Origin: an uncultured Actinomycetes bacterium | Lineage (GTDB): Bacteria; Actinomycetota; Actinomycetes; Mycobacteriales; Nakamurellaceae | NCBI GenBank assembly: GCA_964624455.1 | Contig: CAZUXD010000007.1 | Coordinates: 5,126 to 69,125, forward strand | DNA: 64,000 bases | Direction: 5' to 3' | In this document: one piece after another, positions 1 to 64,000 of the stretch | Layout: the number at the start of each line of letters is the position of its first letter | Position numbering within the stretch: the first letter of the stretch is position 1 | Notes under the pieces: model-generated | The model's input: the letters and a program-made list of their open reading frames with translations, nothing else | Database searches by the model: none | What the model was told of the DNA's origin: nothing | Position numbers and translations under genes: made by a program

Positions 1-480
1 AGCCACCCGCACATGTTCGGCGTGCAGGTGGAGTGGGCGCGGGCGCTTTCCACCCGGGTGCTGGTGTGCTCGGCCGACCGGCGATGGCTGGGTCGCACGG
101 ACGAGCGGATCGACTTCTGGTCGGAGCGGCTCGACGTAGCCGACGGGCTGACGCTGCATCAGGTCGGCGGGCACTTCGTGGGCAGCGCGGTGGCGCACTG
201 GCCCGCCGGCGCGGGCGGGCTCGGCGTGCTGCTGACCGGAGACACGATCTTCCCGAACCCGGACCGGTGGTCGGTCGGCTTCCTGCGGAGCTATCCGAAC
301 AAGATCCCGCTGTCGGCGGCGGTGGTCGATCGGATCGCCACGCAATTGGGTGCGCTGGCGTTCGATCGGATCATCGGCAACTTCGGCAACACCATCTCCA
401 GCGGCGGGCAGCAGGTGCTTCGACGATCCGCGGAGAGGCATATCGCCTGGGTGCGAGGCGATTTCGACCACATCACCTGA
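1..480 (+). CDS. MBL-fold metallo-hydrolase-like protein, 5'-truncated by window edge
   Basis: Frame-1 ORF is open to position 1 (SHPHMFGVQVEW...). The C-terminal part (…LHQVGGHFVGSAVAHW…LLTGDTIFP…) resembles beta-lactamase-fold hydrolases. Stop at 478-480. Confidence 0.5.
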   Translation, partial: SHPHMFGVQVEWARALSTRVLVCSADRRWLGRTDERIDFWSERLDVADGLTLHQVGGHFVGSAVAHWPAGAGGLGVLLTGDTIFPNPDRWSVGFLRSYPNKIPLSAAVVDRIATQLGALAFDRIIGNFGNTISSGGQQVLRRSAERHIAWVRGDFDHIT

Positions 481-3983
<3,503 letters not shown>

Positions 3984-4047
3984 TCGCGCGGTGCACGAGG
4001 TGGCATGGTGCGCAGGCGAAATCGCGCCCGATCGGTCGGGCCGCGCG

Positions 4048-4212
4048 ATGAACTGGATGCCGGTGATCTTCGTGGCGCTGTGCGGCTTCTTCGGGGCCGG
4101 CGCGGTGTCGATGTGGCGCACCGACCACCGGGGGGCGTCGATCGCGCTGATCGTGCTGAGCCTGATCTGCCTGGGCATCGGCATCCTGTGGTTGCTGCCG
4201 GGCAGGGGATGA
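4048..4212 (+). CDS. Small two-TM membrane protein (54 aa) between hisB and hisH
   Basis: ATG 4048, [23 protein letters not shown]…[19 protein letters not shown], giving two hydrophobic helices. It fills the hisB-hisH gap. No homology could be checked. Confidence 0.4.
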
Positions 4213-4285
4213 CGGTGCCGGTCCGCGCGCGAGTTCCGTTGCCGGCGGCCTCGTCACCGCCGGCGCCCGAGGGAGCGCGAGCGTC

Positions 4286-4918
4286 GTGAGCCGCATCGTG
4301 GTGCTGGACTACGGATCCGGCAACCTTGCCTCGGCCCGCCGCGCGCTGGCCCGGCTCGGCGCCGACGTGCAGGTCACCGCCGACTTCTCCGCGGCGCTGA
4401 ACGCGGACGGGCTCGTCGTTCCAGGGGTGGGCGCCTTCGCCGCCTGCATGGCGGGGATCCGCGCGGTTCATGGCGGGCGGCTCATCGGCCGCAGGCTGGC
4501 CGGGGGGCGGCCGGTGCTGGGCATCTGCGTCGGCATGCAGGTGCTCTTCGCTGCCGGCGTGGAACACGGTGAGCGGACGGAGGGCCTCGCGGAATGGCCG
4601 GGCACCGTGGAGCGGCTCCGGGCGCCGATCGTGCCGCACCTCGGTTGGAACACGGTTGCGGCCGGCACTCCTTCGGTGCTCTTCGGCGGGCTGGACCCGG
4701 GCACCCGCTTCTACTTCGTGCACTCCTATGCCGCGCGAGCCTGGGAGCTCGCGCCGTCCGCGCCGTTCACCCCGCCGGTGGTCAGTTGGGCCGAGCACGG
4801 CGGGGATCGGTTCGTGGCCGCGGTGGAGAACGGGCCGCTCGCCGCGACGCAGTTCCATCCGGAGAAGTCGGGCGACGCGGGCGCGGCACTGTTGCGGAAC
4901 TGGTTGCAGGGTCTTTAA
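4286..4918 (+). CDS. hisH: Imidazole glycerol phosphate synthase, glutamine amidotransferase subunit
   Basis: Class-I GATase motifs ([29 protein letters not shown]). GTG start preceded by GAGGGAG. Confidence 0.92.
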
Positions 4919-4960
4919 AGTGCAGGGCCTTTGAAGTGCAGGGCCTTTGAAGTGCAGGGC
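4913..4960. repeat. 16-bp tandem repeat x3 (CTTTRAAGTGCAGGGC)
   Basis: Copies at 4913-4928, 4929-4944 and 4945-4960. The first copy contains the hisH TAA stop (4916-4918). Confidence 0.9.
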
Positions 4961-4975
4961 CGGGCATCTACCGGT

Positions 4976-5377
4976 TCAGGCGGGCGGCGAGATGACCTGT
5001 AGCCCTGGGACGCGCCGGAACTCGTCGGTGTTGCCGGTGGCGAGGCTCATGCCGTGCGCCAGGGCGGTCGCCGCGATCCAGAGGTCATGGGCACCGATGA
5101 TCTGTCCCTTCGCGGCCAACTGGGACCAGACTTCGGCATGCACTCGAGCGATCTGATCGGTGATCTCGATCGCCGATATCCCCGCAAGTATGTGTTCGAC
5201 GAACGCGCTCCGACGGGCCCGTTGCGCGCCACTGGCCCGATGGACGCCATGCAGGAGTTCGCTGACGGTGATGACGCTGATCGCCCGCTCCTCGATCCCG
5301 ATGGCGCGGTCGACCGTAGGATTGGCAATTCCGCGTTCCCGGTCAACGAGCAGGCCGGTATCGATCAGGACTGCCAT
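4976..5377 (-). CDS. vapC: PIN-domain ribonuclease toxin (VapC family)
   Basis: 133 aa starting MAVLIDTG. Conserved acidic PIN residues D6, E40, D98, D118. It overlaps the upstream antitoxin gene by 13 nt. Confidence 0.85.
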   Translation of the reverse strand: MAVLIDTGLLVDRERGIANPTVDRAIGIEERAISVITVSELLHGVHRASGAQRARRSAFVEHILAGISAIEITDQIARVHAEVWSQLAAKGQIIGAHDLWIAATALAHGMSLATGNTDEFRRVPGLQVISPPA

Positions 5378-5622
5378 GCGTCCTCGGGCGGCGCTACGGT
5401 GGCCCGCGCCGCGCGGACGTCGTCCAGGAAGCTCGGATCCACCGGCGGGGCGTCGGTGATTAACTCCCGGAATCGCTCCGCCGAAATCAGATGGGGCCTT
5501 GGCGGAGAGATGACTGCGACACAGGCTCCGCTGCGCGTGACTTCGACCTTTTCGCCGGCAGCGACCCGGTTGAGCACGTCGGAGAAGGTGCGCGCCGCCC
5601 GGGTGGCGGTCATCCTGGTCAC
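5365..5622 (-). CDS. Type II antitoxin, Phd/YefM-like
   Basis: ~82-85 aa (GTG 5622 or ATG 5613). N-terminal …ATRAARTFSDVLNRVAAGEKVEVTRSG… is typical of Phd/YefM antitoxins. The gene is directly upstream of, and overlaps, vapC. Confidence 0.75.
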   Translation of the reverse strand: MTRMTATRAARTFSDVLNRVAAGEKVEVTRSGACVAVISPPRPHLISAERFRELITDAPPVDPSFLDDVRAARATVAPPEDAWQS

Positions 5623-5718
5623 GATCCCAAGGTATCAGATTAATCAAATTATGGCCGTATGTGCGGGCGCCTTGCGCCGGGCCGGCCGGTTGCCGGTTCG
5701 ATCGGGGGCACCGTAGTA

Positions 5719-5734
5719 TCGAACCTATGTTCGG
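5719..5734 (+). promoter_or_regulatory. LexA (SOS) box, actinobacterial type
   Basis: TCGAACCTATGTTCGG compared with the consensus TCGAAC-N4-GTTCGA (15/16 if the last base is counted). A TAGTAT -10-like hexamer (5713-5718) lies immediately upstream. The imuA' ATG (5727) lies inside the box. Confidence 0.75.
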
Positions 5735-6587
5735 TTCGCGTGAGGGCGGCGGTCGGGACCGCTCGGCGGTCGTCGCCGACCTGCGCCGCCGGATCGGCGC
5801 CATCGACGGGCCGGCCTGGACCGGCGCTGCATCCGAGAACCCGCCGGATGACGGTCGAGCGGCGGCCGGCCCGAGAGTCGGTGGCCCGATAGTCGATGAC
5901 GAGGCAGCCGGGGCCGGCGCCGATCACGGCAGACCCGCCGGGCGCACCGGGGTGCTCGCGGTTCCCGGTCCGCTGGCCGAGGCGTTGCCGCGCGGGGGAG
6001 TGCCCCGCGGTTGCGTGGTGAGCCTTGGCAGCGCCGCCCCCGGGCGAAACGGTGCCACCAGCCTGCTGCTGTCGCTGCTGGCCGCGCCGCCCGGCATCTG
6101 GGCGGCGGTGGTCGGTATGCCCGGTCTGGGGGTGCTGGCAGCCGCCGAACTGGGTGTCGACCTCGACCGGCTCGGCCTGATCCCCGATCCGGGACCGGAT
6201 GTGCTGCAGGTGCTCTCGGTGCTCGCGGACGGGGTGGACGTGATCGCCGCGGCGGCTCCGGCGAAGCTGCCGCCGGCCCGGCAGCGGGTGCTGGTCGGGC
6301 GGCTTCGCCAGGCCGGCACCGTGCTGCTGGTGATGGGCCGCTGGCCCGGCGCCGACCTGTCGATGACGGTGACCGGCGTGCGCTGGTCGGGTATCGGCCA
6401 GGGGCACGGCCGGCTCCGGGACCGGGAGATCGACGTGCAGGTCGCCGGCCGGCGTCTCGGCGTCGGATCGACCGTCACCTTGCTGCTGCGCTCCGACCGG
6501 ACCACCGTCACCGTCCAGGCGGCCGCTCCGGCGGCGCGGCCGGTCCCCGCCGAACTACCGGTCGCGGCGCGCGCCGGTGCGGGCTGA
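5727..6587 (+). CDS. imuA': ImuA'-like SOS mutasome accessory protein (RecA-fold-like)
   Basis: 286 aa. The core (…GCVVSLGS…GATSLLLSLLAAP…WAAVVGMPGLGVLAAAELGVDLDRLGLIPDPG…VDVIAAAAP…LRQAGTVLLVMGRWPGADL…RWSGIGQGHGRLRDREIDV) resembles mycobacterial ImuA' as I recall it. A LexA box sits at the start. imuB-dnaE2 is present in the same window. Confidence 0.7.
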   Translation: MFGSREGGGRDRSAVVADLRRRIGAIDGPAWTGAASENPPDDGRAAAGPRVGGPIVDDEAAGAGADHGRPAGRTGVLAVPGPLAEALPRGGVPRGCVVSLGSAAPGRNGATSLLLSLLAAPPGIWAAVVGMPGLGVLAAAELGVDLDRLGLIPDPGPDVLQVLSVLADGVDVIAAAAPAKLPPARQRVLVGRLRQAGTVLLVMGRWPGADLSMTVTGVRWSGIGQGHGRLRDREIDVQVAGRRLGVGSTVTLLLRSDRTTVTVQAAAPAARPVPAELPVAARAGAG

Positions 6588-6616
6588 CCGGGAGCGGCGC
6601 CGGGCGAGAAGGCACG

Positions 6617-8275
6617 TCATCCGGCGGGCTCCGCCTCTCCGGCACCGGTGCTCCTGGTCTCGTGCAGGTTCGCCAGGGCCGACTTCTCCGGGTTGGGGTC
6701 GGCGTTCCACTTCTGGCCGGTCGACCCGTCGCACGTCGTCACGATCACCTTGAGGTTCTTGTTGTAGGCGTCGTCGACCGGCCCGGGCGACATGCATAGC
6801 CCCACCGAGTCCACCAGCGTGTACTTCTGCTTGTACGGCAAGGGGTCTCCGCCGGCGTCCACCTTCTCGTATCGGGTCCAGGTCTGGTTGTCGACGTAGC
6901 TCCCGTTGCTGCAGGTGCTGACGTACACGTAGCCGCCGACGCTTCGCGAGCTCGTCAGACAATAGGTGCCGGACCCGGGGTACGTGCGCCACTGCACTCC
7001 GCCGGTCACCTCGACCTGGTCGAACTTCTGGTTCCACGCCACCGAACCGGGATTGGGATTCTGCTTGCACGGATACAGGATCAGGAACGACCCGCCGTTG
7101 TCGCCGGTGGCGGTGCTCTGGTTGGTCACGTCCAGGCAGCGGCCGAACAGCAGGAAGTTGACGACCTGGTGGTTCGGCTCACCCGCCTGCCCGGCGCCGA
7201 CGCTCGGCATCGGGTTGAAGGCCTGGTGCGGATCGGTGGTACCGCCGGTGCAGCCTTCGAGGGTCAACGGCTCGCCGCCTCGCTGCTGATCCACGTTGAG
7301 GCAATATCCGTTCAGCCCGCCCTTGCTGGTGGTCGAGCCCTCGAAGTGGCCGCTGTCGTTCACGCTCCACAGCAGGTTCCACGACGCCGTCCCGGGCTCG
7401 CCCTTGGCGGTGTTGGCGGGGCACTTGTCCAGCGTGATGTTGTTCGGCGTCGAACCGACCGTCGGCGAACGAAGGCAGAGCCCGGTCCCGTTGTCGTTCA
7501 ACCCCTTGTCACCCACGGTCGGCGTCAACTGGATGGTCAGGTTGTTCAGGTACGCCCACAGTTGCGGGGCCGGCACCGGCGCACCCCCGGTGGGGCAGGG
7601 TTGGATGACGACGCTGCTGCCGACCGCGGGCGAGATCCCGGCGTCCAGGCAGTAGCTGTCCGCCGAGCCGTCCTCGGGGAAGAGCGGCAGCGCCCCGCCG
7701 GCGATGTTGGCGTTGGTGGTGCTGACGTTGTAGGTGGCCCGCAGCGTGCGGCTGGGCTTCGCCGGGTCGTCGGTTCCGATCGACGTCAACAGCACGAAAC
7801 TCGGCACGGCGGTGTCGGAGCCCGACGCTTCGTCGTGGTAGTAGACCCCGTAGCCCGTGACACACTGCATCTGATGGTCCGCCAGCCACTCGGCGTCGCG
7901 GCCGGTCGGATCGGCGGTGAAGTAGGCGATGGTGACGACGTAGCTGCCGGAGCCGTCCGGGCCGAAAGTGCCGCTGAGGGGGTCGCACGGCAGCTTCGCG
8001 ACGTCGCCCATGAGCTGGCCGCTCTCGTCCTTCTCGCCCGCGGCCCGGATCTGCCCGAGCGCGACGTCCAGGCCGGATTCCGCGGCCTGCAGGCTCACGG
8101 CGCGCCGGTTGTCGAACCGGGTGATGCTGTTCTGCGTCATCGCGATGGGCAGCAGCAGGGCGGCCAGCGCCAGGCCGACGAGCATCACCAGCAAGGCCAT
8201 CGGGAGCGAACCGCGGTCGTCGTCCGGCGGGAACGCCCGACGCCCCGGGTTCGGATCGGGTCGGCAGGCAGTCAT
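6617..8275 (-). CDS. PilX-N-like pilus protein with two ricin-type beta-trefoil lectin modules
   Basis: 552 aa. Hydrophobic N-terminal anchor (GSLPMALLVMLVGLALAALLLPIAM) followed by …AVSLQAAESGLDVALGQI…, which is PilX_N-like. The C-terminal ~330 aa has repeated CL-x-(D/V)…Q-x-W/F triplets (QLW, LLW, QAF; QKF, QTW, QKW) and paired Cys. Its start overlaps the stop of the upstream pilin gene by 4 nt. Confidence 0.7.
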   Translation of the reverse strand: MTACRPDPNPGRRAFPPDDDRGSLPMALLVMLVGLALAALLLPIAMTQNSITRFDNRRAVSLQAAESGLDVALGQIRAAGEKDESGQLMGDVAKLPCDPLSGTFGPDGSGSYVVTIAYFTADPTGRDAEWLADHQMQCVTGYGVYYHDEASGSDTAVPSFVLLTSIGTDDPAKPSRTLRATYNVSTTNANIAGGALPLFPEDGSADSYCLDAGISPAVGSSVVIQPCPTGGAPVPAPQLWAYLNNLTIQLTPTVGDKGLNDNGTGLCLRSPTVGSTPNNITLDKCPANTAKGEPGTASWNLLWSVNDSGHFEGSTTSKGGLNGYCLNVDQQRGGEPLTLEGCTGGTTDPHQAFNPMPSVGAGQAGEPNHQVVNFLLFGRCLDVTNQSTATGDNGGSFLILYPCKQNPNPGSVAWNQKFDQVEVTGGVQWRTYPGSGTYCLTSSRSVGGYVYVSTCSNGSYVDNQTWTRYEKVDAGGDPLPYKQKYTLVDSVGLCMSPGPVDDAYNKNLKVIVTTCDGSTGQKWNADPNPEKSALANLHETRSTGAGEAEPAG

Positions 8276-8934
8276 GGGGTTCCCACCTCCTGGCAGACCG
8301 CTGTGTTTCCGTCGCCGTCGGCCGCCTCGTCCAGGCCGGTGGAGTTGAGCGCGGTGAACGTCACATCGGTGATGCTGATCGTCTGCTGATTGCCGCTGCC
8401 GGCCGTCGAGGACAGGTGGATGCGCAGCGCGCGCTTGTCGAGCACCGTGAACGGCGGCTGGGTGTGCCCGTTCCGCTTGACCGGCGTGATCTGGCCGGCG
8501 AGCACCTCCCAGGAGCTGAGCCCCGATGAGCCGCCGCCGGCGTCGACCGACCAGGTCCGTTCCTGCAGTTGCGACGTGATGGTGTTCACGCGCAACTGGG
8601 TGCAGACCGGGCTGCCGGTGTAGGTGCTCTGGTAGGCGACGTACCAGTTGCCGTCCGCGGCGGTTGTCGAGGCGCCGGAACCGTCGCTGGGGTCGGCGAA
8701 TGCCGAGGCGTACCGCAGCGAGGAGTCGAGCCGGCTGATCGCCGCGTTGATCTGCGCCGAGGTGTCGGTGACCCCCTGGGTCTTGTTGGTCGCGTGGTAC
8801 ATGGACACCATCGCGCCGGTGAAGATCGCCAGGAACAGGCCCATCAGCGCCATGCCCACCATGACCTCGAGCATGGTGATTCCGGAGTCGGCGCCTGCTG
8901 GGCGCCGCGTCGGAGGGCGGTGGGCGCGGATCAT
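8272..8934 (-). CDS. Minor pilin (prepilin-type N-terminal cleavage/methylation domain)
   Basis: 220 aa starting at ATG 8934: MIRAHRPPTRRPAGADSG|ITMLEVMVGMALMGLFLAIF, a class III signal peptide with Glu at +5. ATGA overlap with the upstream giant pilin gene. Confidence 0.75.
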   Translation of the reverse strand: MIRAHRPPTRRPAGADSGITMLEVMVGMALMGLFLAIFTGAMVSMYHATNKTQGVTDTSAQINAAISRLDSSLRYASAFADPSDGSGASTTAADGNWYVAYQSTYTGSPVCTQLRVNTITSQLQERTWSVDAGGGSSGLSSWEVLAGQITPVKRNGHTQPPFTVLDKRALRIHLSSTAGSGNQQTISITDVTFTALNSTGLDEAADGDGNTAVCQEVGTP

Positions 8935-11930
8935 CGGAAGGTCCACTGCTGGCTGCTGTCGGAGTCGTCGGCGGTGGCCATCTGGACCGAATACGTGTAG
9001 CCGTTGCGCCGGCTCCCCGTGCGGTTCGCGTCCAGGACGTTCCCGCTGGCGATCGCGGTGATCCTGCCGTCCGAGCCGATCGAGAATTGCTGCGCGGCGT
9101 TCCCCGCGGCGCAGGAGGCCAGGGTCGGGGGATCGCCCACGTTGGCGTCGGTCAGGCAGCGTTCCGATCCGCTGTACGTCGTCCTGATCGTGCCGTCGCC
9201 CGGCATCGACCACGTGGTGCCGCAGGAGTCGGAGAGCGTGACGGTCCAACTGCTTCCGCGGGTCAGGCAATAGCCGCCGTAGGACGAGCTCTCGATGGTG
9301 CCGCCGGTGATGAGCCAGGTGAACTGCGTGGTCGCGGTGCGGCCGGTCCCGTCGTCGGTGACGGTCACGCTGATGCTCGTGCCGGTCGTCTCGCACGGCG
9401 CCGCGACGGACAGGGTGTGCTGGTTGTCGAAGCTGGCCCAAGAGGCGTTGGTCGACACCGAATAGCTCACGGTCCGGCTGCCGGCGCCGGCCAGCCCGGC
9501 CGAGAGGTCAAGGGACGCGCCGTTGTCGTACTGGCATTCACCCTGCCATCCCCCGCTCGTCGCGCTGGGCGCCGTTGCCCGGTCGGCCAGGTGGAACGAC
9601 AGCACGTACCACGTGAACGTCGCCCGTGCGGTGGCGCCGGTGGCGTCCCTGACCTCGACGGTGATCGGCCCCTTGACGCCGGCGGCATTCGGCGTGCCGG
9701 ACATCCTTCCGGTGCTGGCCAGTGTCACCCCGCTGGGCAGGCTGCCCGAAACGACGCGGTACGTCAGCGGCGCGGTGCCGCCGGAGGCCATGGCGCCCAG
9801 CGAGAGATCGACGGTGTCCTTGGGGGAGTCGCCGAGGATGGTGATCTGGTCGGGGATCGTCAGGCTCAGGCCGCCGACGACGTTCCAATTGAACGTCGCG
9901 CTCGCCGACTGCGCTGGGATCTGCTTGTCGGTGATGGTGACGGTGATCCCGGCGATGGTCGTCGGTGCGGCGGGGGCGGTTCCGGTGATCAGGCCGCTGG
10001 CCTGGTTGATCTGCAACCAGGCCGGCTTGTTGGTCAGCTTGTACGTGCAGGGGCCGACGGAGCTGCACGTCCCGGCGATCTGCAGGCTGATGCCCTGGCC
10101 GACTTCGCTTTGCTGGTCGCCCGGGTTGGTGATGGAGGGCCCGTCGACGACGCGCCAGGTGAACGGCGCGGTGGTGGCACTGGCGCCGCCGGCGTCGGTG
10201 GCGGTGATCGTGATGCCGGAGGTGACGGAGGGGCTGCCCGGTGCCCGGCCGGTGATGGTTCCGCTGGACCGGCCGAGGCTGAGCCAGCCGGGCAGATTCG
10301 TTGCGCTGTAGGTGCATCCGCTGTTCGGGCAGGTTGCGGTCAGTTGCAGGCTCACCTGCTGGCCGACGGTGGCGCGCTGATCACCCGGATTCGTGATCAC
10401 CGGCTTGGCGTACACCCTGATCGAGAACGACGCGCTGGTGGTCTGGTTCGCCGCGGTGTCGGAGACGGTCAGGGTGACGGGATACACCCCTGTCCCGGTC
10501 GGGGTTCCGGTGATGCGGTATCCGGCGGCCGAGTCTCCGGTGAGCGTGGTGCCGGTGGGCAGCCCGGTGGCGCTCATCGTGTAGTTGCCGCTGCCGCCGG
10601 TGAGCGGCAGCGGGAGGTTGAGGGCGGTTCCCAGGGTGAGGTTCACGTCCGGCAACGCCGGCGGCGTGAGCGCCTCGTACACCCGCCAGGTGAAGGAACC
10701 CTCCGCGGTCCGCTTCCCGGAACCGTCGGTGACGGTGACGGTGACGCCGAAGCTGCCGGCGGCAGACGGTGCGCCGGTGAACGTGCCGGTGGTAGAGCCC
10801 AGGCTGATGCCGGTCGGCAGACCTGTTGCCGCATAGCGGTAGTTGCTGCCGCTGCCACCGGTTGCGACGAGCGTGAACGGGGTGATGCCCTTCCCCTTGG
10901 TGGCGACCTGGTCCACGACGGGTCCGAGGGCGAGCCGCGGCAGCACCGTCCAGGTGAACTGGTTCCCGGTCGCCTGGCGCAGGAAGGCGTCTCGCACGGT
11001 GATTCGGGTTCGGACGGTTCCCGCGGCACCGTCGACCGTTCCGGTGATGTGCGCGTCCTGGTTGAGCAGCAGGCCCGACGGCAGCGCGTCCGCGGACCAG
11101 GTGAAGGAGGGCACCCCGCCGGACAGCGTGCAGATCGGCTGCGGCTCGCCCGCCGGGGCGGATCCGAACACCGGCAGGTCGACCTGGTCGCCCACCGCGA
11201 CCGCCTGGTTCTTGCAGGCCGACAGGTTTGGCATCGGCGGCGGTTCGGTGTTGAAGTTGAACATCGGGTCGGCGTCGCCGTTGAGCAGGGTGGCCCCGAT
11301 GCGGTAGCAGGTCCCCGAATCGCAGGAGGCGTCCGGCCAGGTGACGGCGACGACCACGCGCACGTACCGGACGTAGGACACGTCCGGCGAATCGCTGCCG
11401 TTGGTGCAGTTCTGGCTCGCCTGGTCGTCCGAACTGACCCGCCGGCAGGTGCCGACCAGGTAGCTGACGGAATAGTCCACGCCGCCCACTGTCTGCACCA
11501 CCGGCGTGGTCGGCAGGTCCGGGTCTGCGGACGGCGCGGGCGCGGCCGCCTGGTCCATCCCGTCGAGCCATGGCTGCACCGGGGTGCCGGCGAACGACGC
11601 GAACTGCGCGGACACATCACTTCCGCCGCGGCCGGCGACCGCTGCCGCCGCGCCGACGCTGCGCGCGTGATCGATGGCTGCGGTGGTCACGGCGGCCGCG
11701 GATTGCGCCGAGCGCAGGTAGTTCACCGACGACAGGGTGCGGACGAAGAGCGTCGTCAGCGCCGCGGTGACCACGGTGATCAACGTGATGGAGACGATGA
11801 CCTCGAGCAGCGTGAAGCCTCCCGTGCGGTCGGTCTGCACAGGGCGGGGCCGGAAAGGGAACAGGCGCAGGGAAGGTTCCGGGCGGCGGGCGTTACCCGG
11901 GACCCGTGATCGATGCCGCGGTCGGAACAT
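8931..11930 (-). CDS. Giant modular pilin: class III signal peptide + ~7 Ig-like (He_PIG/cadherin-like) repeats + C-terminal ricin-type lectin
   Basis: 999 aa from ATG 11930: …QTDRTGG|FTLLEVIVSITLITVVTAAL. About seven ~90-aa repeats each end in F(T/S/N)W-x-V (…GLPTGISL…TGAPS…VTVTDGSG…FTWRV). The C-terminal ~130 aa has CLT…QQF…VLDA…QQWTF. The longer 1258-codon ORF would overlap pilO and is rejected. Confidence 0.8.
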   Translation of the reverse strand: MFRPRHRSRVPGNARRPEPSLRLFPFRPRPVQTDRTGGFTLLEVIVSITLITVVTAALTTLFVRTLSSVNYLRSAQSAAAVTTAAIDHARSVGAAAAVAGRGGSDVSAQFASFAGTPVQPWLDGMDQAAAPAPSADPDLPTTPVVQTVGGVDYSVSYLVGTCRRVSSDDQASQNCTNGSDSPDVSYVRYVRVVVAVTWPDASCDSGTCYRIGATLLNGDADPMFNFNTEPPPMPNLSACKNQAVAVGDQVDLPVFGSAPAGEPQPICTLSGGVPSFTWSADALPSGLLLNQDAHITGTVDGAAGTVRTRITVRDAFLRQATGNQFTWTVLPRLALGPVVDQVATKGKGITPFTLVATGGSGSNYRYAATGLPTGISLGSTTGTFTGAPSAAGSFGVTVTVTDGSGKRTAEGSFTWRVYEALTPPALPDVNLTLGTALNLPLPLTGGSGNYTMSATGLPTGTTLTGDSAAGYRITGTPTGTGVYPVTLTVSDTAANQTTSASFSIRVYAKPVITNPGDQRATVGQQVSLQLTATCPNSGCTYSATNLPGWLSLGRSSGTITGRAPGSPSVTSGITITATDAGGASATTAPFTWRVVDGPSITNPGDQQSEVGQGISLQIAGTCSSVGPCTYKLTNKPAWLQINQASGLITGTAPAAPTTIAGITVTITDKQIPAQSASATFNWNVVGGLSLTIPDQITILGDSPKDTVDLSLGAMASGGTAPLTYRVVSGSLPSGVTLASTGRMSGTPNAAGVKGPITVEVRDATGATARATFTWYVLSFHLADRATAPSATSGGWQGECQYDNGASLDLSAGLAGAGSRTVSYSVSTNASWASFDNQHTLSVAAPCETTGTSISVTVTDDGTGRTATTQFTWLITGGTIESSSYGGYCLTRGSSWTVTLSDSCGTTWSMPGDGTIRTTYSGSERCLTDANVGDPPTLASCAAGNAAQQFSIGSDGRITAIASGNVLDANRTGSRRNGYTYSVQMATADDSDSSQQWTFR

Positions 11931-11941
11931 GGCGGCCGTTC

Positions 11942-12736
11942 TCAGTTTGCCGCGCCGAGTTGCTCGGCGAGCGCCGCCTCCTGTTTCGGAGTCTGCGGTG
12001 CGACGAAGATCTGCAGTTGGGTCGTCAACACCCACTGCTTCGTCGTCGGAGCGGCTTGCGCGGCGTCGCCGCCGTCCGACACCGGAGCCGGGGTGAACGC
12101 GGCCGAGACCACCAGCGCGCGGCGCGGACCCGCCTTTTCGAGCAGCGAGAGGAAGTCCCGCTGCTCGTCCATGGACCCGTCGGTGACGAGCGCGACGGCG
12201 ATCGAGTACAACTGTCCGGCCGGGCCCTGCGTGCCTTTCGACGTGGATCCCTTGCCCGAGGCGTCGGCGTCGGTCTTGGCGGCGCGGTCGGCGGCATCGC
12301 CCGCCACCGACTCCGCCTTCTCGACCGGGTTGTTCCCGGCCTTGGCGTCGGACGCGCTCGGACTCTTGCCCTTCGGCGCGGCGATCTTGGTGGGCGCGCC
12401 CGGCGTGATGCTGGCCACCGTCACGTGCGCGGCCTTCGCGTGCTCGGCCACCTGGTCGGTGAACGAGTCGAGGTCGTGCTGCACGGGCAGGCCCGCCTGC
12501 AGCACGTCCACTTGCTGCCGCAACTCGCCGGCATGCGCCCGCTCGGCGCGCAACTGGCTGATCTTGTTGTGCAACAGCAGGTTCTGCATCTGGGTATCGG
12601 CCACCTGCTGCTCCGTCGCGGCCTTGCTGTCGAGCTGCGGGGAGAGGAAGAACAGCCATGCGACGGCCGCCAGCGCGACCGCGACGACGACCCCGCCGGC
12701 GATCCACACCCGGTCCATGCGGCGCGCGACCATCAC
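11942..12736 (-). CDS. pilO: PilO-like type IV pilus assembly protein
   Basis: 264 aa with a single N-terminal TM (VWIAGGVVVAVALAAVAWLFF), then a coiled-coil region (…QMQNLLLHNKISQLRAERAHAGELRQQVDVLQ…) and a low-complexity insert. Position is after pilM/pilN. ATGA overlap with pilN. Confidence 0.65.
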   Translation of the reverse strand: MMVARRMDRVWIAGGVVVAVALAAVAWLFFLSPQLDSKAATEQQVADTQMQNLLLHNKISQLRAERAHAGELRQQVDVLQAGLPVQHDLDSFTDQVAEHAKAAHVTVASITPGAPTKIAAPKGKSPSASDAKAGNNPVEKAESVAGDAADRAAKTDADASGKGSTSKGTQGPAGQLYSIAVALVTDGSMDEQRDFLSLLEKAGPRRALVVSAAFTPAPVSDGGDAAQAAPTTKQWVLTTQLQIFVAPQTPKQEAALAEQLGAAN

Positions 12737-13437
12737 TTGCCTCCGGCGGCGTCGAACCGATGCGAGAGCCGGGCGTCGGTCAGGGTGAGCTGCAGGTTGT
12801 ACAGCGTTCCGGTGGCAACCTTCTCGTTGGACGCCGGGAACGGGTCGAAGACGCCGGGGATCGCGGCGAGCTTGGCGATGAAGGCGGGCACGTCCGAGAT
12901 CTTGCTACCGGTGCCGGCCAGCGTGACGCTCCCGATATGGGTTGCGCCCGAAGCATCGAGCACGCCGGCGCCGGCCGCCGGTCGCGCGTTGGCGCCGGCA
13001 ACGGTAGAGGGGATCGTCACGTCCATCTCCTCGATCGTCATGCCGTCCGGAAGTGCCTGCCAGATCTCGCCCAACAGCGCGTCCACGTCGACGTCCGCGG
13101 CCATCAGGGTCGCGGTCTGCCCGCGCACCTCGTCGATGGCCCTTTGCAGCGCGGTGATGTCGGAGTAGGTGCGCTGTTCCTTCAGCAGCGCTTCGGTGGT
13201 GATCTGTTCGGTGGCGAGGTCCTGCGCGGCGAGCTTCGCCAGGCTCTTGGTGTAGACGTAACCGCCGGCGCCGGCCGCGGCGACGAGCAGCAGCGCGAGC
13301 AGCACGACGAACCGGACCACCTTGAGCCGCCGGGATGCGATCAACTCGGGCGGGGTGAGGTCCGCGACGATGTGCCAGCCCGGCATGTCGGTGCTCGTGG
13401 GGGCGGCGGACGGGGCAGCCTCGACCGCGGTCACCAC
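12733..13437 (-). CDS. pilN: PilN-like fimbrial assembly protein
   Basis: 234 aa: …LTPPELIASRRLKVVRFVVLLALLLVAAAGAGGY…, i.e. a TM after a basic stretch followed by a periplasmic-type domain. Located directly downstream of pilM. Confidence 0.65.
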   Translation of the reverse strand: MVTAVEAAPSAAPTSTDMPGWHIVADLTPPELIASRRLKVVRFVVLLALLLVAAAGAGGYVYTKSLAKLAAQDLATEQITTEALLKEQRTYSDITALQRAIDEVRGQTATLMAADVDVDALLGEIWQALPDGMTIEEMDVTIPSTVAGANARPAAGAGVLDASGATHIGSVTLAGTGSKISDVPAFIAKLAAIPGVFDPFPASNEKVATGTLYNLQLTLTDARLSHRFDAAGGK

Positions 13438-13450
13438 GTCACACCTGCGT

Positions 13451-14512
13451 TCATGCCGCCACCCCCAGGGCCAGGCCCACCGCGACGGCGGAGGACTCGG
13501 TCGATTGCCGTGCGGATGGCGTCGAGTCGGTGATGTGCCGCATCGGGGTCGCGAGCGTCACCGGCGTGCCCATCTCTTCCGCTATGTGGTCGACGAGGCC
13601 GGGCAACAGGGCTCCGCCGCCCGTCAGCGAGATCCGCTCGACGCTGACCCGATGTTGGGTGGCGAAGAAGTGGATTGATCCTCGGATCTCGGTGATCAGC
13701 GGCCGGACCGCCTCGCGCAGCGCCCGGGCGGCCTGGCTCTCGCCGTCCAGGCCGATCGTCCGCTTGGCGGATTCGGCCTCCTCCTCGGAGAGGTTCGCCT
13801 GGTCGGCGAGCCTGCTGGTCCACTCGGCGCCGCCGCGCAGCACCACCCGGACGACCTGGGCGATGCCGTTGGTGTGCACCACGATCGTGGACAGGTGCGC
13901 CCCGATGTCGACCAGCGCCTCGATGACGGCGCCGCCCGATCCGATGGACCGCAGCAGGCCGAAGGGTGCGAGGTCGACCCGCGCCACCTTCAGCTTCGCC
14001 TTCTCCACCGCGCGCACCGCGGTCAGCACCGGCCCGCGCGGAATCCCGGTCAACAGGCCGGTGATGGTGCTGCCCCCCGCGTCGGAATCCTCGATGCGCG
14101 AGAAGTCGAGCAGCGCCTGGTCCAGCGGCAGCGCGATCACCTCCCGCGCCTTGAACGGCAGGGTCTGCCGCAGTTGCGCATCGGACAGGTTCGGCAGCTT
14201 GAGGTCTCGCACCACCACTTGCTGGCTGGTCACCCCGAGCACCACGCGCCGCGATTTGATCTTGTTCTCGGCCCACAGCTTCTTCAGGGCGGCGGTGACG
14301 GTGCCGGGATTGACCACGGCACCGTTCACCACCGCACCATCTGGGAGAGGCACAGCGCCCAGGCTGTGCACGCTCACTGTCGGCCGACCCGCCACGACCT
14401 TCGGAATGAGCACCGCAGCACGCACCGCCGTCGCACCGAGATCGACGCCGACGACGCGGCCGCCGGAATTGGTGACGCTCAGCTTGTTCGCGGAGCGTGC
14501 GCGGTTGGTCAT
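13451..14512 (-). CDS. pilM: Type IV pilus assembly protein PilM (actin-like ATPase fold)
   Basis: 353 aa: …VVGVDLGATAVRAAVL…VVVRDLKLP…VDIGAHLSTIVV…LTGGGALLPGL…, a typical PilM/FtsA-like pattern. Confidence 0.85.
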   Translation of the reverse strand: MTNRARSANKLSVTNSGGRVVGVDLGATAVRAAVLIPKVVAGRPTVSVHSLGAVPLPDGAVVNGAVVNPGTVTAALKKLWAENKIKSRRVVLGVTSQQVVVRDLKLPNLSDAQLRQTLPFKAREVIALPLDQALLDFSRIEDSDAGGSTITGLLTGIPRGPVLTAVRAVEKAKLKVARVDLAPFGLLRSIGSGGAVIEALVDIGAHLSTIVVHTNGIAQVVRVVLRGGAEWTSRLADQANLSEEEAESAKRTIGLDGESQAARALREAVRPLITEIRGSIHFFATQHRVSVERISLTGGGALLPGLVDHIAEEMGTPVTLATPMRHITDSTPSARQSTESSAVAVGLALGVAA

Positions 14513-14555
14513 GGAAGGTCCTTGGGTTGGTCAGAACTGGACGTCGGACGTCAAA

Positions 14556-15011
14556 TCACGTGGTTGGCGGTGCCGCGGTACCTCCACCGACGGAACCGCC
14601 AGCAGAAGTGTCGAAGGTGAATGCGTTGCCCGAAGTGTGCTTTCCGTTGGGGTTGTACCCCGTGATCGTCACACCGTCCCCGCCGCTGTTTGCCTCAATT
14701 GTCATGACGGTCCCGGCAGAAAGCAGCACCGGATTGTCGGCACAAAGGTCGAAAGAGCCGGGGCCGGTGGATGTTGCGAGGCTTTCCCACGTGTGAGTAT
14801 CGGTGTAGCATTCCTGCACAACCACCGCCGCATTCCGAACATCGGCCTGCGTGGCCTTGTCCACCGCGTTCTTCTGGTAGTTCAAGTACAGCGGAATCGC
14901 GATGGCGATCAGGATGCCGATGATCACCACGACCACCAGCAACTCGATCAGGGTAAACCCCTTGTCCTCTCGAGCCCGGCGGGCCCGAATCGACTCGTAC
15001 CGTGACAACAT
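14556..15011 (-). CDS. pilA: Major type IV pilin
   Basis: 151 aa from ATG 15011: MLSRYESIRARRAREDKG|FTLIELLVVVVIIGILIAIAIPLYLNYQ. Canonical G/FTLIE cleavage-methylation motif. GGGAGG RBS upstream. A Cys pair lies in the C-terminal half. Confidence 0.9.
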   Translation of the reverse strand: MLSRYESIRARRAREDKGFTLIELLVVVVIIGILIAIAIPLYLNYQKNAVDKATQADVRNAAVVVQECYTDTHTWESLATSTGPGSFDLCADNPVLLSAGTVMTIEANSGGDGVTITGYNPNGKHTSGNAFTFDTSAGGSVGGGTAAPPTT

Positions 15012-15074
15012 GTGAGCCTCCCAGCTCCTTTTCCAGTGCGCCTGCCGGATGCAGGACGCCACGGGTATTGCGGT

Positions 15075-16301
15075 CTATTGCGCGATGCTCTGGTAGATGG
15101 TGAACATCGGCAGATAGAGCGAGATCACCATGGAGCCGATGACGGCGCCCAATACGACCACCATCAGCGGTTCGATCGCGGACGCGAGCGCCTCGGTCGC
15201 CGTTTTGACCTCATGGTCGTAGTAATCGGCAGTCTTATCGAGCATTTCAGTGATTTGGCCGGTCTCTTCTCCGACCTCGACCATCTGCACCACCATCGGC
15301 GGGAAGACCGGGTGCTCGGACATCGGCTCGGACATGCTCCGCCCGCCGCGGACGGCCGCGCGCACGTCGGCCATGGCGCTTCCGATCACGGCGTTGCCCG
15401 CGGTGCCGCCGACGACCTCCAGGGCCTGCAGCGCCGGCACCCCGACCTGCAGCAGCGTGCCGAGGTTTCGCGCCCAGCGGGCGAGCGCGATCTTGGTGAA
15501 GAGGGTGCCGAACACCGGAAGCTTCAGCTTGAGCCGGTCGACCTTCAGTTGGAAGGCCTCGTTGGCGCGGTATGCCTTGCGGTATGCGGTGACCGAGGCG
15601 ATCAGTACGACGAGGAACGCCGGGACCCACCACCACGCGTTGTGCGACAGCGCGATCAGGATCTTGGTCGGCAGCGGCAACGTACCGCCCAGATCGGTGA
15701 ACATCTTCTCGAACACCGGCACGATGAAGACGATGACGCCGATCCCCAGGATCAGCGAGAAGCACAGCACGATGACGGGGTACGTCATGGCGCCCTTGAT
15801 CTTGGCGCGGAGCTCCGCGTCCGCCTCGTACATGGTGGCGATCCGGCCGAGCGCCTCGTCCAGGAAACCGCCGGTCTCGCCGGCCCGCACCATGTTGACC
15901 ATGAGGGTGGGGAAGTGGTCGGGATGCTCGGCCATCGCCGTGGAGAGCGGCGAGCCGTGCTGCACGTCGGCCTTGATGCGGCGGACCGCCGACTTCAGCC
16001 CCGGCTTGGTGATCTGCTGCTCCAGGATCGTCAGGGCCCGCAGCAGGCTCAGGCCCGACGACGTCATGGACGCGAACTGCCGGGTGAACAGGGCCAGGTC
16101 CTTGGGCTTGGTGCGCTGCCGAAGGCCCGGAATGTTGATCTCGCGCTGCAGGCCGTGGCCCGCGGCGGCGATCGACGTCGGGGTGAGCTTGCGGACCGTC
16201 AGGGTCTGCGCGGCAGACTCGGCGCTGTCGGACTCGATGGTCCCCTTGACGAGCTTCCCGGAGGAATCCAGCGCCTCGTAGGCGAAGGCGGTCGCAGCCA
16301 T
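15075..16301 (-). CDS. pilC: Type IV pilus platform protein (GspF/PilC family)
   Basis: 408 aa with two GspF-type repeats (…LSLLRALTILEQQ… / …VPALQALEVVGG…) and three TM segments. Confidence 0.9.
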   Translation of the reverse strand: MAATAFAYEALDSSGKLVKGTIESDSAESAAQTLTVRKLTPTSIAAAGHGLQREINIPGLRQRTKPKDLALFTRQFASMTSSGLSLLRALTILEQQITKPGLKSAVRRIKADVQHGSPLSTAMAEHPDHFPTLMVNMVRAGETGGFLDEALGRIATMYEADAELRAKIKGAMTYPVIVLCFSLILGIGVIVFIVPVFEKMFTDLGGTLPLPTKILIALSHNAWWWVPAFLVVLIASVTAYRKAYRANEAFQLKVDRLKLKLPVFGTLFTKIALARWARNLGTLLQVGVPALQALEVVGGTAGNAVIGSAMADVRAAVRGGRSMSEPMSEHPVFPPMVVQMVEVGEETGQITEMLDKTADYYDHEVKTATEALASAIEPLMVVVLGAVIGSMVISLYLPMFTIYQSIAQ

Positions 16302-16377
16302 GCCGGATTCATCGGCAGGTCAGCAAGGAACTTGAACGATCCGTCCACGGCTCCGGCCGGCCGATGGCGACGGCCGC

Positions 16378-18045
16378 TCAGACCGTGACCCGCAGCACCT
16401 CTTCCAGCGTCGTCAGGCCCTGCTTGGCCTTGTCCAGGCCGTCCTCCCGGAGTGGGATCATCCCTTCGGCGCGCGCCGCCTTCGCGATGTCGCTGGCGGC
16501 CGCATCCGAGACGGTCAGCCGTTCGATCTCCTCCGAGACCGGCATCACCTCGTTCACCGCGAGCCGCCCGCGGTAACCCGTACCCGAGCAGGAGCGGCAG
16601 CCGACCGCGCGGAAGAGCTCGTCCGGACGGCCGAGCGTCTCCCACGGCCAGCCGGCCGCGGTGAGGTCCTCGCTCGCCGGCTGGTAGGACTCTTTGCACC
16701 AGTCGCACAGGCGCCGCACCAGCCGTTGCGCCAGCACCGCGTCGATCGACGAGCCCACCAGGAACTGTTCGATGCCCATCTCCACGAGCCTCGTCATCGC
16801 CGACGGCGCGTCGTTGGTGTGCAAGGTGGAAAGGACGAGGTGCCCGGTGAGCGCGGCCTCCACCGCGAGTTGCGCCGTGACCCGGTCGCGGATCTCGCCG
16901 ACCAGCACCACGTCCGGGTCGGAACGCAGGATCGCCGGCAGCACCGCGGCGAAGGTCAGGCCCGCCTTGGGGTTCACCTGGATCTGGTTGATGCCGTCGA
17001 TCCGGTACTCGACCGGGTCCTCGACCGTGATGACGTTGACTTCCGGCCGGGCGATCTCGGTCAGGGTGGCGTACAGCGTGGTGGACTTGCCCGACCCCGT
17101 GGGCCCCGTCACCAGCACCATGCCGTGCGGTTTGGTGAAGCTGGCCGAGAAGCGGCGGTAGGTCTCCTCCGCGAAGCCGAGCTTTCGCAGGTTCAGGTCG
17201 ATGCTTCCGGTGTCGAGGATCCGCAGCACGATCTTCTCGCCCCACACCGTCGGCAGCGTCGCCGTTCGCAGGTCCACGTGCCGGCCGCCCACCTCCATGG
17301 TGATGCGGCCGTTCTGCGGCACCCGGCGTTCGGTGATGTCGAGCCCGGACATGATCTTCAGCCGGGAGATCAGCGCCGCCTGGATCGGGCGCGGAACGGT
17401 GTCGGTGTGGTGCAGCACGCCGTCGATCCGCACCCGCACCCGCATGTCGTGCTCGCTGGGTTCGAGGTGGATGTCCGAGCCGCGGGAGGTGATGGCCCGC
17501 TCCAGCAGGTTGGACACGAAGCGGACCACGGGGGCGTCGTCGTCGACGTCGGCTAGGGCGTCGGACAGCGCGCTGTCGTCGACCATGCTGGCCGCGGCCT
17601 CGCCGAGGTCGGTGTTGCTTCTCGTGAAGCGATCGAGCAGCTTCGTCAGGTCGCCGCTCGAGAGCACGACCGGCCGGACCTGCAGCCCCGTCGCGGCGCG
17701 GATGTCGTCGATGGCGAGCACGTTGCCGGGGTCGTCCAGCGCGACGGTGACGGTGGAATCGGTGGCCGACACCGGAACCATCTGGTGCCGCCGAGCCAGC
17801 GCGAGCGGGACCAGCGACATGGCCTTCTGATCGATCGTCATCGAGCTCAGTTCGGCGACGTCGAGGCCGTAGGCGTAGGCGATGGCGGAGGCCAGTTCGA
17901 ACTCGGTGACGACCTGGTCGTCGACCAGCACGGTCCGCAGGGGGCGCCCGCTCCGCTCGGCGTTGGCGGCCGCGGCTTGCAGCGTGTGCTCGTCGACCCC
18001 GCGCGAGCGCAGCGTGTTGAACACCGTCTGGCTGGCAGGATCCAT
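16378..18045 (-). CDS. pilB: Type IV pilus assembly ATPase (GspE/PilB family)
   Basis: 555 aa. N-terminal GSPII_E_N-like domain, Walker A GPTGSGKSTT, Asp/His boxes, and a C-terminal tetracysteine (CDWC…CRSC). Confidence 0.9.
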   Translation of the reverse strand: MDPASQTVFNTLRSRGVDEHTLQAAAANAERSGRPLRTVLVDDQVVTEFELASAIAYAYGLDVAELSSMTIDQKAMSLVPLALARRHQMVPVSATDSTVTVALDDPGNVLAIDDIRAATGLQVRPVVLSSGDLTKLLDRFTRSNTDLGEAAASMVDDSALSDALADVDDDAPVVRFVSNLLERAITSRGSDIHLEPSEHDMRVRVRIDGVLHHTDTVPRPIQAALISRLKIMSGLDITERRVPQNGRITMEVGGRHVDLRTATLPTVWGEKIVLRILDTGSIDLNLRKLGFAEETYRRFSASFTKPHGMVLVTGPTGSGKSTTLYATLTEIARPEVNVITVEDPVEYRIDGINQIQVNPKAGLTFAAVLPAILRSDPDVVLVGEIRDRVTAQLAVEAALTGHLVLSTLHTNDAPSAMTRLVEMGIEQFLVGSSIDAVLAQRLVRRLCDWCKESYQPASEDLTAAGWPWETLGRPDELFRAVGCRSCSGTGYRGRLAVNEVMPVSEEIERLTVSDAAASDIAKAARAEGMIPLREDGLDKAKQGLTTLEEVLRVTV

Positions 18046-18269
18046 GGTGCTCCTCGGCTCAAGAATGGGTGGTCGGGCTGGGCGACGATGCGTCGCCGAG
18101 CGTATCCCCGCGGCGCCCCCCGATCGCCCATCCGTGGTCTTTTTCGGCGCGCGCGTTCAACTCTTGAGCGTTGCTGCCGTTTAGTACCGGTGACGAGACC
18201 GCCGGGGCTTGGTACCGGTGACGAAACCGCCGAGGCGGCGCGCCGAACGGGGCGCGCGCAGCGGGCGGT

Positions 18270-19610
18270 ATGGCGTGGGAGGGCGTCTGTGCGATGACGA
18301 TGCTGACCGACCATTCAGGTGCCGGAGGCACGATGGGCCGCCACGGCGCGCCGGACGGCGCTGCCGGCGCACCGGATGGCCTCGACGACGGTGCCCTGAA
18401 GGACGCCGCGGAAATCGGGCGGCCGGAAGACGGGCGCGCTGCTGTCGCGGCGCCCGGCGGGTTTCGCGGCACGGCGGCACCGGACGGAAACGGCGCGTCG
18501 GCCGGCGTTGCGGCGCACAACGGGGCAGAGGCGCACACCGGGGCAGACACGGCGGAGATCGACCGCCTGCTGGTGACGATGGTCAACGACGGTGGGTCCG
18601 ATCTGCACGTCACCTCGGGGATCGCGCCCTGCATCCGGATCGACGGCGTGTTGCGCCCTCTAGCGGAGGCGTCCGTGCTGTCCTCGGCCGACACGGAACG
18701 GATGGTGCGCTCGTTCCTGACGGATGCCGAATGGGCGCGGTTCGTGCGGGACAACGAGCTCGATATCGCCTACGCCATCGCGGGTGTCAGCCGTTTCCGG
18801 GTGAACATCTACCGGCAGCGGGGCTCGGTCGGGGCCGCGTTCCGGGGCATCCCGCACCACATTCGAAGCCTCGCCGACCTCGGCATGCCCGGCTCGGTGG
18901 AACAGTTCGCCGCGCTGCCGCGCGGCCTGGTGCTGGTGACGGGACCGACGGGCTCCGGAAAGTCCACCACCCTGGCAAGCCTGCTGGACGTGGCGAACAA
19001 GACCCGCTTCGGGCACATCGTCACCATCGAGGACCCGATCGAATACCTGCACCGGCATGGCACCTGCGTGGTCAACCAGCGCGAGGTCGGCAGCGACACC
19101 GCGGATTTCGCCGTCGCGCTCAAGCATGCCCTGCGCCAGGACCCCGACATCATCCTGGTCGGGGAGTTGCGGGATCTGGAGACCACGTCGGTTGCGATCA
19201 CCGCGGCCGAGACCGGGCATCTCGTGCTCGCGACGCTGCACACCAAGTCGGCCGCCCAGACCATCGATCGGTTGATCGACATCTACCCGCACGCCCAGCA
19301 GCAGCAGATCCGGGCCCAGTTGGCCAACGCGCTGGAGGGCGTCGTGACGCAGGCCCTGCTGCCGCGCCGCGAGGGCGGCCGGGTGGTGGTGTGCGAGGTG
19401 ATGGTGTCGACCTCCGCGATCCGCTCGCTGATCCGTGAGGACAAGGTCCACCTCATCCCGAGCTACATCCAGTCCGGCGGTGACGTCGGCATGGTCAGCT
19501 TCGATCAGCATCTGGCGCATCGTTACCGCGACGGTCTGGTCAGCAAGACGGTCGCGATGGATGTCGCGCAGGACCAGGGCGAGTTCCAGCGGCTGGCGGG
19601 CCTGATATAG
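18270..19610 (+). CDS. pilT: Twitching-motility retraction ATPase PilT-like, with N-terminal low-complexity extension
   Basis: The PilT core starts at …EIDRLLVTMVNDGGSDLHVTSG…. Walker A GPTGSGKSTT, plus …LRQDPDIILVGELRD…TGHLVLATLHT…. The start is ambiguous (ATG 18270/18294/18300/18333); every option leaves a >=75-aa Gly/Ala/Pro/Asp-rich extension. Confidence 0.85.
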   Translation: MAWEGVCAMTMLTDHSGAGGTMGRHGAPDGAAGAPDGLDDGALKDAAEIGRPEDGRAAVAAPGGFRGTAAPDGNGASAGVAAHNGAEAHTGADTAEIDRLLVTMVNDGGSDLHVTSGIAPCIRIDGVLRPLAEASVLSSADTERMVRSFLTDAEWARFVRDNELDIAYAIAGVSRFRVNIYRQRGSVGAAFRGIPHHIRSLADLGMPGSVEQFAALPRGLVLVTGPTGSGKSTTLASLLDVANKTRFGHIVTIEDPIEYLHRHGTCVVNQREVGSDTADFAVALKHALRQDPDIILVGELRDLETTSVAITAAETGHLVLATLHTKSAAQTIDRLIDIYPHAQQQQIRAQLANALEGVVTQALLPRREGGRVVVCEVMVSTSAIRSLIREDKVHLIPSYIQSGGDVGMVSFDQHLAHRYRDGLVSKTVAMDVAQDQGEFQRLAGLI

Positions 19611-19622
19611 GTCGCGTGGAGC

Positions 19623-19733
19623 GGATCGTTTGGATCGTTTGGATCGCTTGGATCGTTTGGATCGTTTGGATCGCTGACCGCTTGGACGGTTGGACCGCTT
19701 GGACCGTTCGGACCGTTTAGACCGCTTAGACCT
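19623..19733. repeat. 9-bp satellite, ~12 units (GGATCGTTT drifting to GGACCGYTT / AGACCGCTT)
   Basis: Begins 13 nt after the pilT stop. Read directly: ggatcgttt ggatcgttt ggatcgctt ggatcgttt ggatcgttt ggatcgctg … ggaccgctt ggaccgttc ggaccgttt agaccgctt. Confidence 0.9.
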
Positions 19734-19884
19734 TAGGTTGCTGGAGCGCTGGATCGCCGCCGGGGAGGCGGAATTTCAAGCCGGTCTTCGCGACGGTTCG
19801 CGTCCAGAGCGGGTCCGGGTTCCGGACGGTGGTCGTAGTGGGCCCATCCGGAGGCCTGCTACACGATGTTGGGCCTTGCATCGC

Positions 19885-20466
19885 GTCGCACGTGCTTCGA
19901 CATTTCGGACATGCGTGCCGTTCGGCATTCGGGATCCAGGTGTCGCCTTGGCCATGACGTCGCACGTGCTTCGACATTTCGGACATTCCTGTGCCGTATG
20001 GCGCCTTGCAAGTCCATTCATCCGAATGCCGCAGTCGTGGCCGCTGGAGTTTTCACGACGAATGTAGATACTGCTGTCGCTTCGGCTTGACGCGGCATGA
20101 AGTTGCCAACTGGCCCAGGCAAATATGACGCATAGTCGCCGTGTGGTTCGACGGTGGCCCGGGAGTCGCGGCGCGGGAGCCAAGATCGGGTCGCGTCGCA
20201 CGTGCTTCGACATTTCGGACATTGCGCCGTGACGTGATGTCCCAGTCGGCGCGGCGTGCTCCTACGCAGGGTCCCGCCCTGGGGCGGCTCTGGGCGGTAA
20301 CCGAAAGCGGACGCAGCCGGCGGCGCCGACATGGTGAGTCCAGTGCCGCACGGTGAGTCAGTGCGCGCTGCACGTGCTTCGACATTTCGGACATACAGCG
20401 GCTCGGTCAGCGGGCAAGGGGCCGTCGACTTGCGTTCGCGCCGCACGTGCTTCGACATTTCGGACA
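19885..20466 (+). repeat. Five dispersed direct copies of a 24-28-nt element (core CACGTGCTTCGACATTTCGGACA)
   Basis: Core starts at 19889, 19963, 20199, 20371 and 20444, all in the same orientation, with spacings of 74/236/172/73 nt. Copies 1-3 extend to GTCGCACGTGCTTCGACATTTCGGACAT. The copies fall in different reading frames relative to each other. Confidence 0.9.
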
Positions 20467-20595
20467 CGGCACGCTTTCAATCGGGCATCTGTTCATTCTA
20501 GTCACTTGCTACACATGTCCGTCCCGCTGAATGGACCGTTGTCGTACCTTCGTTCTAAACTCAGAACATAGTTCAGGAGCCGTTTGGAGGGTGTG

Positions 20596-22725
20596 ATGGA
20601 CGTCTGGGGGTCCGGGGAGTGGTGGGCAGCCTGGCAGAGTGCGCCTGCCCTGGAGGGTACAGCGGGGGGAGGGTACGCATCCTTCGCTGAGGAGGACAGC
20701 GCTGAGGAGGACAGCGTTGAGGAGGACACGGCCGGCGCGCGGGATGCCGGCCGCGCCAACTGGGGCAGCGGCAGCGGCCGCGCCAACTGGGGCAGCGGCC
20801 GCGCCAACAAGGCCATCTCGGTGCATGCCTCGCACCCGCCCCGCACCGAGGGAGGACCCTCGCCTGCTACCGCGGGCGAGGCCGGTGAATCCTCGTCATC
20901 GACAGAAACGCCAGCGAGGCCGGGGGCGGAGGCAACACGGCCTCCGTCATCGAACGGCCGGGCCGACTTGGAGCGGTTGGAGGCCCGGATCCGCGGAATG
21001 GCGGCCAACTTGGCGGCTTCGACGTGCGAGTGGTTGCACCTGATCGGGCAGTTCGACCGGGCCGAGGGTTGGGCTGGGGTCGGGATCCAGTCCTGCGCCG
21101 CATGGTTGTCGTGGACGTGCTCGGTCGCACCGGGGACCGCGCGCGAATACGTGCGCATCGCGCGGATGCTGCCGGCATTGCCGCTGGTGGACGAGGCATT
21201 TACGGCGGGGCGTTTGTCGTACTCCAAGGTGCGGGTGCTGGCCCAGGTCGCCGGCGAGGTGGACGAAGCCGTGCTGGTGGAGCAGGCGCAGGTGCAGACG
21301 GTGTCCCAACTCGAACGGACGGTCCGGGCCTACCGGCGCGGCGATGGGCGCGATCAGCAGCGTAAGCGTCGGGCGGTCTGGCGATGGGATGACGACGGGA
21401 TGCTTGTCCTATCGGCCCGGCTGCCACCCGACGAGGGCGCCCTGCTCCTCGCCGCACTGGAACGAGCGAGGGACGACATCGCTCCTCGCCCCGAACCCTC
21501 ATGCCCCGAACCCTCATGCTCCGAACCCTCATGCCCCGAACCTGTTGCCGGGCAGGATGATGCCACCCCTGGAGATGCCGCACCGGTAGGCGAGCCCACC
21601 GGAGCAATCATGTGCTCGGCATCCGGCGGCGGCACGATTGCCGATTTTGCCGGCGTAGCGGGTGATTTCGTGGGCACAGCGGGTGATTTCGTGGGCACAG
21701 CGGGTGATTTCGTGGGCGCAGCCGATGATTTCGCAGCAGCCGATACCGCCGCCGCGGCTGTCGCCCCCGCACCGGCGGGGCATCCGATGCCACGACCAAC
21801 CGGCGACGACCGGCAGCGAGCCGCGCTGGCGGGCGCCGACCCGCTCGGGATGGCCGGTGCGGACATGCTCGTCGCGCTCGCACAACGGGCGCTGGCGGCG
21901 GGGGAGGTGGACGGTTCAGGTGACGATCGTCATCTCCTGATACTGCATGCGGATCTCGACCACCTCGTCGATGACGACGAATCGGGGCCACGCGATTCCC
22001 AGCCGGTCGGCGGATTAATCGGCTCCGAAGCTGAGCTACACGAAACCAACGGTGGGCAAGCCGATTCCGGCGCCGAATTGACCGATAACGGCACGGGGTC
22101 AATCGGATTCGCTGATGATCATGCAGATTCCCCTCCCGGCGGGCGCCGTCCCGGGGTGCGGCCCGCGGCCGGGTCCACCCTTGCCCGGGCGCGCTGCCAT
22201 CTGGAGGACGGTCCGGGCCTAGATCGTCGGATGGCGCAGCGGATTGCTTGCGATGCAGCACTTGTCGCAGTGCTGCACCATGTCGGCGAAGGGGAACCGC
22301 TGCGGTTGGGACGAAAGACCCGGACCATCTCGCCGGCGCAGCGCCGCGCCCTGCGCGTTCGCGACGGCGGCTGCCGGTTCCCGGGTTGCCATCGCCGCAA
22401 GCACCTTGAGGCGCATCACGTACGGCACTGGTCGCTCCTTGGACCCACCGACCTGGAGAACCTGGTCCTGCTGTGCCGCTTTCACCACATGCTCATCCAC
22501 GAGGGTGGTTTCCGGGTGTCGGCAACTTCCCAAGGATCGTGGGCGTTTCGTGATGCTCGCAGTGTGCCGGTGACGATGGCTCCGCGGCTACCCGGTCATG
22601 ATGGTGCAGCGCTGCCGGTGCAAGTGGGCGATCCGATGGCGCTTCTGCCGGGTTGGCGCGGCGAGCCGTTCCACCTGGCCGAAACCGTCGCCGTTCTGAT
22701 GCGAGCCGCCGGGGCGGGTACGTGA
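20596..22725 (+). CDS. DUF222 + HNH endonuclease (13E12-repeat-family-like)
   Basis: ORF 20584-22725; ATG 20596 follows a GGAGG RBS. DUF222-like region: …LAASTCEWLHLIGQFDRAEGWAGVGIQSCAAWLSW…AREYVRIA…. C-terminal HNH: …RDGGCRFPGCHRRKHLEAHHVRHW…NLVLLCRFHHMLIHEGG…. The N-terminal ~120 aa and the start are uncertain. Confidence 0.8.
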   Translation: MDVWGSGEWWAAWQSAPALEGTAGGGYASFAEEDSAEEDSVEEDTAGARDAGRANWGSGSGRANWGSGRANKAISVHASHPPRTEGGPSPATAGEAGESSSSTETPARPGAEATRPPSSNGRADLERLEARIRGMAANLAASTCEWLHLIGQFDRAEGWAGVGIQSCAAWLSWTCSVAPGTAREYVRIARMLPALPLVDEAFTAGRLSYSKVRVLAQVAGEVDEAVLVEQAQVQTVSQLERTVRAYRRGDGRDQQRKRRAVWRWDDDGMLVLSARLPPDEGALLLAALERARDDIAPRPEPSCPEPSCSEPSCPEPVAGQDDATPGDAAPVGEPTGAIMCSASGGGTIADFAGVAGDFVGTAGDFVGTAGDFVGAADDFAAADTAAAAVAPAPAGHPMPRPTGDDRQRAALAGADPLGMAGADMLVALAQRALAAGEVDGSGDDRHLLILHADLDHLVDDDESGPRDSQPVGGLIGSEAELHETNGGQADSGAELTDNGTGSIGFADDHADSPPGGRRPGVRPAAGSTLARARCHLEDGPGLDRRMAQRIACDAALVAVLHHVGEGEPLRLGRKTRTISPAQRRALRVRDGGCRFPGCHRRKHLEAHHVRHWSLLGPTDLENLVLLCRFHHMLIHEGGFRVSATSQGSWAFRDARSVPVTMAPRLPGHDGAALPVQVGDPMALLPGWRGEPFHLAETVAVLMRAAGAGT

Positions 22726-24620
22726 TGACGGCCGCAAACGCTACCGGATGGGCACCGGCCGGGCAGGCGTCCGGGGCTCGTCCGTCCGCGCATGGCCGCG
22801 GTCGTACCCGCCGCAGAAACGAGCCGTACACCAGCCCTGCGCCCGATAACCGGCCGGCCAGCGGCCCGCCCGGCCCGGCGCCGGCCCCTCCTCCTTCCGC
22901 CGCGGTCGCCGCATCTTCCGGCGGCGGCCTGCCCGCCCGATCCCGCACTCTGATCATCTGGTGCCCGGACTGGCCGGCGGTCGCCGCCGCCCGGAACGCC
23001 GGCCATCCAACGGAAGGGGCCGTTGCGGTCTTCCACGCGAACCGGGTGCAGGCTTGCTCGGCGGCGGCCCGCGCCGATGGGGTCCGCACGGGCATGCGCC
23101 GCCGGGACGCCCAGTCCCGCTCGCCCGGCCTGGCGGCATTGCCCGCCGATGCGGATCGCGATGCGCGGCTGTTCGAGCCGGTCGCCGCGGCGGTGGAGGC
23201 GATCGTCCCCGGGATAGAGGTGCTCCGGCCCGGCATGCTCGCGTGCGCGCTTCGCGGGCCGGCCCGGTATTTCGGGTCGGAGACCGCAGCAGCCGAACGG
23301 CTCGTCGACGCGGTCGAGGCGCTGGATGTGGAATGCCGGATCGGCATCGCCGACGTGTTGCCGGTCGCGGTGCTGGCCGCCCGGCAGTCGGTGATCATCC
23401 CGCCGGGCGGTGACGCGGTGTTCTGCGCCCGGCTGCCGATCGTGGAGCTGGCGCGTGATCCGGCCATTGCTTCGCCAGAGCGAATGCAGCTCGTTGATCT
23501 GCTGATGCGGTTGGGCATCACCACCGCGGGGGCGTTCGCGGCACTTCCCTTCGACAAGGTTGCCGCGCGGTTCGGGGCGGAGGGGATGGTGCTGCACCGG
23601 CTGGCGTCCGGCCGGGCCGAGCGCGGACTGTCCCGGCGCCACATCGACACCGACCTGTCCGTGGAGAAGGTCTGTGACCCCCCGCTGGAACGGGTCGACA
23701 CCGCGGCGTTCGTCGCGCGCGCGCTGGCCGAGCAGTTTCACGCCGGGCTGGCCGCCGCCGGGCTCGCCTGTACCCGGCTGGCGATCACCGCCAGCACCGA
23801 GCGTGGCGCGAGGTTGACCCGAATCTGGCGGGGCGCTCGCCCGTTGTCCGCGGCCGCCACGGCCGATCGGCTGCGCTGGCAGTTGGACGGCTGGTTGACC
23901 AACGGTTCCCGGGTAGGCGCCGGCGACGCCGATCGAGCTGTCGGCGCCGGCCGCGTCGACGCCAGCCACATCGATGACGTTGGTTCCGGGCACATCGATA
24001 CCGCCGATCCGAGCGATCGACCGGGGGCGATCACCAAGCTCCGACTGGAACCGATCGAGGCGGTCGGGGCCGGGCTGATCCAGTACGGGCTGTGGGGGCA
24101 GGACGGGGAGGGCGAACACCGAGCCGGGTGGGCGTTCGCCCGGGTGCAAGGGCTGCTCGGCCCGGACGCGGTCCTGGCCGCCACCCCCTCCGGCGGTCGC
24201 GGTCCGGCCGACCGCGTCACCCTGACCGGTTGGGGGGAGGAGAGGATCCCGAGGCGCGATCCGACCGCCCCCTGGCCCGGGGTGCTGCCGTCGCCGGCGC
24301 CGGCTTCGCACCTTCGGGCCGGCGGTGGCGCGGCCGCCGGAAACGTCGCTTCCGGGGCCACCGTCACCGTCTCGGATCCCGCTGGCCGCGAGGTCGCCGT
24401 CACCGACCGGGGAATGCTCACCGGACCGCCCGCCGCGGTCGGCGGCAACCGGGTGCTGTCCTGGGCTGGGCCCTGGTTGCTGGACGAGCGTTGGTGGTCT
24501 GGCCCCGTCACCGCGCCAGCGGCCCGGACGGCCCGGATGCAGGTGATCGCCGACGGGATGTCCCCGATGCTGCTCGGGTTCGGCTCGCGCGGCTGGCAGG
24601 TCGAGGCGGTGTACGACTGA
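22725..24620 (+). CDS. imuB: ImuB, Y-family-polymerase-like mutasome subunit
   Basis: ATG 22725 overlaps the HNH TGA (GTGATGA). After a ~95-aa Pro/Ala-rich N-terminus the core is …RTLIIWCPDWPAVAAA…AVFHANRVQACSAAARADGVRTGMRRRDAQ…FEPVAAAVE…GIADVLPVAVLAAR…. Directly upstream of dnaE2. Confidence 0.85.
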   Translation: MTAANATGWAPAGQASGARPSAHGRGRTRRRNEPYTSPAPDNRPASGPPGPAPAPPPSAAVAASSGGGLPARSRTLIIWCPDWPAVAAARNAGHPTEGAVAVFHANRVQACSAAARADGVRTGMRRRDAQSRSPGLAALPADADRDARLFEPVAAAVEAIVPGIEVLRPGMLACALRGPARYFGSETAAAERLVDAVEALDVECRIGIADVLPVAVLAARQSVIIPPGGDAVFCARLPIVELARDPAIASPERMQLVDLLMRLGITTAGAFAALPFDKVAARFGAEGMVLHRLASGRAERGLSRRHIDTDLSVEKVCDPPLERVDTAAFVARALAEQFHAGLAAAGLACTRLAITASTERGARLTRIWRGARPLSAAATADRLRWQLDGWLTNGSRVGAGDADRAVGAGRVDASHIDDVGSGHIDTADPSDRPGAITKLRLEPIEAVGAGLIQYGLWGQDGEGEHRAGWAFARVQGLLGPDAVLAATPSGGRGPADRVTLTGWGEERIPRRDPTAPWPGVLPSPAPASHLRAGGGAAAGNVASGATVTVSDPAGREVAVTDRGMLTGPPAAVGGNRVLSWAGPWLLDERWWSGPVTAPAARTARMQVIADGMSPMLLGFGSRGWQVEAVYD

Positions 24621-24747
24621 TGGGGCGCGGTGACGTAGGCGCTGCTCACGGCGGTGACGGTGGCGGTGCGGTTCGCGGTGACGATGCGGCTTACGGCTGT
24701 GACGATGCCGTCTACGGCGATGACGGCGTTCGGCTGAGGTGGCCTTG

Positions 24748-27700
24748 ATGGGCTGGTCCAATCCGCCGGTGCCCTGGGACGAACTGTCCCGGATGATGGA
24801 GGGCCGAGCTCCGCGCGGCGATCGGCCGCGGCCCGCGCTGCGCACGGTGCCGGCAGACGAAGTGTCCCGGCGCCGCGGCACGGGCCGTCGGCCCGATCCG
24901 TCTGCCGGCGCTGCCCCGTCCGCCGGCACCGATCCGACCCCCGGCGCCGATCCGCCTGCCGGCGCTGCCCCGTCCGGCGGCACCGATCCGAACCTCGGCA
25001 CCGATCCGAACCCCGGCGCACCCGCGTCGGCCGTGGTGCCCTACGCGGAACTGCACTGCCATTCGTCGTTCAGCTTCCTGGACGGCGCCTCCACCCCCGA
25101 GCAACTGGTCGCCGAGGCGCTGCGGCTGGACCTGACCGCCCTGGCGCTCACCGACCGGGACGGGTTCTACGGGGTCGTCCGGTTCTGCGAGGCCGCCCGC
25201 GGAACGGGCCTGAAAACCCTGTATGGCGCGGAGCTTTCGCTCGGGTTGCCGCGACCGCAGCTCGGTGAGCCCGACCCTGTCGGCGAGCATCTGCTGGTGC
25301 TGGTCCGCGGACAGGAGGGGTACCGACGGCTGTCCAGGCAGATCACCCACGCGCAGCTCGCCGGTGGGGAGAAGGGCCGCCCGGTCTACGACCTGGACAT
25401 GCTGGCCGGCGCCGCCGACGGGCACTGGCTCGTCCTCACCGGCTGCCGCAAGGGGGCCGTCCGGCGGGCCCTACGCCGCGCCGGACCGGACGGTGCCCTG
25501 GCCGAAGTGCGCACGCTGGTCGACCGTTTCGGCGCCGACAACGTGGCCGTCGAACTCACCCGGCACCTGGTACCCACCGACGACGAGGACAACGACGCGC
25601 TGGCCGGCATCGCCGCCCGGCTGGACCTTCCGGTCGTGGCGACCACCGCGGCGCACTATGCCGACCCGCGGGCCGCCCGGCTCGGCGCCGCCGTGGCCGC
25701 GGTCCGCGCTCGGCGCAGCCTCGCCGAGGCCGACCCCTACCTTCCGGCGGGCCCCAGCGCACACCTGCGATCGGGCGTCGAGATGGCCCGCCTGTTCGCC
25801 CGGTACCCGCAGGCGGTTTCCACCGCGGCGGTGCTGGGCGAACAGTGCGCATTCGACCTGCGCCTTCTCGCGCCCCAACTACCGCCGTTCGACGTGCCGC
25901 CAGGTCATGACGAGGCGAGCTACCTGCGTGAGCTCACCCTGTCCGGGGCGCTTCGCCGCTACGGCCCGCCGGAGCGAAACCCGAAGGCGTACAAGCAGAT
26001 CGAGAAGGAGCTGCGCGTCATCACCGAGATGAACTTCCCCGGTTACTTCCTCGTCGTGTACGACATCACCGAGTTCTGCCGGCGGAGCGACATCCTGTGT
26101 CAGGGCAGGGGATCTGCTGCGAACTCGGCGGTGTGCTACGCGCTGGGGATCACCGCGGTGGACGCGGTCGGCTACGACCTGCTGTTCGAACGATTCCTGG
26201 CCCCCGAACGCGACGGCCCACCCGATATCGATGTGGACATCGAATCCGACCGGCGCGAGGAGGTGATCCAGTACGTCTACCGGAAATACGGCCGGGAGCG
26301 GGCTGCGCAGGTCGCCAACGTCGCCACCTTCCGGCCGCGGATGGCGGTGCGGGACATGGCAAAAGCCCTGGGCTACTCGCCCGGCCAACAGGATGCCTAC
26401 TCCAAACAACTCGACCACTGGACCCCGCTGGCCGATCAGGTGGCCGACGTCGCCGCCGACCGCGGCGCGTCCGGCGCCGGCTTGTTCGCCGCGAACGCCG
26501 ACCGCGGTAGCACCGTCCCGGGCGGCACCGTTCCGGGCGGCACCGGCCGGTATTCCGCCGGGCACGACACCGGAATCCCGCGCGACGTGGTGGAACTGGC
26601 CCAGCAGATCCAGGACCAGCCCCGGCACCTGGGCATCCACTCCGGCGGCATGGTGATCTGCGACCGGCCGGTAGCCGAGGTGTGCCCGGTGGAGTGGGCG
26701 CGGATGGCGGATCGCAGCGTGCTGCAGTGGGACAAGGACGACTGCGCCGCCATCGGCCTGGTCAAGTTCGACCTGCTGGGCCTGGGCATGCTCTCGGCGC
26801 TGCATTACGCCGTCGATCTGGTCCGGGAGCACGAGGGGATCGAGATCGACTTCGCCGCACTGGACCTGGCCGAGCCGGCGGTCTACGAGATGCTGCGGCG
26901 GGCCGACTCGATCGGGGTCTTCCAGGTTGAGTCCCGGGCGCAGATGGCCACGTTGCCGCGCCTGAAGCCGCGCGAGTTCTACGACCTGGTCGTCGAGATC
27001 GCGCTGATCCGGCCCGGTCCCATTCAGGGCGGCTCGGTGCATCCCTACCTGCAGCGCCGGGAGGCGGTCCGGCAGGGCACCTGGCGGGGGCCGTTCGTCG
27101 AGCACCCGGCCATGCAGCGCGCGCTGGGAAAGACCTTGGGGATCCCGCTGTTCCAGGAACAGCTGATGGAACTTGCCATCGACGTGGCCGGGTTCGACGC
27201 CGGGGAGGCCGACCAACTGCGCCGTGCGATGGGTTCCAAACGCTCCGCCGAGAAGATGCGCCGGCTCCGCGATCGGCTGTACACCGGGATGCGCGAATTG
27301 CACGGCATCACCGGCGAACTGGCCGATTCCATCTACGAGCGGCTGCGGGCGTTCGCCAACTTCGGCTTCGCCGAGTCGCACGCGCTGAGCTTCGCCTCGC
27401 TGGTGTTCTACTCCGCCCACCTCAAGCTGCACCACCCGGCGGCGTTCTGCGCCGCGCTGCTGCGCGCCCAGCCGATGGGCTTCTACTCGCCGCAGTCGCT
27501 GGTCGCCGACGCCCGCCGGCACGGGGTCGAGGTGCGCCGCGCGCACGTCAACAGCTCCGTCGCGGCGGCCGGGTTGGAGCCGGGGCCGCGGGGCCGACCA
27601 GCGGTGCGGCTGGGTCTCTCGGGCATCCGGACCATCGGCGACGAGTTGGCCGAGAAGATCCTCGCGGCGCGTCCGGTGGCCGGGTATCCGGACATCGAAT

Positions 27701-28479
27701 CGCTGATGACGGCGGTGACGATGACGGCGGCACAGGCCGAGGCGCTGGCCACCGCCGGCGCTCTCGATGGGCTACCAGGCGGCTGGGGCGGCGTGGCGCG
27801 CGCGCCCGGCACCGCTGGGCATGGACCCGCATCCGGCACCGCTGGGCCCGTGCCCGCATCCGGCGCCGCGGCGCATGTGTTCACCGCTGGACCCGGCGGG
27901 TCCACGCCCACGACCGGTGGGACGGCTGCGGGGCGCACCGCCGGCCGAGGGCGATCGGGGCTGGAGCGCCGGCAAGCCCTGTGGTCGGCCGGGAGCGCGG
28001 CCTCGGCGCGCCCCGGCATGCTGCCGGGCGCGCTGACTGGCCTCCAAGCGCCCACCCTCCCCGGCATGAGCGACATCGAACTGACGGTGGCCGACATCTG
28101 GGCCACCGCCATCTCCCCGGAGCATTATCCGACCGAATTCTCCCGGGAGGGGCTGGCGGCGTTGGGCGTCGTCACCGCCGCAGGGTTGCACGGAATCGAG
28201 CACGGAACTCGGGTGCTGACCGCAGGCATCGTCACCCACCGGCAGCGCCCCTCCACGGCATCCGGCGTCACCTTCCTGAACCTGGAGGACGAGACGGGGA
28301 TGGTCAACGTGATCTGCTCGGTCGGGCTGTGGCACCGCTACCGGCGAATCGCGCGCGGCGCCCCGTCACTTCTGGTCCGCGGCGTCGTCGAGCGGAACGG
28401 CGCGGCGATCTCGCTGGTCGCCGACCGGATTGCCGCCGTCGACCTGGGCGTCGTCATGCCGTCCCGGGACTTCCGCTGA
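24748..28479 (+). CDS. dnaE2: Error-prone DNA polymerase III alpha subunit DnaE2
   Basis: MGWSNPPVPWDEL… N-terminus is typical of DnaE2. PHP domain (YAELHCHSSFSFLDGAS) and pol III alpha core (…GRGSAANSAVCYALGIT…FERFL…PDIDVDIES…). Low-complexity insertions are present. An alternative GTG start lies at 24739. Confidence 0.92.
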   Translation: MGWSNPPVPWDELSRMMEGRAPRGDRPRPALRTVPADEVSRRRGTGRRPDPSAGAAPSAGTDPTPGADPPAGAAPSGGTDPNLGTDPNPGAPASAVVPYAELHCHSSFSFLDGASTPEQLVAEALRLDLTALALTDRDGFYGVVRFCEAARGTGLKTLYGAELSLGLPRPQLGEPDPVGEHLLVLVRGQEGYRRLSRQITHAQLAGGEKGRPVYDLDMLAGAADGHWLVLTGCRKGAVRRALRRAGPDGALAEVRTLVDRFGADNVAVELTRHLVPTDDEDNDALAGIAARLDLPVVATTAAHYADPRAARLGAAVAAVRARRSLAEADPYLPAGPSAHLRSGVEMARLFARYPQAVSTAAVLGEQCAFDLRLLAPQLPPFDVPPGHDEASYLRELTLSGALRRYGPPERNPKAYKQIEKELRVITEMNFPGYFLVVYDITEFCRRSDILCQGRGSAANSAVCYALGITAVDAVGYDLLFERFLAPERDGPPDIDVDIESDRREEVIQYVYRKYGRERAAQVANVATFRPRMAVRDMAKALGYSPGQQDAYSKQLDHWTPLADQVADVAADRGASGAGLFAANADRGSTVPGGTVPGGTGRYSAGHDTGIPRDVVELAQQIQDQPRHLGIHSGGMVICDRPVAEVCPVEWARMADRSVLQWDKDDCAAIGLVKFDLLGLGMLSALHYAVDLVREHEGIEIDFAALDLAEPAVYEMLRRADSIGVFQVESRAQMATLPRLKPREFYDLVVEIALIRPGPIQGGSVHPYLQRREAVRQGTWRGPFVEHPAMQRALGKTLGIPLFQEQLMELAIDVAGFDAGEADQLRRAMGSKRSAEKMRRLRDRLYTGMRELHGITGELADSIYERLRAFANFGFAESHALSFASLVFYSAHLKLHHPAAFCAALLRAQPMGFYSPQSLVADARRHGVEVRRAHVNSSVAAAGLEPGPRGRPAVRLGLSGIRTIGDELAEKILAARPVAGYPDIESLMTAVTMTAAQAEALATAGALDGLPGGWGGVARAPGTAGHGPASGTAGPVPASGAAAHVFTAGPGGSTPTTGGTAAGRTAGRGRSGLERRQALWSAGSAASARPGMLPGALTGLQAPTLPGMSDIELTVADIWATAISPEHYPTEFSREGLAALGVVTAAGLHGIEHGTRVLTAGIVTHRQRPSTASGVTFLNLEDETGMVNVICSVGLWHRYRRIARGAPSLLVRGVVERNGAAISLVADRIAAVDLGVVMPSRDFR

Positions 28480-28786
28480 GCGCCGCTCCTCCGCGGTACA
28501 CCCAGGGGCTCGCCGACGCCGGTCGCCGGCGCCACGAATGCCTCCCCCTCCTGCCGGACGGCGACACCCAGGCTGCCGGCTGACATCATGGAGGACGTGC
28601 CGACACGCCGACCGATGCATCCCTCGCCCAGCGCGCGCAGACCGAACGTCACCGCGGCATGATCGGGTTGCCGAGCGCGCGGCCGCAACGTCCGGCGCGC
28701 CGAGAACCCCCACGGCGGCCCGACGAACCTGCCGTGCGCGCGGGATGTTCGTGGCCGCAGGTGTGTGCGCGATGGGAGGCGGACAG

Positions 28787-29293
28787 GTGAGCGAGGTCTT
28801 CGACCGCGCGACGGTGTCGTTGCTGATGGCCGATTACGCTCTCGCCGACCAACAGGGCCGGCTACAGGTCGTCGGTGGCGGACTGCAGGTGGTCGCGCGG
28901 GACCACGCGAAGGGCACCACCGCCGCGTTCGCCCTGGTCGTCACGATGTCCTTCACCTCAGAGTTGATCAACGAGCAATACGCGTTCGAGGTCGTGTTGG
29001 AAGACGCCGACGGCTCACCGGTGCAACTGGGCGCCACCCAGCCGGGCGCCACGTCGAACGTCATGCGCTTCGGCCAGACCCTGCAGGTCGACGAGCCGAA
29101 CTTCCCCGGCGCGGGCGTGCCACGATACGGCCTACCCCCTGGTGCCCATCTGGTGCTGTACTTCAACACCGGGCTGCCGCTGCCCGCCGGCCGGGTGCTG
29201 ATCTGGCGGGCTCGCATCGACGGTGACACCCGGCCTAACTGGTCGCTGCCGTTCTTCGTGCCGGCGCCGCCGTCGGCGCCGGTGCTGGGCTGA
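28787..29293 (+). CDS. Hypothetical protein (possibly DUF6941-like)
   Basis: GTG 28787 lies 7 nt after GGGAGG (an alternative ATG is at 28772). 168 aa: …VSLLMADYALADQQGRLQVVGGGLQVV…FALVVTMSF…YAFEVVLEDADGSPV…. The family assignment is from memory only. Confidence 0.5.
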   Translation: MSEVFDRATVSLLMADYALADQQGRLQVVGGGLQVVARDHAKGTTAAFALVVTMSFTSELINEQYAFEVVLEDADGSPVQLGATQPGATSNVMRFGQTLQVDEPNFPGAGVPRYGLPPGAHLVLYFNTGLPLPAGRVLIWRARIDGDTRPNWSLPFFVPAPPSAPVLG

Positions 29294-29299
29294 GGGCCG

Positions 29300-30169
29300 A
29301 TGCGCATCGCCACGTGGAACGTCAACTCGCTGCGCGCCCGCATCGACCGGGTCATCGGCTGGTTGCAGCGTTCGGACACCGACGTGTTGGCGCTGCAGGA
29401 GACCAAGGTCGACGACGCCAGATTCCCGGTCGAACCGTTCGTCGCCGCCGGCTATCAGGTTGCGCGGTACGGCATCTCGCAGTGGAACGGGGTTGCGGTG
29501 GTCTCCCGGGTGGGTCTTTCCGACGTCCGGATCGGTCTTCCCGGCTGTCCCGCGTTCGGGGATCCGCCGGTGCTGGAGGCCCGCGCGCTCGGCGCCACGT
29601 GTGCCGGGGTGACGGTGTGGAGCCTGTACATCCCCAACGGCCGCGAGGTCGGCGATCCGCACTACCACTACAAGCTCGAGTGGCTGGGCGCGCTGCGGGA
29701 CATGGGCGCGGCCCGCCTTGTCCGGGATCCGGCGAGCGCCGTCGTGCTGTGCGGGGATTTCAACATCGCGCCGACCGATGAGGATGTCTGGGACATCACC
29801 GCTTTCGAGGGATCCACGCATGTCAGCCGGCCCGAGCGGGCGGCGTTCGACGCGCTCCTGCAGGCGGGTTTCGCCGATGTGGTGCGGCCGCACGCTCCCG
29901 GTCCGGGCGTCTACACCTACTGGGATTACCAGCAACTGCGCTTCCCCCGCCGGGAGGGCATGCGGATCGACTTCCTGCTGGGTTCGCCGGCGCTGGAGGC
30001 CACCGTCACGGGCGCGCACATCGACCGTGAGGAACGCAAGGGCAAGGGCGCCTCCGATCACGCGCCGGTCGTGATCGACACCTCCCTATCCGCGCCGATC
30101 GTGCCGCCGCCGGCCGGTGGCGGGGTGGTCGAGGCCGCGGGCATCCCGACGGGGTCGGGCCTGTGGTGA
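29300..30169 (+). CDS. xthA: Exodeoxyribonuclease III
   Basis: MRIATWNVNSLRARI…DVLALQETK…GDFNIAPTDEDVWD…IDFLL…SDHAPVV; these are EEP-family AP endonuclease motifs. Confidence 0.92.
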   Translation: MRIATWNVNSLRARIDRVIGWLQRSDTDVLALQETKVDDARFPVEPFVAAGYQVARYGISQWNGVAVVSRVGLSDVRIGLPGCPAFGDPPVLEARALGATCAGVTVWSLYIPNGREVGDPHYHYKLEWLGALRDMGAARLVRDPASAVVLCGDFNIAPTDEDVWDITAFEGSTHVSRPERAAFDALLQAGFADVVRPHAPGPGVYTYWDYQQLRFPRREGMRIDFLLGSPALEATVTGAHIDREERKGKGASDHAPVVIDTSLSAPIVPPPAGGGVVEAAGIPTGSGLW

Positions 30170-31107
30170 CGGCGCTGGCGGCCGGCCAGGTACTCCGCAT
30201 CCCCCGGATACTGGTGCTGGAGCACGATCCGTCCGACCCGCCGTTGCGGCTCGGCGAGTGGCTGGCCGAAGCGGGCGCGCAGGTGCACGTGCGGCGCCTT
30301 CATGCCGGTGACGAGGTTCCGGACGGTCCGCAGGGCTGGGATGCACTGATCAGCATGGGCGGCGACCTGAGCGCCGATGACGACGACCTCACGCCGTGGC
30401 TGCCGGCGACCCGACGGCTGCTGGCCGCGGCGGTGGCGGCCGGGACGCCGACGCTCGGGATCTGTCTCGGCGCGCAACTGCTCGCCGCGGCGACCGGCGG
30501 GCGCGTCGAGCGCGTCACGGACGGGCCGGAGATCGGTGCCTACCTGCTGGCCAAACGCGATGTGGCGGAGCAGGATCCGCTGTTCGCGCACGTTCCGATC
30601 ACCCCGGACGTCATGCACTACCACCACGACGTCGTCAGCGTGCTGCCGCCGGGCGCGGTGCTGCTCTTCTCCTCCATCGGCTACCCGCACCAGGCGTTTC
30701 GGATCGGATCCGCGGCGTGGGGCCTCCAATGTCACATCGAGACGACCGCCGCCGTCCTGCGCTCCTGGGTGGCGGGGCGGCCCGAAGACGACGTCGAAGG
30801 CGGGGACGTCGAAGGCGGCGATGACGGGGGCTCCACGCGCGGCGCGGTCGCCGCACGCGTCGCCGGTCACCCGGATCGGCCGAGCCGGTCGGCCGGTCGC
30901 CGTGAGCTGGACCCGGCCGATCGCGCCCGGGCCACGCGGCGTTGCGGACCGGCGCTGGACGAGGCAGAGGAGCTCATGGGGACGGTGTGGCGCGCCTTCG
31001 CGCACCGGTTCGCAGAGTTGGCCCGCGTTGGGGTGGCGCCGACGCCGACCGGGCGAGCCGGTCCGCGGCTCCCGATCGTCGGCGGACCCCGAGCAGAACC
31101 CGGCTGA
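30163..31107 (+). CDS. Type 1 glutamine amidotransferase-like protein
   Basis: GTG start overlaps the xthA stop. …ILVLEHDPSDPP…GWDALISMGG…GTPTLGICLGAQLLA…HYHHD…QCHIE…. The C-terminal ~90 aa is low complexity. Confidence 0.75.
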   Translation: MVTALAAGQVLRIPRILVLEHDPSDPPLRLGEWLAEAGAQVHVRRLHAGDEVPDGPQGWDALISMGGDLSADDDDLTPWLPATRRLLAAAVAAGTPTLGICLGAQLLAAATGGRVERVTDGPEIGAYLLAKRDVAEQDPLFAHVPITPDVMHYHHDVVSVLPPGAVLLFSSIGYPHQAFRIGSAAWGLQCHIETTAAVLRSWVAGRPEDDVEGGDVEGGDDGGSTRGAVAARVAGHPDRPSRSAGRRELDPADRARATRRCGPALDEAEELMGTVWRAFAHRFAELARVGVAPTPTGRAGPRLPIVGGPRAEPG

Positions 31108-34100
31108 TGGCTCGCTCCGCCCGCGCGCTGGCGCGTTATGGGCTGCCGGACACCGCCGCGGTCCGTTCGGACCTGCAAACCGCCCGGTTGCTGGGCGACG
31201 AGGCGCCCGACAGCGGGCCGGAGCCGTACGCCGGGCCGGAGCCATATGCCGGGCCGGACCCGTATGTGGGACCCGACGAAGGCGCCACGGCGGCCGGCGG
31301 TGTTTCGAGCGGCGCGAGCGAAGGGGGCAGGGCGAGCGGCGCAAGCGAGGGGGGCACTGCGAGCGGCGTGAGCGAGGGGGGCACTGCGAGCGGTGTGAGC
31401 GAAGGGGGCACCGTCGCGCGCGGATCCGCCCTGGACGGCGAAGAGATCCTGGTCGCGCTGTCCCGGACCGGTCGGCCGGCCCTGGCGGTACAGCGACTCG
31501 CGGAATTGGTGACGGCGCTGGATTCTGCTGCCGGGTCACGGGAGGCCGACCCCGCACGGAGCCGGCGCGAGCCGAAACGCGGCCCTGGGGAAGCCGGTGC
31601 CGGGGATTGCGGTGCCGGGGATTGCGGCGCCGGGGATTGCGCGGGGGGCTGCGGTCGGGAATCCGACTCGTCCGATGCTGCCGAAGATCTGCTCCACACG
31701 CTGCGCGGCGACCCCGGCTTCCGCGGTCGGCTGCTCGGCCTCCTCGGCGGTTCCGAGCCGTTGGGCGAGCACCTCGTCAACCACCCCTTCGAGTGGCGCA
31801 CCATCGCCGAGACGGGCTCGTTCCCGGAGCTCACGTCATCGACGCGGTGCGCGGGCGCCATGGATGCGGCGCTGGGCAATCCGCTGGCCCGGGGGCCGGC
31901 GCCGCCGGAGACCATCGCGAGGCTCCGCGCCGCGTATCGGACCAGACTCGCCGTGATCGCGGCGGCCGATCTCGCCCCGGCGGTGGAGCCGACGCTTCCG
32001 GGCCCGGACCTTGACGCCGTCTGCCGGGCGCTCACCGCGCTCGCCGATGCGCTCCTCGGCGCCGCGTTGCGGCTGGCTCGGGCGGAGTACCCCGGCTCGA
32101 CGCGGATCCGGCTCGCAGTGATCGCGATGGGCAAGTGCGGCGCCCGCGAATTGAACTACGTCTCCGATGTGGATGTGATGTTCGTTGCGGCCGAGGCGGC
32201 TACCGGTGAGCGGGATTCCGCACGCGGAGCGGCGGGCACCGCGGAATCGGGCACCGCGGAATCGGGCACCGCGGAATCGGGCCCCGGGGGATCCTGCACC
32301 GCGGGATTCGGCCCCGCGGAATCCGGCACCACGGAATCGGGCACCGGACGCTCGGAGGTGGCGATGCTCGCCACCGCCACCGCGCAGGCCACCGAGTTGA
32401 TGCGGATCTGCCACCAGGTTGCCTGGGAGGTCGACGCCGGCCTCCGTCCCGAAGGCGCGGCCGGCCCCTTGGTGCGGACCCTGAACGGATATGCGGCGTA
32501 TTACGAACGATGGGCCAAGACGTGGGAGTTCCAGGCGCTGCTGAAGGCGAGGCCGGCAGCCGGTGACCCGGATCTGGGCCGGCAATTCCTGGAGATGACT
32601 CAACCCGGGGTATGGGCGGCGGCGAACCGGGAATCGTTCGTCGATGACGTCCAGGCGATGCGCCGGCGGGTCCAGCAGCGCGTGCCGGTCGCCGAGCGGG
32701 GTCGTGAACTCAAGCTCGGCGCCGGGGGCCTGCGGGACGTGGAGTTCGCCGTACAACTGCTGCAACTGGTCCACGGCCGGGTGGACGAGTCCCTTCGGGC
32801 CCCGGGGACGCTCGCCGCGCTCGCGGCCTTGACGGCGGGCGGGTACGTCGGCCGCGCGGACGGCGCGGACCTGGCCGGCGCCTATGCCTTCCAGCGGCGC
32901 ATCGAGCACCTGCTGCAACTCCAGCACCTGCGGCGGACGCACAGTCTGCCCGCCGGCAAGACCGATCGCGAGTGGCTGGCGCGCACGGCCGGATTTCCCG
33001 TCACCGCCGTTGGACCGCCGGGCACCCCGACGCTGGGGGACGAACTGGCCCGGAGCGCGTTGACCGTTCGGCGGTTGCACGAGAAGCTCTTCTACCGGCC
33101 GCTGCTGGTCGCCGTTGCGGCAGTGCCCACCGAGGACCTGCGGCTGACGCCGGAGGCGGCCGCGAACCGGTTGCGGGCCCTGGGATTCGGTGCGCCGCGA
33201 CCGGCGCTGCAGCATATCGCCGCGTTGACCGCCGGGCTCTCCCGCCGGGCCGCGATCCAGCGGACCCTGCTGCCGGTGCTGCTGGACACGTTCGCCGACG
33301 GACCGGACCCGGACGCCGGGCTGCTGGCCTACCGTCAGGTGTCCGACGCGTTGGCCACCACCCCGTGGTACCTGCGGCTGTTGCGTGACGAGGGGCTGGT
33401 GGCGCAACGGCTGGCACGGCTGCTCGGAGCATCTCGACTGGTGGCGGAGCTGCTTCAGCGAGCCCCGGAGGTGCTGCGGCTGCTGGTCAGCGACGAGGCC
33501 CTGCTGGGGCCGGATCCGGCGGAGACGGCCAACGCGGCCGCAGCGGCCCTGCTGACCCGGGCCGACCGGGCGGCAGACCCGGCCGCGGCCGCGGCGTCGG
33601 CCCGGTCGGCGCGACGCCACGAGATGCTCCGCCTTGCCTGCGCGGACCTGCTGGGCATCCTTGACGTTTCGACTGTCACCGACGGCCTCACCGCGATCGC
33701 GGACGCGACGGTCGCCGCGGCGCTCCGCGCGGCGCATCGGGAACTGGCGGAGGAACGAGCGGCCCGTCGTGGCGATGCGGTGGGCGCGGGCGGCGAGGAT
33801 GTGACCGGTCGCTCGGAGGGTGGGCATGGGGGTGACGTCGCAGACCGTTCGGCGGTCCGGCCGGCGCTGTCGGCTCGGGTGGCGATCATCGGAATGGGAC
33901 GGTTCGGCGGGGCGGAGATGAGTTACTCCTCGGATGCCGACGTGCTCTTCGTCGCGGCGCCCACGCATCCCGACGCCGATGGCCAGCAGGTGCTGGCGGA
34001 CGCCACCGCGATCGCCGAGTTGACCGCCCGGCTCCTCGGTCGGCCCAGCCCGGATCCGCCGCTGCGGATCGACGCCGACCTTCGACCGGAAGGCAGGCGC

Positions 34101-34739
34101 GGTCCGTTGGTGCGAACCGTCGAGTCCTACCAGCAGTACTGGCAGCGGCACGCCGCACCGTGGGAGCGCCAGGCGCTGTTGCGGGCCCGCGCGGTCGCCG
34201 GTGACCGCGAGTTGACCGACGCATTCCTGGCCGCCGCGGCCGCCATCCGCTACCCGGCGGCGGGCCTTTCCCCGGCGGACGCGCGGGAGGTCCGGCGCAT
34301 CAAGGCCCGGGTGGACGACGAACGCCTGCCCCGCGGCGCCGACCGCACGTTGCACACGAAGCTCGGGCGGGGCGGGCTGGCAGATGTGGAGTGGACGGTA
34401 CAACTCCTGCAGTTGCAGCATGCATCTGCGATGACGGAACTGCAGTGTCCGGGAACGGTTGCGGCCATCCGTGCCGCGACGCGCGCCGGGTTGCTGTCCC
34501 GCGCCGACGGAACCGCCCTGATCGAGGGCTGGACGATGGCCGCGCGCGCTCGCAACGCGATCATGCTGGTCACCGGCCGCCCGGGTGACGAGATTCCCTC
34601 GCACGGGCGCGTCCTGGCAGGGGTCGCCAGGGCATGCGGCTATCCGGCGCACACCGATCCGGGCCAGTTCGTCGACGACTATCGGCGGACCACCCGGCGC
34701 GCCCGGCGGGTGGTCGACCGGGTCTTCGACGGCGCCTGA
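31107..34739 (+). CDS. glnE: Bifunctional glutamine synthetase adenylyltransferase / adenylyl-removing enzyme
   Basis: ATG 31107 overlaps the upstream TGA. Two nucleotidyltransferase halves (…GKCGARELNYVSDVDVMFV… and …GMGRFGGAEMSYSSDADVLFV…) plus GlnE-specific helical domains. The protein is ~200 aa longer than usual because of repeat insertions. Confidence 0.92.
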   Translation: MARSARALARYGLPDTAAVRSDLQTARLLGDEAPDSGPEPYAGPEPYAGPDPYVGPDEGATAAGGVSSGASEGGRASGASEGGTASGVSEGGTASGVSEGGTVARGSALDGEEILVALSRTGRPALAVQRLAELVTALDSAAGSREADPARSRREPKRGPGEAGAGDCGAGDCGAGDCAGGCGRESDSSDAAEDLLHTLRGDPGFRGRLLGLLGGSEPLGEHLVNHPFEWRTIAETGSFPELTSSTRCAGAMDAALGNPLARGPAPPETIARLRAAYRTRLAVIAAADLAPAVEPTLPGPDLDAVCRALTALADALLGAALRLARAEYPGSTRIRLAVIAMGKCGARELNYVSDVDVMFVAAEAATGERDSARGAAGTAESGTAESGTAESGPGGSCTAGFGPAESGTTESGTGRSEVAMLATATAQATELMRICHQVAWEVDAGLRPEGAAGPLVRTLNGYAAYYERWAKTWEFQALLKARPAAGDPDLGRQFLEMTQPGVWAAANRESFVDDVQAMRRRVQQRVPVAERGRELKLGAGGLRDVEFAVQLLQLVHGRVDESLRAPGTLAALAALTAGGYVGRADGADLAGAYAFQRRIEHLLQLQHLRRTHSLPAGKTDREWLARTAGFPVTAVGPPGTPTLGDELARSALTVRRLHEKLFYRPLLVAVAAVPTEDLRLTPEAAANRLRALGFGAPRPALQHIAALTAGLSRRAAIQRTLLPVLLDTFADGPDPDAGLLAYRQVSDALATTPWYLRLLRDEGLVAQRLARLLGASRLVAELLQRAPEVLRLLVSDEALLGPDPAETANAAAAALLTRADRAADPAAAAASARSARRHEMLRLACADLLGILDVSTVTDGLTAIADATVAAALRAAHRELAEERAARRGDAVGAGGEDVTGRSEGGHGGDVADRSAVRPALSARVAIIGMGRFGGAEMSYSSDADVLFVAAPTHPDADGQQVLADATAIAELTARLLGRPSPDPPLRIDADLRPEGRRGPLVRTVESYQQYWQRHAAPWERQALLRARAVAGDRELTDAFLAAAAAIRYPAAGLSPADAREVRRIKARVDDERLPRGADRTLHTKLGRGGLADVEWTVQLLQLQHASAMTELQCPGTVAAIRAATRAGLLSRADGTALIEGWTMAARARNAIMLVTGRPGDEIPSHGRVLAGVARACGYPAHTDPGQFVDDYRRTTRRARRVVDRVFDGA

Positions 34740-34936
34740 CCGATCACCTCGCCAGCCCCTCGACGCGATCGTCCGGCGTGGCGCACAGCCTGTCGTCGGC
34801 AGCAGCCGTTCGCCGGCCCGCACCGGCGGCCCACGACATGGGCTGCGTCCCAGGCAAACCCGCGGGTTGATGCGCCTCCGCGGCGCGGCTGTGGACAAAC
34901 GCAACCGCTGCGACGCGGTTTTGGGATGATGGTCGG

Positions 34937-36307
34937 GTGCCGAACTGGGGTTGGATCGTCATCGCCATTGCCGTGATCGTCGTAGCGGTACTACTCGTGG
35001 GGCTGCTGCTGGGCCGCGGCCGGCGTGTTTCGCTCCTGCCGCCATCGCCGGCGGAGGATGAGGCGCCGGAGGTGCCGCCCCCGGGCGGCGGCCGGTACCG
35101 CGCGGGTGGATCGATCTCGTTCTCCGCGGGCGGCGGGTCGGCCACGCTGGACCGTCCGCCGGCCCAGCCCGCCGAGCCGCTGGATATGCCCTCGCCGCAG
35201 CCGGCCCCGACGGTCGACGAAGAACCGCTGCCTGCGCCGGCGCCCGCACCCGAGGCGCCCGCCGCGGAGGGCACCGTCACCGCCCCGGCCGCGCCGATCC
35301 CGTCGGCCGACTTCGGGCCACCGGCAGGTGCCGTCACGGCCGAGCCGGTCATCCCGCCGAGCCCCGTCACCGCGGAGGCGATCACCCCCCCGGCCGGCCG
35401 GCTGTCCCGGCTACGGGGGCGGTTGGCCCGCTCGCAGTCGGTGTTCGGCCGATCGCTGCTGGGGCTGCTCGGCGCGGGCGATCTGGACGAGGATTCCTGG
35501 CAGGAGGTCGAGGACACCCTGCTCATGGCAGACCTCGGCGCGGCCGCGGCGCTGGAGATCACCGGCAAGCTCCGCGATCTGGTCGCGACCCAGGGTGTCG
35601 CGGACGCGGCGGCGGCCCGCGCGATGTTGCGTTCGGTGCTGATCGAAGCGGTCGGCACCGAACCCGACCGGTCGATCCGGGCCCTTCCCCACGAAGCGCA
35701 TCCGGCCGTCGTGCTGGTCGTGGGGGTGAACGGGACCGGAAAGACCACCACCACCGGAAAGCTCGCCCGGGTCCTGGTCGCGGAAGGTCATTCCGTGGTG
35801 CTGGGCGCCGCAGACACGTTCCGCGCGGCGGCCGTCGAGCAGCTTGCCACCTGGGCGGAACGCGCCGGGGCCGCCATCGTCCGCGGCGCGCCGGATGCGG
35901 ACCCGGCAGCGGTGGCCTTCGACGCGGTCGGTAGGGGGATCGAGGCGGCGGCCGACGTCGTGCTGATCGACACGGCCGGCAGGCTACACACAAAGACCGG
36001 CCTGATGGACCAACTCGGCAAGGTGAAACGGGTGGTGGAGAAGCGGGCCGCGGTCGACGAGGTGCTGCTGGTGCTCGACGCCACCACCGGCCAGAACGGG
36101 CTGGTGCAGGCGAAGGTGTTCGCCGAGGTCGTCGACGTCACCGGCATCGTCCTGACCAAACTCGACGGCACCGCAAAGGGCGGGATCGTCGTGGCGGTGC
36201 AACGCGCGCTGGGAATTCCGGTCAAGCTGGTCGGGCTGGGGGAGGGACCCGACGACCTGGCCCCATTCGAACCGGAGGCCTTCGTCGACGCGCTGCTCGG
36301 CGATTGA
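34937..36307 (+). CDS. ftsY: Signal recognition particle receptor FtsY
   Basis: GTG start. N-terminal TM, a Pro/Ala-rich acidic region, then the NG domain (VVLVVGVNGTGKTTTTGKLA…DTAGRLH…TKLDGTAKGG). Confidence 0.92.
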   Translation: MPNWGWIVIAIAVIVVAVLLVGLLLGRGRRVSLLPPSPAEDEAPEVPPPGGGRYRAGGSISFSAGGGSATLDRPPAQPAEPLDMPSPQPAPTVDEEPLPAPAPAPEAPAAEGTVTAPAAPIPSADFGPPAGAVTAEPVIPPSPVTAEAITPPAGRLSRLRGRLARSQSVFGRSLLGLLGAGDLDEDSWQEVEDTLLMADLGAAAALEITGKLRDLVATQGVADAAAARAMLRSVLIEAVGTEPDRSIRALPHEAHPAVVLVVGVNGTGKTTTTGKLARVLVAEGHSVVLGAADTFRAAAVEQLATWAERAGAAIVRGAPDADPAAVAFDAVGRGIEAAADVVLIDTAGRLHTKTGLMDQLGKVKRVVEKRAAVDEVLLVLDATTGQNGLVQAKVFAEVVDVTGIVLTKLDGTAKGGIVVAVQRALGIPVKLVGLGEGPDDLAPFEPEAFVDALLGD

Positions 36308-36337
36308 ACACCGCCGAGCAGCCACGCCGCCACCGCG

Positions 36338-37084
36338 TCACGGTGCCACCGGCACGGCGGGCGGGCCGGCGGTGACGCCGCCGTCCACCACGAATTCCGC
36401 ACCGGTGCAATAGGTTCCCTCGTCGACCACGAAGACGATCATGCGGGCGATCTCCGCCGGCTCGCCGAACCTCGGGATCGGCTGCCCGGCGAGGGACGCC
36501 TCGTCGATCCCGGCCGTCATGGGAGTGCGCACGGCTCCGGGATGCACCGAGCAGACCCGGATCCGGGCGCCGGCCAACTCGATCGCCGCCGCCTTCGTCA
36601 AACCGCGCACCGCCCACTTGCTGGCGCAGTACCCGCTCAGGCCGGGGTAGCCGGTCAGCCCGGCGGTGGAGCTGACGTTGACGATCACCCCGCCGCCCGC
36701 CTCCCGGAGCATCGGCGCCAGGACGTGCATGCCGAGCCAGGTGCCCACCAGGTTCACGTCGATGGTGCGGCGGAAGGACTCCAGGCTCTGTTGCTCGATG
36801 GCCGCCGGGTCGAGGATTCCGGCATTGTTCACCAGCACCGTGACCGCCCCGAACATTTCGGCCGCGAAGGCGGCCACGCGACGCCAGTCGTCCTCGCTGG
36901 TGACGTCGAGGTGCCGGTAGGCCGCGCGATCGCCGAGTTCGCCGGCCAGGGCCGCACCCTCTTCGTCCAGCACGTCGGTGATCACCACCGAGGCTCCCCG
37001 TTCGACCAGCAGGGCGGCGGTCGCGGCCCCGATTCCGCGCGCGGCCCCGGTGACGACCGCAACCGTGCGATCCAGGCGTCCCAT
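36338..37084 (-). CDS. SDR-family oxidoreductase (3-alpha/20-beta-HSD-like)
   Basis: 248 aa from ATG 37084: …VAVVTGAARGIGAA…NNAGI…SSTAGL…YCASKWAV…. Confidence 0.85.
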   Translation of the reverse strand: MGRLDRTVAVVTGAARGIGAATAALLVERGASVVITDVLDEEGAALAGELGDRAAYRHLDVTSEDDWRRVAAFAAEMFGAVTVLVNNAGILDPAAIEQQSLESFRRTIDVNLVGTWLGMHVLAPMLREAGGGVIVNVSSTAGLTGYPGLSGYCASKWAVRGLTKAAAIELAGARIRVCSVHPGAVRTPMTAGIDEASLAGQPIPRFGEPAEIARMIVFVVDEGTYCTGAEFVVDGGVTAGPPAVPVAP

Positions 37085-37332
37085 GTGTTTCCTCCTCGGT
37101 TTGGCATCCGCCGCGGCCGGCCCGTCCTTCCGGGCCGATGCACCTTCGAGATTGGCGGAGCACCCGGTCGCCCGCCAGCGGCATTGGTCCCGTGGCGGCG
37201 GGCCGAACGGCCCGAACACGTGCGAATCCGGATAGGGGCGAACGCCGTCGTCCGCCCCACCGGTGCCCGCCCCTCGTCCGCCAGGCCCGGTTCCCGCCCC
37301 TCGTCACCGCCTGACCGCGTGCCCGCCCCTCG

Positions 37333-38865
37333 TCACCGCGGCCCGGTGGCCGAACCACTCGGAACCAGGGCGGGGTCGAGCAACTGACCGCCGGGCCGGT
37401 CGTCGCGCCGCCGGGCGCTGCGCGAGGCGCGGTGCACCGCACCACCGATCAGCACACCGCCGCCCGCCAGCAGCACCGCGCCGAATGCCAGGGCGCCGCC
37501 GGCGACCCAGGTGAGGCCGGGCAACGTGGCGCCGAGCTGCACCCGCGCCGTCACCCCCGGCGTCCCGTCGGCGCGCATGATCACGGCGGTCCAGTCCCCG
37601 GCGGAGGGCCGCCAGGTCAGCGTCTGTGTTCCCGGACCGCCGACGGACGCCGCCCAGACCCCGGCCGACGCGGGAGGCAGGGCCGGCGCCGAGCCGGCAT
37701 GATCCGACCGCGACAGGGCGGGCACCACCCCGCGCTCCCACCGCGCGCTCACCGAGCTGATCCGCGTGTAGCCGACGCCGTCGAGATAGCGTTGCACCTC
37801 CGCGGTGCGCCCCAGGCCGAGGAACAGATCCGCGCCGACGCCGACCGGCTCGGCTCGCAGCCGCATGGTGCCGGTGATCCGGTCGACGGTCCACTCGACG
37901 CCCGAGCCGTGCAATCGCAGCCCGTCGGCCACCAGGGCGTACCGATCGGTCGCCACCGTGGTCGCCGAGGTGGTGAGATATCCCTGATCCCGTTGGGTGA
38001 CATCGGCCCAGAGCAGCCCGCCGCCGGCGACGAGGCCACCGGATCCGACGAACAGCAAGAGCGCGCCGAATACGACTGCGACGACGCGCCCGCCGGTCCA
38101 GCCGTCCTGCTGCGCCGCCGGCGGCGCCCCCTCGGCGGGACCGCCCGGCGCGGAGAGCGGGGCCGGTGGTGGCGGGGCGGCCCCCGATCCCGGGTCGGTG
38201 CCGCCCATGTCCAGCCGGAACGGTGGGTACCGGTCGGTCATCAGGCCCGTGTACGCGCCTACCCGCAGCGCCCAGCGGTCCATTCCCAGCACGAAGTCGT
38301 ACAGGGCGCGCGGGTAGCGTCCGGTGAACAGCAACGCGATCGCCGCGATCAGCACCAAGATCCCCACCAGGCCGCCGGCTCCCCAGATGGTGGGCGCCCA
38401 GCGGGCGTCCGATCGGGCGGCGGTACCCAACCAGATCCCGCCGCCGACGAACAGCGCGAGCACGATGTAATGCGGCACCGCGAGCAGCCACTTGACCAGC
38501 ACCAGGCCACGGGAGAGCCGTTCCGGATACGGAACCGTCACCCGGGCCGGATAGTCCGGGACGTCGGCCAGCGTGAACGGCGGGTATCGATCGGTGCCCA
38601 AGGCTGCGTAGCCGTAGTAGTGCACCCGCCAGCTCCACCGGAGCACGCCGACGTTGAACTCGAAGAGCGTGCGCGGGTAGCGCGCTGTGAGCAGGATTGC
38701 GAAGAAGGCGATGACGGAGAACACCGCGAACACCAGCCACAGCAGCATCAGCACGAGGAAGTGCGGTATGAGCAGCAGCCACTTCACCAGCCACAGCCCT
38801 CGCGACGCTGCCGGTTCGACGGCGGCATCCATTCGCACCGGATACGCCGAATCACTTCGGGACAT
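37333..38865 (-). CDS. DUF4389-type membrane protein (two DUF4389-like repeats + C-terminal domain and TM)
   Basis: The motif set …VKWLL(L/A)(I/V)PH(F/Y)(L/I)VL…ARYP/GRYP…L(F/Y)(E/D)F…RW…RV…Y…L…TDRYPPF… occurs twice. A ~200-aa domain and a final TM follow. Confidence 0.6.
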   Translation of the reverse strand: MSRSDSAYPVRMDAAVEPAASRGLWLVKWLLLIPHFLVLMLLWLVFAVFSVIAFFAILLTARYPRTLFEFNVGVLRWSWRVHYYGYAALGTDRYPPFTLADVPDYPARVTVPYPERLSRGLVLVKWLLAVPHYIVLALFVGGGIWLGTAARSDARWAPTIWGAGGLVGILVLIAAIALLFTGRYPRALYDFVLGMDRWALRVGAYTGLMTDRYPPFRLDMGGTDPGSGAAPPPPAPLSAPGGPAEGAPPAAQQDGWTGGRVVAVVFGALLLFVGSGGLVAGGGLLWADVTQRDQGYLTTSATTVATDRYALVADGLRLHGSGVEWTVDRITGTMRLRAEPVGVGADLFLGLGRTAEVQRYLDGVGYTRISSVSARWERGVVPALSRSDHAGSAPALPPASAGVWAASVGGPGTQTLTWRPSAGDWTAVIMRADGTPGVTARVQLGATLPGLTWVAGGALAFGAVLLAGGGVLIGGAVHRASRSARRRDDRPGGQLLDPALVPSGSATGPR

Positions 38866-39032
38866 GGTCGCCTCCCCTTCGGTCGCAGGAACGGCACCCG
38901 TCCGCGTGCCCGTTATGTCGGTATTATCGTGCGCGAGCCGGGGTGCGGACAGAGGCTGCGGTCATCGCCGCCGGTGACGAATGGCCCGGGGCGCCGGCCC
39001 CGGCTGCGCTCCCGCCAGACACCCCCGCCCGC

Positions 39033-39131
39033 GGCGGCCCTGGACACCGCCGCCTGCCGGGCGGCCCCTGGACACCGCCGCCCGTGGCGGCCCTGGACAC
39101 CGCCGCCCGTGGCGGCCCTGGACACCGCCGG
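39033..39131. repeat. 25-29-bp tandem repeat x4 (GGCGGCCCTGGACACCGCCGCCCGT)
   Basis: Four consecutive copies in the intergenic region between the DUF4389 gene and the PRTase gene. Copies 3-4 are identical; copies 1-2 carry 1-3 changes or indels. Confidence 0.85.
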
Positions 39132-39214
39132 GGACGATGTGCTCAGATCGCCGCACCGGGCAGCGGTGCGCCCGATGGGATCGGTTGGCGTCAGGCCGAC
39201 GGCGCCCGACACGG

Positions 39215-39871
39215 ATGAGGGGTGCGGCCGTGGAGCCATCCGCGCACTTCGCGGACCGCGCCGCGGCCGGCCGCGAACTCGCCGCGGCGCTTCGGCCGTT
39301 GGGGCTTCGCGAGGTGGTTGTCGTCGGCCTGCCGCGCGGCGGGGTACCGGTTGCCGCCGAGGTCGCACGGGGCCTGCGGGCCCCGCTCGACGTCGTCGTG
39401 GTGCGCAAGCTCGGAGTGCCCGGCCAGCCCGAGTTGGCGATGGGTGCGATCGGGGAGGAGCAGGCGCGGGTCGTCAATGACGACGTCATTGCGATGGCAC
39501 GCGTCAGCGATGCCGCCTTCGCCGCCACGGAACGACGGGAGCGGCAGGAGTTGCGCAGGCGGGCTCTGGCATTTCGCGGCGACCGGCCGACGATTCCGCT
39601 CGCCGGGCGCACCGTGATCGTGGTGGACGACGGCATCGCCACCGGTTCGACGGCGCGGGCCGCGTGCCGGGTGGCCCGCGCCCGCGGCGCCGCGCACGTG
39701 GTGCTCGCGGTGCCCGTCGCACCGCCCGGCACCCGGGAACGCTTCTCGGACACCGCCGACGAGGTCGTCACGCTGCGGACCCCGACCGACTTCTTCGCGG
39801 TGGGGCAGTTCTACGACGATTTTCGGCAGACCACCGATACGGAGGTCATCGAACTGCTGGCGGGCCGGTGA
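39215..39871 (+). CDS. Phosphoribosyltransferase-family protein
   Basis: …FADRAAAGRELA…VVVGLPRGGVPVAAEVA…VVVRKLGVPGQPELAMGAI…TVIVVDDGIATGSTA…. An alternative GTG start is at 39231. Confidence 0.8.
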   Translation: MRGAAVEPSAHFADRAAAGRELAAALRPLGLREVVVVGLPRGGVPVAAEVARGLRAPLDVVVVRKLGVPGQPELAMGAIGEEQARVVNDDVIAMARVSDAAFAATERRERQELRRRALAFRGDRPTIPLAGRTVIVVDDGIATGSTARAACRVARARGAAHVVLAVPVAPPGTRERFSDTADEVVTLRTPTDFFAVGQFYDDFRQTTDTEVIELLAGR

Positions 39872-39907
39872 GCGGGAAACCGCACGGCGGATGGTAGGAA
39901 AGGGCTC

Positions 39908-41245
39908 ATGACGCGCAGCGCACAGGACGCCCCGGCCGACCCGAGCCCCGCCGAGGCCGAGGTGGTGCGGCTGTGCAGCGAGCTGATCCGCATCCCCTCG
40001 GTCAACACCGGCGATCCGGCCACGATCGGCGACGGCGAGGCCCGCGCCGCCCGGTACATCCAGCAGAAGCTGGAGGAGGTCGGCTACTCGACCGCCTACG
40101 TCGAGTCCGTTCCGGGCCGCGGCAATGTGGTCTGCCGGCTGCCCGGTGCCGATCCCACCCGCGGCGCGTTGCTGATCCACGGCCACGTCGACGTCGTGCC
40201 GGCCGACCCCTCCGAATGGCAGGTGGACCCGTTCGCGGGCGAGATCAGGGACGGGTACGTCTGGGGGCGGGGCGCGGTCGACATGAAGGACATGGTCGCG
40301 ATGACGCTCGCGATCGCCCGCGACTTCAAGCGCCGCGGGATCGTGCCGCCCCGGGACCTGATCTTCTGCTTCATGTCCGACGAGGAGGCCGGCGGCACCT
40401 ACGGCGCGATGTGGCTGGTCGAGAACCGTCCTGGGTGGTTCGCCGGCGCGACCGAGGCGATCAGTGAGGTCGGCGGATTCTCCGTCACCTTCGACGGCGA
40501 CCGGCGCGCGTACCTGGTCGCGGCCGCGGAGAAGGGGATCGCCTGGGCGACGCTGCGGGCCACCGGGCGGGCCGGGCACGGGTCGATGACCAACGACGAC
40601 AACGCCGTCACCCGCATCGCGCAGGCCGTCGCACGGCTGGGCGGGCACCGGTTCCCCTTGCAGCGCACCGCAACGGTGGATGCGTTCCTCTCGGCGGTGA
40701 CGGAGCTCAGCGGCTTGGAGTTCCCGGTGGACGACCTGGAGGGGGGGATCGGGAAGCTGGGGCCGATCTCCCGGCTGGTGTCGGCGACGCTCCGCAACAC
40801 CGCGAACCCGACCATGCTCAAGGCGGGCTACAAGGCCAACGTCATCCCGTCCACCGCGCAGGCGACCGTCGACTGCCGCGTCCTGCCGGGCTCGGAGGAC
40901 GCGTTCCGCGAGCAGGTGGCGGAGATCGTCGGTGACGGGGTGGAGATCGACTGGCAGTTCGCGCCGCCGCTCGAGTACCCGTTCGAGGGCGCACTGGTCG
41001 ACGCGATGAAGGCGGCCATCATTGCGGAAGACCCGGACGGGCACCCGATCCCGTACATGCTCTCCGGCGGGACCGACAACAAGGCCTTCGCGCAACTCGG
41101 CATCAGCGGATACGGCTTCTCGCCGCTACGGCTGCCGCCCGAGCTGGACTTCTCCGCGCTGTTCCACGGCGTCGACGAACGGGTGCCGGTCGATGCGCTG
41201 ACCTTCGGCACCCGGGTGCTGGACCGCCTGCTGCGCAGCTGTTGA
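39908..41245 (+). CDS. M20/M25/M40-family metallopeptidase
   Basis: 445 aa: …LLIHGHVDVVPA…WGRGAVDMKD…SDEEAGG…GGTDNK…. Confidence 0.85.
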   Translation: MTRSAQDAPADPSPAEAEVVRLCSELIRIPSVNTGDPATIGDGEARAARYIQQKLEEVGYSTAYVESVPGRGNVVCRLPGADPTRGALLIHGHVDVVPADPSEWQVDPFAGEIRDGYVWGRGAVDMKDMVAMTLAIARDFKRRGIVPPRDLIFCFMSDEEAGGTYGAMWLVENRPGWFAGATEAISEVGGFSVTFDGDRRAYLVAAAEKGIAWATLRATGRAGHGSMTNDDNAVTRIAQAVARLGGHRFPLQRTATVDAFLSAVTELSGLEFPVDDLEGGIGKLGPISRLVSATLRNTANPTMLKAGYKANVIPSTAQATVDCRVLPGSEDAFREQVAEIVGDGVEIDWQFAPPLEYPFEGALVDAMKAAIIAEDPDGHPIPYMLSGGTDNKAFAQLGISGYGFSPLRLPPELDFSALFHGVDERVPVDALTFGTRVLDRLLRSC

Positions 41246-41260
41246 CAGGGTGTGGCGCCG

Positions 41261-41536
41261 TCACAAGCTCAGCGCGGGCGGCGGGCCGACGGACCTTTCG
41301 CGCCGCAGCATCACCCGCCGGGACCCGTCCGGCAGGCGCAGAACCCGCGCCAACTCCCAACCGGTGAACTCCGCCCGCACCGACAACATCACTGCGGCCG
41401 CCGTTCGCGAGGTCGATGAGTCGATCCGCAGCGGCCGGTAGTCGTAATCGTCCGCGGAATCACCGCCGGATTCCGCGCCAACCGCTCCCGCGATGGCGAT
41501 CACCTCCCACAGTCCGGGCCTGCCGGCCGGCGCCAT
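41261..41536 (-). CDS. Small conserved hypothetical protein (DUF5703-like)
   Basis: …DYDYRPLRIDSSTSRTAAAVMLSVRAEFTGWELARVLRLPDGSRRVMLRRE…. Start chosen at ATG 41536 to avoid overlap with the helicase gene. The family call is from memory. Confidence 0.45.
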   Translation of the reverse strand: MAPAGRPGLWEVIAIAGAVGAESGGDSADDYDYRPLRIDSSTSRTAAAVMLSVRAEFTGWELARVLRLPDGSRRVMLRRERSVGPPPALSL

Positions 41537-41585
41537 CCGTGGGTCCGTCCTGAAATCGGTCGCTTCCAGAGATGACGGTTTCCGG

Positions 41586-43790
41586 TCAGTCTGCCCCATC
41601 CGCCGGGGATTCGGCACCGTCGGCGGGCGGAAAATTGCTGGAATCGGGAAGCAGCAGGGCGGCCAGCCGGGTACGCCTGGGCCGGGACCCGACCTGCCGG
41701 ACGGCCCGGGCCAGCACCGGGCCGGCGGCGTGCACCACGGACAGGTGGGTGCGCGCGCGGGTCAGCGCGGTGTAGACCAGCGGGCGGGAGAGCATCCGGG
41801 TGGCTTCCGGCGGCAACACGACGACGACGGCGGCCCATTCCGAGCCCTGAGCGCGGTGCACGGTGACGGCCCAGCCGTGCATCAGATCGCCCAGCGCCTT
41901 GCCGGAGATCTCCGACTCGCCGCCCGGGAACGCCACCAGGACGGCCTTGTCACCGATTTCGATGACGGTTCCCACCTCGCCGTTGGCATATCCGCTCGGT
42001 TCCGCCGCGGGGTAGTTGGCCGTGGCGACCACCCGGTCGCCGACGTCGAAGCCGCGGACCGACCGGCCCTGGCCCGGCCCGGAGCCGCGACCCGGGTTGA
42101 GCACCGCCTTGAGGGCTCGGTTCAGCGCCGCCGTCCCCGCCGGGCCCCGGTGCACCGGCGTGACGACCTGGATCTGATCGGCGCGCGTCCCGAACACCCG
42201 CGGGATAGAGTCGGTGACCAGTTGCACCACCCGCCGGGAGGCCTCCGCCGATCCGGCCGCCGGCACGATCACCACCTCCCGGTCGGCGGGGTCCGCGGGC
42301 AGCAGGTCGCCGCCGCGAACCGCCGTCGCCAGCCGGGCGATGGCGCCGCCCTCCGACTGCCGGTACAGGCGGGTCAGTTCGGTCACGGGAAACGGCCCGG
42401 CCTGCAGCAGGTCGCCGAGCACCCGGCCCGGGCCGATGGACGGCAACTGCGCCGGATCCCCGACGAACAGCAGGTGCGCGGTCGAAGGGATCGCGGCCAG
42501 CAGCGCCGCCGCCAGTTCGACGTCCAGCATGGAGGCCTCGTCCACGACCACCATGTCCGCGTCGATCGGATCATCCTCGTCATGCTCGAAGATGCTGCCG
42601 CGCTCACCGGGCCCGCGGCGGGCGCCGAGCAGCCGGTGGATCGTCACCGCTTCTTCGCTCGCCGGGGTGGCGGACCGATCCCCGCCGGCGCCGCCCTCCT
42701 GCTCCTCGCCCCGGTCTCGGCCGGCCGGCGCATCCCGCGGCGGGGTAGGACGCGGACGAGCGGTGCGGCCGGAATCCCCGTCATCGCCGTGGGCGGGCGG
42801 TTCGCCGGAATCCCCGTCATCGCCGTGGGCGGGCGGCCATCCGGACTGTCCGTCGGCACCACCGGCGCCGGCCGCGACCAACTCGGTCAGCCGCTTCGCC
42901 GCGCGACCGGTGGGAGCCGCCAGGGCGATCGTCCGGCCAAGGCTTCGGCACAGGCCGACCACCGCGGCAACCGTGCGGGACTTGCCCGTGCCCGGACCTC
43001 CCGTCAGTATCGACACGCCGTGCCGGGCGGCGGCGATCACCGCGGCCGCCTGCACGTGATCCAGGCCCACCGCCGCCGCCTTCGCGGCGCGTTCGCCGGC
43101 CAACGGCGACGCGGCGAGCTGCAGGCGCCGAAGGTGCCGGGCGACCGCGTCCTCCGCCGCGGCCAGCGACGACCGTGCCACCCACCGTTCCCCGGCCGGT
43201 GTCGGATCCGGCACGGCAACGACCAGGTCTGCCGACATCGCCGCGTCGATCGCCGCCGCCAGCCCCGACGGGGTGTCGATGCCGAAACCGCGCAGGGCAT
43301 CGCCCACCAGGTCCGCCGGCGCGGCGGTATGGCCGTCCCGGGCGAACCCGGCGAGCACCCAGTCCACCAACGCGCGCGCCCGCCGCGGGTCGTCGCTGCG
43401 GACTCCCGGTTGCAGCGATCGGCCCAGCCGATCCGCCTGCGGGACCGACGCGTCCGGGAGCACCAGCAGGCGCCACGGGTCGGCCCGCATCACCGCCGCG
43501 GCACCATCGCCCAACGCATCGATCAACCGTGGCACCCAGCGGACGGGAATCCCTTGCGGCACGGTCAGTTCCGCGAGCTCGTAGGCGTGCCCGGCGCCGA
43601 TCCATGCGGTGTACAGCCGGTTCGCCCGTCGGTCCGTCACCCGCGGGAGGGCGGCCAGGTTCGCGACGCTGACCTGACCCGGGCCGGTGATGCCGGCCGC
43701 CGCAAGCTGGCCGGCGAGGGTGGAGCCGACCCCTGTCCACAGCCCCGCGGCGCAGAACTCCGCGAATACCGACACCTCGGGGCCACCCAC
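41586..43790 (-). CDS. RecD2-like ATP-dependent DNA helicase (RecD/TraA family)
   Basis: 734 aa, GTG start. HhH-like N-terminus, Walker A LTGGPGTGKSRT, …FVGDPAQLPSIGPG…, …VTVHRAQGSEW…YTALTRAR…. Contains a ~80-aa low-complexity insert. Confidence 0.85.
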   Translation of the reverse strand: MGGPEVSVFAEFCAAGLWTGVGSTLAGQLAAAGITGPGQVSVANLAALPRVTDRRANRLYTAWIGAGHAYELAELTVPQGIPVRWVPRLIDALGDGAAAVMRADPWRLLVLPDASVPQADRLGRSLQPGVRSDDPRRARALVDWVLAGFARDGHTAAPADLVGDALRGFGIDTPSGLAAAIDAAMSADLVVAVPDPTPAGERWVARSSLAAAEDAVARHLRRLQLAASPLAGERAAKAAAVGLDHVQAAAVIAAARHGVSILTGGPGTGKSRTVAAVVGLCRSLGRTIALAAPTGRAAKRLTELVAAGAGGADGQSGWPPAHGDDGDSGEPPAHGDDGDSGRTARPRPTPPRDAPAGRDRGEEQEGGAGGDRSATPASEEAVTIHRLLGARRGPGERGSIFEHDEDDPIDADMVVVDEASMLDVELAAALLAAIPSTAHLLFVGDPAQLPSIGPGRVLGDLLQAGPFPVTELTRLYRQSEGGAIARLATAVRGGDLLPADPADREVVIVPAAGSAEASRRVVQLVTDSIPRVFGTRADQIQVVTPVHRGPAGTAALNRALKAVLNPGRGSGPGQGRSVRGFDVGDRVVATANYPAAEPSGYANGEVGTVIEIGDKAVLVAFPGGESEISGKALGDLMHGWAVTVHRAQGSEWAAVVVVLPPEATRMLSRPLVYTALTRARTHLSVVHAAGPVLARAVRQVGSRPRRTRLAALLLPDSSNFPPADGAESPADGAD

Positions 43791-43836
43791 ACGGGCACGC
43801 TATCCGGTGCGCCGCAACCGGCGCGCCGGCGTCGGC

Positions 43837-44766
43837 TCAGGGATGCTCGCCCGGGGAGCTGACGTCGTCCAGCGCGGCCCGGATCTCCGCCGGCAGGGTG
43901 ATGTCCTCGGCGGCGAGCGAGCCCAGCAGTTGCGCGGCGTCCCGAGCGCCGACCACGGAACTCACCACGTCGGGCCGGTCCCGGACCCAGGCGAGGGCAA
44001 CCGCGAGCGGGGAGGTGCCCAATCCATCGGCGGCGGTGGCGACCGCCTCGACGATGCGGGTGGCGTTCTCGGTGCGATGCCTGCCCACGTATCGGGCGAA
44101 ATGCGGTGACGCGCCCCGGGAGTCGGCAGGTGTGCCGTGGCGGTACTTGCCGGTCAGCACCCCCCGGCCGAGTGGCGCCCAGCCCAGCAGCCCCATTCCG
44201 TGCAGTTGCGCCGCGGGCAGCAGCGACTCTTCGGGGGCGCGCTCCACCAGCGAGTATTCAGCTTGGGCGGCGACCGGCGGGCATCCGGCCCCGCGAAGGT
44301 GCGTCGCCAGGGTAGCCAGTTGCCACCCGGCGTGCCCCGACACGCCGACGTAGATCGACCGGCCCGAATCGACCGCGGTCTGCAACGCCGAGCAGGTCTC
44401 CTCGAACGGCACGTCGGCGTCGAAGCCGTGCACCATCCACAGATCCACATGATCGGTGTCCAGGCGCCGCAAGGAGGCGTCCAGCGCGCCCAGCAGCCGG
44501 CCGCGCCCACCGCCGACACCGACGGTTGTGGTTGCCAGGACCACGGTGTCGCGAGGGACGACATCCGGCACCAAGGTGCCGATGATCGATTCCGCATCCC
44601 CGTCGCCGTACACGTTGGCCGTGTCGATGAGGGTTCCGCCGGCCGCGACGAACGCCTCCAGCTGCGCGGCCGCCTCGTCGGCGTCGGTATCCCGGCCCCA
44701 CGTCATGGTGCCCAGCCCCATGCGGGAGACCTCCAACCCGCTGCGGCCCACGCGGCGCTTCTCCAT
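43837..44766 (-). CDS. Aldo/keto reductase
   Basis: 309 aa: …GLGTMTWG…IDTANVYG…DLWMVHG…AQAEYSL…. Confidence 0.85.
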   Translation of the reverse strand: MEKRRVGRSGLEVSRMGLGTMTWGRDTDADEAAAQLEAFVAAGGTLIDTANVYGDGDAESIIGTLVPDVVPRDTVVLATTTVGVGGGRGRLLGALDASLRRLDTDHVDLWMVHGFDADVPFEETCSALQTAVDSGRSIYVGVSGHAGWQLATLATHLRGAGCPPVAAQAEYSLVERAPEESLLPAAQLHGMGLLGWAPLGRGVLTGKYRHGTPADSRGASPHFARYVGRHRTENATRIVEAVATAADGLGTSPLAVALAWVRDRPDVVSSVVGARDAAQLLGSLAAEDITLPAEIRAALDDVSSPGEHP

Positions 44767-44903
44767 GCGAAGAAACCTACGTCGCCGCGGCGCCGCGGCG
44801 ACTCCCGGCGCGCCGCGGGTGGGCCGGCCCGGGCCCTGGCGCGTTGCGGCTACCCTCGATCTACGCTCGCGGCGACGCTGCGCCGGGCTTGGAAGGGTGG
44901 CAC

Positions 44904-45956
44904 ATGCGACTGGGTGTGGGCCTGCCCCTCGCGTCGGACCCCGCGGAGCTTCGTGATCAGGTCGCGCTGGGGATCACCGCCGACGAACTCGGCTACGACG
45001 CGGTGTGGGTTCCGGAGGCGTACGGGGCCGACGCGGTGAGCGTGCTCGCCACGATCGGCGCACGCACCGAACGGATCGCGATAGGTTCGGCCGTGTTGCA
45101 GATCCCCGGTCGCACCCCGGCGATGACGGCGATGACGGCGGCATCGCTGGATGCCCTGTCGCACGGGCGGTTTCGGCTCGGCCTCGGGGTGTCCGGGCCG
45201 CAGGTGTCCGAAGGCTGGCACGGGGTGCCGTTCGCCGATCCGCTCGGGCGGACCGCCGAATACGTGCAGATCGTCAGGGATGCGCTGGCCCGGCGCCGCG
45301 TCACCGCCGACGGGCGGCACTTCACCCTGCCGCTGCCCGGGGGCCTCGGCAAGTCGTTGCTGCTGGCGCTCCGCCCCGAGCGGGAGCACATCCCGATCTA
45401 CCTCGCGGCGGTCGGCCCGCGCAACCTCGAACTGACGGGGCGGATCGCCGACGGCTGGCTGGGCATCTTCTTCGACGCGCAGCACGGAGGCGAGCAGGTG
45501 CGCGCGGTCCACGGCGCCGCTCAGGCCGCCGGTCGCGATCCGGCCGCGCTGGATATCGCGGTCCAGGTCCCCGTCTCGCTCGCCGACGATCTCGTCGCCG
45601 CCGCTGCCCGCATCCGTCCCTACGCCGCGCTGTACATCGGCGGCATGGGCGCCCGCAGGGCGAACTTCTACCATCGGATAGCGGCCTCGATGGGCTACCC
45701 GGCGGAGGCCGACCTCGTACAGCAACGCTTCCTCTCCCGGGATTACGCGGGCGCGGCCGAAGCCGTGCCGCAGGAGTTCCTGGAGCGGACCTGCCTGCTC
45801 GGAGACGAGGGACAGATCGCCGCCGGGCTGCGACGGCTGGCGTCCGTCGGCGTGACGACGGTCAACATCAACCCGGCGGCGCCGTCACTCCAAGGGCGGC
45901 GGCAGGTGCTGGACACGGTGCGGCGGATCGCCCATGCGGATGGGCTTCTCGGGTGA
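44904..45956 (+). CDS. LLM-class (luciferase-like) F420-dependent oxidoreductase
   Basis: ATG 44904 after GGAAGGG. …ADELGYDAVWVPEAYG…RIAIGSAVLQIPGRTPAMTAM…GRFRLGLGVSGPQV…. Confidence 0.8.
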   Translation: MRLGVGLPLASDPAELRDQVALGITADELGYDAVWVPEAYGADAVSVLATIGARTERIAIGSAVLQIPGRTPAMTAMTAASLDALSHGRFRLGLGVSGPQVSEGWHGVPFADPLGRTAEYVQIVRDALARRRVTADGRHFTLPLPGGLGKSLLLALRPEREHIPIYLAAVGPRNLELTGRIADGWLGIFFDAQHGGEQVRAVHGAAQAAGRDPAALDIAVQVPVSLADDLVAAAARIRPYAALYIGGMGARRANFYHRIAASMGYPAEADLVQQRFLSRDYAGAAEAVPQEFLERTCLLGDEGQIAAGLRRLASVGVTTVNINPAAPSLQGRRQVLDTVRRIAHADGLLG

Positions 45957-46047
45957 TCCGGCTCACGGAAATCCTGGCGCCGGGGCGAGCGGGCAGCGGT
46001 CGCCGGAGGAGCGGGCCGCGCCCCGCCGCACGTTCCCGGGAGGGGCG

Positions 46048-46872
46048 GTGCCCGTGGGCACGGTGATCCTGCTGCGGCATGCCCGGTCGAACGCCAACAA
46101 CGAGGGCGTGCTGGCCGGCCGCGCGGAGGGCATCGGTCTGGACGAGACGGGCGCCGCGCAGGCCGAAGCGTTGGTCGGGCGGTTGGCCGGCGCCGGCGTG
46201 GTGCGCCTGGTGTCCTCCCCGCTGCTGCGGTGCCGCCAGACGCTGCAGCCGCTGGCCAGCGCCGTGGGCCTGGCGATCGAGCCGGATGAGCGCATCACCG
46301 AGGTGGACTACGGCGAGTGGTCCGGCCGGCGGCTGGATGAGCTCACCGCAGACCCGCTCTGGCGAACGGTCCAGTTCCACCCCGCCGCGATGGTGTTCCC
46401 CGGCGGGGAGGAGATGGCGGCGGTGTCGGCGCGCGCGGTGCAGGCCGCCCGGGGGCACGCCGCCGCGGCCGGTGACGCCGGCGCCGTGGTGCTCTGCTCG
46501 CACGGGGATGTGATCAAGGCGGTGCTCGCGGACGCGCTCGGGCTGCACCTGGATTCGTTCCAGCGCATCGTCGTGGGTCCCGCATCCGTCTCGGTGGTGC
46601 GATACACCCCCCTGCGGGCGTTCGTGGAACGTGTCAACGACACCGGCTCGCTGGCCGGCCTCGGATCGGCGCCGGATCCGCAGCCTGCGGACCGGTCCGA
46701 AGGCGGCGGCGGTGACGGGCGCGCCGGTGGTGACGGGCCCGGCGGCCGGCCGGCCGAACCGGCCGGTGACGGCGCCGCCGAGGGCCAATGGCCCGCCGGC
46801 AGTGACGGATTGCTCGGCGGCGACCCGGGACGGGGCGCACCGCCGCGGCACCGTCATCTCGCCGACGGATGA
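46048..46872 (+). CDS. Histidine phosphatase family protein (MSMEG_4193-type putative phosphomutase)
   Basis: GTG 46048 after GGGAGGGG. …VILLRHARSNAN…SSPLLRCRQT…CSHGDVIKA…. The C-terminal ~70 aa is Gly/Pro/Ala-rich. Confidence 0.75.
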   Translation: MPVGTVILLRHARSNANNEGVLAGRAEGIGLDETGAAQAEALVGRLAGAGVVRLVSSPLLRCRQTLQPLASAVGLAIEPDERITEVDYGEWSGRRLDELTADPLWRTVQFHPAAMVFPGGEEMAAVSARAVQAARGHAAAAGDAGAVVLCSHGDVIKAVLADALGLHLDSFQRIVVGPASVSVVRYTPLRAFVERVNDTGSLAGLGSAPDPQPADRSEGGGGDGRAGGDGPGGRPAEPAGDGAAEGQWPAGSDGLLGGDPGRGAPPRHRHLADG

Positions 46873-46894
46873 TTGCCCTAAGCTCGAGGGTGCC

Positions 46895-47458
46895 ATGGCC
46901 AGGCAAGTTCACGTCTTCCGCTCGCCCGACCGCTTCCTTGCCGGAACGGTCGGTCAGCCCGGCGACCGCGAGTTCTACCTGCAGGTGGTCGACGGCCGCC
47001 GGGTGCTGTCGGTGTCGTGCGAGAAGCAGCAGGTTGCGATCCTCGCCGACCGCATGGGTTCGCTGATCGTCGAGGTCGGCCGCCGATTCGGGGCGCAGCC
47101 GGATCTGGCGGTTTCGGCCGCCGAACCGGAGCGGGCGCTGTCGATGCCGGTGGACGCCGAGTTCCGGGTGGGCACCATGGGCCTGGCGTGGGACGGCGCC
47201 GGATCGCAGGTGATCGTCGAGTTGCTCGCCCTGACCGACGAAGAGGTCAGCGAGGACGTCGTCCTGGAGGACCGCGAGGACGCCCCCGACGCGCTTCGGG
47301 TGTTCCTCTCGCTGGCCGAGGCGCGCGATTTCGCGCAGCACGCGCAGAGCGTGGTGGCCGCCGGCCGCCCGCCGTGCCCGTTGTGCGGCAACCCGCTGGA
47401 CCCCGACGGGCATATCTGCCCGAGGTTGAACGGGTATCACCGCGGTGCCGCGGGCTGA
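46895..47458 (+). CDS. DUF3090-family protein
   Basis: MARQVHVFRSPDRFLAGTVGQPGDREFYLQV…VLSVSCEKQQV…, with the C-terminal motif CPLCGNPLDPDGHICPR. Confidence 0.75.
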   Translation: MARQVHVFRSPDRFLAGTVGQPGDREFYLQVVDGRRVLSVSCEKQQVAILADRMGSLIVEVGRRFGAQPDLAVSAAEPERALSMPVDAEFRVGTMGLAWDGAGSQVIVELLALTDEEVSEDVVLEDREDAPDALRVFLSLAEARDFAQHAQSVVAAGRPPCPLCGNPLDPDGHICPRLNGYHRGAAG

Positions 47459-47519
47459 CCGGGCCGGCGACGTCGCCGGTACCGGCGGTCCCCGTGCGGC
47501 GCGGCCGGGCGGGGCGGAG

Positions 47520-48332
47520 ATGACGGGGCCGGATGCGGAAGCGAGTCGGTCGGCAGCGGTCTTGGCCGCGCTCGCCACCGGCGCGCTGCACGTTACCGGT
47601 CGGCTGACCGACGCGTCGAACATCACGCTGCTCGGGTCGGTTTCGCTCCTCGGATCCACCGTTTCCTGCGTATACAAGCCGGTGCGCGGCGAACGGCCGT
47701 TGTGGGACTTCCCCGACGGCACCCTGGCCGGCCGTGAGGTGGCCTGCTACCTGATCTCGGAGGCGGCGGGTTGGCACTGCGTCCCCGAGACGGTGTTGCG
47801 CGACGGCCCGCACGGTCCGGGCATGGTGCAACACTGGATCACCGACGCCGACCCGGACCGCGCGGCGGACCTACTGCCCGCGGGCTCCGTGCCGCCCGGC
47901 TGGCTCACGGTCCTTCGCGCCGAGGACTTGGCCGGCCACCCCGTCGTGGTGGCGCACGCGGACACCGCGCCGCTGGCGGTGCTCGCCGGGTTCGATCTGG
48001 TGGTCAACAACGCCGACCGCAAGGCCTCGCACATCCTGCCCACGCCGGACGGCCGGATCCGGGGCGTCGACCACGGTGTGACCCTGCACGAAGATCCAAA
48101 GTTGCGCACCATCCTGTGGGGATGGGCCGGCCGGCGGCTTCCCGCCGCGGTCACCAGCGGCCTGCACCGCCTGGCGGACCGGCTCGCCGGGGAATTGGCC
48201 GCCGACCTCGCCGGCCTGATCACGGATCGTGAGCTGGTGGCGCTGCGAGACCGGGTGGCGGCGCTGCTCGTCGATCCCCGCTTCCCGCAACCGCCGGGCG
48301 ACCGCACGCCCATTCCGTGGCCGCCGTTATGA
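47520..48332 (+). CDS. SCO1664-family protein (PI3/PI4-kinase-like fold)
   Basis: …RLTDASNITLLG…CVYKPVRGERPLWDFPDGTLAGREVA…VVNNADRKASHIL…DHGVTLH…. Confidence 0.75.
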   Translation: MTGPDAEASRSAAVLAALATGALHVTGRLTDASNITLLGSVSLLGSTVSCVYKPVRGERPLWDFPDGTLAGREVACYLISEAAGWHCVPETVLRDGPHGPGMVQHWITDADPDRAADLLPAGSVPPGWLTVLRAEDLAGHPVVVAHADTAPLAVLAGFDLVVNNADRKASHILPTPDGRIRGVDHGVTLHEDPKLRTILWGWAGRRLPAAVTSGLHRLADRLAGELAADLAGLITDRELVALRDRVAALLVDPRFPQPPGDRTPIPWPPL

Positions 48333-49084
48333 GCGTTCGGGACTACCTCGCCCAGCGGGCCGTGACGGCCGGCACCGGCCTGGCCCGGGTGTTCGGTGCG
48401 ACCGCGCGCGCGATGGTGCTGGACGCCGCGGCCGCCGTTGCCCGCGGGGCGGAGGTCGCAGCGGCCACACCCAGCGGCCGCAAGGCCGGGCCGTGCACGC
48501 TCGCAGTGCGGGTGTTGATCCTCGCCGACGAGCAGGGGCGCCCCCTCACCACGGCCGACCGGCTGGCACCTTCGCTGGAGCTGGCCAACCGGGTCTTCAC
48601 GGAACACGCCGGTATCCGGATCCGGGTGGCCGCCATCGACACCGTCACCGACCCGACGCCCACCTCGGCGCTGGACCCGGGTGCGAACCGCCGGCTGCTC
48701 CTGGACGAGATCCTCGGCCGCACGGCGTTCTACCGCTCGCACCTGGCCGCCCGGCCGGCGCTGTCGGTGGTCGGCGACCCCGTCACCGTGGTCGTGGTGC
48801 GCAGCATCTCCGGGCGTACCACGGGGTGCTCGCTCGGCATGACCGCGGACTGGGTGATCTGCCAGGCGAGCCTGTTCGATCCGGGCCGGCCGCAGGCCTA
48901 CGACGAGACCGTGCTGGCCCACGAACTCGGCCATGCGCTGAACCTTCCGCACCATCGCGGCAAGTCCAACCTGATGTTCCCGGAGTCGTCGCCGCCCGGC
49001 GAGCTCCGGGGAACAGAACTGCGGCCGTGGCAGGGGGCGATCCTGCAGGCCAACAGGCACACCGTCCCGCCGGCCCGCTCGTAG
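48329..49084 (+). CDS. Putative zinc metalloprotease-like protein (HExxH…H)
   Basis: ATGA overlap with the SCO1664-family gene. 251 aa with the motif LAHELGHALNLPHH. The remainder is unassignable by eye. Confidence 0.5.
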   Translation: MSVRDYLAQRAVTAGTGLARVFGATARAMVLDAAAAVARGAEVAAATPSGRKAGPCTLAVRVLILADEQGRPLTTADRLAPSLELANRVFTEHAGIRIRVAAIDTVTDPTPTSALDPGANRRLLLDEILGRTAFYRSHLAARPALSVVGDPVTVVVVRSISGRTTGCSLGMTADWVICQASLFDPGRPQAYDETVLAHELGHALNLPHHRGKSNLMFPESSPPGELRGTELRPWQGAILQANRHTVPPARS

Positions 49085-49174
49085 GGCTGCCGCGCCGCCG
49101 GCACCAGGTCGGCCCGTCGGCACGCAACGGCGAGAGCCGAGGGGCGCGGCGCCGGTCCGGCCGGTGCCGATACT

Positions 49175-50401
49175 GTGATCGGCGTGCAGGCGTGGCCAGG
49201 TCCGGAGGTGCCCGCGATCCGTGCCCCGTCGGTCGCCCTTCGGCTCTACGACACCGCGGCCCGGGCGGTGCGGCCCACCGCGCCGGGCGGCGTCGCCACC
49301 ATGTACGTCTGCGGCATCACGCCGTACGACGCCACGCACATCGGGCACGCCGCCACCTACCTCGCGTTCGACCTGGTCCACCGCTACTGGCGCGCGGCCG
49401 GGCACCGGGTCGATTACGTGCAGAACGTCACCGACATCGACGACCCGCTGCTGGAGCGCGCGGCGCGCGACGGCATCGACTGGCGCGACCTCGCGCGGGA
49501 GCAGACCGACCTGTTCCGGGCCGACATGGCCGCGCTGGGGATCCTTCCGCCGACCAGCTACGTCGGCGCCGTGGAGACGATCGACGAGGTTGCCGACGCG
49601 ATCGGCCGGCTGCAGGCCGCCGGCGCTGCCTACCCGGTATCGGACCCGGAGTACCCGGACCTCTACTTCGACGTCACCGCCACCGGCCGCTTCGGCTACG
49701 AGTCGGGCTACGACGAGGCGACCATGCTGGCGCTCGCCGCCGAACGCGGCGGCGACCCCGACCGCGCCGGCAAGCGGCAACCGCTCGACCCGCTGCTGTG
49801 GCGGCTGCAGCGCCCGGGCGAACCGGCGTGGGACGCCCCGATGGGCCGCGGCCGGCCCGGCTGGCACATCGAGTGCGCGGTGATCGCGACGAACCGCCTC
49901 GGCGCCCGCATCGACCTGCAGGGCGGCGGATCCGACCTGATCTTCCCGCACCACGAGTGCTCCGCGGCGCACGCCGAGGCGCTGACCGCCGAGCACCCGT
50001 TCGCGGCGCACTACGTGCACGCCGGAATGATGATGTTGCACGGCGAGAAGATGTCCAAGTCGCTCGGGAACCTGGTGTTTGTCTCGCGGCTGGTGGCCGG
50101 CGGGGCCGACCCGACCGCGATCCGGGCCGCCCTGCTGGACGGGCACTACCGGGCGGACCGGCCGTGGTCCGACGAGCTACTGGCGCGTGCGGCGACGCGG
50201 CTCTCGGCGTGGCGGGCGGCGGCGGTCCGTCGGGGGCGGCCCGCCGATCGGACGGTGACGGGGCTCGCGGTTGCGGTCGCCGACGACCTGGACACCCCGG
50301 CGGCGCTCCGGCTGCTCGACGACTGGGCGGCCGATGACGAACTCGACGGGGCGGACGTCGCCCGGGTGGCCGACGCCCTGTTGGGACTGCACCTGCGATG
50401 A
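49175..50401 (+). CDS. mshC: Cysteine:1D-myo-inositol 2-amino-2-deoxy-alpha-D-glucopyranoside ligase (mycothiol ligase)
   Basis: …[28 protein letters not shown]…[15 protein letters not shown]…WHIECA…KMSKSLGN…; this is a CysRS-like class I pattern with MshC-specific context. Confidence 0.9.
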
Positions 50402-50421
50402 CGGCCTGCCCGTGAGGCGCG

Positions 50422-51276
50422 TTACCGGGCGCCGCCCGGGCCGGGCCGGCGGCGGCGCAGGTAGCGCTCGAATTCGGCGGCGATCGAGTCGCCCGAAGTG
50501 GGCCGGATCGGCTCGGCGTCGTGGTCGCGTTCCTGCAGCGTGCGAACGTACTCGCTGATCTCGCCGTCCTTGGCCGCGAGCCGGCTGACCTCCGTCACCC
50601 ACTCGTCCGCCTGCTGCGGCAGCGCGCCCAGCGGGACCTCGATATCCAGCACCTCCTCGATGCGGTGCAGCAGCGCCAACGTCACCTTCGGCGATGGCGG
50701 GTCGGCCACGTAGTGCGGAACCGCCGCCCACAGCGAGATCGACGGCACCCCCGCCGCGACCAGCGCATCCTGCAGCACACCGGTGATGCCGGTCGGCCCC
50801 TCGTAGTCGGAGGAGTCGATGCCGAGGCGCTGCGCGGTGACCTCGTCGTGCGCCGAACCGGTGACCTGGATCGGCGTGGTGTGGGCGACCTCGGCCAACA
50901 GCGCGCCCAGCGTCACCACCATCGACACGTCGCTGGACAGCACGATCTGCACCAGTTCGCGGCAGAACGCCTTCCAATGGAAGTTCGGCTCGATGCCGTG
51001 CACCAGCAGCACGTCGTGCGGACGGTCGGCGAGCCGGCAGAGCGTGATCCGGGTGGTGGGCCAGGTGATGGTGCGGGTGACGCCGTCGGACATCGTCACC
51101 GTCGGCCGGGTCACCTGGAAGTCGTAGAACTCCTCCGGATCGAGTTCGGCGAACGGCTCGGCGTCCCAGATCAGGCTCAGATGCTCGACCGCGGCGGTGG
51201 CTGCGTCCCCGGCGTCGTTCCAACCCTCGAAAGCCGCGATCATCACCGGATCGCGCAGCACCGCACGCTCGGTCAC
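50422..51276 (-). CDS. PAC2-family (proteasome assembly chaperone 2-like) protein
   Basis: GTG start. …PVMIAAFEGWNDAGDAATAAVEHL…VHGIEPNFHW…VTGSA…. Confidence 0.8.
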   Translation of the reverse strand: MTERAVLRDPVMIAAFEGWNDAGDAATAAVEHLSLIWDAEPFAELDPEEFYDFQVTRPTVTMSDGVTRTITWPTTRITLCRLADRPHDVLLVHGIEPNFHWKAFCRELVQIVLSSDVSMVVTLGALLAEVAHTTPIQVTGSAHDEVTAQRLGIDSSDYEGPTGITGVLQDALVAAGVPSISLWAAVPHYVADPPSPKVTLALLHRIEEVLDIEVPLGALPQQADEWVTEVSRLAAKDGEISEYVRTLQERDHDAEPIRPTSGDSIAAEFERYLRRRRPGPGGAR

Positions 51277-51622
51277 CGTGCTAGCCTACGTCCGGGCGGT
51301 CCGCCGGGTTGATCACCGGGCAGGGCGGCTGGCGGCATCACGCCACCACCTGCCGGACCGCCCCAGCCGTATCGGGATCGGCCCCCGGCAATCGCCGACG
51401 GCACCGGCAAGACGTGCTGCGGAAGTTCCTGACAACGTCATGGTGATCCGGCCGAGATGGGCCGGCGACCGTGGGCCTTCCACCGGTCGCAGGGTCTGCG
51501 CCGTGGATGCCTTGCCGGGCGTGCGGGGCCGCGGCTCCGACGACGCGCAAGGTTTGACGGACGCGGTCTCCGGGGACCCGCAAGCGTGGGCGCCGTTGCC
51601 CCGCTGTTCGAAGGTCGACACC

Positions 51623-52357
51623 ATGCGCACTTACCGGCGGATCTGGGTCATCATGGGTGCTCTGCTCGCGGTGGGCGGGATCGCCGGTCTGGTCAAGCTG
51701 CAGATCGTGGACATCATCCTGCTGGCGCTGATGTTCGGCGCGCTCGGCGGCTGGCTGTACTCCACGGTTCACCACCGCGCCGATCATCCAGCGGGAAGAC
51801 GCCAGATCGCTCGCGCCGGTGTGGAAGCCGCCGCGGGCGGGGTGGCCGGGGCGGGCCTTATCGCACTGCTCGGTGGCACCGCCTTCCTGCTGCTGGTGCT
51901 CTTCGCCGTCGCTTCGCCGTGGTCGGTGGGCATGTTCCGCAAGGCGGCGATTCGGTTCGAAGGTCGCGAACCCGGCGCCGTGCCGGGTCCTCGGTCGCCG
52001 ATCGCGCAGGCCACGCCGCCGCGCCGGCGCCGGAAGCCAGCCGCCGCGCCGGAGCCGGAGGGTCGCACGGTGCCGAGCGCCCCGACGATGCCGAACGTCA
52101 CGGCGATGACGATCGGCGAGTTGTGCCAGGCATGGCGCCATAGCTTCACCGTGCTGGCGAAGTCCAACGCCGGCGGGCGGCTACGGGTCGTCGAGTTGCG
52201 CCAGGCATGCCTGGACGAGTTGCAGGTCCGTGACCCGGCGGGATTCGCCCGGTGGCTGGGCGCGGGCGCTCGCGCCGCCAGCGACCCGAGCAGGTTCCTG
52301 CTCTCGTCCGACGCGCATTCCGCGGGGGGCCGCACACCGCCAGCGGACGGGGAGTAG
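51623..52357 (+). CDS. Hypothetical membrane protein
   Basis: ATG 51623. Four hydrophobic helices in the first ~100 aa, then a Pro/Arg-rich linker and a soluble C-terminal ~90 aa. No recognisable family. Confidence 0.45.
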   Translation: MRTYRRIWVIMGALLAVGGIAGLVKLQIVDIILLALMFGALGGWLYSTVHHRADHPAGRRQIARAGVEAAAGGVAGAGLIALLGGTAFLLLVLFAVASPWSVGMFRKAAIRFEGREPGAVPGPRSPIAQATPPRRRRKPAAAPEPEGRTVPSAPTMPNVTAMTIGELCQAWRHSFTVLAKSNAGGRLRVVELRQACLDELQVRDPAGFARWLGAGARAASDPSRFLLSSDAHSAGGRTPPADGE

Positions 52358-52526
52358 TGGTCCGGCGGCAGTGCAGCCGATCTCGGCCCCGGTCGTGACG
52401 AAACCCGGTGTGGCGCATCCCGGTGTGATTGGCCCCGTGCTGACGAAGTCCGGTGTGGCAGGCCCGAGATCCGGGTACGTCCCGGGTTGCGAGCCAGGTG
52501 GCTGCCCGCTGTAAGGAGGAACTTTG

Positions 52527-53543
52527 ATGAAGCAATCGCAGGTCGTGGTGATCACCGGGGCGAGTGCGGGGATCGCCAGGGCGACCGCGCAGCAGTTCGG
52601 TGCACGCGGTGCATCCGTCGGGCTGCTGGCCCGCGGCCAGTCCGGGTTGGACGGCGCCGCCAAGGATGTGGAGAACACGGGTGGCCGCGCGCTGGCGGTC
52701 CCGACGGACGTCGCCGAGTATGACCAGGTGGAGTCCGCCGCGCAACGGATCGAGGACGCCTTCGGACCCATCGACATCTGGATCAACGTCGCGTTCACGT
52801 CGGTCTTCGCGCCGTTCATGCAGATCGAGCCGGCGGAGTTCCGGCGCGTCACCGAGGTCGCCTACCTCGGTTTCGTGCACGGCACCCGGGTGGCGCTGAA
52901 TCGGATGGTGCCTCGCGACAGCGGCACCATCGTTCAGGTCGGCTCGACGCTCGGTACCCGCAGCATCCCCTTGCAGTCCGCCTACTGCGGCGCGAAGCAC
53001 GCGATCAACGGCTTCACCTCCTCTGTCCGCATCGAGTTGATGCACCAGGGCAGCAACGTGCACATCACCATCGCGCAGATGCCGGCGGTGAACACCCCGC
53101 AGTTCTCCTGGGTGTTGTCCCGGCTGCCGAACGATCCGCAACCGGTGGCGCCGATCTACCAGCCCGAGGTCGCCGCGCGCGGCGTGGTCTACGCCGCGGA
53201 ACACCCCAGGCGCAAGCAGTACTGGGTCGGCGGGTCCACGGCTGCGACCATCCTGGCCAACAAGTTCGTGCCGCCGCTGCTGGATCGCTACCTCGCCAAG
53301 ACCGGATTCTCCTCGCAACAGACCGACGAGAAGATCAGCCCGAATCGCCGCGTCAATCTGTGGGAGCCGGTCGACGGGCTGGATGGGCACGATCACGGAG
53401 CGCACGGTGCGTTTGACCCGCAATCCCACCGCCGGTCGCCGCAAATGTGGTTCTCCCATCACGCCGCGCTGATCTGCGCGGCCGCGGGGGTCGTCGGCGG
53501 CGGTGCGGTGGCGGCGACCCGCGTAGGGCGTTCGCGGCACTGA
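52527..53543 (+). CDS. SDR-family oxidoreductase with C-terminal TM anchor
   Basis: TAAGGAGGA RBS. …[14 protein letters not shown]…NVAF…GSTLG…YCGAKHAI…. Confidence 0.85.
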
Positions 53544-53638
53544 CTTGCCGGCATGGCTGGTCCCGCGGCCGAGGTTGGCTGCCAAGTCGGCCGACGGCGG
53601 CCGCACGGGGGCGGAGTCGGCAGCGGTGACGCGAGGGA

Positions 53639-54136
53639 GTGGTGAGCGAGACAATGGGCCCGCCGTCGATCGATCCGGACGCTGCCGAATCGGTCCGGTC
53701 GCGCCTGGCACAGGTCCGGGGCGAATTGATGGGCGGTCGGGGTCCTGGCGCCGATCCGGCCGAGATCGCGCGGCACACCCGAGATCGCCGAAGGATAGCG
53801 GGCCACGGCGTAACCGCGGGTCTGGCGGCCACCGGGCGGCAAACCGCGGAGGCTCGCGGGGAGACCCAGGCGCTGGTGGCGGCGGTGGCAGAAAGCCGTG
53901 CGGAACTGGCTGTGGCCGTACGAGTCCTTGTCGAGGCCTACAGTCCCGAGCGGACGCTCCTGCGCCTGCGGTGCCGCGCGCGGGAGGCCGTCGCGCGGAT
54001 CGTGGGGCGCGGCGCGGCCGAGTTGGGCCGCTTGCCCACCGCGCGGGTCTGGGCCGGCGCGGTGTTCGCCGTCGGTGCGTGGCTGGCGATCGCGGCATGG
54101 CGTCGGCGGGCCGGAAGGAACCGTCGCTGTCGGTAG
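53639..54136 (+). CDS. Hypothetical protein with C-terminal TM
   Basis: 165-aa ORF with predicted helical content and a terminal TM (VWAGAVFAVGAWLAIAAW). Supported only by codon bias and the lack of a competing gene. Confidence 0.35.
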   Translation: MVSETMGPPSIDPDAAESVRSRLAQVRGELMGGRGPGADPAEIARHTRDRRRIAGHGVTAGLAATGRQTAEARGETQALVAAVAESRAELAVAVRVLVEAYSPERTLLRLRCRAREAVARIVGRGAAELGRLPTARVWAGAVFAVGAWLAIAAWRRRAGRNRRCR

Positions 54137-54207
54137 GCAGGCAGATCCGGTCGGGGCACCTGCATGCCCGGTCCATGCCAGGCGGGCCTTGCTCCCGGTT
54201 CGACCCG

Positions 54208-54465
54208 TCACGTGGCTCGGAGCCGCCAGCGAGCCCGGGTCGACTCGCCCGGATTGAGCCGAATCAGCCCGTCGCCGCTGCGAAACGCGTTGGGTGAGCA
54301 CGTCATCGGCTCGACCCCGAGCCCGGCGCGCCAGTGCGGCACGGGTTGGGTGTGCGCGGTATAGATCTCGATATACGGGTACGCGTCGTCGGTCCACAGC
54401 GCGACGTGTTGCCCGCCCGGGCCGGACAGCTCGACCCACGCCAGGCCTTCGGCGTCGCGGGTCGC
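54208..54465 (-). pseudogene. Aldose 1-epimerase family remnant (C-terminal ~85 aa only)
   Basis: …LAWVELSGPGGQHVALWTDDAYPYIEIYTAH…GLGVEPMTCSPNAFRSGDGLIRLNPGES…W… matches the C-terminal strands of galactose-mutarotase-like proteins. No in-frame start is available. The upstream part of the 320-codon ORF is the out-of-frame shadow of the enolase-family gene. Confidence 0.55.
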
Positions 54466-54572
54466 CGGCCCGGATCCGGAATTGCCGCCCGGACGGCGCT
54501 GCCGTGCGGGCGATGCGCTGCCCGGTCGATCGTTGCGGTCAGGTTCGACATCTCGTTCCGGCGGTGCTGCGG

Positions 54573-55688
54573 TCAACGGACCCGGTAGGGCTCGGCGTCC
54601 GCGCGGCGCGGCGTCAGGCCGAGACCGGGCGCGTTCGGGTCCGGTCGCACCGCGCCGCCCGCCGGGTCCAGCGCGCCGTCGAAGAACATGTCCTCGATGC
54701 GGACGTGGTCGTGGAACCATTCCAGGTGCCGCAGGTTGGGGACGGTGGCTGCGATGTGCGCGTGCAGGTGCGGCGCGCAGTGCCCGGAGATCTGCAGCCC
54801 GAACGATGCGGCGACGGCCGCGACGCGCAGCCATTCGGTGATGCCGCCGCAGCGGGACGCGTCGGCCTGCAGGCAGTCCACCGCACCTGCCGCGCACATC
54901 CGCCGGAAGTAGAACAGGTCGTAGCCGTATTCCCCGGCCGCGACGTCGGGCAGGACGGCGCCCCGCACCTCGCGCAGGCCGGCCAGGTCGTCGGAGGACA
55001 CCGGCTCCTCGAACCAGCGCACGTCGAGATCGGCCGCCGCCCTGGCCACCCGGATCGCCTGCTTGCGCCCGTATCCGCCGTTGGCGTCCACGAACAGCTC
55101 GACGTCCGGGCCGATCGCCTCCCGGGCCTGACCGATCCGGTCGAGATCCCGATCCACCCGGCTGCCCCACGACTCGCCGATCTTGATCTTCACCCGGCCG
55201 ATGCCCTGCTCGTGTGCCCAGCCGGTCAGTTGCTCACGCAACTGGCGCTCGTCATAGCTGGTGAAACCGCCGCTGCCGTACACCGGCACCTCCTCGCGCA
55301 CCGCACCGAGCAGCTTGTGCAGCGGCAGGGCGAGCAGGCGCGCCTTGAGATCCCACAGCGCCACGTCGACCGCGGAGATCGCGTACCCCACCGCGCCCGG
55401 CCGGCCGGCGTTGCGCGCCGCGCGAACCATCGCCTCCCACGCACCGGGAACGTCCATGGCGTCGCGCCCCGTGACGACGTCGGCCAGGTCGTCGTCGATC
55501 ACCGTGGCGCAGCCGGGCGAGCCGTAGGTCCAGCCGGTGCCGACGGTGCCGCCGGAATGCGCCTGGACAAGCACCATGGTGGTGGAGTCCCAGGCAATGG
55601 TGCCGTCGGCCTCCGGCGCGTCGGTCGGCACCGTGTACACCGCGACGTCGATCGATTCGATCGCCGCTTCCGGTCGGGCGCTGGTCAT
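54573..55688 (-). CDS. Enolase-superfamily enzyme (mandelate racemase/muconate lactonizing family; likely acid-sugar dehydratase)
   Basis: 371 aa from ATG 55688: …VDVALWDLKA…KIKIG…FVDANGGY…WFEEP…AAGE…. Confidence 0.8.
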   Translation of the reverse strand: MTSARPEAAIESIDVAVYTVPTDAPEADGTIAWDSTTMVLVQAHSGGTVGTGWTYGSPGCATVIDDDLADVVTGRDAMDVPGAWEAMVRAARNAGRPGAVGYAISAVDVALWDLKARLLALPLHKLLGAVREEVPVYGSGGFTSYDERQLREQLTGWAHEQGIGRVKIKIGESWGSRVDRDLDRIGQAREAIGPDVELFVDANGGYGRKQAIRVARAAADLDVRWFEEPVSSDDLAGLREVRGAVLPDVAAGEYGYDLFYFRRMCAAGAVDCLQADASRCGGITEWLRVAAVAASFGLQISGHCAPHLHAHIAATVPNLRHLEWFHDHVRIEDMFFDGALDPAGGAVRPDPNAPGLGLTPRRADAEPYRVR

Positions 55689-55812
55689 CGCGAACCTCCC
55701 ATGGTGGTCGGCACCGATGCCGGTGCGCGGTCGGTCGGCGCGGCGCGGTGGCTCATGAGCCACCCGCTGACGACGTTCATGGGCCCGATCGTCAGGGTGT
55801 TCGTCGCCCCGT

Positions 55813-57585
55813 TCATGAGGCGCCCCACGGGGCGGCGAGCCGGGCCTGGCATTCCAGCGCGACGGCGTGCACGAATGCCTGCGGAATGTTGCCGCGCAAC
55901 TGGCTTTGCGTCACGTCGAACTCCTCGGTGTACAGGCGCGGCGGCCCGCAGGCGGCATGGTTGCGTTCGAACCAGCGGGTGGCGTCGCTCTCGCGGCCTT
56001 GCTGGTGCATGGCCAGGGCCATGGTGAAACCGCAGAGCAGGAAGGCGCCCTCGGCCTCGCCGAGCGGGCCGGGGTTCTGCCGGAATCGGTAGAGGTAGCC
56101 GCCCTCGTTCAATTCGCGCTCCAGGGCGTGAAGGGTTGCCAGGGTGCGCGGATCGCTCGCGGGCAGGGCGCCGCGGATGGGGGGGAGCAGCAGCGCGGCG
56201 TCCAACCGCTCGTCGTCCGGTGCCCGCTGCCAACGCCCCGACGGATGGGTGGAACTGGCGGCGGTGGCGGCAAGGACCTTGTCGGCCAGGGCGAGCCAGT
56301 CGCCGGTCCGCTCCGTGGGGGCGCCGGCACCGCTGATGGCGCGGAGTCCCGCGACGCAGATCAGCCGGCTCTCGGTCCAGCACCGGTCGTCCAGTTCCCA
56401 GATCCCGGCTTCCGGCTCGGTCCAGCGGCCGGCGATCGCGTCCGCCGCAATCTCGGCGGCGCGCCACGCGTCGGCGTCCAGGTGATCATGCCGGGCGGCC
56501 GCGGCGAACAGCAGCAGGGCCTCGCCGAGCGCGTCCAGTTGGAACTGGGCGTTCACGTGGTTGCCGATGATGTTCGACCCGCCGGGATAGCCGGGCAGGC
56601 GCAGGGGGCTCACGTCGGGGACGGGCCGGCCCTGGACGGTGTAGGCGGGGGTGAGGTGCGGCCCGTCGGCGTGCACCCGTTCGGCGACGAACCGCACCGC
56701 ATCGTCGAGCAGCGGGTGCGGCCCGGCGGCCGCGACCGCTTGCCCGGCGAAGCACTGATCTCGGATCCACACGTATCGGTAGTCGTAGTTGCGGCCCTGC
56801 GAGGCGCGTTCGGGCAGGCTGGTGGTGGCGGCGGCGACCATGCCTCCGCCGGCGCTGGTCAGCCCGCGGAGCACCGCGTAGGAGTGCCGCGCCTGGGACG
56901 GTTCCAAGGTGTCCGCGAGCTCGGGAACCGCTACTTGCCAAGCAGTTTCAGTGGCCTGCCAGGCATTCCCGGCGTCTTCTGGCTGCTTCGGCAGGGCGTG
57001 CTCGCCGACCTCCAGGACGAAGTCGTGATGGTTGCCGGCCGGCACCGTCAGGTCCATCGTCAACGTGCGCTCCGCGCCCTTTCGGCGGCCGGGCCGGGCG
57101 CCGTCGCCGCCCGCCCAGCGCAGGTTCAGCGACCCGCAGCATGCGGTCCAGATCCCGTCCTCGCGGCGCCACTGTTGTGCCGGGTGTTGGCCGTATCCGG
57201 CCCGCGGATCGAGCACCACGTGGACCGTGGCGTCGCCTTGAAGGGCGATCACCCGGCGCAGCACCACGGCCCGGCTCGGCTCGCCGGGGAATGCCAGCGC
57301 CTCGCGGCATTCGATGATCCCGGTCTGGGTGATCCAGCGACTGCGCCAGATCAGCGTGTTGCTCTCGTAGGAGCCGCCCCAGACGAACGGCTGCGTCGGG
57401 GTGATGGCGTAGATCCCGGCGCCGCCGATCAGCGAGGAGAAGACGGCGGCGCAATCCCACCGCGGCGCGCACATCCAGACGAAGTCGCCGCGCGGACCCA
57501 CCAGAATGCCGCGTTCGCCGTCGGCCAGAAGCGCGTATTCCCGTAGCACGTGCGGCGGGTAGTTCGCGGCGTAAGGGTCGCGCAT
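55813..57585 (-). CDS. Glycoside hydrolase family 15 protein (glucoamylase/trehalase-like)
   Basis: 590 aa from ATG 57585 (GAAGGAAA RBS): …REYALLADGERGILVGPRGDFVWMCAPRWD…YDYRYVWIRDQCF…WELD…. Confidence 0.8.
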   Translation of the reverse strand: MRDPYAANYPPHVLREYALLADGERGILVGPRGDFVWMCAPRWDCAAVFSSLIGGAGIYAITPTQPFVWGGSYESNTLIWRSRWITQTGIIECREALAFPGEPSRAVVLRRVIALQGDATVHVVLDPRAGYGQHPAQQWRREDGIWTACCGSLNLRWAGGDGARPGRRKGAERTLTMDLTVPAGNHHDFVLEVGEHALPKQPEDAGNAWQATETAWQVAVPELADTLEPSQARHSYAVLRGLTSAGGGMVAAATTSLPERASQGRNYDYRYVWIRDQCFAGQAVAAAGPHPLLDDAVRFVAERVHADGPHLTPAYTVQGRPVPDVSPLRLPGYPGGSNIIGNHVNAQFQLDALGEALLLFAAAARHDHLDADAWRAAEIAADAIAGRWTEPEAGIWELDDRCWTESRLICVAGLRAISGAGAPTERTGDWLALADKVLAATAASSTHPSGRWQRAPDDERLDAALLLPPIRGALPASDPRTLATLHALERELNEGGYLYRFRQNPGPLGEAEGAFLLCGFTMALAMHQQGRESDATRWFERNHAACGPPRLYTEEFDVTQSQLRGNIPQAFVHAVALECQARLAAPWGAS

Positions 57586-57601
57586 GATGGTTTCCTTCGG
57601 G

Positions 57602-59092
57602 TCAGATTCCAGCGGCGTTGGCGTAGAACTGCTGGTCTTCCCGCCAGCCGCCCATGCCCATGCCGATCGCCCCGGTGTCCGTGACGAATTCGATGGCCTG
57701 GACCCACTTGACCATCTTGAAGCCGAGCTGAGTCTCCAGGCGGACGCGGACCGGGGCACCGTGCTCGATCGGCAACGGGGCGCCGTTCATTTCCAGCACG
57801 AGGATGGTCTGCGGGTTCCTCGCCAGGCGGATCGGGACGGAGCCGTAGAAGTGCCCGTACCGGCCCTCGCCCTCGGTCAGGCCCTTGTCGTCCATCGCAT
57901 AGAAGACGACATGCTTGGCGGCGTCCATCGGGCCGACCGCGTCCAGGAGAAGTGCCAGCGGCACACCGCCCCATTCGGCGATGGCGGTCCACCCCTGGAT
58001 GCAGTTGTGCTTGGTGATCTGCTTGCGGGTACCGAGTGCGCGCAACTCGTCCAGCGACAGCGACCGGGGCCGGCGCACCAGGCCGGCGACCGCGAGCCGG
58101 TAGTCGGCGAACCCGCCTTCGGCCAGCTTCGCGTACTCCTCGCCGGTCGGGGGGTATCCGTTGACCCGGTGGTAGGGCGAGATGTCCTTGCGGCGGTAGT
58201 GCTGCCGGGAGGTGGCAGCCCGGGAGACCATCCGCACGAACGGGTTGACGATCCTGCCGAGCAGCCTCTGCGCCGCGCGTCGGTGGCGCAGGGTGAACAC
58301 GGTGACCGCCACCTGGAACACCAGGGTCGCGAAGATCCCCAGCAGGCCGACGGCCAGCGCGAGCGTGCGGTTGCCGTGCACGTCGGCCAGCACGATGGCA
58401 GCAAATTCCTTGGGCACCCCGTGGACGATGACCATGAACGTGTGCAGCGCGGTGAAAGCGGCGAACGCGCACAGGCCCAGGAAGTGCAGGCTGCGGGCCC
58501 CCTGTTTGCCGCCGAAGAGCTTGCCGTAACGGGGGAACCGGGCCAACACGGTCGGGGACATCGCGGCGCCGGTGAGGATCTGGAACGGCGCCAGGACGAA
58601 GATCAGCAGGAAGTACGTCAGCTTCTGGGCGGCCTCGAACGGTTCGCCGGGGATCTTGGCAGGGATTTCGAAGTGCAGGTATGTGCCGACCGCACGGATC
58701 GAATCCGGCACGATGGACCAGTGGGTGGGGATCAGGTAGTGCCAGTAGCCGCTGACGAACACCATCACGATGTACGCGGTGCCGGTGGGGATCCAGAACG
58801 GCACCGTCATGAAGTGCCAGTGCCGGCCGAGGCCGAGGTTCTTGCGGCCCGGCAACGCGATCACCGGCGACCAGGCGGCCTCCTCGTCCAGCGAACTCCA
58901 TGGTTTGCGGGAGTCGGCGGCATACATCTTCTTCGACAGGCGCAGCCATTCCCGGCCGGGCGGGCAGTCGTCATGCCAGTAGAACTTGGGGAACGAGGAC
59001 AGCACCTCCAGACCGGATCGCGCCATGAGCAGCAGGAAGAAGATGTTCAGGAAGTGGGTGACGACTACCCACCACGGAAACAAGGCTGGCAT
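57602..59092 (-). CDS. Cytochrome b-like membrane domain fused to a molybdopterin-dependent (sulfite-oxidase family) oxidoreductase domain
   Basis: The N-terminal ~300 aa has 5-6 TM segments with conserved His. The C-terminal part (…KHNCIQGWTAIAEWGGVPL…NGAPLPIEHGAPVRVRLETQLGFKMVKW…) is typical of the YedY/MsrP-like Moco domain. The start is ATG 59092 (or 59158). Confidence 0.7.
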   Translation of the reverse strand: MPALFPWWVVVTHFLNIFFLLLMARSGLEVLSSFPKFYWHDDCPPGREWLRLSKKMYAADSRKPWSSLDEEAAWSPVIALPGRKNLGLGRHWHFMTVPFWIPTGTAYIVMVFVSGYWHYLIPTHWSIVPDSIRAVGTYLHFEIPAKIPGEPFEAAQKLTYFLLIFVLAPFQILTGAAMSPTVLARFPRYGKLFGGKQGARSLHFLGLCAFAAFTALHTFMVIVHGVPKEFAAIVLADVHGNRTLALAVGLLGIFATLVFQVAVTVFTLRHRRAAQRLLGRIVNPFVRMVSRAATSRQHYRRKDISPYHRVNGYPPTGEEYAKLAEGGFADYRLAVAGLVRRPRSLSLDELRALGTRKQITKHNCIQGWTAIAEWGGVPLALLLDAVGPMDAAKHVVFYAMDDKGLTEGEGRYGHFYGSVPIRLARNPQTILVLEMNGAPLPIEHGAPVRVRLETQLGFKMVKWVQAIEFVTDTGAIGMGMGGWREDQQFYANAAGI

Positions 59093-59105
59093 CGGCGCGG
59101 CCCGC

Positions 59106-60818
59106 TCAGCCGGTGGTCTGCAGCGCCGGTGTGGTGCCGGCCCTTTCGGTCGGATCATCGTCCATCGCGGCGCCGCTTGCCATCCGCTGGGCCAGCCGGG
59201 AGGCCAGCGCCATGATGGTCAGCGCCGGGTTCGCCGAGCCCTGCGTGGGACACACCGACCCGTCGGCCAGGAACAGGTTGGGCACAGCCCAGGCCCGCTG
59301 GTTGGCGTCCACCACCGACGTCGCCGGCGACGGTCCCATTCGGGCGCCGCCGATGAGGTGTGCGTACCGATGGATCGTCAGGATGTCCTGAGCGCCGGCG
59401 GCCTTCAGGATGTCGGTGATCACATCCGTGGAGTAGGCCATGTTGGCCTTGTCGTTGTCGGTGAGGTTGTAGTCCATGCGCGCCACCGGTAGCCCGTACT
59501 GGTCCTTCTCGTCGGCAACGGTGACGCGGTTCTCGGGGTGCGCGAGCAGTTCGTTGAGCACGCCGACCGTGGCCCAGTGGTTGTAGTCGCGCATGTACTC
59601 GCGCATCGCCCGGCCCCAGTGCCCGTCGGCCAGCACGTGCTCGGCCCACCCGATCGGAAGCGGGGACAAGGTCTGGACGGAGAAGCCGCGGGCGAACCCT
59701 CGGCTGGTGTCGGTCTCGTAGAAGTCCTCGCTGGAGACCTGGGGGGGCGGCGCCTTGTACATTCGCAGTTCCTCGGGCCAGCGGCCGGCCGTCTGGGTGG
59801 CGCCCTGCACCATCACGAAACGCCCGACGAGGTCCTCGTCGTTGCACAGCCCGTGCGGAAAGCGCGCGGAGGTGGAGTTCAGCAGCAGCCGAGGGGTTTC
59901 GATGGAATAGCCGGCGACCGCGACGAATCGGGCTCGTTGCAGATGCTCCGCGCGGCCAGCCTCGTCGTAGTAGACCACCCCCGCCGCTCGGCCGGATTCG
60001 TCGAGTTCGACCCGCGCCGCCATGCAGTTGGATCGGATCTCCACACCATGTTCGAGAGCGTCGGGCAGGTGGGTGTTGTAGGGGCTGGCCTTGGCATTGA
60101 CCTTGCAGCCCTGCAGGCAATATCCCCGGTAGATGCAATGCGGCCGGTTGCCGAACGTGCCGTTGACGATCGCGACCGGACCCACGCGCATGGTGATGCC
60201 CATCGCCAAGGCGCCCCGCCACACCTTGTCCGCCGCCGCCGAGACTGGATGGGGGCTGAACGGGTAGCGGTGCGCCTCGCCCCATGGCCAGTCCTGCCCC
60301 GTCACCGGCAGTTCGCTTTCCACCCGGCCGTAGTGATCGCGTAGGTCCGCGTAGGAGATCGGCCAGTCGGCGCCCACACCGTCGCGGGTGAAGGTCTCGA
60401 AGTCCGACGGGTGGAAGCGCGGGGTGTAGCCGGCGTAATGCACCATCGAACCGCCGACGCCGCGGCCGGAGTTGTTCTTGCCCAACTCGATGGGGTCCGT
60501 GCCGCCGACGATCCGTTTCTGCGTCCAGTACAGGCCGTGCGAACCGGCCTCGTCGGACACCCAGTCCTCGTCCGGGTGCCAGAACGGCCCCGCCTCGATG
60601 ATCACGATCCGCCAGCCGTGGCGGGCCAGTCGCTGGGCGAGCACCGATCCGCCTGCGCCGGCGCCAACGACCACCAGGTCCACCTCGTCGGAGGAGCCGT
60701 AGCGGCGCATGGTGGCCTCGCCCGGCAACTGGCGGGAGTGCACGTCCAGCAGGAATCGGGAGTCGTTGTCCTTCGGACCGATCGAGCCCTTGACGATTCC
60801 GCGCAGCAATTCGCCCAT
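59106..60818 (-). CDS. GMC-family FAD oxidoreductase (gluconate 2-dehydrogenase flavoprotein-like)
   Basis: 570 aa from ATG 60818 (ATGA overlap with the upstream gene). DLVVVGAGAGGSVLAQRLA…IIEAG… and C-terminal …NLFLADGSVCPTQGSANP…. Confidence 0.85.
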   Translation of the reverse strand: MGELLRGIVKGSIGPKDNDSRFLLDVHSRQLPGEATMRRYGSSDEVDLVVVGAGAGGSVLAQRLARHGWRIVIIEAGPFWHPDEDWVSDEAGSHGLYWTQKRIVGGTDPIELGKNNSGRGVGGSMVHYAGYTPRFHPSDFETFTRDGVGADWPISYADLRDHYGRVESELPVTGQDWPWGEAHRYPFSPHPVSAAADKVWRGALAMGITMRVGPVAIVNGTFGNRPHCIYRGYCLQGCKVNAKASPYNTHLPDALEHGVEIRSNCMAARVELDESGRAAGVVYYDEAGRAEHLQRARFVAVAGYSIETPRLLLNSTSARFPHGLCNDEDLVGRFVMVQGATQTAGRWPEELRMYKAPPPQVSSEDFYETDTSRGFARGFSVQTLSPLPIGWAEHVLADGHWGRAMREYMRDYNHWATVGVLNELLAHPENRVTVADEKDQYGLPVARMDYNLTDNDKANMAYSTDVITDILKAAGAQDILTIHRYAHLIGGARMGPSPATSVVDANQRAWAVPNLFLADGSVCPTQGSANPALTIMALASRLAQRMASGAAMDDDPTERAGTTPALQTTG

Positions 60819-61552
60819 CACAGACCTTCGTCCTGCACCAGGCGCACCGGGTCCTCGTCGGTCGCGCCGTGCTTCTCGAAGGGTTCGGTTGTGCTGACCG
60901 GTCCCAGCCGCATGTACCCGCGCGGGTATGCCGGTCCGCCGAAGCCGATCTCGTTCCACGCCCAGGGGTGGGAGTAGAAGCCGGCCAGGATGCCGCGCAT
61001 GCACACCGACCAGGCGCGGGTGACGTTGACCTCGTCCCACGCGCCGCCGGCCAGCCGCCCCTTCGACAGTTCCTCGACGATCGCCTCCCGCGTTTCGGCT
61101 TCGGCGCTCGCGAAGTTCGCCTTGCCGTAACGGTGCCGGGCGGCCTCGTCCAGGCCTCGGAGCACGAGGTGCCAGGTGTCCCGGTCGTCGGGCATGTCGG
61201 CGTACTGGAAGCCGTCCAGCTTGCCGTCGGCGAGTTTGGCATCCACCGATTCGGCGACCGGAATCCTCGGTTCGTCGTCCTGGGCCATCACGGTGTCGCA
61301 GAACGCGCGTAGCGTCGGCTCCTCCTCCGCGGTGAAGAACCGCAGCGGGCCGGGGGGATCCAGCCTGGCCAGCACGACCGCCTTGGTGGCGTGGTCCCAT
61401 GTCTGGGCGGCGTCGAAGACGTCGTAGTCGGGGTAGCGGCCGATCATCTGCGGGGTGGTGCCATGCCGCTGACGTGGCAACCAGGACGTCATCGGCGGTT
61501 GCCGGCCCGCGCGGAGGTTGGGCAGGTGGTGCGGTTTGCGAAAGTCCGGCAT
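60818..61552 (-). CDS. Gluconate 2-dehydrogenase subunit 3 (gamma)-family protein
   Basis: …FFTAEEEPTLRAFCDTVMAQDD…YSHPWAWNEIGFGGPAYPRGY…. Start taken as ATG 61552 to avoid overlap with the upstream gene. Confidence 0.7.
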   Translation of the reverse strand: MPDFRKPHHLPNLRAGRQPPMTSWLPRQRHGTTPQMIGRYPDYDVFDAAQTWDHATKAVVLARLDPPGPLRFFTAEEEPTLRAFCDTVMAQDDEPRIPVAESVDAKLADGKLDGFQYADMPDDRDTWHLVLRGLDEAARHRYGKANFASAEAETREAIVEELSKGRLAGGAWDEVNVTRAWSVCMRGILAGFYSHPWAWNEIGFGGPAYPRGYMRLGPVSTTEPFEKHGATDEDPVRLVQDEGL

Positions 61553-61583
61553 CGGCTGTATTGCTCCTACTTCTCGTTTGCTC

Positions 61584-62057
61584 CTACTTCTCGCGGCGCA
61601 GGATGGCGGCAAGGATCCCCATCCCGCCGACCATGGCCATCAGGCCGGGGGCGGTGATCGGCGGGCCCATCGGCATGTTGTAGCTGGGCAGCGACCAGCC
61701 GCCGGGCTTGCGAGCCACGCCGCGGGCGTGGAAATACTCGCCGGCCAGCCCGTCGGCGGCGAATATCGCGGCGGTGATGGGCAGCGCGGTCTTCGCCCAG
61801 CGCTTGCTGAACACGCCACCGATGCCCGCGACGACCAGGGGCGGCGTCACCAGGATGGGGGTCCACATCACCTTGTTGCCGAAGCTGGCCTTGTAGTGCT
61901 CGATATATATTTCGAATCCCGTCACCGCCGCGGCCACCGCGGTCAGGCCGGATAGCGCACGCTCGAACCGACCATGGCTGACGTTCACCAGCGCCCGATC
62001 GATCAGGTGCTCGGCGCTGGCCAGTGCGTCGCTTGAACCGGAGCGTCGCCCCCACAT
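61584..62057 (-). CDS. Small membrane protein (4 TM), unknown function
   Basis: 157 aa with hydrophobic helices (…LTAVAAAVTGFEIY…WTPILVTPPLVVAGIGGVF…ALPITAAIFAADGLAG…GLMAMVGGMGILAAIL). Tightly packed between the TPP-enzyme gene and the gamma-subunit gene. Confidence 0.5.
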   Translation of the reverse strand: MWGRRSGSSDALASAEHLIDRALVNVSHGRFERALSGLTAVAAAVTGFEIYIEHYKASFGNKVMWTPILVTPPLVVAGIGGVFSKRWAKTALPITAAIFAADGLAGEYFHARGVARKPGGWSLPSYNMPMGPPITAPGLMAMVGGMGILAAILRREK

Positions 62058-62060
62058 CGC

Positions 62061-63869
62061 CTACCGCCCCGGCAGGAACTCGTGGGCGAATTCCCGGGCG
62101 GCGGAAACCACACCCGCGAACCCCTCCTTGGGCTCGCCCAGGAACGACGAGGTCATGGCCTTCATCTGCTCGAAGGTGACGTGCGGCGGAATCGGGGGCT
62201 CCTCTGGATCGCTCATCGCGTCGATGATGACCGGACGGTCCGACGCGAATGCCGCCCGCCAGGCGTCGGCGATCTGCGCGGATCGGTCGACCTTGATGCC
62301 CTTGAGCCCGATCATCTCCGCCCAGGCGTGGTACGGCACGTATGGGATGTCTTGGGAGGCATCGAATTTCGGATCTCCCTCCATGGCCCGCTGCTCCCAC
62401 GTCACCTGGTTCAAGTCCTCGTTGTTCAGCACCATGATGATCAGCCGCGGGTCGGCCCAGGTCTTGTAGTACTTTGCCGCCGTGAGCATCTCGGCCATGC
62501 CGCCCATCTGCATCGCGCCGTCGCCGACCATGCCGACCACCACCCGATCGGGATAGGCGAACTTCGCCGCGATGGCGTACGGCACGCCGGGGACCATGGT
62601 CGCGAGGTTCCCGGACAGCGATGCCTTCATCCCGCGGCGGATCTTCACGTGGCGCGCGTACCAGTTCGCGGCGGATCCGGAGTCGCTCGACAGGATCGCG
62701 TTGTCCGGCAGTTGCCGGGACAGCTCCGCGAACAGCGCTTGCGGGCGTACCCGCGGGCGGTCTCCCTGCCGGTCGATGTCCGCCGGGGTCGCCCGGTCGT
62801 CCATCAGGGTCCACCACTTCCGGACGTTGTCCTCGATCTCCTGCTGCCAGGAGCGATCGTCCTTGCGTGTCAGCAGCGGCAGCAGTTCGGTCAGCGTCTG
62901 CTTGCTGTCGCCGATCAGCGCGAGGTCCATCGGGTATCGGATGGAGATCATCCGCGCGGACAGGTCGATCTGGATGCCCTTGGCCTGTCCCTCGGTCGGC
63001 AGGAACTCCGAGTAGGGGAACGACGAGCCGACCATCAGCAGCGTGTCCGCGTCCTGCATCATGTCCCAGCTCGGTTTGGTGCCGAGCAGCCCGATGGACC
63101 CGGTGCAGTACGGCACGTCGTCGGGTACCACGGCCTTGCCGAGCAGGGCCTTGGCGATGCCGGCGCCCAACTTGTCGGCGACGGCGATCACCTCGTCGGT
63201 GGCGTTCATCGCCCCCGCACCGACCAGCATGGCCACCTTCTTGCCGGTGTTCAGGATGTCCGCGGCGGTCTGCAGGTCGTGCTCCGACGGGATCTGCCGG
63301 CCCGGCCAGTAGCCCACGCCGGAATGCACGGTGTGCGTCTTCTTCGGCTGCTGCACAACCGCGTCCATGTCCTGCACGTCGGCGGGGATGATCACGGCGG
63401 TGACGGTGCGCATGCTCTTGGCGGTGCGCAGCGCCCGGTCGACCGTGTGCCGGATGGTGCCCGGCTCATTGGCCTGCTCGCAGTATTCGGCGGCGACGTC
63501 GGAATAGAGCTGCAGGAGCTTGACCTCTTGCTGGAAGGCGCCGCCCAGTGCCCGCACGAAGGTCTGCCCGACGATGGCCAAGACCGGCTGGTGGTCCAAC
63601 TTCGCGTCGTACAGGCCGTTGAGCAGGTGGATCGCACCGGGCCCGGAGGTGGCCATGCATACGCCCACCTCGCCGGTGTACTTGGCGTGCCCGCACGCCA
63701 TGAACGCGGCCATCTCCTCGTGCCGGGTCTGCACGAAGCGCAGCTTGTCCTTATGCCGGCGCAGTGCCGCGAGGATCCCGTTGATGCCGTCGCCCGGGAA
63801 GCCATAGATCGTCGTCACACCCCACGCGATCAATCGCTCGCACAGGTAGTCCGCTGCAGTGTCGCCCAT
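62061..63869 (-). CDS. Thiamine-pyrophosphate-requiring enzyme (pyruvate oxidase / pyruvate dehydrogenase (quinone) PoxB-like)
   Basis: 602 aa from ATG 63869: …IYGFPGDGINGIL…RHEEMAAFMA…TSGPGAIHLLNGLYDA…GDGAMQM…NNEDLN…. Confidence 0.85.
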   Translation of the reverse strand: MGDTAADYLCERLIAWGVTTIYGFPGDGINGILAALRRHKDKLRFVQTRHEEMAAFMACGHAKYTGEVGVCMATSGPGAIHLLNGLYDAKLDHQPVLAIVGQTFVRALGGAFQQEVKLLQLYSDVAAEYCEQANEPGTIRHTVDRALRTAKSMRTVTAVIIPADVQDMDAVVQQPKKTHTVHSGVGYWPGRQIPSEHDLQTAADILNTGKKVAMLVGAGAMNATDEVIAVADKLGAGIAKALLGKAVVPDDVPYCTGSIGLLGTKPSWDMMQDADTLLMVGSSFPYSEFLPTEGQAKGIQIDLSARMISIRYPMDLALIGDSKQTLTELLPLLTRKDDRSWQQEIEDNVRKWWTLMDDRATPADIDRQGDRPRVRPQALFAELSRQLPDNAILSSDSGSAANWYARHVKIRRGMKASLSGNLATMVPGVPYAIAAKFAYPDRVVVGMVGDGAMQMGGMAEMLTAAKYYKTWADPRLIIMVLNNEDLNQVTWEQRAMEGDPKFDASQDIPYVPYHAWAEMIGLKGIKVDRSAQIADAWRAAFASDRPVIIDAMSDPEEPPIPPHVTFEQMKAMTSSFLGEPKEGFAGVVSAAREFAHEFLPGR

Positions 63870-64000
63870 GACCCGTCCTTCGCTCGATGGCGGACCGCAA
63901 CCCGCCGCCACGGGCCGGTCAGTCGGTGGCCGCGTAGGTGCACGTGCGATCCGCTTTCGTGGTGCCCCACCAACTCGGGTCCCAAACCCGCGGGTCGGCA

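Follow-up and report, generated by a model that had tools for sequence, protein, structure and literature searches.

In mycobacteria, damage-induced mutagenesis, and with it chromosomal drug resistance, is driven by the ImuA'-ImuB-DnaE2 mutasome, whose regulation and composition are active questions. The mycobacterial imuA'/imuB and dnaE2 genes are co-regulated by SOS and PafBC (PMC8682763). In Mycobacterium tuberculosis, dnaE2 is itself a separate transcription unit (PMC3381160), so that a dispersed cassette is, as such, nothing new. The 13E12 (DUF222) genes of the same organism are bound by LexA and are associated with RecA-NDp (PMC3381160). The REP13E12/DUF222 family is SOS- and PafBC-induced in M. 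tuberculosis and has no known role. PafBC promoters follow the consensus tGTCgg(N10)tA(N3)T (PMC8635444). A literature search found no papers mentioning DUF222 together with imuB, and a 2026 survey of polymerase-associated modules makes no mention of HNH.

Organization of the locus

We have analyzed a 64-kb stretch of DNA (the window) from a Nakamurella-like wastewater bacterium. It contains, in this order, imuA', the genes of a type IV pilus, pilT, a repeat-rich non-coding stretch of about 1 kb, a DUF222/HNH nuclease gene, imuB, and dnaE2. Every element listed in an earlier note on this DNA was found at, or within a few bases of, the position given there. The note had proposed that the cassette is split, with imuA' about 16 kb from imuB-dnaE2, and that a minus-strand pilus operon, pilT, a repeat-rich kilobase and a DUF222/HNH gene lie in between. 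Profile matches and coordinates confirmed both points, imuA' and imuB being 16.1 kb apart and separated by a minus-strand operon. Over the imuA'/pilus junction (5734-7388) and the HNH/imuB junction (21702-24129), independent Logan contigs from three wastewater runs showed zero differences; none of the Logan contigs listed spanned the pilT/repeat junction (19043-20192). A search of sequencing runs found the sequence in four wastewater DNA runs and in no others, and found no RNA runs carrying it.

The type IV pilus operon (6617-18045, minus strand), identified by Pfam matches, encodes a ricin-lectin protein (6617-8275), a pseudopilin (8272 to ~8930), a He_PIG/ricin giant pilin (8931 to ~11850), PilO (11942-12736; the Pfam PilO match is weak, below the cut-off), a PilN-like protein (12733-13437), PilM (13451-14512; PilM_2), a pilin (14556-15062), PilC (15075-16301; T2SSF), and PilB (16378-18045; T2SSE/MshEN). 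The pilT gene (18270-19610, plus strand), divergent from pilB, encodes the retraction ATPase (TIGR01420, 459 bits). The gene set of a type IVa pilus is therefore present, i.e., the PilB and PilT ATPases, PilC, PilM/N/O, and N_methyl prepilins, assigned by Pfam and, for PilT, by TIGR01420. The PilT product is 72% identical to that of locus L089, whose pilT gene is likewise divergent from PilB. The pilus genes are syntenic in L087, L088, and L089, partly on the opposite strand. At least two other members of the subclade have the pilus locus in the same place, with imuA' on one side and the HNH gene on the other, and in this genome it is rearranged. This 13-kb locus is cargo in the imuA'-HNH spacer, separate from the HNH gene, and the spacer between imuA' and the imuB unit is a variable site in the clade.

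The imuA' unit

The imuA' gene (5727-6587, plus strand) encodes a RecA-fold mutasome accessory factor of 286 aa. The possibility, raised in advance by the earlier note, that this product might not match ImuA' profiles did not materialize, as it matches NCBIfam NF058630 (DnaE2-dependent mutagenesis accessory factor ImuA') with 159 bits, the cut-off being 65. The imuA' homologues carry the Pfam domain PF27531 (MT3502_N) and are located downstream of hisH. The imuA' promoter (5714-5734, plus strand) comprises a -10 hexamer TAGTAT (5714-5719) overlapping a strong LexA box, TCGAACCTATGTTCGG (5719-5734), and lacks a PafBC -26 element. This box is the sole site with at most one mismatch in the 64 kb and has the highest LexA PWM score of the window (25.1 bits), in agreement with the claim that imuA' retains its LexA box. 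The ATG of imuA' (5727) lies inside the box, 7 nt 3' of the hexamer, implying a leaderless mRNA. The same layout is found in L089 and L091; in M. tuberculosis, the transcription start of Rv3395c lies within its SOS box (PMC3381160).

The putative promoter of the HNH-imuB-dnaE2 unit

The DUF222/HNH gene (20596-22725, plus strand) encodes a protein of 709 aa from the ATG at 20596, in an ORF that opens with a TTG at 20584, and is the first gene of the putative operon. It is preceded by a motif of the PafBC/RecA-NDp type (20540-20561, plus strand), formed by a -26 element TGTCGT (20540-20545), N10, and a -10 element TAAACT (20556-20561). The sequence TGTCGTACCTTCGTTCTAAACT is the sole match to TGTCG[GT]N10TAN3T in the window on either strand; from the base composition, we estimate that chance would give about 0.2 matches over the 64 kb, and about 2e-4 in the 100 nt nearest to the HNH start. 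The -26 element has T and not G at its sixth, weakly conserved position, and the invariant GTC is intact. Of the 25 relatives' loci tested, 22 have the same motif at the homologous position, and it is also present in L086-L088; the relatives carry one match each, at that site. The unknown regulator that the earlier note offered as one of two alternatives for imuB-dnaE2 is thus not needed. PafBC control of the HNH gene is proposed here at motif level, and pafBC is presumed to be present in the organism.

LexA-like remnants were found in the same region (20542-20577, plus strand). A weak site, TCGTACCTTCGTTCTA (20542-20557), with two mismatches and 11.9 bits, the second best score of the window, overlaps the promoter, and an eroded operator, TCAGAACATAGTTCAG (20561-20576), follows it in the form GAAC-ATA-GTTC, i.e., with a 3-nt spacer and arm substitutions. 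The LexA box placed after the -10 hexamer has at most one mismatch in 17 of 23 relatives versus five mismatches here. The observation that imuB-dnaE2 is devoid of a canonical LexA box in this genome was therefore correct, since the operator of the relatives is eroded. Given the altered spacer and arms, canonical LexA control of the HNH-imuB-dnaE2 unit has probably been lost in this genome and damage control kept, and some LexA control could persist through the weak two-mismatch site over the promoter. The pattern TCG[G/T]AC-N4-GTTCTA, located upstream of perfect LexA boxes, was considered as a second LexA box and is better explained by the PafBC -26/-10 promoter.

A sigma-70 promoter scan of 18-30 kb revealed no promoter-like sites, and terminator prediction over the same region gave none between pilT, HNH, imuB, and dnaE2. 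Since no terminator is predicted after pilT, read-through from pilT into the HNH unit is conceivable, and an internal promoter may also exist within the HNH gene or the imuB-dnaE2 spacer.

The non-coding region upstream of the HNH gene (19611-20595) has two kinds of repeat, a tandem repeat with a 9-nt period and a 23-nt element present in five exact copies. The tandem array (19614-19735, plus strand), made up of GGATCGTTT and variants with one 24-nt step at 19659-19683, begins 4 nt after the pilT stop. The five same-strand copies of the 23-nt element (19879-20472, plus strand; core CACGTGCTTCGACATTTCGGACA), where none would be expected by chance, have their cores starting at 19889, 19963, 20199, 20371, and 20444, and the final copy ends 74 nt 5' of the PafBC motif. 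A single copy is found at the same distance (~75 nt) in L018, L081/L088, and L087, and L086 has two variant copies placed further upstream. An exact-pattern scan of metagenome contigs found the element in one further locus, L081 (from the same organism as L088), so it is not a widespread dispersed repeat in that metagenome collection. For this element, more generally written AWTTCGGRC, a described counterpart was not found. A permissive Rfam scan of 19500-20700 gave nothing; the repeats are not a known RNA family. An inversion footprint, sought as an inverted 23-nt element at the left pilus boundary, was ruled out, there being no copy with up to three mismatches.

Predicted coupling of imuB and dnaE2 to the HNH gene

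The imuB gene (22725-24620, plus strand) encodes a 631-aa inactive Y-family scaffold (Pfam IMS, 45 bits) with a Pro/Arg-rich N-terminal extension of 72 aa. The N-terminal catalytic motif of DinB is D-M-D, and at this position ImuB reads IIWCPDWP. The imuB product is 48-76% identical to those of 80 relatives' loci and 48-52% identical to those of the imuA'-imuB loci of Rhodococcus and Nocardia. At the HNH/imuB junction (GTGATG, 22722-22727, plus strand; GTGATGA with the following base), the HNH stop TGA (22723-22725) overlaps the imuB start, either GTG 22722 or ATG 22725, and there are no in-frame start codons between 22728 and the conserved WCPDWP motif. An ATGA or TGATG overlap is present in 10 of the 11 HNH/imuB junctions listed, the two genes being 11 nt apart in L002. 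These features suggest that imuB is translationally coupled to the HNH gene, and they favor read-through from it, one of the two alternatives that the earlier note gave for imuB-dnaE2. The dnaE2 gene (24739-28479, plus strand) encodes an error-prone C-family polymerase (NF004225, error-prone DNA polymerase; 1458 bits, cut-off 939), and the 118-nt imuB-dnaE2 spacer contains no LexA box, PafBC motif, or predicted terminator.

Age and distribution of the split

The gene order in the Nakamurella clade is hisH-imuA' ... (HNH-)imuB-dnaE2-EEP, with two damage promoters and a variable gap, and even the loci of the clade with a gap of only 0.2-0.8 kb have the split and the second damage-type promoter. 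Outside this clade, imuA' lies immediately 5' of imuB in 54 of 55 loci from Rhodococcus, Nocardia, and related bacteria, and the statement that mycobacteria keep imuA' and imuB together is correct. Judging from these comparisons, the split was already present in the ancestor of the Nakamurella clade and is common across the family, and is not a recent accident. It is not peculiar to this genome, and the earlier note had itself named an ancestral and common arrangement as a finding that would speak against its reading; clade-wide synteny points to precisely such an arrangement, a separate imuA' next to hisH and an (HNH-)imuB-dnaE2 unit being the rule. Nor is 6.6-22.7 kb a single insertion, since the HNH gene is an old, vertically inherited member of the operon and the pilus locus is separate cargo found in at least two other members of the subclade. 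The layout also occurs in at least one cultured isolate, Nakamurella sp. UYEF19, and is thus directly testable.

A probable two-unit damage-responsive mutasome locus

We consider it probable that this is a two-unit damage-responsive mutasome locus typical of the Nakamurella clade, with imuA' alone in one unit and an HNH-imuB-dnaE2 operon in the other. Gene identities, motifs, overlaps, synteny, co-divergence, and selection were read from the sequence and its comparison, and from them we infer transcription, PafBC and LexA binding, and any role of the HNH protein. LexA would repress the first unit, probably leaderless, until RecA-mediated cleavage releases it. The second would be transcribed from the PafBC-type (RecA-NDp, "sigma adaptation") promoter at 20540-20561, with translation of imuB coupled to that of the HNH gene and with dnaE2 co-transcribed 118 nt downstream. 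Because the operator that is perfect in most relatives has decayed here, the second unit is predicted to be mainly PafBC-responsive, following a ssDNA signal, and the first LexA-responsive, so that assembly of the mutasome would need both pathways. The pilus locus and the repeat-rich kilobase would be cargo accumulated and rearranged in the spacer between the units. In the ancestor of the clade, a damage-induced nuclease gene of a REP13E12-like kind probably became located between imuA' and imuB and gave rise to the present HNH gene. The promoter that drives imuB-dnaE2 today may have arrived with this gene, the alternative being that it was already there.

The HNH gene and alternative explanations

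The HNH protein has an N-terminal DUF222 domain (PF02720, 60.5 bits) and a C-terminal HNH motif with Cys ligands (PF01844, 25.1 bits), both above the cut-off. A sequence search against the PDB gave no match. The predicted structure of an orthologue (P0013; mean pLDDT 69, pTM 0.36) had no Foldseek hit in the PDB at E <= 0.001, with weak resemblance limited to the HNH domains of EcoKMcrA, ScoMcrA, and IscB. PADLOC gave no defence-system match, and PHROGs gave only weak generic HNH matches.

An HNH orthologue lies directly 5' of imuB in at least 17 distinct relatives' loci. About half of the clade has lost the gene or has it truncated or frameshifted, with imuB-dnaE2 intact there: L003 and L011 have frameshifted copies, in L018, the closest relative, 59 codons of the gene remain in frame and coupled to imuB, and lineages without the gene retain the same promoter directly in front of imuB. 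Its distribution on the ImuB tree is patchy and requires many independent losses. On this comparative basis, we regard the HNH gene as an old, vertically inherited, selected but dispensable member of the operon that has been repeatedly lost.

One possibility is that the nuclease is a working accessory of the mutasome, e.g., nicking or processing damaged DNA so that ImuB-DnaE2 can reach it. Such a role agrees with the two-unit explanation and adds a function to it. The gene holds the operon position usual for imuA', with the same kind of stop/start overlap; the catalytic His/Asn/His and Cys residues show no variation among 42 homologues; the orthologues share a conserved C-terminal tail (PGWRGEPF-L...V.V); and purifying selection (dN/dS 0.12-0.28) and co-divergence with ImuB (pairwise identities correlate with a Pearson r of 0.94 over 45 pairs) point in the same direction. 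The losses described above, with imuB-dnaE2 intact, speak against it. Moreover, L085 has imuA'-HNH with no imuB-dnaE2 in the 6 kb covered after the HNH gene, in mycobacteria ImuA', ImuB, and DnaE2 suffice for a working mutasome (PMC10421592), and the structure model is uninformative outside the HNH domain. We regard an accessory role as unlikely. The more specific idea of a damage-induced nickase or end-processing enzyme, coupled to ImuB, that creates or shapes the DNA substrates mutated by DnaE2 is likewise a doubtful one.

Less probable still is that the HNH gene is a selfish, mobile REP13E12-like element, repeatedly inserted at the same target before imuB, that exploits the damage promoter and is unconnected with the mutasome. 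The DUF222/HNH family does include repeated, insertion-like 13E12 elements in M. tuberculosis (PMC3381160), and the patchy presence of the gene and its frameshifted and deleted copies fit such behavior. It is the only DUF222 gene in the 64-kb window; paralogues are present in related metagenome contigs at unrelated sites with the same promoter type, the PafBC motif being followed by a perfect (L082), one-mismatch (L084), or degenerate (L085) LexA box, and within the window the GC3 of the HNH gene is below that of the adjacent genes (0.73 vs. 0.86). In most relatives, however, its GC3 equals that of imuB, and the tight co-variation of HNH and ImuB identities would not be expected from independent insertions. 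In addition, its dN/dS is far less than 1, nearly all lineages have kept its stop/start overlap with imuB, and the sequence around it showed neither terminal repeats nor target duplications.

Finally, a recent insertion of ~16 kb (pilus, repeats, and HNH) that broke an imuA'-imuB-dnaE2 operon, with loss of damage control and reliance on read-through or an unknown regulator, would account for the 16-kb distance, the missing canonical LexA box, and the contiguity of imuA' and imuB outside the clade, but it is highly improbable and largely refuted by synteny, given the split and second damage-type promoter throughout the clade even at the shortest gaps, the orthology of the HNH gene and its co-divergence with ImuB, the PafBC-type promoter upstream of it, and the pilus genes between imuA' and HNH in other members of the subclade.

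Significance of the two-unit layout

Under the two-unit explanation, imuA' and imuB-dnaE2 stand on separate promoters, here probably with different regulators (LexA and PafBC), which would be a natural arrangement requiring both signals. This layout echoes the experimental finding that mutagenesis is co-dependent on SOS and PafBC (PMC8682763). The HNH-imuB-dnaE2 layout also provides an initial clue to the function of a large class of damage-induced nucleases that are still uncharacterised, and if the substrate-shaping idea were true, it would be the first functional assignment for the REP13E12/DUF222 family. If the HNH gene were instead a tolerated passenger, the locus would still be a clear example of a mobile damage-induced gene that splits an operon and leaves its promoter behind.

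Comparison with known systems

The locus contains the same three protein families as the M. tuberculosis mutasome (Rv3395c-Rv3394c and Rv3370c). In both, imuA' has a strong LexA box with the start codon or transcription start at or inside it (PMC3381160), and the cassette is dispersed over more than one damage-regulated transcription unit. Regulation by SOS and PafBC (PMC8682763 for mycobacteria) would also be shared, PafBC control being proposed here from its motif. The partition of the genes is different: in mycobacteria, Rhodococcus, and Nocardia, imuA' lies directly 5' of imuB and dnaE2 is often separate, whereas here imuA' is separate and imuB and dnaE2 are together. The mycobacterial system also differs from this one in that here a translationally coupled DUF222/HNH gene lies upstream of imuB, and in this genome the operator for LexA in front of the imuB unit is degraded.

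The DUF222 plus HNH architecture is that of the REP13E12/DUF222-HNH genes of M. tuberculosis (Rv0336, Rv0515, Rv1148c, and others), which share with this gene a RecA-NDp/PafBC motif adjoining an SOS box (PMC3381160), perfect in most of the orthologous loci and eroded here. The REP13E12 elements are multicopy scattered repeats, some of them phage attachment sites, whereas the gene described here is a single vertical orthologue, the first in the imuB-dnaE2 operon across the family.

Like described PafBC (RecA-NDp) promoters, the putative one found here is bipartite, has the invariant GTC and no -35 element, and is located upstream of DNA-damage genes, often with an SOS box (PMC8635444; PMC8223512). 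It differs by the T at the sixth -26 position, a feature of this subclade, and by the additional conserved upstream element, and it is known here by motif only.

The proteobacterial imuA-imuB-dnaE2 (imuC) cassette likewise combines a RecA-like factor, an inactive Y-family scaffold, and an error-prone C-family polymerase, and is damage-induced. It is nevertheless a single, unsplit LexA-controlled operon with ImuA1/ImuB1-type proteins and without an HNH gene (PMC12926913). Overall, the locus of this Nakamurella-like bacterium is an operon variant of a known system, family-wide, with an HNH gene leading into imuB-dnaE2.

Gene order around imuA', imuB and dnaE2

The gene order of the window, whose G+C content is about 70%, was established by Pfam and NCBIfam scans. 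It begins with a single 939-aa ORF that fuses hisD and hisC (508-3327, +; histidinol dehydrogenase and aminotransferase domains), followed by hisB (3324-3983, +), hisH (4286-4918, +), a vapBC toxin-antitoxin pair (4976-5622, -) and imuA' (5727-6587, +; NF058630, 159 bits, cut-off 65). Then come a type IV pilus operon (6617-18045, -), pilT (18270-19610, +), 985 nt of non-coding DNA (19611-20595), a DUF222/HNH nuclease gene, here called the HNH gene (20596-22725, +), imuB (22725-24620, +) and dnaE2 (24739-28479, +; NF004225, 1458 bits, cut-off 939). An EEP (endonuclease/exonuclease/phosphatase-family) gene, a glutamine amidotransferase gene, glnE and ftsY lie 3' of dnaE2. This order bears out the observation that imuA' is separated from imuB-dnaE2 by a pilus locus and the HNH gene. 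An assembly chimera is excluded at the imuA'/pilus and HNH/imuB junctions, since Logan contigs from three independent runs span both with no differences. The window sequence is contained in wastewater metagenome runs, and the imuB sequences closest to its own are those of Nakamurella genomes and MAGs.

The hisD-hisC fusion looks like a subclade-specific trait, as judged from the relatives' loci (designated L0xx): it is also called in L089 (891 aa) and L091 (875 aa), and the genes are separate in L085, L086 and L092. The vapBC pair comprises VapC, a PIN-domain protein (about 4976-5371), and an antitoxin ORF of 85 aa (5365-5622), and its AT-rich promoter region (5620-5660) stands back to back with that of imuA'. 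In L089 and L091, hisH is followed by imuA' within about 85-90 nt, without the pair. About 13 kb 3' of dnaE2 there is a RecD2-like helicase gene (41586-43790, -; AAA_19/AAA_30, UvrD_C_2 and HHH_RecD2 domains), with no adjoining LexA or PafBC motif noted.

The imuA'/imuB split in the Nakamurella clade

We have compared 80 imuB loci from GTDB species, 55 from Rhodococcus, Nocardia and related genera and 25 from the Nakamurella clade. imuA' lies immediately 5' of imuB in 54 of the former 55, and the 25 Nakamurella-clade loci have the order hisB-hisH-imuA' ... imuB-dnaE2-EEP-amidotransferase. Their imuA'-imuB gap, about 0.2 kb at its shortest and over 9 kb at its longest, carries unrelated genes (alpha-amylase, MMPL transporter, GH3 glycosidase, histidine kinase and others). 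Two LexA boxes are found in most loci that contain both imuA' and imuB. These gene orders indicate that the split is ancestral in the Nakamurella clade. The earlier note itself named an ancestral and common arrangement as evidence against its reading, and within this family the arrangement is just that. With its two predicted promoters and its HNH-imuB-dnaE2 operon, the locus is a variant of the mutasome locus typical of the family.

Within 10 kb of imuB, pilus genes are absent from all 80 GTDB loci, but the closest metagenomic relatives do have them near imuB or imuA'. In L087 and L088, genes for PilM-PilN-PilO, a giant pilin, a pseudopilin and a ricin lectin lie on the plus strand directly 5' of the HNH promoter. 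L089/L090 carry an ImuA' protein also recorded on the L088 contig (which L081 matches), and there imuA' is followed by PilB (-) and PilT-PilC (+). In L091, which stems from the farmland study that also yielded L087, a PilM-like gene comes after imuA' on the minus strand. By these layouts, at least two further subclade members have the pilus locus in the space from imuA' to the HNH gene. Compared with these relatives the window is rearranged, with PilC through ricin lectin placed behind PilB on the minus strand. The end of its pilus operon (6617-11850, -) encodes unusual adhesin-like components. One, a giant pilin (about 970 aa), combines six He_PIG Ig-like repeats with a ricin-type lectin domain; the other is a ricin-lectin protein of 552 aa encoded on its own. 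L087 and L088 have conserved versions of both.

Continuity of the HNH-imuB-dnaE2 unit

The HNH stop codon TGA (22723-22725) overlaps two possible imuB starts, GTG 22722 and ATG 22725. No further in-frame ATG, GTG or TTG occurs from 22728 to the conserved WCPDWP motif (imuB residue 73), and therefore imuB must start at the overlap. Of 11 HNH-imuB junctions listed, 10 show the same ATGA/TGATG overlap, as does the cultured Nakamurella sp. UYEF19 (L092; GCA_040546275.1). Searches between HNH, imuB and dnaE2 gave no terminator-like site, no LexA box and no PafBC motif. The sequence thus indicates that imuB would be read from the HNH gene.

The imuB-dnaE2 spacer (24621-24738) consists mostly of imperfect GGTGACG/GCGGTGACG repeats. 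Compared with that of most relatives, ImuB has a 72-aa Pro/Arg-rich N-terminal extension (22725-22940), also present in L018, and the L087 ImuB is of similar length (653 aa). DnaE2 is likewise extended by about 95 aa (24739-25030), with repeated PSAGAAPS/GTDP units, as are those of L087, L088 and L048.

Two predicted promoters

The imuA' LexA box, TCGAACCTATGTTCGG (5719-5734), is the sole window site with at most one mismatch and has the top score, 25.1 bits, on a LexA weight matrix made from 133 boxes of related loci. The -10 hexamer TAGTAT ends at 5719 and the start ATG 5727 lies 3' of it, inside the box, so that a leaderless imuA' mRNA is predicted. L089 and L091 share this design, and in Mycobacterium tuberculosis Rv3395c transcription starts within the SOS box (PMC3381160). 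No PafBC -26 element was found 5' of the imuA' -10 hexamer.

The promoter of the imuB unit is of another kind. TGTCGT-ACCTTCGTTC-TAAACT (20540-20561), 5' of the HNH start, agrees at the motif level with the PafBC consensus tGTCgg(N10)tA(N3)T (PMC8635444), whose strictly conserved GTC triplet it retains. The pattern TGTCG[GT]N10TAN3T has this one match in the entire window, both strands scanned, and 22 of the 25 relatives' loci tested have it at the homologous position, i.e., 5' of the HNH gene or directly 5' of imuB in loci lacking that gene. This promoter also has, in 17 of 23 relatives, a LexA box with at most one mismatch, which starts at the final base of the -10 hexamer or, in L048 and L087, 2 nt after the hexamer. 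The window has at that position TCAGAACATAGTTCAG (GAAC-ATA-GTTC), with a 3-nt spacer, substitutions in both arms and a LexA matrix score below zero. The boxes of the close relatives L018, L002 and L088 are also weakened, and L087 retains a one-mismatch box. Another, weaker LexA-like site, TCGTACCTTCGTTCTA (20542-20557), overlaps the -26/-10 region and at 11.9 bits is the second best in the window.

The earlier note was right that no canonical LexA box precedes imuB-dnaE2 here. The regulator need not be an unknown one, as that note proposed, a PafBC-type motif being present. We read the imuB unit as retaining a damage-responsive PafBC-type promoter, with canonical LexA repression largely lost in this genome; it has probably moved from dual LexA/PafBC control to PafBC control. 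PafBC-type control is plausible because SOS and PafBC jointly regulate mycobacterial imuA'/imuB and dnaE2 (PMC8682763), RecA-NDp promoters reach into other Actinobacteria (PMC8223512) and 13E12 (DUF222) genes are LexA-bound and carry RecA-NDp (PMC3381160). The same PafBC motif is found at paralogous DUF222/HNH genes at unrelated sites, with a LexA box 3' of it that is perfect in L082, has one mismatch in L084 and is degenerate in L085.

The non-coding DNA upstream begins, 4 nt after the pilT stop, with a 9-nt-period tandem array (19614-19735) whose unit GGATCGTTT drifts to GGACCGTTT, with one 24-nt step part-way. It also contains five same-strand copies of a 23-nt element, CACGTGCTTCGACATTTCGGACA. 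L018, L081/L088 and L087 each have a single copy, about 75 nt 5' of the PafBC motif and amid otherwise diverged DNA; L086 has two variant copies farther upstream. A related short motif, A[TA][TAC][TC]CGG[AG]C, whose typical form is AATTCGGAC, shows an enrichment of about 20-fold across the clade in the 250 nt 5' of the PafBC promoter (window 20290-20540 and L001, L002, L003, L005, L006, L008, L011, L018, L048 and L088), often at fixed offsets of -41, -61 or -84. A further regulator of the imuB promoter may bind there. Together these features suggest a conserved cis element upstream, whose copies have multiplied in this genome. Neither the repeats nor the upstream element had an Rfam match.

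The HNH gene

HNH orthologues lie directly 5' of imuB in the window and in L002, L003 (frameshifted), L006, L011 (broken into two ORFs), L013, L014, L017, L020, L021, L022, L028, L086, L087, L088 and L092. They match each other with phmmer E-values of 1e-100 to 1e-177 and are scattered over the entire clade in an ImuB neighbour-joining tree. Pairwise HNH and ImuB identities are correlated (Pearson 0.94, Spearman 0.76; 45 pairs), dN/dS is 0.12-0.28 for HNH versus 0.04-0.08 for ImuB, and in most relatives HNH and imuB have equal GC3. Across 42 homologues, the His/Asn/His and Cys columns do not vary. All this indicates that the HNH gene is an old member of the operon. The window protein owes its 709 aa to low-complexity inserts (EEDS x3, ANWGSG x2, PEPSC x3, GDFVGTA x3) absent from the 431-627-aa orthologues, and its GC3 of 0.73 is below the 0.86 of its neighbours.

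The gene is still being lost. In L018, the closest relative (ImuB 76% identical), the gene is reduced to a 59-codon ORF in which the N-terminus (MDDWGPEEWAVAWQGAPA) is fused to the C-terminal tail and the overlap with the imuB ATG is kept; lineages lacking the gene have the same promoter directly before imuB. More distant DUF222/HNH homologues do not adjoin imuB. L085 has hisH-imuA'-HNH with a PafBC motif (5257-7515) and no imuB-dnaE2 in the 6 kb examined 3' of the HNH gene, which hold minus-strand histidine-utilisation-type genes; HNH thus persists there beside imuA' without imuB.

As to function, sequence and structure searches recognised the HNH nuclease domain alone, with a weak likeness to the McrA, ScoMcrA and IscB type, and no defence-system model matched. 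We found no literature linking DUF222 with imuB, and HNH goes unmentioned in a 2026 survey of polymerase-associated modules (PMC12926913). That the gene has so often been lost speaks for its being dispensable, whereas selection, coupling and co-divergence suggest that it is more than junk; a direct role of its protein in the mutasome is possible, though we give it a low probability.

In the simplest history, a damage-induced DUF222/HNH gene would have arrived between imuA' and imuB in the clade ancestor, and imuB-dnaE2 would have been expressed together with it from then on. The spacer from imuA' to the HNH promoter could then have turned into a cargo-accumulating site, and the HNH gene would have been deleted many times. 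The stop/start overlap that joins imuB to the HNH gene here is like that between imuA' and imuB in other actinobacteria.

Follow-up and report, generated by a model that had tools for sequence, protein, structure and literature searches.

Among described pilins, PilB of Streptococcus sanguinis with its vWA module and PilC with its ConA-like lectin module are modular pilins, and models of PilA-PilC show a complex that sits at the tip and binds glycans (PMC8179133; PMC9934059). The InterPro catalogue of Raynaud et al. (2021; PMC8179133, Dataset S1) lists 43 pilins with 1-5 He_PIG repeats (IPR012902-PF05345), an architecture within the 15 commonest among modular pilins, together with four pilins that combine He_PIG with a PF13385 lectin and one pilin-ricin protein (IPR012902-IPR000772). 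Dataset S2 of the same work has PilY1 proteins in which the N-terminal module is PF05345 or IPR000772. As for Actinomycetota, the zoospores of Actinoplanes bear pili, and type IV pilus operons of the kind discussed below occur there, according to the account of Kimura (2019) in PMC8325347; the zoospore pili are those of Actinoplanes missouriensis. Clusters in Rubrobacter and other Actinomycetota are under WhiG control (PMC8325347; PMC12871210). In the literature searched, there was no experimental study of any member of the actinobacterial protein family described here.

The locus lies in a window of 64,000 nucleotides, that is, the whole stretch of DNA analysed, from an uncultured, high-GC actinobacterium, and centers on a minus-strand gene (the strand is an addition to the initial annotation) that runs from an ATG at 11930 to a stop at 8931-8933 and encodes 999 aa (Table 1). 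By its domain matches, the product is a modular pilin in the sense of Raynaud et al. (2021), with N_methyl, He_PIG and Ricin_B_lectin all past their curated Pfam cut-offs in the HMM scan suggested by the initial annotation. That annotation had put it at about seven times the size of a normal pilin, and it is indeed 6.6 times as long as the operon's major pilin precursor (151 aa). We consider it probable that this protein is a minor pilin of a retractile type IVa pilus which presents a glycan adhesin at the tip on an Ig stalk. As in S. sanguinis PilB and PilC, adhesion modules are grafted on an N-terminal pilin module, the host is a monoderm, and there is a small partner minor pilin. However, the streptococcal proteins are bimodular with short linkers, whereas here a seven-domain Ig stalk is placed between carrier and lectin, and the predicted lectin is a ricin-type trefoil rather than the ConA-like module of PilC. 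The novelty implied by the initial annotation, which knew of no described example, was overstated, since pilin-He_PIG and pilin-ricin proteins are catalogued and the family has about 600 cluster representatives; what survives of it is that the catalogue contains no protein that combines He_PIG with ricin (PMC8179133, Dataset S1). Within a modular pilin family that has already been catalogued, the protein is a rare variant, and its novelty is modest.

Table 1. Coordinates of the modular pilin gene, its parts and the surrounding pil operon (a slash marks the predicted cleavage site).
Feature	Position	Strand	Evidence
552-aa ricin-domain protein	6617-8275	-	Ricin_B_lectin 61-64 bits; ATGA overlap with 220-aa pilin gene
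Second minor pilin, 220 aa, ...ADSG/ITMLEV...	8272-8934	-	start overlaps stop of modular pilin gene (ATGA)
Modular minor pilin gene	8931-11930	-	translation, GC3 0.91, Pfam N_methyl + He_PIG x6 + Ricin_B_lectin
Ricin-type (CBM13-like) module, aa 875-999	8934-9308	-	Pfam, PDB sequence matches, collinearity
Seven He_PIG Ig-like repeats	9309-11222	-	Pfam, self-alignment, AF2, Foldseek
Repeat R7	9309-9599	-	
Repeat R6	9600-9875	-	
Repeat R5	9876-10145	-	
Repeat R4	10146-10409	-	
Repeat R3	10410-10676	-	
Repeat R2	10677-10940	-	
Repeat R1	10941-11222	-	
Pro-rich linker (DPMFNFNTEPPPMPNL)	11223-11270	-	pLDDT <50 at aa 221-228
Pilin module, aa 39-220	11271-11816	-	AF2 model, conserved E43 and four Cys, phmmer family
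Leader peptide, 38 aa, Arg-rich, Gly-Gly end	11817-11930	-	sequence; 8 aa if GTG used
PilO-like alignment protein	11942-12736	-	Pfam PilO E=0.004, under cut-off; 10 nt upstream of modular pilin ATG
PilN-like protein	12733-13437	-	assigned by position
PilM	13451-14512	-	PilM_2 143 bits
Major pilin PilA, 151 aa, ...EDKG/FTLIELLVVVV...	14556-15011	-	IV_pilin_GFxxxE 36.9 bits vs 16.3
PilC platform protein	15075-16301	-	T2SSF 229 bits
WhiG/FliA-type promoter-like match, 5' of pilA	15223-15249	-	pattern scan
WhiG/FliA-type promoter-like match, 5' of pilC	16309-16335	-	pattern scan
PilB extension ATPase	16378-18045	-	T2SSE 448 bits and MshEN
WhiG/FliA-type promoter-like match, 5' of pilB	18141-18167	-	pattern scan
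PilT retraction ATPase, divergent	18270-19610	+	TIGR01420 459 bits vs 319; homology from ~18558

The reading frame is judged to be coding because third-position GC (GC3) is high, with the same value of 0.91 for the whole gene and from the first mature codon onward. The choice of start is ambiguous. A GTG at 11840 (11838-11840) would give a product of 969 aa with a leader of eight residues (MQTDRTGG/F), and the 30 codons separating it from the ATG (11841-11930) have a GC3 of only 0.70; leaders of the homologues measure 13-45 aa as called. The weak codon bias of the long leader, and the lack of a clear Shine-Dalgarno sequence upstream of either start on inspection, would fit a miscalled gene that begins 3' of the pilin motif, or one that is decaying or unexpressed. 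This we regard as extremely improbable: the ORF continues for 999 codons without interruption, residues of the signal peptide are kept across hundreds of homologues, and the operon position and the stop/start overlaps are conserved in relatives. Translation from downstream of the pilin motif, which the initial annotation had named as fatal to its proposal, is not what is found, because ATG 11930 and GTG 11840 both precede the motif.

The prepilin motif reads DRTGG/FTLLEVIVSITLITVV, and the N-terminus has the make-up of a class III signal peptide, with a hydrophilic leader followed by a hydrophobic stretch containing Glu5 (DRTGG/FTLLEVIVSITLITVVTAALTTLF). Pfam N_methyl matches aa 37-58 at 23.9 bits against a cut-off of 21.2, while TIGR02532 stays slightly under its own (15.4 vs 16.3 bits). 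Of 55 aligned homologues, 90% or more keep Glu5 (E43), and C162, C175, C203 and C208 are conserved as well; when the pilin module is aligned by itself, all 22 sequences share Gly-1 and Glu5. The AF2 model of this module (pLDDT 88.7, pTM 0.77) begins with the hydrophobic alpha1N that carries Glu5 and consists of a helix (7-62) and four strands, giving the lollipop fold of a long alpha1 helix and an antiparallel beta-sheet in canonical topology. The prepilin motif and the pilin-like globular region that follows it were thus both correctly recognized at the outset. Beyond alpha1N, neither the sequence nor the fold of the module could be matched to a solved pilin. A Foldseek search of the PDB returned no significant match to a solved pilin (best E=0.12), and the family profile gave only weak matches to known pilins, confined to the N-terminal helices (E of at least 0.05). 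When the protein was compared with the core minor pilins of the GspH/I/J/K or FimU/PilV/W/X sets, no equivalog HMM reached its cut-off; the NCBIfam matches to GspH (18.3 bits vs 80), GspI (18.3 vs 44) and PilV (14.6 vs 52) are all restricted to the N-terminal helix.

A phmmer search places the pilin module in a family of about 600 (606) cluster representatives of 187-1904 aa. The module stands alone in members of 187-230 aa, and the longer members extend it with He_PIG only, with He_PIG and Laminin_G_3 (P0025, P0189), or with He_PIG and a C-terminal ricin module (P0002, P0027, P0131, P0152 and the protein described here); the last architecture was found in only five or six clusters, all metagenomic. 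Because relatives carry the pilin module bare, with Ig repeats, or with Ig repeats and Laminin_G_3, the C-terminal part appears to be an adhesion cassette that can be swapped on a carrier that is itself conserved. The ricin module appears dispensable for core function because most family members are without it, among them the orthologues in named genomes (Actinoplanes and others; 577-831 aa).

Pfam He_PIG (PF05345) scores 198 bits over six stretches against a cut-off of 24, and the degenerate R7 (aa 778-874), missed by Pfam, aligns with the other six in a self-alignment. AF2 models the repeats as beta-sandwiches, six of them at a pLDDT above 90 and R7 at 50-73, so the original count of about seven Ig-like repeats holds. 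The Foldseek matches are to tandem Ig arrays, among them those of the SraP adhesin (E=7e-13) and the GhpA grappling hook, and SraP of Staphylococcus aureus is also the best sequence match among solved structures (PDB 4m00-4m03; E=2.6e-8 for 4m03). In both SraP and the present protein, a lectin module is in series with a tandem Ig/cadherin-like stalk. However, SraP, a serine-rich repeat protein anchored by sortase, has a legume-type lectin N-terminal to the stalk, while here the carrier is a pilin and the ricin-type module is C-terminal. The Pro-rich linker, of low confidence in the model, is probably flexible. The seven domains are estimated to span about 25-30 nm. This is roughly the thickness of a Gram-positive wall and would suit a protein that needs no extended pilus, with the pilin module as a membrane or pseudopilus anchor, the Ig array crossing the thick wall and the lectin at the surface, in the manner of a bindosome or a T2SS pseudopilus; many family members are auto-annotated by JGI as 'pseudopilin PulG'. 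Such an arrangement is nevertheless very unlikely. Across the family the stalk has anywhere between 0 and more than 12 repeats, which speaks against a ruler of set length that spans the wall, and the operon encodes PilB, the retraction ATPase PilT and a major pilin of the classical kind. Actinoplanes, with operons of this type, has zoospore pili in the account given in PMC8325347.

The C-terminal module is supported as a ricin-type beta-trefoil by several sequence comparisons. Ricin_B_lectin (PF00652; cut-off 29) scores 47.1 bits at aa 884-996 of the full protein and 53.1 bits on the C-terminal 129 aa alone, the PDB sequence matches include RCA/ricin B chains and actinohivin (E ~4e-6) as well as mistletoe lectins, and the module is collinear with the ricin modules of five other family members. 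AF2 gives no confident fold over aa 875-999 (pLDDT ~30), probably because few of the aligned homologues carry the module. The ricin-type module originally proposed is upheld by Pfam, with a trefoil predicted from sequence, and the AlphaFold check suggested at the same time yields a confident pilin module and six confident Ig domains, a weaker R7 and a poorly modelled ricin region. A three-fold internal repeat is visible, but its (QxW)3-like motifs (TTW, QQF, QQW) are only partly canonical, with one full match to the canonical form and two variant copies. Lectin activity is uncertain because the canonical LD aspartate is present in only one of three subdomains (gamma, aligned to VLDV of the RCA B chain) and is not conserved among the other ricin-tipped members. 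The trefoil could thus bind some other ligand or be a degenerate cap, leaving adhesion to the Ig repeats or to the neighboring ricin-domain protein; the incompletely canonical QxW motifs, the AF2 result and the absence of the module from most of the family point the same way. On balance we think this rather unlikely. The Pfam score is far past its cut-off, the best PDB matches are genuine sugar-binding trefoils, and Laminin_G_3, a lectin of another type, takes the equivalent position in relatives, which suggests that the slot serves glycan binding.

The gene is the seventh in line after pilB-pilC-pilA-pilM-pilN-pilO and so sits among genes for filament machinery. Judged by gene content, this is a complete retractile type IVa pilus operon, with a divergent pilT (64% identity of the product to Planomonospora PilT) and no pilD in the window. 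The PilN-like protein has no HMM match, the product at the orthologous position in L004 matches PilN weakly, and the PilO position is conserved in loci L002, L004 and L015-L017. Other actinobacterial clusters share the layout pilB, pilT, pilC, pilA, pilD, pilM, pilN, pilO, followed by the triad of genes described below, and they differ from the 64-kb window in the place of pilT and in containing pilD. Processing is assumed because no pilD is found in the window, and a prepilin peptidase encoded outside it would cleave the protein after Gly38. Promoter-like matches to the WhiG/FliA consensus from PMC8325347 precede pilB, pilC and pilA, recalling the WhiG-controlled clusters of other Actinomycetota.

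Three genes, for the modular pilin, the 220-aa pilin and the 552-aa ricin-domain protein, are joined by ATGA overlaps that couple their translation. The 220-aa pilin scores 18.5 bits with N_methyl, under the cut-off of 21.2, and its Gly-1 and Glu5 are invariant among five orthologues. In the 552-aa protein, an invariant (D/E)RGSLP(M/L) is followed by a hydrophobic N-terminal helix without Glu5 in the orthologue alignment, which makes it a putative tip cap similar to PilX or GspK; an HMM search lent this no support, and of its 66 homologues one JGI entry bears the name PilX. Actinoplanes, Jatrophihabitans, Planomonospora, Planobispora and Virgisporangium keep the triad, which was seen in 10 loci from relatives (two short metagenomic contigs, loci with the pil operon around them, and four named genomes by tblastn). 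The surrounding pil operon is present in Actinoplanes sp. and Jatrophihabitans telluris, among others, and in the Actinoplanes sp. genome the He_PIG pilin, small pilin and ricin protein follow one another as they do here. As in the tip complexes of type IV filaments (GspH/I/J/K, or FimU-PilVWX with the PilY1 adhesin), minor pilins of presumably low abundance are encoded together, one is without Glu5 (as is GspK), and the adhesive modules would be at the tip. Unlike those sets, this one has three proteins instead of four and PilY1, lacks the PilY1 beta-propeller, and has its adhesive modules fused directly to pilin-like subunits.

By analogy with these sets, the modular pilin may be located at the tip. 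It could instead enter the shaft sporadically as a decorating minor pilin, with the Ig stalks as sideways bristles that allow multivalent, Velcro-like adhesion. The protein keeps Glu5, which is expected where another subunit sits above, the Pro-rich linker behind its pilin module looks flexible, and monoderms lack the secretin pore that could hold back bulky subunits. Raynaud et al. (PMC8179133) allow a location in the filament body given a flexible linker. We still find shaft decoration unlikely. The tight ATGA coupling to a small pilin and a cap-like protein without Glu5 points to a stoichiometric complex, and a 100-kDa appendage on many subunits would probably impede passage through the peptidoglycan. 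Stoichiometric coupled sets are a known pattern of tip or priming complexes.

For the tip-presented adhesin that we prefer, the pilin module would enter the filament, most probably in a three-protein tip complex with the two co-translated partners, in which the 552-aa protein would act as the GspK/PilX-like cap. The Ig array would then be a stalk that keeps the beta-trefoil off the pilus, the predicted trefoil would bind a glycan on a surface or another organism, and PilT-driven retraction would draw the cell or spore onto it. A more elaborate and speculative version, to which we assign a low probability, is a long-reach grappling tip with two lectins, the ricin trefoils of the cap and a second, unrelated ricin trefoil at the end of the Ig tether, put under tension by PilT. 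If true, it would amount to mechanically tuned, glycan-specific capture by type IV pili, undescribed for any pilus, and the as yet unknown adhesin on the zoospore pili of actinomycetes would be this conserved triad. The seven-domain tether of such a tip (an estimated ~30 nm) can be likened to titin and GhpA as an extensible, force-bearing element.

Type IV pili are ubiquitous, and target recognition by them is, to our knowledge, known for only a few pathogens. The 999-aa pilin considered here is encoded by the seventh gene of a minus-strand operon, which runs from PilB through PilC, PilA, PilM, a protein in the PilN position and PilO to the long pilin itself, and then to a small pilin and a ricin protein (see table). 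With PilT encoded divergently beside the operon (TIGR01420, 459 bits, cut-off 319), the pilus system should be retractile. This differs from the arrangement in relatives, where pilT lies between pilB and pilC. In most relatives pilD is found between pilA and pilM; the corresponding interval (13451-15011) is without it, and a tblastn search with a Planomonospora PilD found none in the whole 64-kb window. The flanks of the operon are core chromosome (his operon, PIN toxin, dnaE, ftsY and recD2), and on one relative's contig the pilus operon adjoins dnaE in the same way. An ATGA overlap joins the stop of the long pilin to the start of the small pilin, and the same overlap joins the small pilin to the 552-aa ricin protein, which, as read from the sequence, implies translational coupling of these three genes (hereafter the triad).

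Features of the window, with the evidence for each (a slash separates leader from mature pilin)
Feature	Position	Strand	Evidence or remark
HisD + HisC domains	508-3327	+	one uninterrupted frame, no stop between; hisB, hisH next
PIN-domain (VapC-like) toxin ORF	4976-5803	-	
Candidate antitoxin ORF	5365-5622	-	small, upstream of the toxin ORF, different frame
308-aa ORF	5661-6587	+	directly downstream of pilus operon, opposite strand
Ricin protein, 552 aa	6617-8275	-	Ricin_B_lectin 61-64 bits
Minor (small) pilin, 220 aa	8272-8934	-	3' of the long pilin; ADSG/ITMLEV
Long modular pilin, 999 aa	8931-11930	-	
PilO		-	weak match; adjoins the long pilin upstream
PilN-position protein		-	position between PilM and PilO
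PilM		-	143 bits
Major pilin (PilA), classical, 151 aa		-	EDKG/FTLIELLVVVV
PilC		-	T2SSF 229 bits
PilB		-	T2SSE 448 bits
WhiG/FliA-type promoter match, pilA	15223-15249	-	coding strand, just upstream
WhiG/FliA-type promoter match, pilC	16309-16335	-	coding strand, just upstream
WhiG/FliA-type promoter match, pilB	18141-18167	-	coding strand, just upstream
DUF222 protein	20584-22725	+	HNH-endonuclease-associated family; short tandem peptide repeats (PEPSC; GDFVGTA)

An unlikely rival reading takes the protein for an artefact. On the minus strand, the frame that opens at ATG 11930 and closes with the stop at 8931-8933 encodes 999 aa, and its third-position GC of 0.91 is usual for genes in a window of roughly 70% GC. 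The start codon is ambiguous: ATG 11930 lies 10 nt past the pilO stop and yields an Arg-rich leader of 38 residues, while GTG 11840 yields one of 8 residues (MQTDRTGG/FTLLEV). No clear Shine-Dalgarno sequence was found ahead of either, and GC3 is 0.70 over the 30 codons that separate them versus 0.91 over the first 100 mature codons; long leaders are called in homologues too. The initial annotation had raised the concern that translation might start downstream of the prepilin motif, but both candidate starts lie upstream, which places the motif inside the translated frame. When 22 sequences of the pilin module (aa 39-220) are aligned, neither Gly-1 nor Glu5 varies, and 90% or more of 55 homologues keep Glu5; these alignments indicate that the class III motif residues are under selection.

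In Pfam, the long pilin matches N_methyl (23.9 bits, cut-off 21.2; aa 37-58), the Ig-like He_PIG repeat (198 bits, cut-off 24; six stretches) and Ricin_B_lectin (47.1 bits, cut-off 29; aa 884-996). The N_methyl and ricin matches, on whose significance the initial annotation had staked its reading, therefore both hold, and the architecture it described proved correct: a signal peptide, a pilin module, seven He_PIG-type repeats and a ricin-type C-terminus. An AlphaFold2 model of the pilin module, built with 55 aligned sequences (pLDDT 88.7, pTM 0.77), begins with a helix of 56 residues, to which short helices and an antiparallel sheet of four strands are added; this predicted topology is the pilin lollipop. 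Across the family, C162, C175, C203 and C208 are invariant or nearly so. Foldseek gave no significant match of the module in the PDB, and the family profile gave only weak alpha1N matches among PDB sequences, with no GspH/I/J/K-type class assignable. In the full-length model (pLDDT 76.5), a Pro-rich linker of low confidence (aa 221-228) is followed by six beta-sandwich domains with pLDDT above 90 (aa 235-778) and a seventh with pLDDT of 50-73 (aa 805-873). The seven repeats are mutually alignable, with the common pattern LPxG(L/I)xL...G.ITGTP...(V/I)T(V/I)T.TD...F(T/S)W.V. Foldseek matched the full model to Ig domains in tandem, namely those of titin I65-70, contactins, GhpA (the grappling hook of Aureispira), SraP and protocadherins. 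Among solved structures, the Ig region comes closest in sequence to the cadherin-like stalk in SraP, an S. aureus adhesin (4m03, E=2.6e-8).

The last 125 residues were not modelled (pLDDT about 30), which probably reflects how few of the aligned homologues have the ricin module. The beta-trefoil proposed at the C-terminus thus rests on sequence evidence: the C-terminal 129 aa alone reach 53.1 bits for Ricin_B_lectin, PDB sequence matches with E from 4e-6 to 1e-4 are to the B chains of RCA and ricin, to mistletoe lectins and to actinohivin, and a three-fold internal repeat is visible with the motifs TTW, QQF and QQW. The canonical LD aspartate is kept only in the gamma subdomain, in a VLDA motif, where it aligns with VLDV of the RCA B chain. 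A rival reading is that the trefoil is not a lectin.

A homology search with the whole protein gave 321 matches, and the N-terminal pilin module is present in about 70 of the best 120. Searched alone against 1.84 billion cluster representatives, the module defines a family of 606 proteins at E ≤ 1e-3 (302 at E ≤ 1e-10) with lengths from 187 to 1904 aa. One member of 192 aa (P0181) has N_methyl only and is a naked carrier; members with an extension carry two or more He_PIG repeats, with the longest arrays reaching 9 at the least, which in two proteins (P0025, P0189) end in a ConA-like Laminin_G_3 lectin. Terminal ricin modules are found in the long pilin and in P0002, P0027, P0131 and P0152, and P0128 falls just short of the threshold. 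Every ricin-tipped member derives from a metagenome assembly. The pilin module is shown by these members to be one conserved carrier with a varying cassette: none, Ig only, Ig plus ConA-like lectin, or Ig plus ricin lectin. Since the nearest relatives by pilin module are without ricin, the ricin module is patchily distributed. The six ricin modules, that of the long pilin included, are mutually collinear. A recent duplication within the operon was rejected as the origin of this module, which has no significant similarity to the unrelated ricin domains of the 552-aa neighbour. The family offers a natural series for asking how attachment by pili may depend on the length of the stalk and the type of lectin.

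Modular pilins have been defined and catalogued as 1,219 proteins in 264 architectures (Raynaud et al., 2021; PMC8179133). The 43 pilins there with 1-5 PF05345 (He_PIG) repeats are named as one of the 15 commonest architectures and are given 'no clear function'; PF05345 occurs together with the PF13385 lectin in four proteins, a single protein joins the pilin motif IPR012902 to ricin (IPR000772), and no entry among the 264 joins PF05345 to IPR000772 (PMC8179133). Full-text literature searches found a pilin with He_PIG or a ricin-type beta-trefoil discussed nowhere else. The initial annotation knew of no described example; the He_PIG and ricin combination is absent from the catalogue, but the general idea and most of its elements are already listed there, and this is a new domain combination in a large family. 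With it, modular pilins would come to include long stalks of many domains as well as bimodular proteins; no new principle is revealed.

The last gene of the triad encodes two or three ricin-type trefoils behind an invariant (D/E)RGSLP(M/L) motif followed by a hydrophobic N-terminal helix without Glu5, which we take to be the pattern of GspK/PilX-type tip subunits. Pfam and NCBIfam returned no PilX_N or GspK match for its N-terminus, its database name is only 'RICIN domain-containing protein', and one homologue is named PilX in automated JGI annotation. The motif, the helix and this name are the grounds for the PilX-like reading, by which the protein probably caps the tip of the pilus and acts as an adhesin. 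In Actinoplanes, Jatrophihabitans, Planomonospora, Dactylosporangium and Jidongwangia it is likewise kept at the end of the type IV pilus operon, and its closest named relative is from Jatrophihabitans telluris (43% identity). In orthologues of the small pilin, Gly-1 and Glu5 are invariant. A scan of the genome contig collection with the long pilin found no relatives; a PilM alignment served as query instead, and the triad is kept at every examined locus that has the pilin (four contigs of metagenomic or genomic origin, Planobispora longispora, Planomonospora sp., two Virgisporangium species, Actinoplanes sp. and J. telluris).

We infer that the long pilin is a glycan adhesin presented at the pilus tip. 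It would be processed and incorporated into the pilus with the pilin module as its carrier, and its two co-translated partners, the small pilin and the ricin protein that lacks Glu5, would complete the tip complex. Taking about 4 nm per Ig domain, the seven domains would add up to a stalk roughly 25-30 nm long that distances the trefoil from the filament; the trefoil would bind a glycan ligand, and retraction by PilT would then reel the cell in. S. sanguinis PilC was shown to be a modular pilin that bears a lectin, and was modelled together with PilA and PilB as a complex at the tip (Shahin et al., 2023; PMC9934059). Rival readings place the long pilin along the shaft as decoration, or display it at the membrane or on a pseudopilus. 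If the tip model is true, the triad is a likely adhesin set of actinomycete pili, including those of the zoospore-forming Actinoplanes, Planomonospora and Virgisporangium. A more useful lead than the long pilin itself is the triad as a whole, an uncharacterised, probable tip set with ricin lectins that is conserved among the pilus operons of actinomycetes.

Earlier work on actinobacterial type IV pili concerns the zoospores of Actinoplanes and the role of the pili as targets of WhiG, and sigma-28-family control is reported for the pil clusters of Actinoplanes and Rubrobacter (PMC8325347). The consensus TAAA-N14-16-GCCGATAA, with 2 mismatches or fewer allowed, has 6 matches in the whole window versus 3.1 in shuffles, and about 0.08 would be expected in the stretch upstream of pilA, pilC and pilB; the three matches there suggest sigma-28-family control of the pil genes. 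In a 4-Mb relative (L002, 15674-17448), genes for a sigma-70/sigma-28-type factor and a FlgN-like protein directly follow the triad, with EAL and GGDEF genes nearby, neighbours that fit c-di-GMP and WhiG-type control of these pili.

Elsewhere in the window, the HisD (histidinol dehydrogenase) and HisC (histidinol-phosphate aminotransferase) domains represent a hisD-hisC fusion or else two genes in the same frame, and the PIN toxin and its candidate antitoxin are wedged between the his and pilus operons. The 308-aa ORF, whose codon-position GC pattern is ambiguous, looks like a real protein. The region around the DUF222 gene is of lower GC (0.675-0.68) and is therefore possibly a mobile or selfish element.

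Follow-up and report, generated by a model that had tools for sequence, protein, structure and literature searches.

Damage-induced mutagenesis in actinobacteria, including its part in the evolution of mycobacterial drug resistance, depends on the machinery encoded by imuB and dnaE2, for which the known controls are LexA and PafBC. Regulation through several copies of one site is exemplified by the tandem IdeR iron boxes upstream of bfrB in Mycobacterium tuberculosis. Mycobacteriophage stoperators are asymmetric repressor sites that stand in one orientation relative to transcription, and the REP/BIME and mycobacterial TRIT hairpins are conserved intergenic palindromes of about 40 bp that are sometimes clustered and often lie past stop codons. 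In Streptomyces venezuelae, the Rrf2-family regulator RsrR occupies class 1 full sites and class 2 half sites, both of which are bound in vivo (PMC5015018).

Here we describe five repeats that precede a DUF222-HNH, imuB and dnaE2 operon within the window, that is, the whole 64-kb stretch of DNA that was analysed. As with the IdeR boxes, several dyad-symmetric copies are distributed over some hundreds of bp ahead of a promoter, and a triple array of the same family precedes a ferritin gene (L021). Unlike the IdeR system, the element has no sequence relation to the iron box, the complete site spans 40 bp with five boxes, and the HNH operon has half-sites only, at a distance from the promoter that differs from clade to clade. 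RsrR sets a precedent for full and half classes of site under one regulator (PMC5015018); both classes are present here, the half class having its own weakly conserved second half. In a comparison of architecture and not of sequence, RsrR sites are built as 11-3-11 and the present ones as 16-8-16, and no Rrf2 gene is linked to the latter. Stoperators share with the array its multiple identical, asymmetric sites in non-coding DNA, co-oriented with transcription; they differ in that the present sites are chromosomal, longer and furnished with a dyad, and resemble nothing in phage collections. As a kind, the operator-type array is already known. What is new is the five-box architecture, the arrays of half-sites and the consistent link to DUF222-HNH/mutasome operons.

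Five identical half-elements in a non-coding gap

By sequence, the window belongs in or near Nakamurella; the best named homologues of its dnaE2 all come from Nakamurella spp. (64–76% identity). The neighbourhood comprises his genes, a type IV pilus cluster, glnE and ftsY. Pfam identifies the three genes downstream of the repeats, all on the + strand, as the sequence-only reading had named them: a DUF222 + HNH endonuclease gene of the 13E12-repeat type (20596..22725; 709 aa, called protein P0001), which is the first gene of the operon, imuB (22653..24620; IMS/Y-family-like, start codon uncertain) and dnaE2 (24739..28479; error-prone DNA polymerase III alpha). Upstream, a pilT-like gene that is co-directional with the operon ends at 19610, and no intrinsic terminator is predicted between the two.

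The region from the pilT stop to the HNH start codon (19611..20595) is a gap of 985 bp, the window's largest gene-free stretch (962 nt as measured from one stop-to-stop ORF to the next) and the only place in the window where the array is found. ORFs inside the gap have GC3 values of 0.53–0.70, against 0.73–0.94 for the flanking genes, and a search of 5.8 billion proteins at E<=10 returned no relative of a 148-aa ORF that crosses three of the copies. On both grounds the gap is non-coding, in keeping with the original impression of some 0.6 kb devoid of any credible gene.

The 23-mer CACGTGCTTCGACATTTCGGACA has five exact matches, all on the + strand, which start at 19889, 19963, 20199, 20371 and 20444 and are thus spaced 74/236/172/73. 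Its chance expectation is 0 (100 shuffles), and the 64-kb window holds no sixth match even when up to 3 mismatches are allowed. A position-weight matrix derived from 23 arms of the element family described below scores the five copies at 38–40 bits, compared with 17 for the next-best site in the window and 15 for the shuffle maximum; no degenerate copy rises above this background in the long spacers between copies. Exact matching and the shuffle test therefore agree with the initial description of five perfect copies in one orientation at irregular spacing.

Identity among the copies begins one base 5' of the 23-mer, with GCACGTGC, and the conserved element comprises 24–30 bases that are identical in all five, with partial similarity in register across ~39 nt; CGTCGCACGTGC is common to copies 1–3. 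Each element consists of the palindromic centre and one arm of a 40-bp motif, and is thus a half-element. Copy 1 (19883..19912, + strand), delimited by its exact core match, register and flanks, reads GCGTC-GCACGTGC-TT-CGACA-TTT-CGGACA-T. The other four, likewise on the + strand, have left flanks of ACGTC (copy 2, 19957..19986), GCGTC (copy 3, 20193..20222), GCGCT (copy 4, 20365..20394) and GCGCC (copy 5, 20438..20466); in copy 5, the promoter-proximal one, the element is followed by C rather than T. The spacers have no mutual similarity (z<1), which eliminates tandem duplication of a 74-nt unit, and no homologue in the window or in 49 loci, which eliminates copying of the spacers from elsewhere.

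On the minus strand, every copy had been credited with an ATG (MSEMSKHV); this holds for four copies and fails for copy 5, which has GTG (GGACAC). Coding on that strand is rejected, since GC3 is flat, no homologue is found, copy 5 lacks the ATG, and members of the family elsewhere contain an in-frame TAG (ATGTCCGTTATGTCGTAG; L020, L033) or are startless (L006, L042). The sequence-only reading had likewise placed the conservation at the level of DNA or RNA. The window copies have hairpin energies of −3.3 to −3.5 kcal/mol, equal to those of shuffled sequences.

The repeat belongs to a family of 40-bp palindromes

A 20-mer scan of one genome per species (185,579 species) returned one true match, in Nakamurella lactea, where the element lies at a contig end as the right-hand portion of a larger palindrome. 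A degenerate search across metagenome contigs yielded a family, with members in Nakamurella and related contigs, whose 40-bp motif is TGTCCG-N3-TGTCG-N2-GCACGTGC-N2-CGACA-N3-CGGACA. Full sites are dyad-symmetric, with two arms and five boxes in 40 bp. Half sites combine the centre and one arm with a different, recurrent left flank (GCGTC/GCGTT), as in the window. Across 21 independent arms, CACGTG, CG.CA and CGGACA are invariant or nearly so and the positions between them are A/T-rich or free; the arm, and not the centre, is the most conserved part. Full sites fold at −12 to −23 kcal/mol, and 4 of ~13 are perfect 40-bp palindromes (in L007, L032 and L033) that reach about −21 to −23 kcal/mol as hairpins.

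Sites of the family are always intergenic and occur at about one locus per 100 kb or more in the contigs examined. Three full sites, spaced 87 and 85 bp, lie between hisI and the ferritin gene of L021, and in L032 a full site is accompanied by two half sites. Three contigs keep a half site ~50–80 nt upstream of the likely leaderless promoter of the mycothione reductase gene (mtr). Single full sites stand ahead of a PAP2 gene, lnt and a GH63-like gene, and further ones lie 3' of genes for a NarL-type regulator, RidA and a luciferase-like protein. In L030, one full site sits between divergent MazE-like and EcoEI_R_C genes, a position that argues against a terminator. The adjoining genes form no obviously coherent regulon, and the DNA fetched around these sites (ferritin, mtr, PAP2, lnt and others) contains no DUF222 gene. 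The sequence-only reading had passed over this wider picture, in which the repeat is half of a palindrome found dispersed at other loci.

Literature searches with the motif strings GCACGTGC, TGTCCG/CGGACA and TTCCCGCGGGAA found nothing relevant, and matches in phage, plasmid and viral collections are at chance level, which rules out an origin from any of these. Given that neither the literature, nor those collections, nor Rfam holds a match, the element is, by all these searches, an undescribed, lineage-specific family of cis-elements.

Palindromes of this size that recur between genes recall REP/BIME and TRIT hairpins, which they resemble in length (~40 bp), in occasional clustering and in frequent location past stop codons. 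We therefore considered whether the copies are relics of REP- or MITE-like selfish palindromes that landed repeatedly in a permissive gap and lost one arm each time, which we judge to be quite unlikely. A selfish origin would account for the full form being a 40-bp palindrome that is at times perfect, and the hairpin energy of the perfect palindromes would suit a structure-based element as well. The palindromes of L024 and L033 are alike at 39/40 positions, although they occupy different loci of what is apparently one organism; several sites lie 4–10 nt past a stop codon (L007, L024, L021, L006), several contigs end at the element (L001, L006, L008), and the gaps are rich in other tandem repeats. 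Copy number is nonetheless low, in the tens rather than the hundreds typical of REP and TRIT elements, as judged from the contigs examined, and the L030 site lies in a divergent promoter region. No locus displays terminal inverted repeats, target duplications, or a transposase or Y1-transposase gene, and matches are absent from viral, phage and plasmid collections. The window copies are non-palindromic halves without hairpin potential, only the full form elsewhere forming the stem-loop expected of REP/BIME elements. Nor do they look like MITE or IS termini: all copies are direct, there is no inverted partner in 64 kb, and the spacers are unrelated. Across species, moreover, the half form and its left flank GCGTC/GCGTT have retained their orthologous placement and their orientation, while other intergenic DNA is saturated with changes. 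If the element were a selfish palindrome, the finding would be of local interest only.

Conservation upstream of orthologous operons

Orthologous loci were collected via homologues of the window's HNH protein. In all of them the DUF222-HNH gene precedes imuB-dnaE2 and is itself preceded by a non-coding gap of 0.3–1.4 kb. Seven distinct orthologous loci have 1, 2 or 5 half-elements in this gap. One half-site is present in L036, L016/L037 and L040, two are present in L039, L041, L043 and L042, and five in the window. L006 has one half-site downstream of pilus and lectin genes, where the contig ends 43 nt past the copy, so that the operon is not seen. The arm of the half-site points at the operon in every orthologous locus, while the upstream neighbour differs among them (lectin gene, imuA', pilB or pilT).

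Among the three closest species (window, L016 and L036), the window copy is identical to the L016 copy over 31 nt and differs from that of L036 at 2 positions. The promoter region is ~68–70% identical and the remainder of the gap unalignable, and the HNH proteins share ~55% identity; the element is thus 93–100% conserved where the surrounding DNA cannot be aligned, a contrast that speaks for strong selection. Copy 5 is the orthologue of the single copy of L016/L037 and of that of L036, and in all three it lies 73–76 nt upstream of TGTCGTAC. The distance from the proximal site to the promoter is 113, 248, 391 or ~610 nt in other clades, a variability that is a poor match for a classical activator acting from a fixed position.

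Copies within one locus are identical or nearly so, and their sequence differs between clades (CCACGTGAACCGTCATTTCGGACA in L039, L041 and L043; GCACGTGCAGCGGCATAACGGACA in L042). Identity within a locus persists even where loci differ from one another and where the spacers are unrelated, an unusual pattern for ordinary transcription factor sites that suggests either some copying mechanism or constraint at every base.

The sequence-only reading had offered three options: a multi-site operator, an iteron-like array, and the termini of small RNAs or MITEs. The first is the best supported, because the element is kept ahead of the operon in every orthologous locus examined, in the same orientation, and is far better conserved than the surrounding DNA; the other two did not hold up. 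What would be expected of a multi-site array in general is observed both in the motif, which is intergenic and composed of dyad-symmetric, conserved blocks at fixed spacing, and in the comparison of orthologues, in which gene association and orientation are kept while the flanks diverge. Iterons are rejected, as the neighbours are chromosomal housekeeping genes, no replication gene is present, and there are no significant matches to plasmids, phages or viral contigs.

The gap is also a rearrangement breakpoint between lineages, as evident from synteny differences, and the orientation and position of the pilus cluster differ between lineages at this point. Such a breakpoint, the identical direct cores separated by unrelated DNA of irregular length, and the arm-centre-arm architecture with inverted arms around a central CACGTG are reminiscent of site-specific recombination cores (lox/dif/att-like) multiplied by serial insertion or rearrangement, the spacers being remnants. 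We assign this reading the slimmest chance of those considered here. Neither the window nor any other locus contains a recombinase gene, the 50–213 nt spacers are too short for mobile cassettes, and an active recombinase would delete five direct sites; relatives stably keep 1–2 copies. The centre is symmetric, and the window lacks a partner copy in inverted orientation. A tRNA-derived att site in particular is rejected, the only tRNA gene of the window lying at 49 kb.

The strict orientation raises a further question, namely, whether the element acts as RNA. A long leader or a non-coding transcript directed at the operon could contain it as a repeated motif that binds protein or RNA, for instance in the manner of a sponge-like RNA or of a signal for processing. 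In every lineage all the copies lie on the operon's own strand, every base is conserved, 'spacer' positions included, as if read by base pairing, and the lack of a predicted terminator between pilT and the operon would suit such a transcript. We nevertheless regard an RNA element as very unlikely. An Rfam scan of 19000–21200 gave nothing better than E=2.9, so that the small RNA once suggested for this region finds no counterpart there, and none of the 4227 families is matched either here or, at the gathering score, in six related arrays. The half-element has no stable fold, and the full form occurs between divergent genes and, being symmetric, is strand-neutral. By inspection, the mismatches of imperfect palindromes have no one-strand preference for G-U compatibility. 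The coding, hairpin and known-RNA readings of the window copies are thus excluded.

Promoter motifs of the operon and other known sites

The RecA-NDp consensus (tTGTCRgtg-8nt-TAnnnT, as quoted in PMC5656591) has a sole match in the window, the PafBC-type motif TTGTCGTAC-N8-TAAACT at 20539..20561 (+ strand), which is the promoter of the operon; the transcription start is predicted near 20568. TTGTCGTAC-N8-TAnnnT is kept downstream of the array in all eight orthologous loci. It is followed at 20564..20574 (+ strand) by a LexA-box-like dyad, GAAC-ATA-GTTC, with a 3-nt spacer, where the orthologues have the canonical GAAC-N4-GTTC; the one canonical LexA box of the window (5717–5732) overlaps the start of imuA'. 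These two motifs, which lie directly 3' of the array at 20539–20574, were overlooked in the sequence-only reading.

The RecA-NDp and LexA motifs explain how the operon is controlled by damage. The array comes in addition to them. The element itself had been taken to match neither motif, and both comparisons uphold this: the LexA dyad GAAC-N4-GTTC (TCGAAC-N4-GTTCGA) is absent inside the element, and no TAnnnT is located at +16 from TGTC on either strand. There are likenesses. Element and promoter motifs serve the same operon from the same intergenic region, the TGTCG/TGTCCG of the arms recalls the TGTCR core of the RecA-NDp motif, and TCGGACAT of the element resembles the LexA half-site CGAACAT with one change. 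However, the inner arm of the element varies by lineage (TGTCGAAG, TGCCGCTG, TGACGGTT), whereas the TTGTCGTAC of the promoter is invariant, which indicates that the two are not read in the same way by the same protein and rules out PafBC as the binder.

Other known sites fared no better. An ECF-type promoter (TGTCCG-N17-CGAC, minus strand) fits copies 1–3 but neither copies 4–5 nor the L039 clade, and transcription from it would lead away from the genes. A cluster of DnaA boxes is rejected, as the arms agree with TTGTCCACA at only 5–6 of 9 positions, and TGTCCG has an invariant G that is incompatible with that sequence. A CRISPR array is at odds with the irregular spacings (74/236/172/73) and with the absence of cas domains from the neighbouring genes; the single Rfam match to a CRISPR-DR family lies elsewhere and far below threshold. 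The parS site of the ParB family is the 16-bp palindrome tGTTtCACGTGAAAc, with which the window centre GTCGCACGTGCTTC agrees at 9/14 positions, and only the distant variants L040 and L039 reach 13/14.

The DUF222-HNH gene and its paralogues

The strongest rival to an array for an unspecified binder is that the sites belong to the DUF222-HNH unit itself, with the HNH protein binding or cutting them, as autoregulatory operators or recognition sites. The link to imuB-dnaE2 would then arise only via an HNH gene inserted between imuA' and imuB. In L039, L041 and L043, imuA' and imuB are separated by exactly the gap and the HNH gene, as this account would have it; in the window, the separation additionally holds the 13-kb type IV pilus cluster.

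DUF222-HNH is the one gene shared by every locus that bears an array. Three of the four DUF222-HNH paralogues that do not adjoin imuB have 2–3 palindromic copies upstream of their own RecA-NDp(+LexA) promoter, the exception being that of L049, which has no array. The L047 paralogue has two perfect copies of CGTTCCCGCGGGAACG, that of L046 three related copies spaced 75 and 117 bp, and that of L044 two 58-nt units containing ATCGACAT...CCGGACAT; the promoters of L046 and L047 combine RecA-NDp with a canonical or near-canonical LexA dyad. The variant of the element changes along with the HNH lineage, and at L007 162–201 a paralogue-type centre, CCCGCGGG, is joined to TGTCCG arms. Consistent with this reading, 13E12/DUF222 loci of M. 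tuberculosis are damage-induced hotspots of inversion and gene conversion whose function is undefined (PMC13157036; PMC13061034). M. tuberculosis has 19 DUF222 genes.

We nonetheless consider it unlikely that the HNH protein is what the sites serve. The motif also occurs at the ferritin, mtr, PAP2 and lnt loci, where the fetched DNA has no DUF222 gene, and simple co-descent would make site and protein co-vary just as well. A recognisable DNA-binding fold in DUF222 is rejected: residues 120–250 and the HNH domain are well modelled by AF2, and Foldseek matches in the PDB are confined to the HNH part. The absence of such a fold was weighed against the HNH protein as binder, yet fold prediction by itself neither supports nor opposes a DNA-binding domain in DUF222. 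A further point absent from the sequence-only reading is that the array may go with the DUF222-HNH gene and not with imuB-dnaE2 in particular.

A more specific proposal is that the palindromes are recognition, and possibly cleavage, sites of damage-induced DUF222-HNH (13E12-type) nucleases, which we hold to be decidedly improbable. Every HNH lineage would maintain its particular site as an array before its gene, with more copies elsewhere, and DNA damage would lead to programmed breaks or protein-DNA complexes at intergenic palindromes that adjoin mutasome genes. If true, this would assign a function to the 13E12/DUF222 family, a large actinobacterial family linked to genome rearrangements. 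As paralogues of the 13E12-type DUF222-HNH gene carry analogous arrays, the elements offer a testable handle on these proteins.

A putative protein-binding array

The explanation that we favour, and to which we give about an even chance, is that the five repeats constitute a multi-site, operator-type array of putative protein-binding sites. Several features together suit sites read by a multimeric DNA-binding protein: block-wise conservation at fixed spacing, dyad symmetry, the coexistence of full and half classes, strictly intergenic location at low copy number, arrays situated upstream of promoters, and the lasting conservation of site, orientation and gene association. That a protein binds, which one it is and the sign of the regulation are inferred. 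That the window copies lack hairpin potential and that motif arrays also precede other genes points in the same direction. Against it stand the lack of a linked regulator gene at the sites of any locus, the variable distance to the promoter, the identity of copies within a locus despite their unrelated spacers, the perfect palindromes among the full sites and the want of a coherent regulon among the adjoining genes.

According to this model, the array would belong to the damage-inducible DUF222-HNH/imuB/dnaE2 transcription unit and would be read by a sequence-specific, multimeric DNA-binding protein. Each site is composed of the 8-bp dyad GCACGTGC and two direct, operon-proximal sub-sites of 8–9 bp (CGACA-TTT and CGGACA-T), and the complete site at other loci has the same arm on either side, for five boxes in 40 bp. 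A dimer could occupy the dyad, followed by cooperative spread onto the sub-sites of the arm. With 1–5 such sites 70–600 bp upstream of the RecA-NDp/LexA promoter, the array may add a layer of control to an operon for a nuclease and a mutagenic polymerase. This control might take the form of repression by looping or of upstream activation. Alternatively, the sites could act as a roadblock, shielding the operon from transcripts that run on out of the co-directional gene upstream; in a gap for which no terminator is predicted, a roadblock function such as that of stoperators would fit.

Beside the LexA and RecA-NDp sites, a third, strongly conserved cis-element array, if regulatory, would imply that mutagenesis in this lineage has a further regulator or insulator. 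The significance would be high only if the binder is the HNH nuclease or if the array gates damage-induced mutagenesis.

Other sequences in the gap

At the distal edge of the gap, a tandem array of ~11 9-bp units of GGATCGTTT / GGACCGCTT spans 19623..19732 (+ strand). It is possibly related to the 9-bp-periodic arm of the element, to judge from the TTCGGAC that occurs in both. Alignment of three species further identifies a conserved block, AATCGGGCAtcTGTTcAtTCtA (TCGGGCAGTTGTTGACTCCA in the relatives), at 20479..20500 (+ strand), which sits between the proximal copy and the promoter.

The DUF222-HNH gene and its promoter

The first gene of the imuB-dnaE2 operon (window 20596-22725) encodes a DUF222-HNH protein of the 13E12 type and is conserved in this position at every Nakamurella-like locus that was compared. 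Disorder is predicted for the first 110 residues of the protein, and the corresponding part of the coding sequence contains in-frame tandem repeats of 15 nt and 27 nt (20685-20803). Paralogous DUF222-HNH genes on other actinobacterial contigs carry their own palindromic element in two to three copies (L047 2872-2924, L046 3635-3843, and L044 3608-3941), situated upstream of a RecA-NDp promoter, which in L046 and L047 is accompanied by a LexA dyad. The arrays ahead of these paralogs thus suggest that palindromic-element arrays are a general feature of the DUF222-HNH gene family.

The LexA-like dyad of the window's HNH operon, GAACATAGTTC (20564-20574), has a 3-nt spacer. At six orthologous loci the spacer is 4 nt, with GAAC-N4-GTTC at five and AAAC-N4-GTTC in the relative's contig L040; among the orthologous HNH loci compared, the LexA box is absent from L042. 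The shorter spacer in the window reflects either loss of LexA control in this genome or a 1-nt assembly error. A second conserved island (20479-20500), located downstream of the proximal element and upstream of the promoter, reads TCGGGCAGTTGTTGACTCCA in relatives and is more diverged in the window. This island might be an additional promoter or a further site for protein binding.

The intergenic gap and the split mutasome

The gap upstream of the HNH operon also contains a 9-bp tandem array of approximately 11 units (19623-19732), whose first base is located 13 nt past the pilT stop codon and whose sequence drifts from GGATCGTTT to GGACCGCTT. Some of the units (GTTCGGACC) are similar to the element arm TTTCGGACA. 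Different tandem arrays occupy the same gap in L016 (a 19-nt unit with TTGTCGGAA) and in L040 (16-nt and 15-nt units). Comparison of the adjoining type IV pilus/lectin/He_PIG cluster (window 6617-19610) with L006, L016, L036, and L040 reveals that its arrangement differs by lineage, either through inversion or because another gene abuts the gap. Judged from these gene orders, the gap has been a breakpoint for rearrangement more than once.

The imuA' gene (5717-6587) encodes an MT3502_N homolog that is weakly similar to RecA, and a canonical LexA box, TCGAACCTATGTTCGG, overlaps its ATG in a leaderless layout. Because the type IV pilus cluster (13 kb), the intergenic gap, and the DUF222-HNH gene all lie between imuA' and imuB, the mutasome genes fall into two damage-regulated units.

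Family elements at other sites

In several metagenome contigs a family element lies no more than a few tens of bases from the contig end (L001 1-50, L006 2679-2745, and L008 2735-2784). Such a pattern would be expected if short-read assemblies are interrupted at palindromes or repeats, so copy numbers derived from assemblies are lower bounds. Ahead of mycothione reductase, the half-site is directly preceded by TGTGGACAA (L020 1368-1376 and L022 1217-1225), which is exactly complementary to TTGTCCACA, the consensus DnaA box of actinobacteria. The element centres of a more distant clade, GATTCACGTGAAAC and GTTTCACGTGAACC (L040 3959-3993 and L039 4993-5021), agree with the consensus for parS at 13 of 14 positions, whereas the window's element centre agrees at only 9 of the 14 and is not a match.

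Follow-up and report, generated by a model that had tools for sequence, protein, structure and literature searches.

A 13E12-type nuclease gene as the probable first cistron and translational entry point of imuB-dnaE2 in a Nakamurella-related actinobacterium

This analysis of a 64-kb stretch of actinobacterial DNA (hereafter the window) indicates that an SOS nuclease gene of the 13E12 type, which would have been inserted in an ancestor, is now probably the promoter-proximal cistron and the translational entry point of imuB-dnaE2. The evidence consists of the gene order, the overlap of the nuclease gene with imuB, the conservation and co-divergence of the pair, the selection acting on the nuclease gene, the remnants that it has left in some relatives, and the positions of damage-type promoter motifs.

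The nuclease gene and its product

The gene occupies positions 20596-22725 of the plus strand (upstream limit 20584/20596) and encodes a protein of 709 aa. Pfam assigns it a DUF222 domain (PF02720, scoring 60.5 bits where the gathering threshold is 24.4) and an HNH domain (PF01844, 25.1 bits against 21.4). Its ATG at 20596 is preceded by a Shine-Dalgarno sequence, GGAGGG (20586-20591, plus strand), with a predicted anti-SD duplex of -9.8 kcal/mol. The helical DUF222 domain covers approximately residues 130-292 (20983-21471, plus strand), and AlphaFold2 gives a pLDDT above 90 across approximately residues 120-240 of this region; a structural match to the DUF222 domain was sought in the PDB and none was found. 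The HNH beta-beta-alpha-metal motif (22372-22500, plus strand) comprises C593-x4-C598, H607, H608, N622, C627, H631 and H635, all of which are unchanged in an alignment of 13 relatives, and its PDB matches by sequence profile and fold are the HNH domains of IscB and McrA. We infer that the product is an active-looking beta-beta-alpha-metal nuclease maintained by purifying selection. Logan contigs of three wastewater metagenome runs gave the sequence of positions 20400-21487 and 21702-23100 with zero differences.

A DUF222 + HNH architecture also characterizes the 13E12/REP13E12 genes of Mycobacterium tuberculosis (for example Rv0336, Rv0515, Rv1702c and Rv2100), which are multi-copy, dispersed and unlinked to imuB (PMC3381160, PMC13157036). 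Unlike REP13E12, the window gene is single, a search of the 64-kb window and of the related 17-kb loci having found no further copy in any of them; it forms the first cistron of imuB-dnaE2, shares bases with the imuB start and has been inherited along with imuB.

The first-pass annotation had described four tandem arrays within this reading frame, and TRF recovered all of them on the plus strand, in frame and with every period divisible by 3. Two lie in the disordered N-terminal region, AEEDS (20685-20728, period 15, 2.9 copies) and GRANWGS[GS] (20748-20803), and two in the inter-domain linker, PEPSC (21488-21542, period 15, 3.7 copies) and AGDFVGT (21657-21733, period 21, 3.7 copies). The description of the second array as 21-bp repeats is only approximate: it consists of a 27-bp unit, a 21-bp unit and a partial unit, and TRF scores it as period 27 with 2.1 copies. 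Approximately 17 arrays of comparable quality are present in the whole window, so that four arrays in 2.1 kb compare with about 0.57 expected (Poisson P ~0.003); the enrichment is genuine but modest. All four are missing from every orthologue and fall within predicted disordered linkers. They are, judging from this comparison, recent lineage-specific slippage expansions with no conserved role, rather than a designed element of the nuclease-imuB module.

The junction with imuB

The nuclease gene is followed on the same strand by imuB (22725-24620, 631 aa, with a Pfam IMS domain) and, directly after it, by dnaE2, which encodes an error-prone DNA polymerase (24739-28479, plus strand; NF004225, 1458 bits). 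The 5' part of dnaE2 also carries tandem arrays (24885-25033). ImuB is 48-76% identical to the products of actinobacterial imuB loci. Its first 72 residues or so (22725-22940) form a P/A/G/R-rich extension, which most relatives lack and the closest ones (L018, L081, L091, L092) possess.

At the junction, GTGATG (22722-22727, plus strand; acGTGATGAcg in context), the TGA of the nuclease gene (22723-22725) shares bases with the ATG of imuB (22725-22727); GTG at 22722 is an alternative start in the same frame. As the imuB frame holds no further ATG, GTG or TTG upstream of RTLIIWCPDWP, a conserved stretch at about 22941, translation must start at the junction. The overlap, noted at first pass in the window, is kept in 15 of the 17 contigs that bear the gene pair, its ATGA form being found in 11/11 genome loci and in L083, L091 and L092; in two relatives it is replaced by gaps of 29 and 41 nt. 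The likeness to an imuA'-imuB junction was also well judged, an NTGA overlap of the same kind being present between these two genes at 28 of 49 Rhodococcus/Nocardia loci.

Among the nuclease-bearing loci, the predicted anti-SD duplex averages -9.3 kcal/mol before the nuclease starts and -3.7 kcal/mol before the imuB starts; at several of these loci the value before imuB is approximately 0, and a Shine-Dalgarno sequence is usually absent there. Translation of imuB thus appears to be begun by ribosomes that have just finished the nuclease gene. In the window itself, a moderate SD-like G-run precedes imuB (-7.2 kcal/mol), and coupling there may for this reason be non-obligatory. Termination-reinitiation coupling through an upstream reading frame is an established mechanism in bacterial operons. 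The present loci share with such systems the ATGA/TGATG overlap, the weak or absent downstream Shine-Dalgarno sequence and, after deletion, the sufficiency of a short leader ORF. They differ in that the leader is mostly a full-length nuclease gene, of 430-710 aa across most lineages, that is apparently under purifying selection.

Four-nucleotide gene overlaps are frequent in high-GC actinobacterial operons. The nuclease gene could accordingly be a chance neighbour, an unrelated SOS gene that happens to lie upstream with an overlap of no consequence, and the abundance of tandem arrays throughout the window would fit such a view. We consider this highly improbable, given the retention of the junction in nearly all contigs, the absence of any other start codon for imuB in the window and of a Shine-Dalgarno sequence at most loci, and the fact that five independent deletions, described below, each left a leader ORF overlapping the imuB start.

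imuA' and the damage-type promoters

The first-pass annotation had taken imuA' to be missing, with the nuclease gene in its place. This has to be corrected: imuA' is present at 5727-6587 on the same (plus) strand, approximately 14 kb upstream of the nuclease gene. A profile HMM built from Rhodococcus/Nocardia imuA' matches positions 5574-6584 (E=2.3e-45), and the product has a weak RecA-fold Pfam match. A perfect LexA (SOS) box, CGAACCTATGTTCG (5720-5733, plus strand), lies right after a TAGTAT -10 element and spans the imuA' ATG (5727), a layout also found at M. tuberculosis Rv3395c (PMC3381160). In relatives, the order is imuA', nuclease gene, imuB.

Several traits of the canonical imuA'-imuB-dnaE2 mutasome are therefore found in the window, namely adjacent same-strand imuB and dnaE2, a LexA box over the imuA' start and an overlap before imuB. 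In contrast to the canonical cassette, where imuA' lies directly upstream of imuB and is coupled to it, the overlapping gene is here the nuclease gene, imuA' appears to form an SOS unit of its own at a distance of 14 kb, and imuB-dnaE2 seems to have a second damage-type promoter. Published neighbourhood surveys for Y-family and DnaE2 genes name no nuclease partner (PMC6511836, PMC12926913).

The candidate promoter is a PafBC/RecA-NDp-type motif, TGTCGTAC-N8-TAAACT (20540-20561, plus strand), conserved in relatives with and without the nuclease gene; the published consensus is TGTCGG-N10-TA-N3-T (PMC8151990). It is followed by a degenerate LexA box, GAACATAGTTC (20564-20574, plus strand), with a 3-nt spacer that was confirmed in three independent metagenome assemblies. 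The corresponding position in relatives is occupied by GAAC-N4-GTTC, a box that is exact in 9 of 11 members of the genome collection and likewise in L081, L083, L084 and L091. Because of the shortened spacer, LexA control may have been lost at the nuclease operon of the window.

At nuclease-bearing loci, TGTCG..N..TAnnnT and GAAC-N4-GTTC stand upstream of the nuclease gene, and at loci without it they stand directly upstream of imuB. A scan for the sigma-70 consensus and for terminator-like sites found neither between the nuclease gene and imuB. The positions of the two motifs across loci agree with the earlier suggestion that nuclease and imuB are co-expressed, and they point to a single damage-type promoter. 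Co-transcription and damage induction of the pair are thus predicted, as is re-initiation at imuB. Regulation by a LexA box and/or RecA_NDp, of a type that the motifs may indicate in the window, is a trait of the M. tuberculosis 13E12 family, where LexA binds six of the genes and others carry RecA_NDp (PMC3381160), and mitomycin C induces HNH genes together with imuA'/imuB/dnaE2 (PMC8151990).

Inheritance and selection in relatives

The adjacency of the nuclease gene and imuB was found at 11 related genome loci and on 5 metagenome contigs, nearly all related loci being metagenome-assembled contigs; the order is repeated in contigs of P0004, P0013, P0016, P0002 and P0010. When the nuclease protein was compared by tblastn with 80 imuB loci, all 11 matches lay directly upstream of imuB. 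The adjacency, whose absence from other genomes had been named in advance as grounds for abandoning the idea of a module, is therefore widespread among relatives and apparently inherited vertically.

Across 13 loci, distances between nuclease proteins co-vary with those between ImuB proteins (Mantel r=0.92, p=1e-4), and the nuclease tree mirrors the ImuB tree, the agreement being at group level in neighbour-joining trees without support values. On these comparisons, the nuclease gene is inherited vertically along with imuB. For the same pairs, dN/dS is 0.13-0.33 for the nuclease gene and 0.04-0.27 for imuB, with dS near saturation for most pairs; by these ratios, the nuclease gene is under purifying selection. 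Frameshifts in the nuclease genes of L003 and L011 may represent assembly errors or decay.

Free-standing HNH homing endonuclease genes sit between conserved genes of phage operons. The window gene resembles them in being an HNH reading frame flanked by two conserved genes that belong to a single pathway, and in its presence/absence polymorphism among relatives. It could be a still-mobile selfish endonuclease that repeatedly targets the site upstream of imuB through cycles of invasion, decay and loss. Presence and absence of the gene are indeed interleaved on the ImuB tree, the frameshifted copies in L003 and L011 and the leader remnants would be decayed copies, in L093 a close relative that has DUF222 but no HNH match in Pfam lies beside smpB, placing the family at other sites, and the REP13E12 copies of M. 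tuberculosis are regarded as insertion elements (PMC3381160). Unlike the phage genes, however, the window gene co-diverges with its host gene, has a large DUF222 domain and occurs only once in the window and not more than once in any 17-kb locus. In addition, its family is rare or nearly absent in the phage and plasmid collections searched, neither terminal repeats nor target duplications were seen at the gene, dN/dS of ~0.2 would be unexpected for a fixed, immobile homing gene, and sites lacking the nuclease hold deletion remnants instead of being clean empty sites. Continued mobility is, in our view, quite unlikely.

Loss of the nuclease and retention of a leader ORF

In five relatives, the nuclease body has been deleted and a leader ORF of 6-59 codons is retained, in each case overlapping the imuB ATG: 59 codons in L018 and in L019, approximately 50 in L004, 29 in L048 (with the motif MWQSAPAH) and 6 in L005. 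The leader ORFs are built from N-terminal codons of the nuclease gene, and that of L018 visibly includes the C-terminal tail as well. As judged from these loci, the nuclease is dispensable for persistence of the cassette, and the coupling is retained after its loss.

These losses bear on the possibility that the nuclease is a functional fourth partner of the mutasome, which would nick or trim DNA where forks have stalled or where there are lesions or gaps, and so make or shape 3' ends for ImuA'-ImuB-DnaE2, with co-translation fixing its stoichiometry with ImuB. The overlapping operonic pair has been kept through deep divergence (mean ImuB distance 0.28), the nuclease has an intact active site and evolves under apparent purifying selection, the motif positions suggest a promoter common to it and imuB-dnaE2, and M. 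tuberculosis induces its 13E12 genes along with the mutasome. Nevertheless, at least five lineages have dropped the nuclease body with imuB-dnaE2 intact, which also weighs against the nick-coupled mutagenesis proposed at first pass; the L085 lineage has imuA' and the nuclease gene without imuB-dnaE2 alongside, and most actinobacteria use imuA'-imuB-dnaE2 without such a nuclease, which is absent from 55 Rhodococcus/Nocardia and similar loci. Full-text literature searches found no report that links a 13E12-type gene to the mutasome operon. We regard a fourth partner as unlikely, and it is doubtful, too, that a nuclease held in fixed ratio to ImuB by coupling cuts or nicks damaged or stalled DNA to provide the entry point for DnaE2.

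Proposed origin and expression of the operon

Under the reading that we favour, an inserted gene that became the first cistron, the DUF222-HNH gene would have arrived between imuA' and imuB in an ancestor of the Nakamurella-related clade, possibly bringing the damage-type promoter with it. The insertion would have split the imuA'-imuB-dnaE2 cassette into imuA' alone and a nuclease-imuB-dnaE2 unit. The basis for an insertion together with its promoter is one locus, L009, whose imuA'-imuB junction appears to be ancestral. Transcription would start from the PafBC/RecA-NDp-type promoter, with a LexA operator just after its -10 element, and ribosomes would load at the strong Shine-Dalgarno sequence of the nuclease gene. 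Having finished the nuclease, they would stop at the TGA and re-initiate at the overlapping, usually SD-less, start of imuB, and dnaE2 would be translated thereafter. The nuclease would in this way be produced jointly with ImuB and DnaE2 upon DNA damage. In several lineages, an internal deletion would later have taken the nuclease body and left the short leader ORF.

Implications

The locus may serve as an example of an inserted gene that splits a conserved cassette and then provides the downstream gene with its translational entry point. In M. tuberculosis, 13E12 (DUF222-HNH) genes account for a large share of the LexA regulon (PMC3381160), and the ImuA'-ImuB-DnaE2 mutasome is described as the principal means by which mycobacteria acquire damage-induced mutations and drug resistance (PMC10421592). 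The Nakamurella-like clade physically unites a 13E12-type gene with imuB-dnaE2 and thereby makes it possible to study, in a concrete genetic context, whether the two act jointly. Its close relatives, bearing a full nuclease, a frameshifted copy or a leader ORF only, constitute a natural experiment. If the nuclease did feed DnaE2, this would be a first function for the LexA-controlled 13E12 family of M. tuberculosis, in which SOS nucleases would supply error-prone synthesis.

The HNH gene and its junction with imuB

The HNH gene (20596-22725, + strand) encodes a predicted DUF222-HNH nuclease of 709 aa and is preceded by a Shine-Dalgarno (SD) sequence, GGAGGG, 5 nt 5' of its ATG. Directly 3' of it, also on the + strand, lies imuB (22725-24620), which carries an IMS domain and is followed by dnaE2 (24739-28479, +), which scores 1458 bits as 'error-prone DNA polymerase' in NCBIfam. 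The junction reads acGTGATGAcg, in which the HNH stop TGA (22723-22725) shares a base with the imuB ATG (22725-22727), and an in-frame GTG is present at 22722. Homology of ImuB to its relatives starts only at about residue 72. A later imuB start, which would abolish the overlap, was rejected because the imuB frame contains no ATG, GTG or TTG between 22725 and the conserved RTLIIWCPDWP. The overlap described in the first-pass annotation is thus real, and its comparison with the junctions usually found between imuA' and imuB is apt, given that an NTGA overlap joins these two genes in 28 of 49 Rhodococcus and Nocardia loci.

The promoter region, most of the HNH gene and the junction were recovered with no differences in contigs of three independent wastewater metagenome runs. 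Wastewater DNA metagenomes were the only runs containing the stretch, which was found in none of the RNA runs. With regard to related loci, HNH ends and imuB begins in an ATGA overlap in 11 of 11 genome loci and in the metagenome contigs L083, L091 and L092, the window having the TGATG/GTGA form; a gap takes its place in two other contigs (41 nt in L081 and 29 nt in L084). Mean anti-SD pairing was -9.3 kcal/mol before HNH starts and -3.7 kcal/mol before the imuB starts of HNH-bearing loci, several of which were close to 0. Consensus scans of the + strand at 19600-28700 gave no internal promoters or terminators, which is weak evidence because actinobacterial promoters match the consensus poorly.

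Both domains of the HNH protein exceed the Pfam cut-offs (DUF222, 60.5 bits; HNH, 25.1 bits) and were confidently modelled by AlphaFold2. In the PDB, only the HNH part was matched, weakly to McrA and IscB when the model was searched with Foldseek and again with a sequence profile; neither search gave a solved or matching structure for DUF222. The sole NCBIfam match, a phosphorothioate-dependent restriction enzyme, was far below threshold and ran through the HNH motif. The literature search found no paper on the function of DUF222 or of the nuclease. The C-terminal tail, LLPGWRGEPFHL, was considered as a beta-clamp motif; this reading was dropped because the tail is general to the family, including members unlinked to imuB, and does not fit the ImuB-type motif. 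An origin of the HNH C-terminus from imuA' was also rejected, as no similarity between them was seen.

Recurrence and inheritance of the gene pair

A scan for ImuB in one genome per species gave 80 loci, the closest being from Nakamurella and Mycobacteriales MAGs. The HNH protein matched 11 of these by tblastn, always directly 5' of imuB and at no second place in any locus; all HNH-bearing loci came from MAGs, and the gene is absent from the cultured N. aerolata. Eight of the 11 loci read imuA', 0.3-0.8 kb, HNH, imuB and dnaE2, while the distance between imuA' and the HNH gene is about 4 kb in L003 and L020 and about 1.1 kb in L022. The same gene order was found on the contigs of the closest homologues in a large protein collection (P0004, P0013, P0016, P0002 and P0010), so that the adjacency, for which a survey of imuB neighbourhoods had been suggested, does recur.

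Neighbour-joining trees of HNH and ImuB, built without support values, contain the same groups, and pairwise distances of the two proteins are strongly correlated (Mantel r=0.92, p=1e-4, 13 loci). For the same pairs, dN/dS was 0.13-0.33 for HNH and 0.04-0.27 for imuB, with dS near saturation. The zinc-binding cysteines and the catalytic histidine and asparagine are invariant among relatives, nearly all of which are MAG contigs. Taken together, recurrence, matching trees, correlated distances, dN/dS and invariant residues argue for one old gene pair and against a recent selfish insertion.

The family does occur away from imuB. The more distant DUF222-HNH proteins P0040, P0032 and P0049 are located elsewhere, and two members of the imuB-linked clade are without this partner: P0026 (L085, 5239-7515) directly follows imuA' and has unrelated convergent genes behind it in place of imuB-dnaE2, and P0018 (L093, 6001-7827), which has DUF222 and no HNH match, adjoins smpB. 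That the HNH gene is a still-mobile element is very improbable. A phage or plasmid origin was rejected, each collection giving just two weak matches to the protein. Separately, the HNH genes of L003 (6500-7992) and L011 (6795-7986) are readable only with a frameshift, which points to decay of these copies or to faulty assembly of the MAGs.

Leader ORFs in relatives that lost the nuclease

The strongest evidence for translational coupling comes from relatives that have lost the nuclease. L018, the closest ImuB relative (76% identity), has a 59-codon ORF in which an internal deletion has joined the N-terminus of HNH to its C-terminal tail, and this ORF overlaps the imuB ATG as ATGA. The same overlap ends leader ORFs of 59 codons in L019, about 50 codons in L004 and six codons in L005. 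In L048, a 29-codon ORF starts with MNSWVPEGWTVMWQSAPAH, the HNH N-terminus, and overlaps the imuB ATG as TGATG. Five independent deletions have removed the enzyme and retained the start, the SD sequence and the overlap. This pattern indicates that the reading frame upstream of imuB matters to imuB, and that the nuclease protein is dispensable for the retention of imuB-dnaE2. That the nuclease is a true partner of the mutasome, a reading with which shared inheritance and invariant catalytic residues would agree, is rather unlikely in view of these losses.

A predicted damage-type promoter

In relatives, the HNH gene is preceded by cTGTCGG-N10-TA-N3-T, which fits the PafBC/RecA-NDp consensus (PMC8151990), followed immediately by the actinobacterial LexA box, GAAC-N4-GTTCGA. 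The same composite promoter lies immediately 5' of imuB in HNH-less relatives. The window has a PafBC/RecA-NDp-type motif, TGTCGTAC-N8-TAAACT, at 20540 and a LexA box, GAACATAGTTC, at 20564-20574, the spacer of which is 3 nt instead of the 4 nt of relatives. As this shortened box is identical across three independent metagenome assemblies, LexA control of HNH-imuB-dnaE2 may be weakened in the window, and the operon may have been freed from LexA in this organism with the PafBC-type promoter retained.

Location of imuA'

The first-pass annotation had regarded imuA' as missing. This does not hold: Rhodococcus and Nocardia loci have a conserved ORF 5' of imuB, and an HMM made from it matches the window at 5574-6584 (+ strand, E=2e-45). 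The imuA' ATG (5727, +) lies within a perfect LexA box, CGAACCTATGTTCG, directly 3' of a TAGTAT -10 element, a layout like that of M. tuberculosis Rv3395c (PMC3381160). A PIN-domain ORF (4976-5803, -) between the his genes and imuA' lies just 5' of, and partly overlaps, the imuA' promoter region.

About 14 kb separate imuA' from the HNH gene, comprising type IV pilus genes (Ricin-lectin, He_PIG/pilin, PilB and PilT; 6617-19610) and a 1-kb ORF-poor spacer. This block was compared with L081 and L091 (1-5100) and L092 (1-5000); its He_PIG-to-Ricin part is inverted relative to the corresponding genes of L081 and L091, which point to the HNH gene. Just 3' of the pilT stop, a 9-nt unit is repeated about 11 times in a non-coding tandem array (19614-19735), passing from GGATCGTTT to GGACCGCTT. 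The spacer, which extends from pilT to the HNH promoter, contains five perfect + strand copies of a 24-nt motif, GCACGTGCTTCGACATTTCGGACA (19888-19911, 19962-19985, 20198-20221, 20370-20393 and 20443-20466), where none is expected by chance. These copies end in CAT or CAC, corresponding to minus-strand ATG or GTG, and the minus-strand ORFs overlap one another. A single copy is found at the equivalent relative position in L081 and L082 (5403), and one with two mismatches lies about 90 nt 5' of the promoter in L018; an Rfam search of the spacer gave no matches. In two relatives (L083, 4984-5718; L084, 4890-5558), imuA' and the HNH promoter flank a conserved ORF of 220-245 aa without Pfam matches, and this gene may also occupy the 0.5-0.8 kb gaps that several genome loci have at this position.

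Tandem arrays

The four in-frame arrays attributed to the HNH gene were recovered at the same places with TRF. Given that the window holds about 17 arrays of comparable quality, four within 2.1 kb represent a modest enrichment (Poisson P ~0.003). All four lie in parts of the protein that each orthologue either lacks or cannot be aligned to, and that are predicted to be disordered (pLDDT <50 at residues 13-107 and 308-391, AlphaFold2). Other lineages have unrelated repeats of their own in the same linkers (GSGSV in L028, DDGVQA in L006) and in the ImuB N-terminal extension (SRDAP in L091, TAQQS in L005). Repeats of this kind are common in the genome. The HNH arrays are slippage products in tolerant linkers and no feature of the system.

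In the window and its closest relatives, the low-complexity, repeat-rich ImuB extension comprises 60-90 aa before RTLVVWCPDWP (window, 22725-22940; L091, 8881-9150; L092, 7506-7694; L018, ~1737-2000), compared with 3-10 residues in most other relatives and about 33 in L081. In-frame arrays with 18/54-nt and 27-nt units also occur in the 5' part and body of dnaE2 (24885-25033 and 27806-27877), and four further arrays cluster in a different large ORF (31214-32346).

Origin and significance

In L009, imuA' abuts imuB and a single box precedes imuA', as in Rhodococcus and Nocardia. In M. tuberculosis, genes of the 13E12 family have damage-type promoters at many loci (PMC3381160). In the simplest history, an ancestor would have acquired a 13E12-type gene at the imuA'/imuB junction, and this gene may have carried a damage-type promoter with it. 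The insertion would have split the cassette and taken over transcription and translation initiation of imuB-dnaE2, leaving imuA' and the remainder free to drift apart. Their separation is now 14 kb in the window and 4 kb in L003 and L020, and other genes lie between them in L005 and L015.

LexA-regulated 13E12 genes and the imuA'-imuB-dnaE2 cassette are already known. The literature searched, including two surveys of the neighbourhoods of Y-family and DnaE2 genes (PMC6511836, PMC12926913), does not mention the two in one operon with a conserved overlap. Here a 13E12-type gene and imuB-dnaE2 are joined in a single operon with such an overlap, in which the nuclease would most likely be co-induced with the mutasome yet not needed by it.
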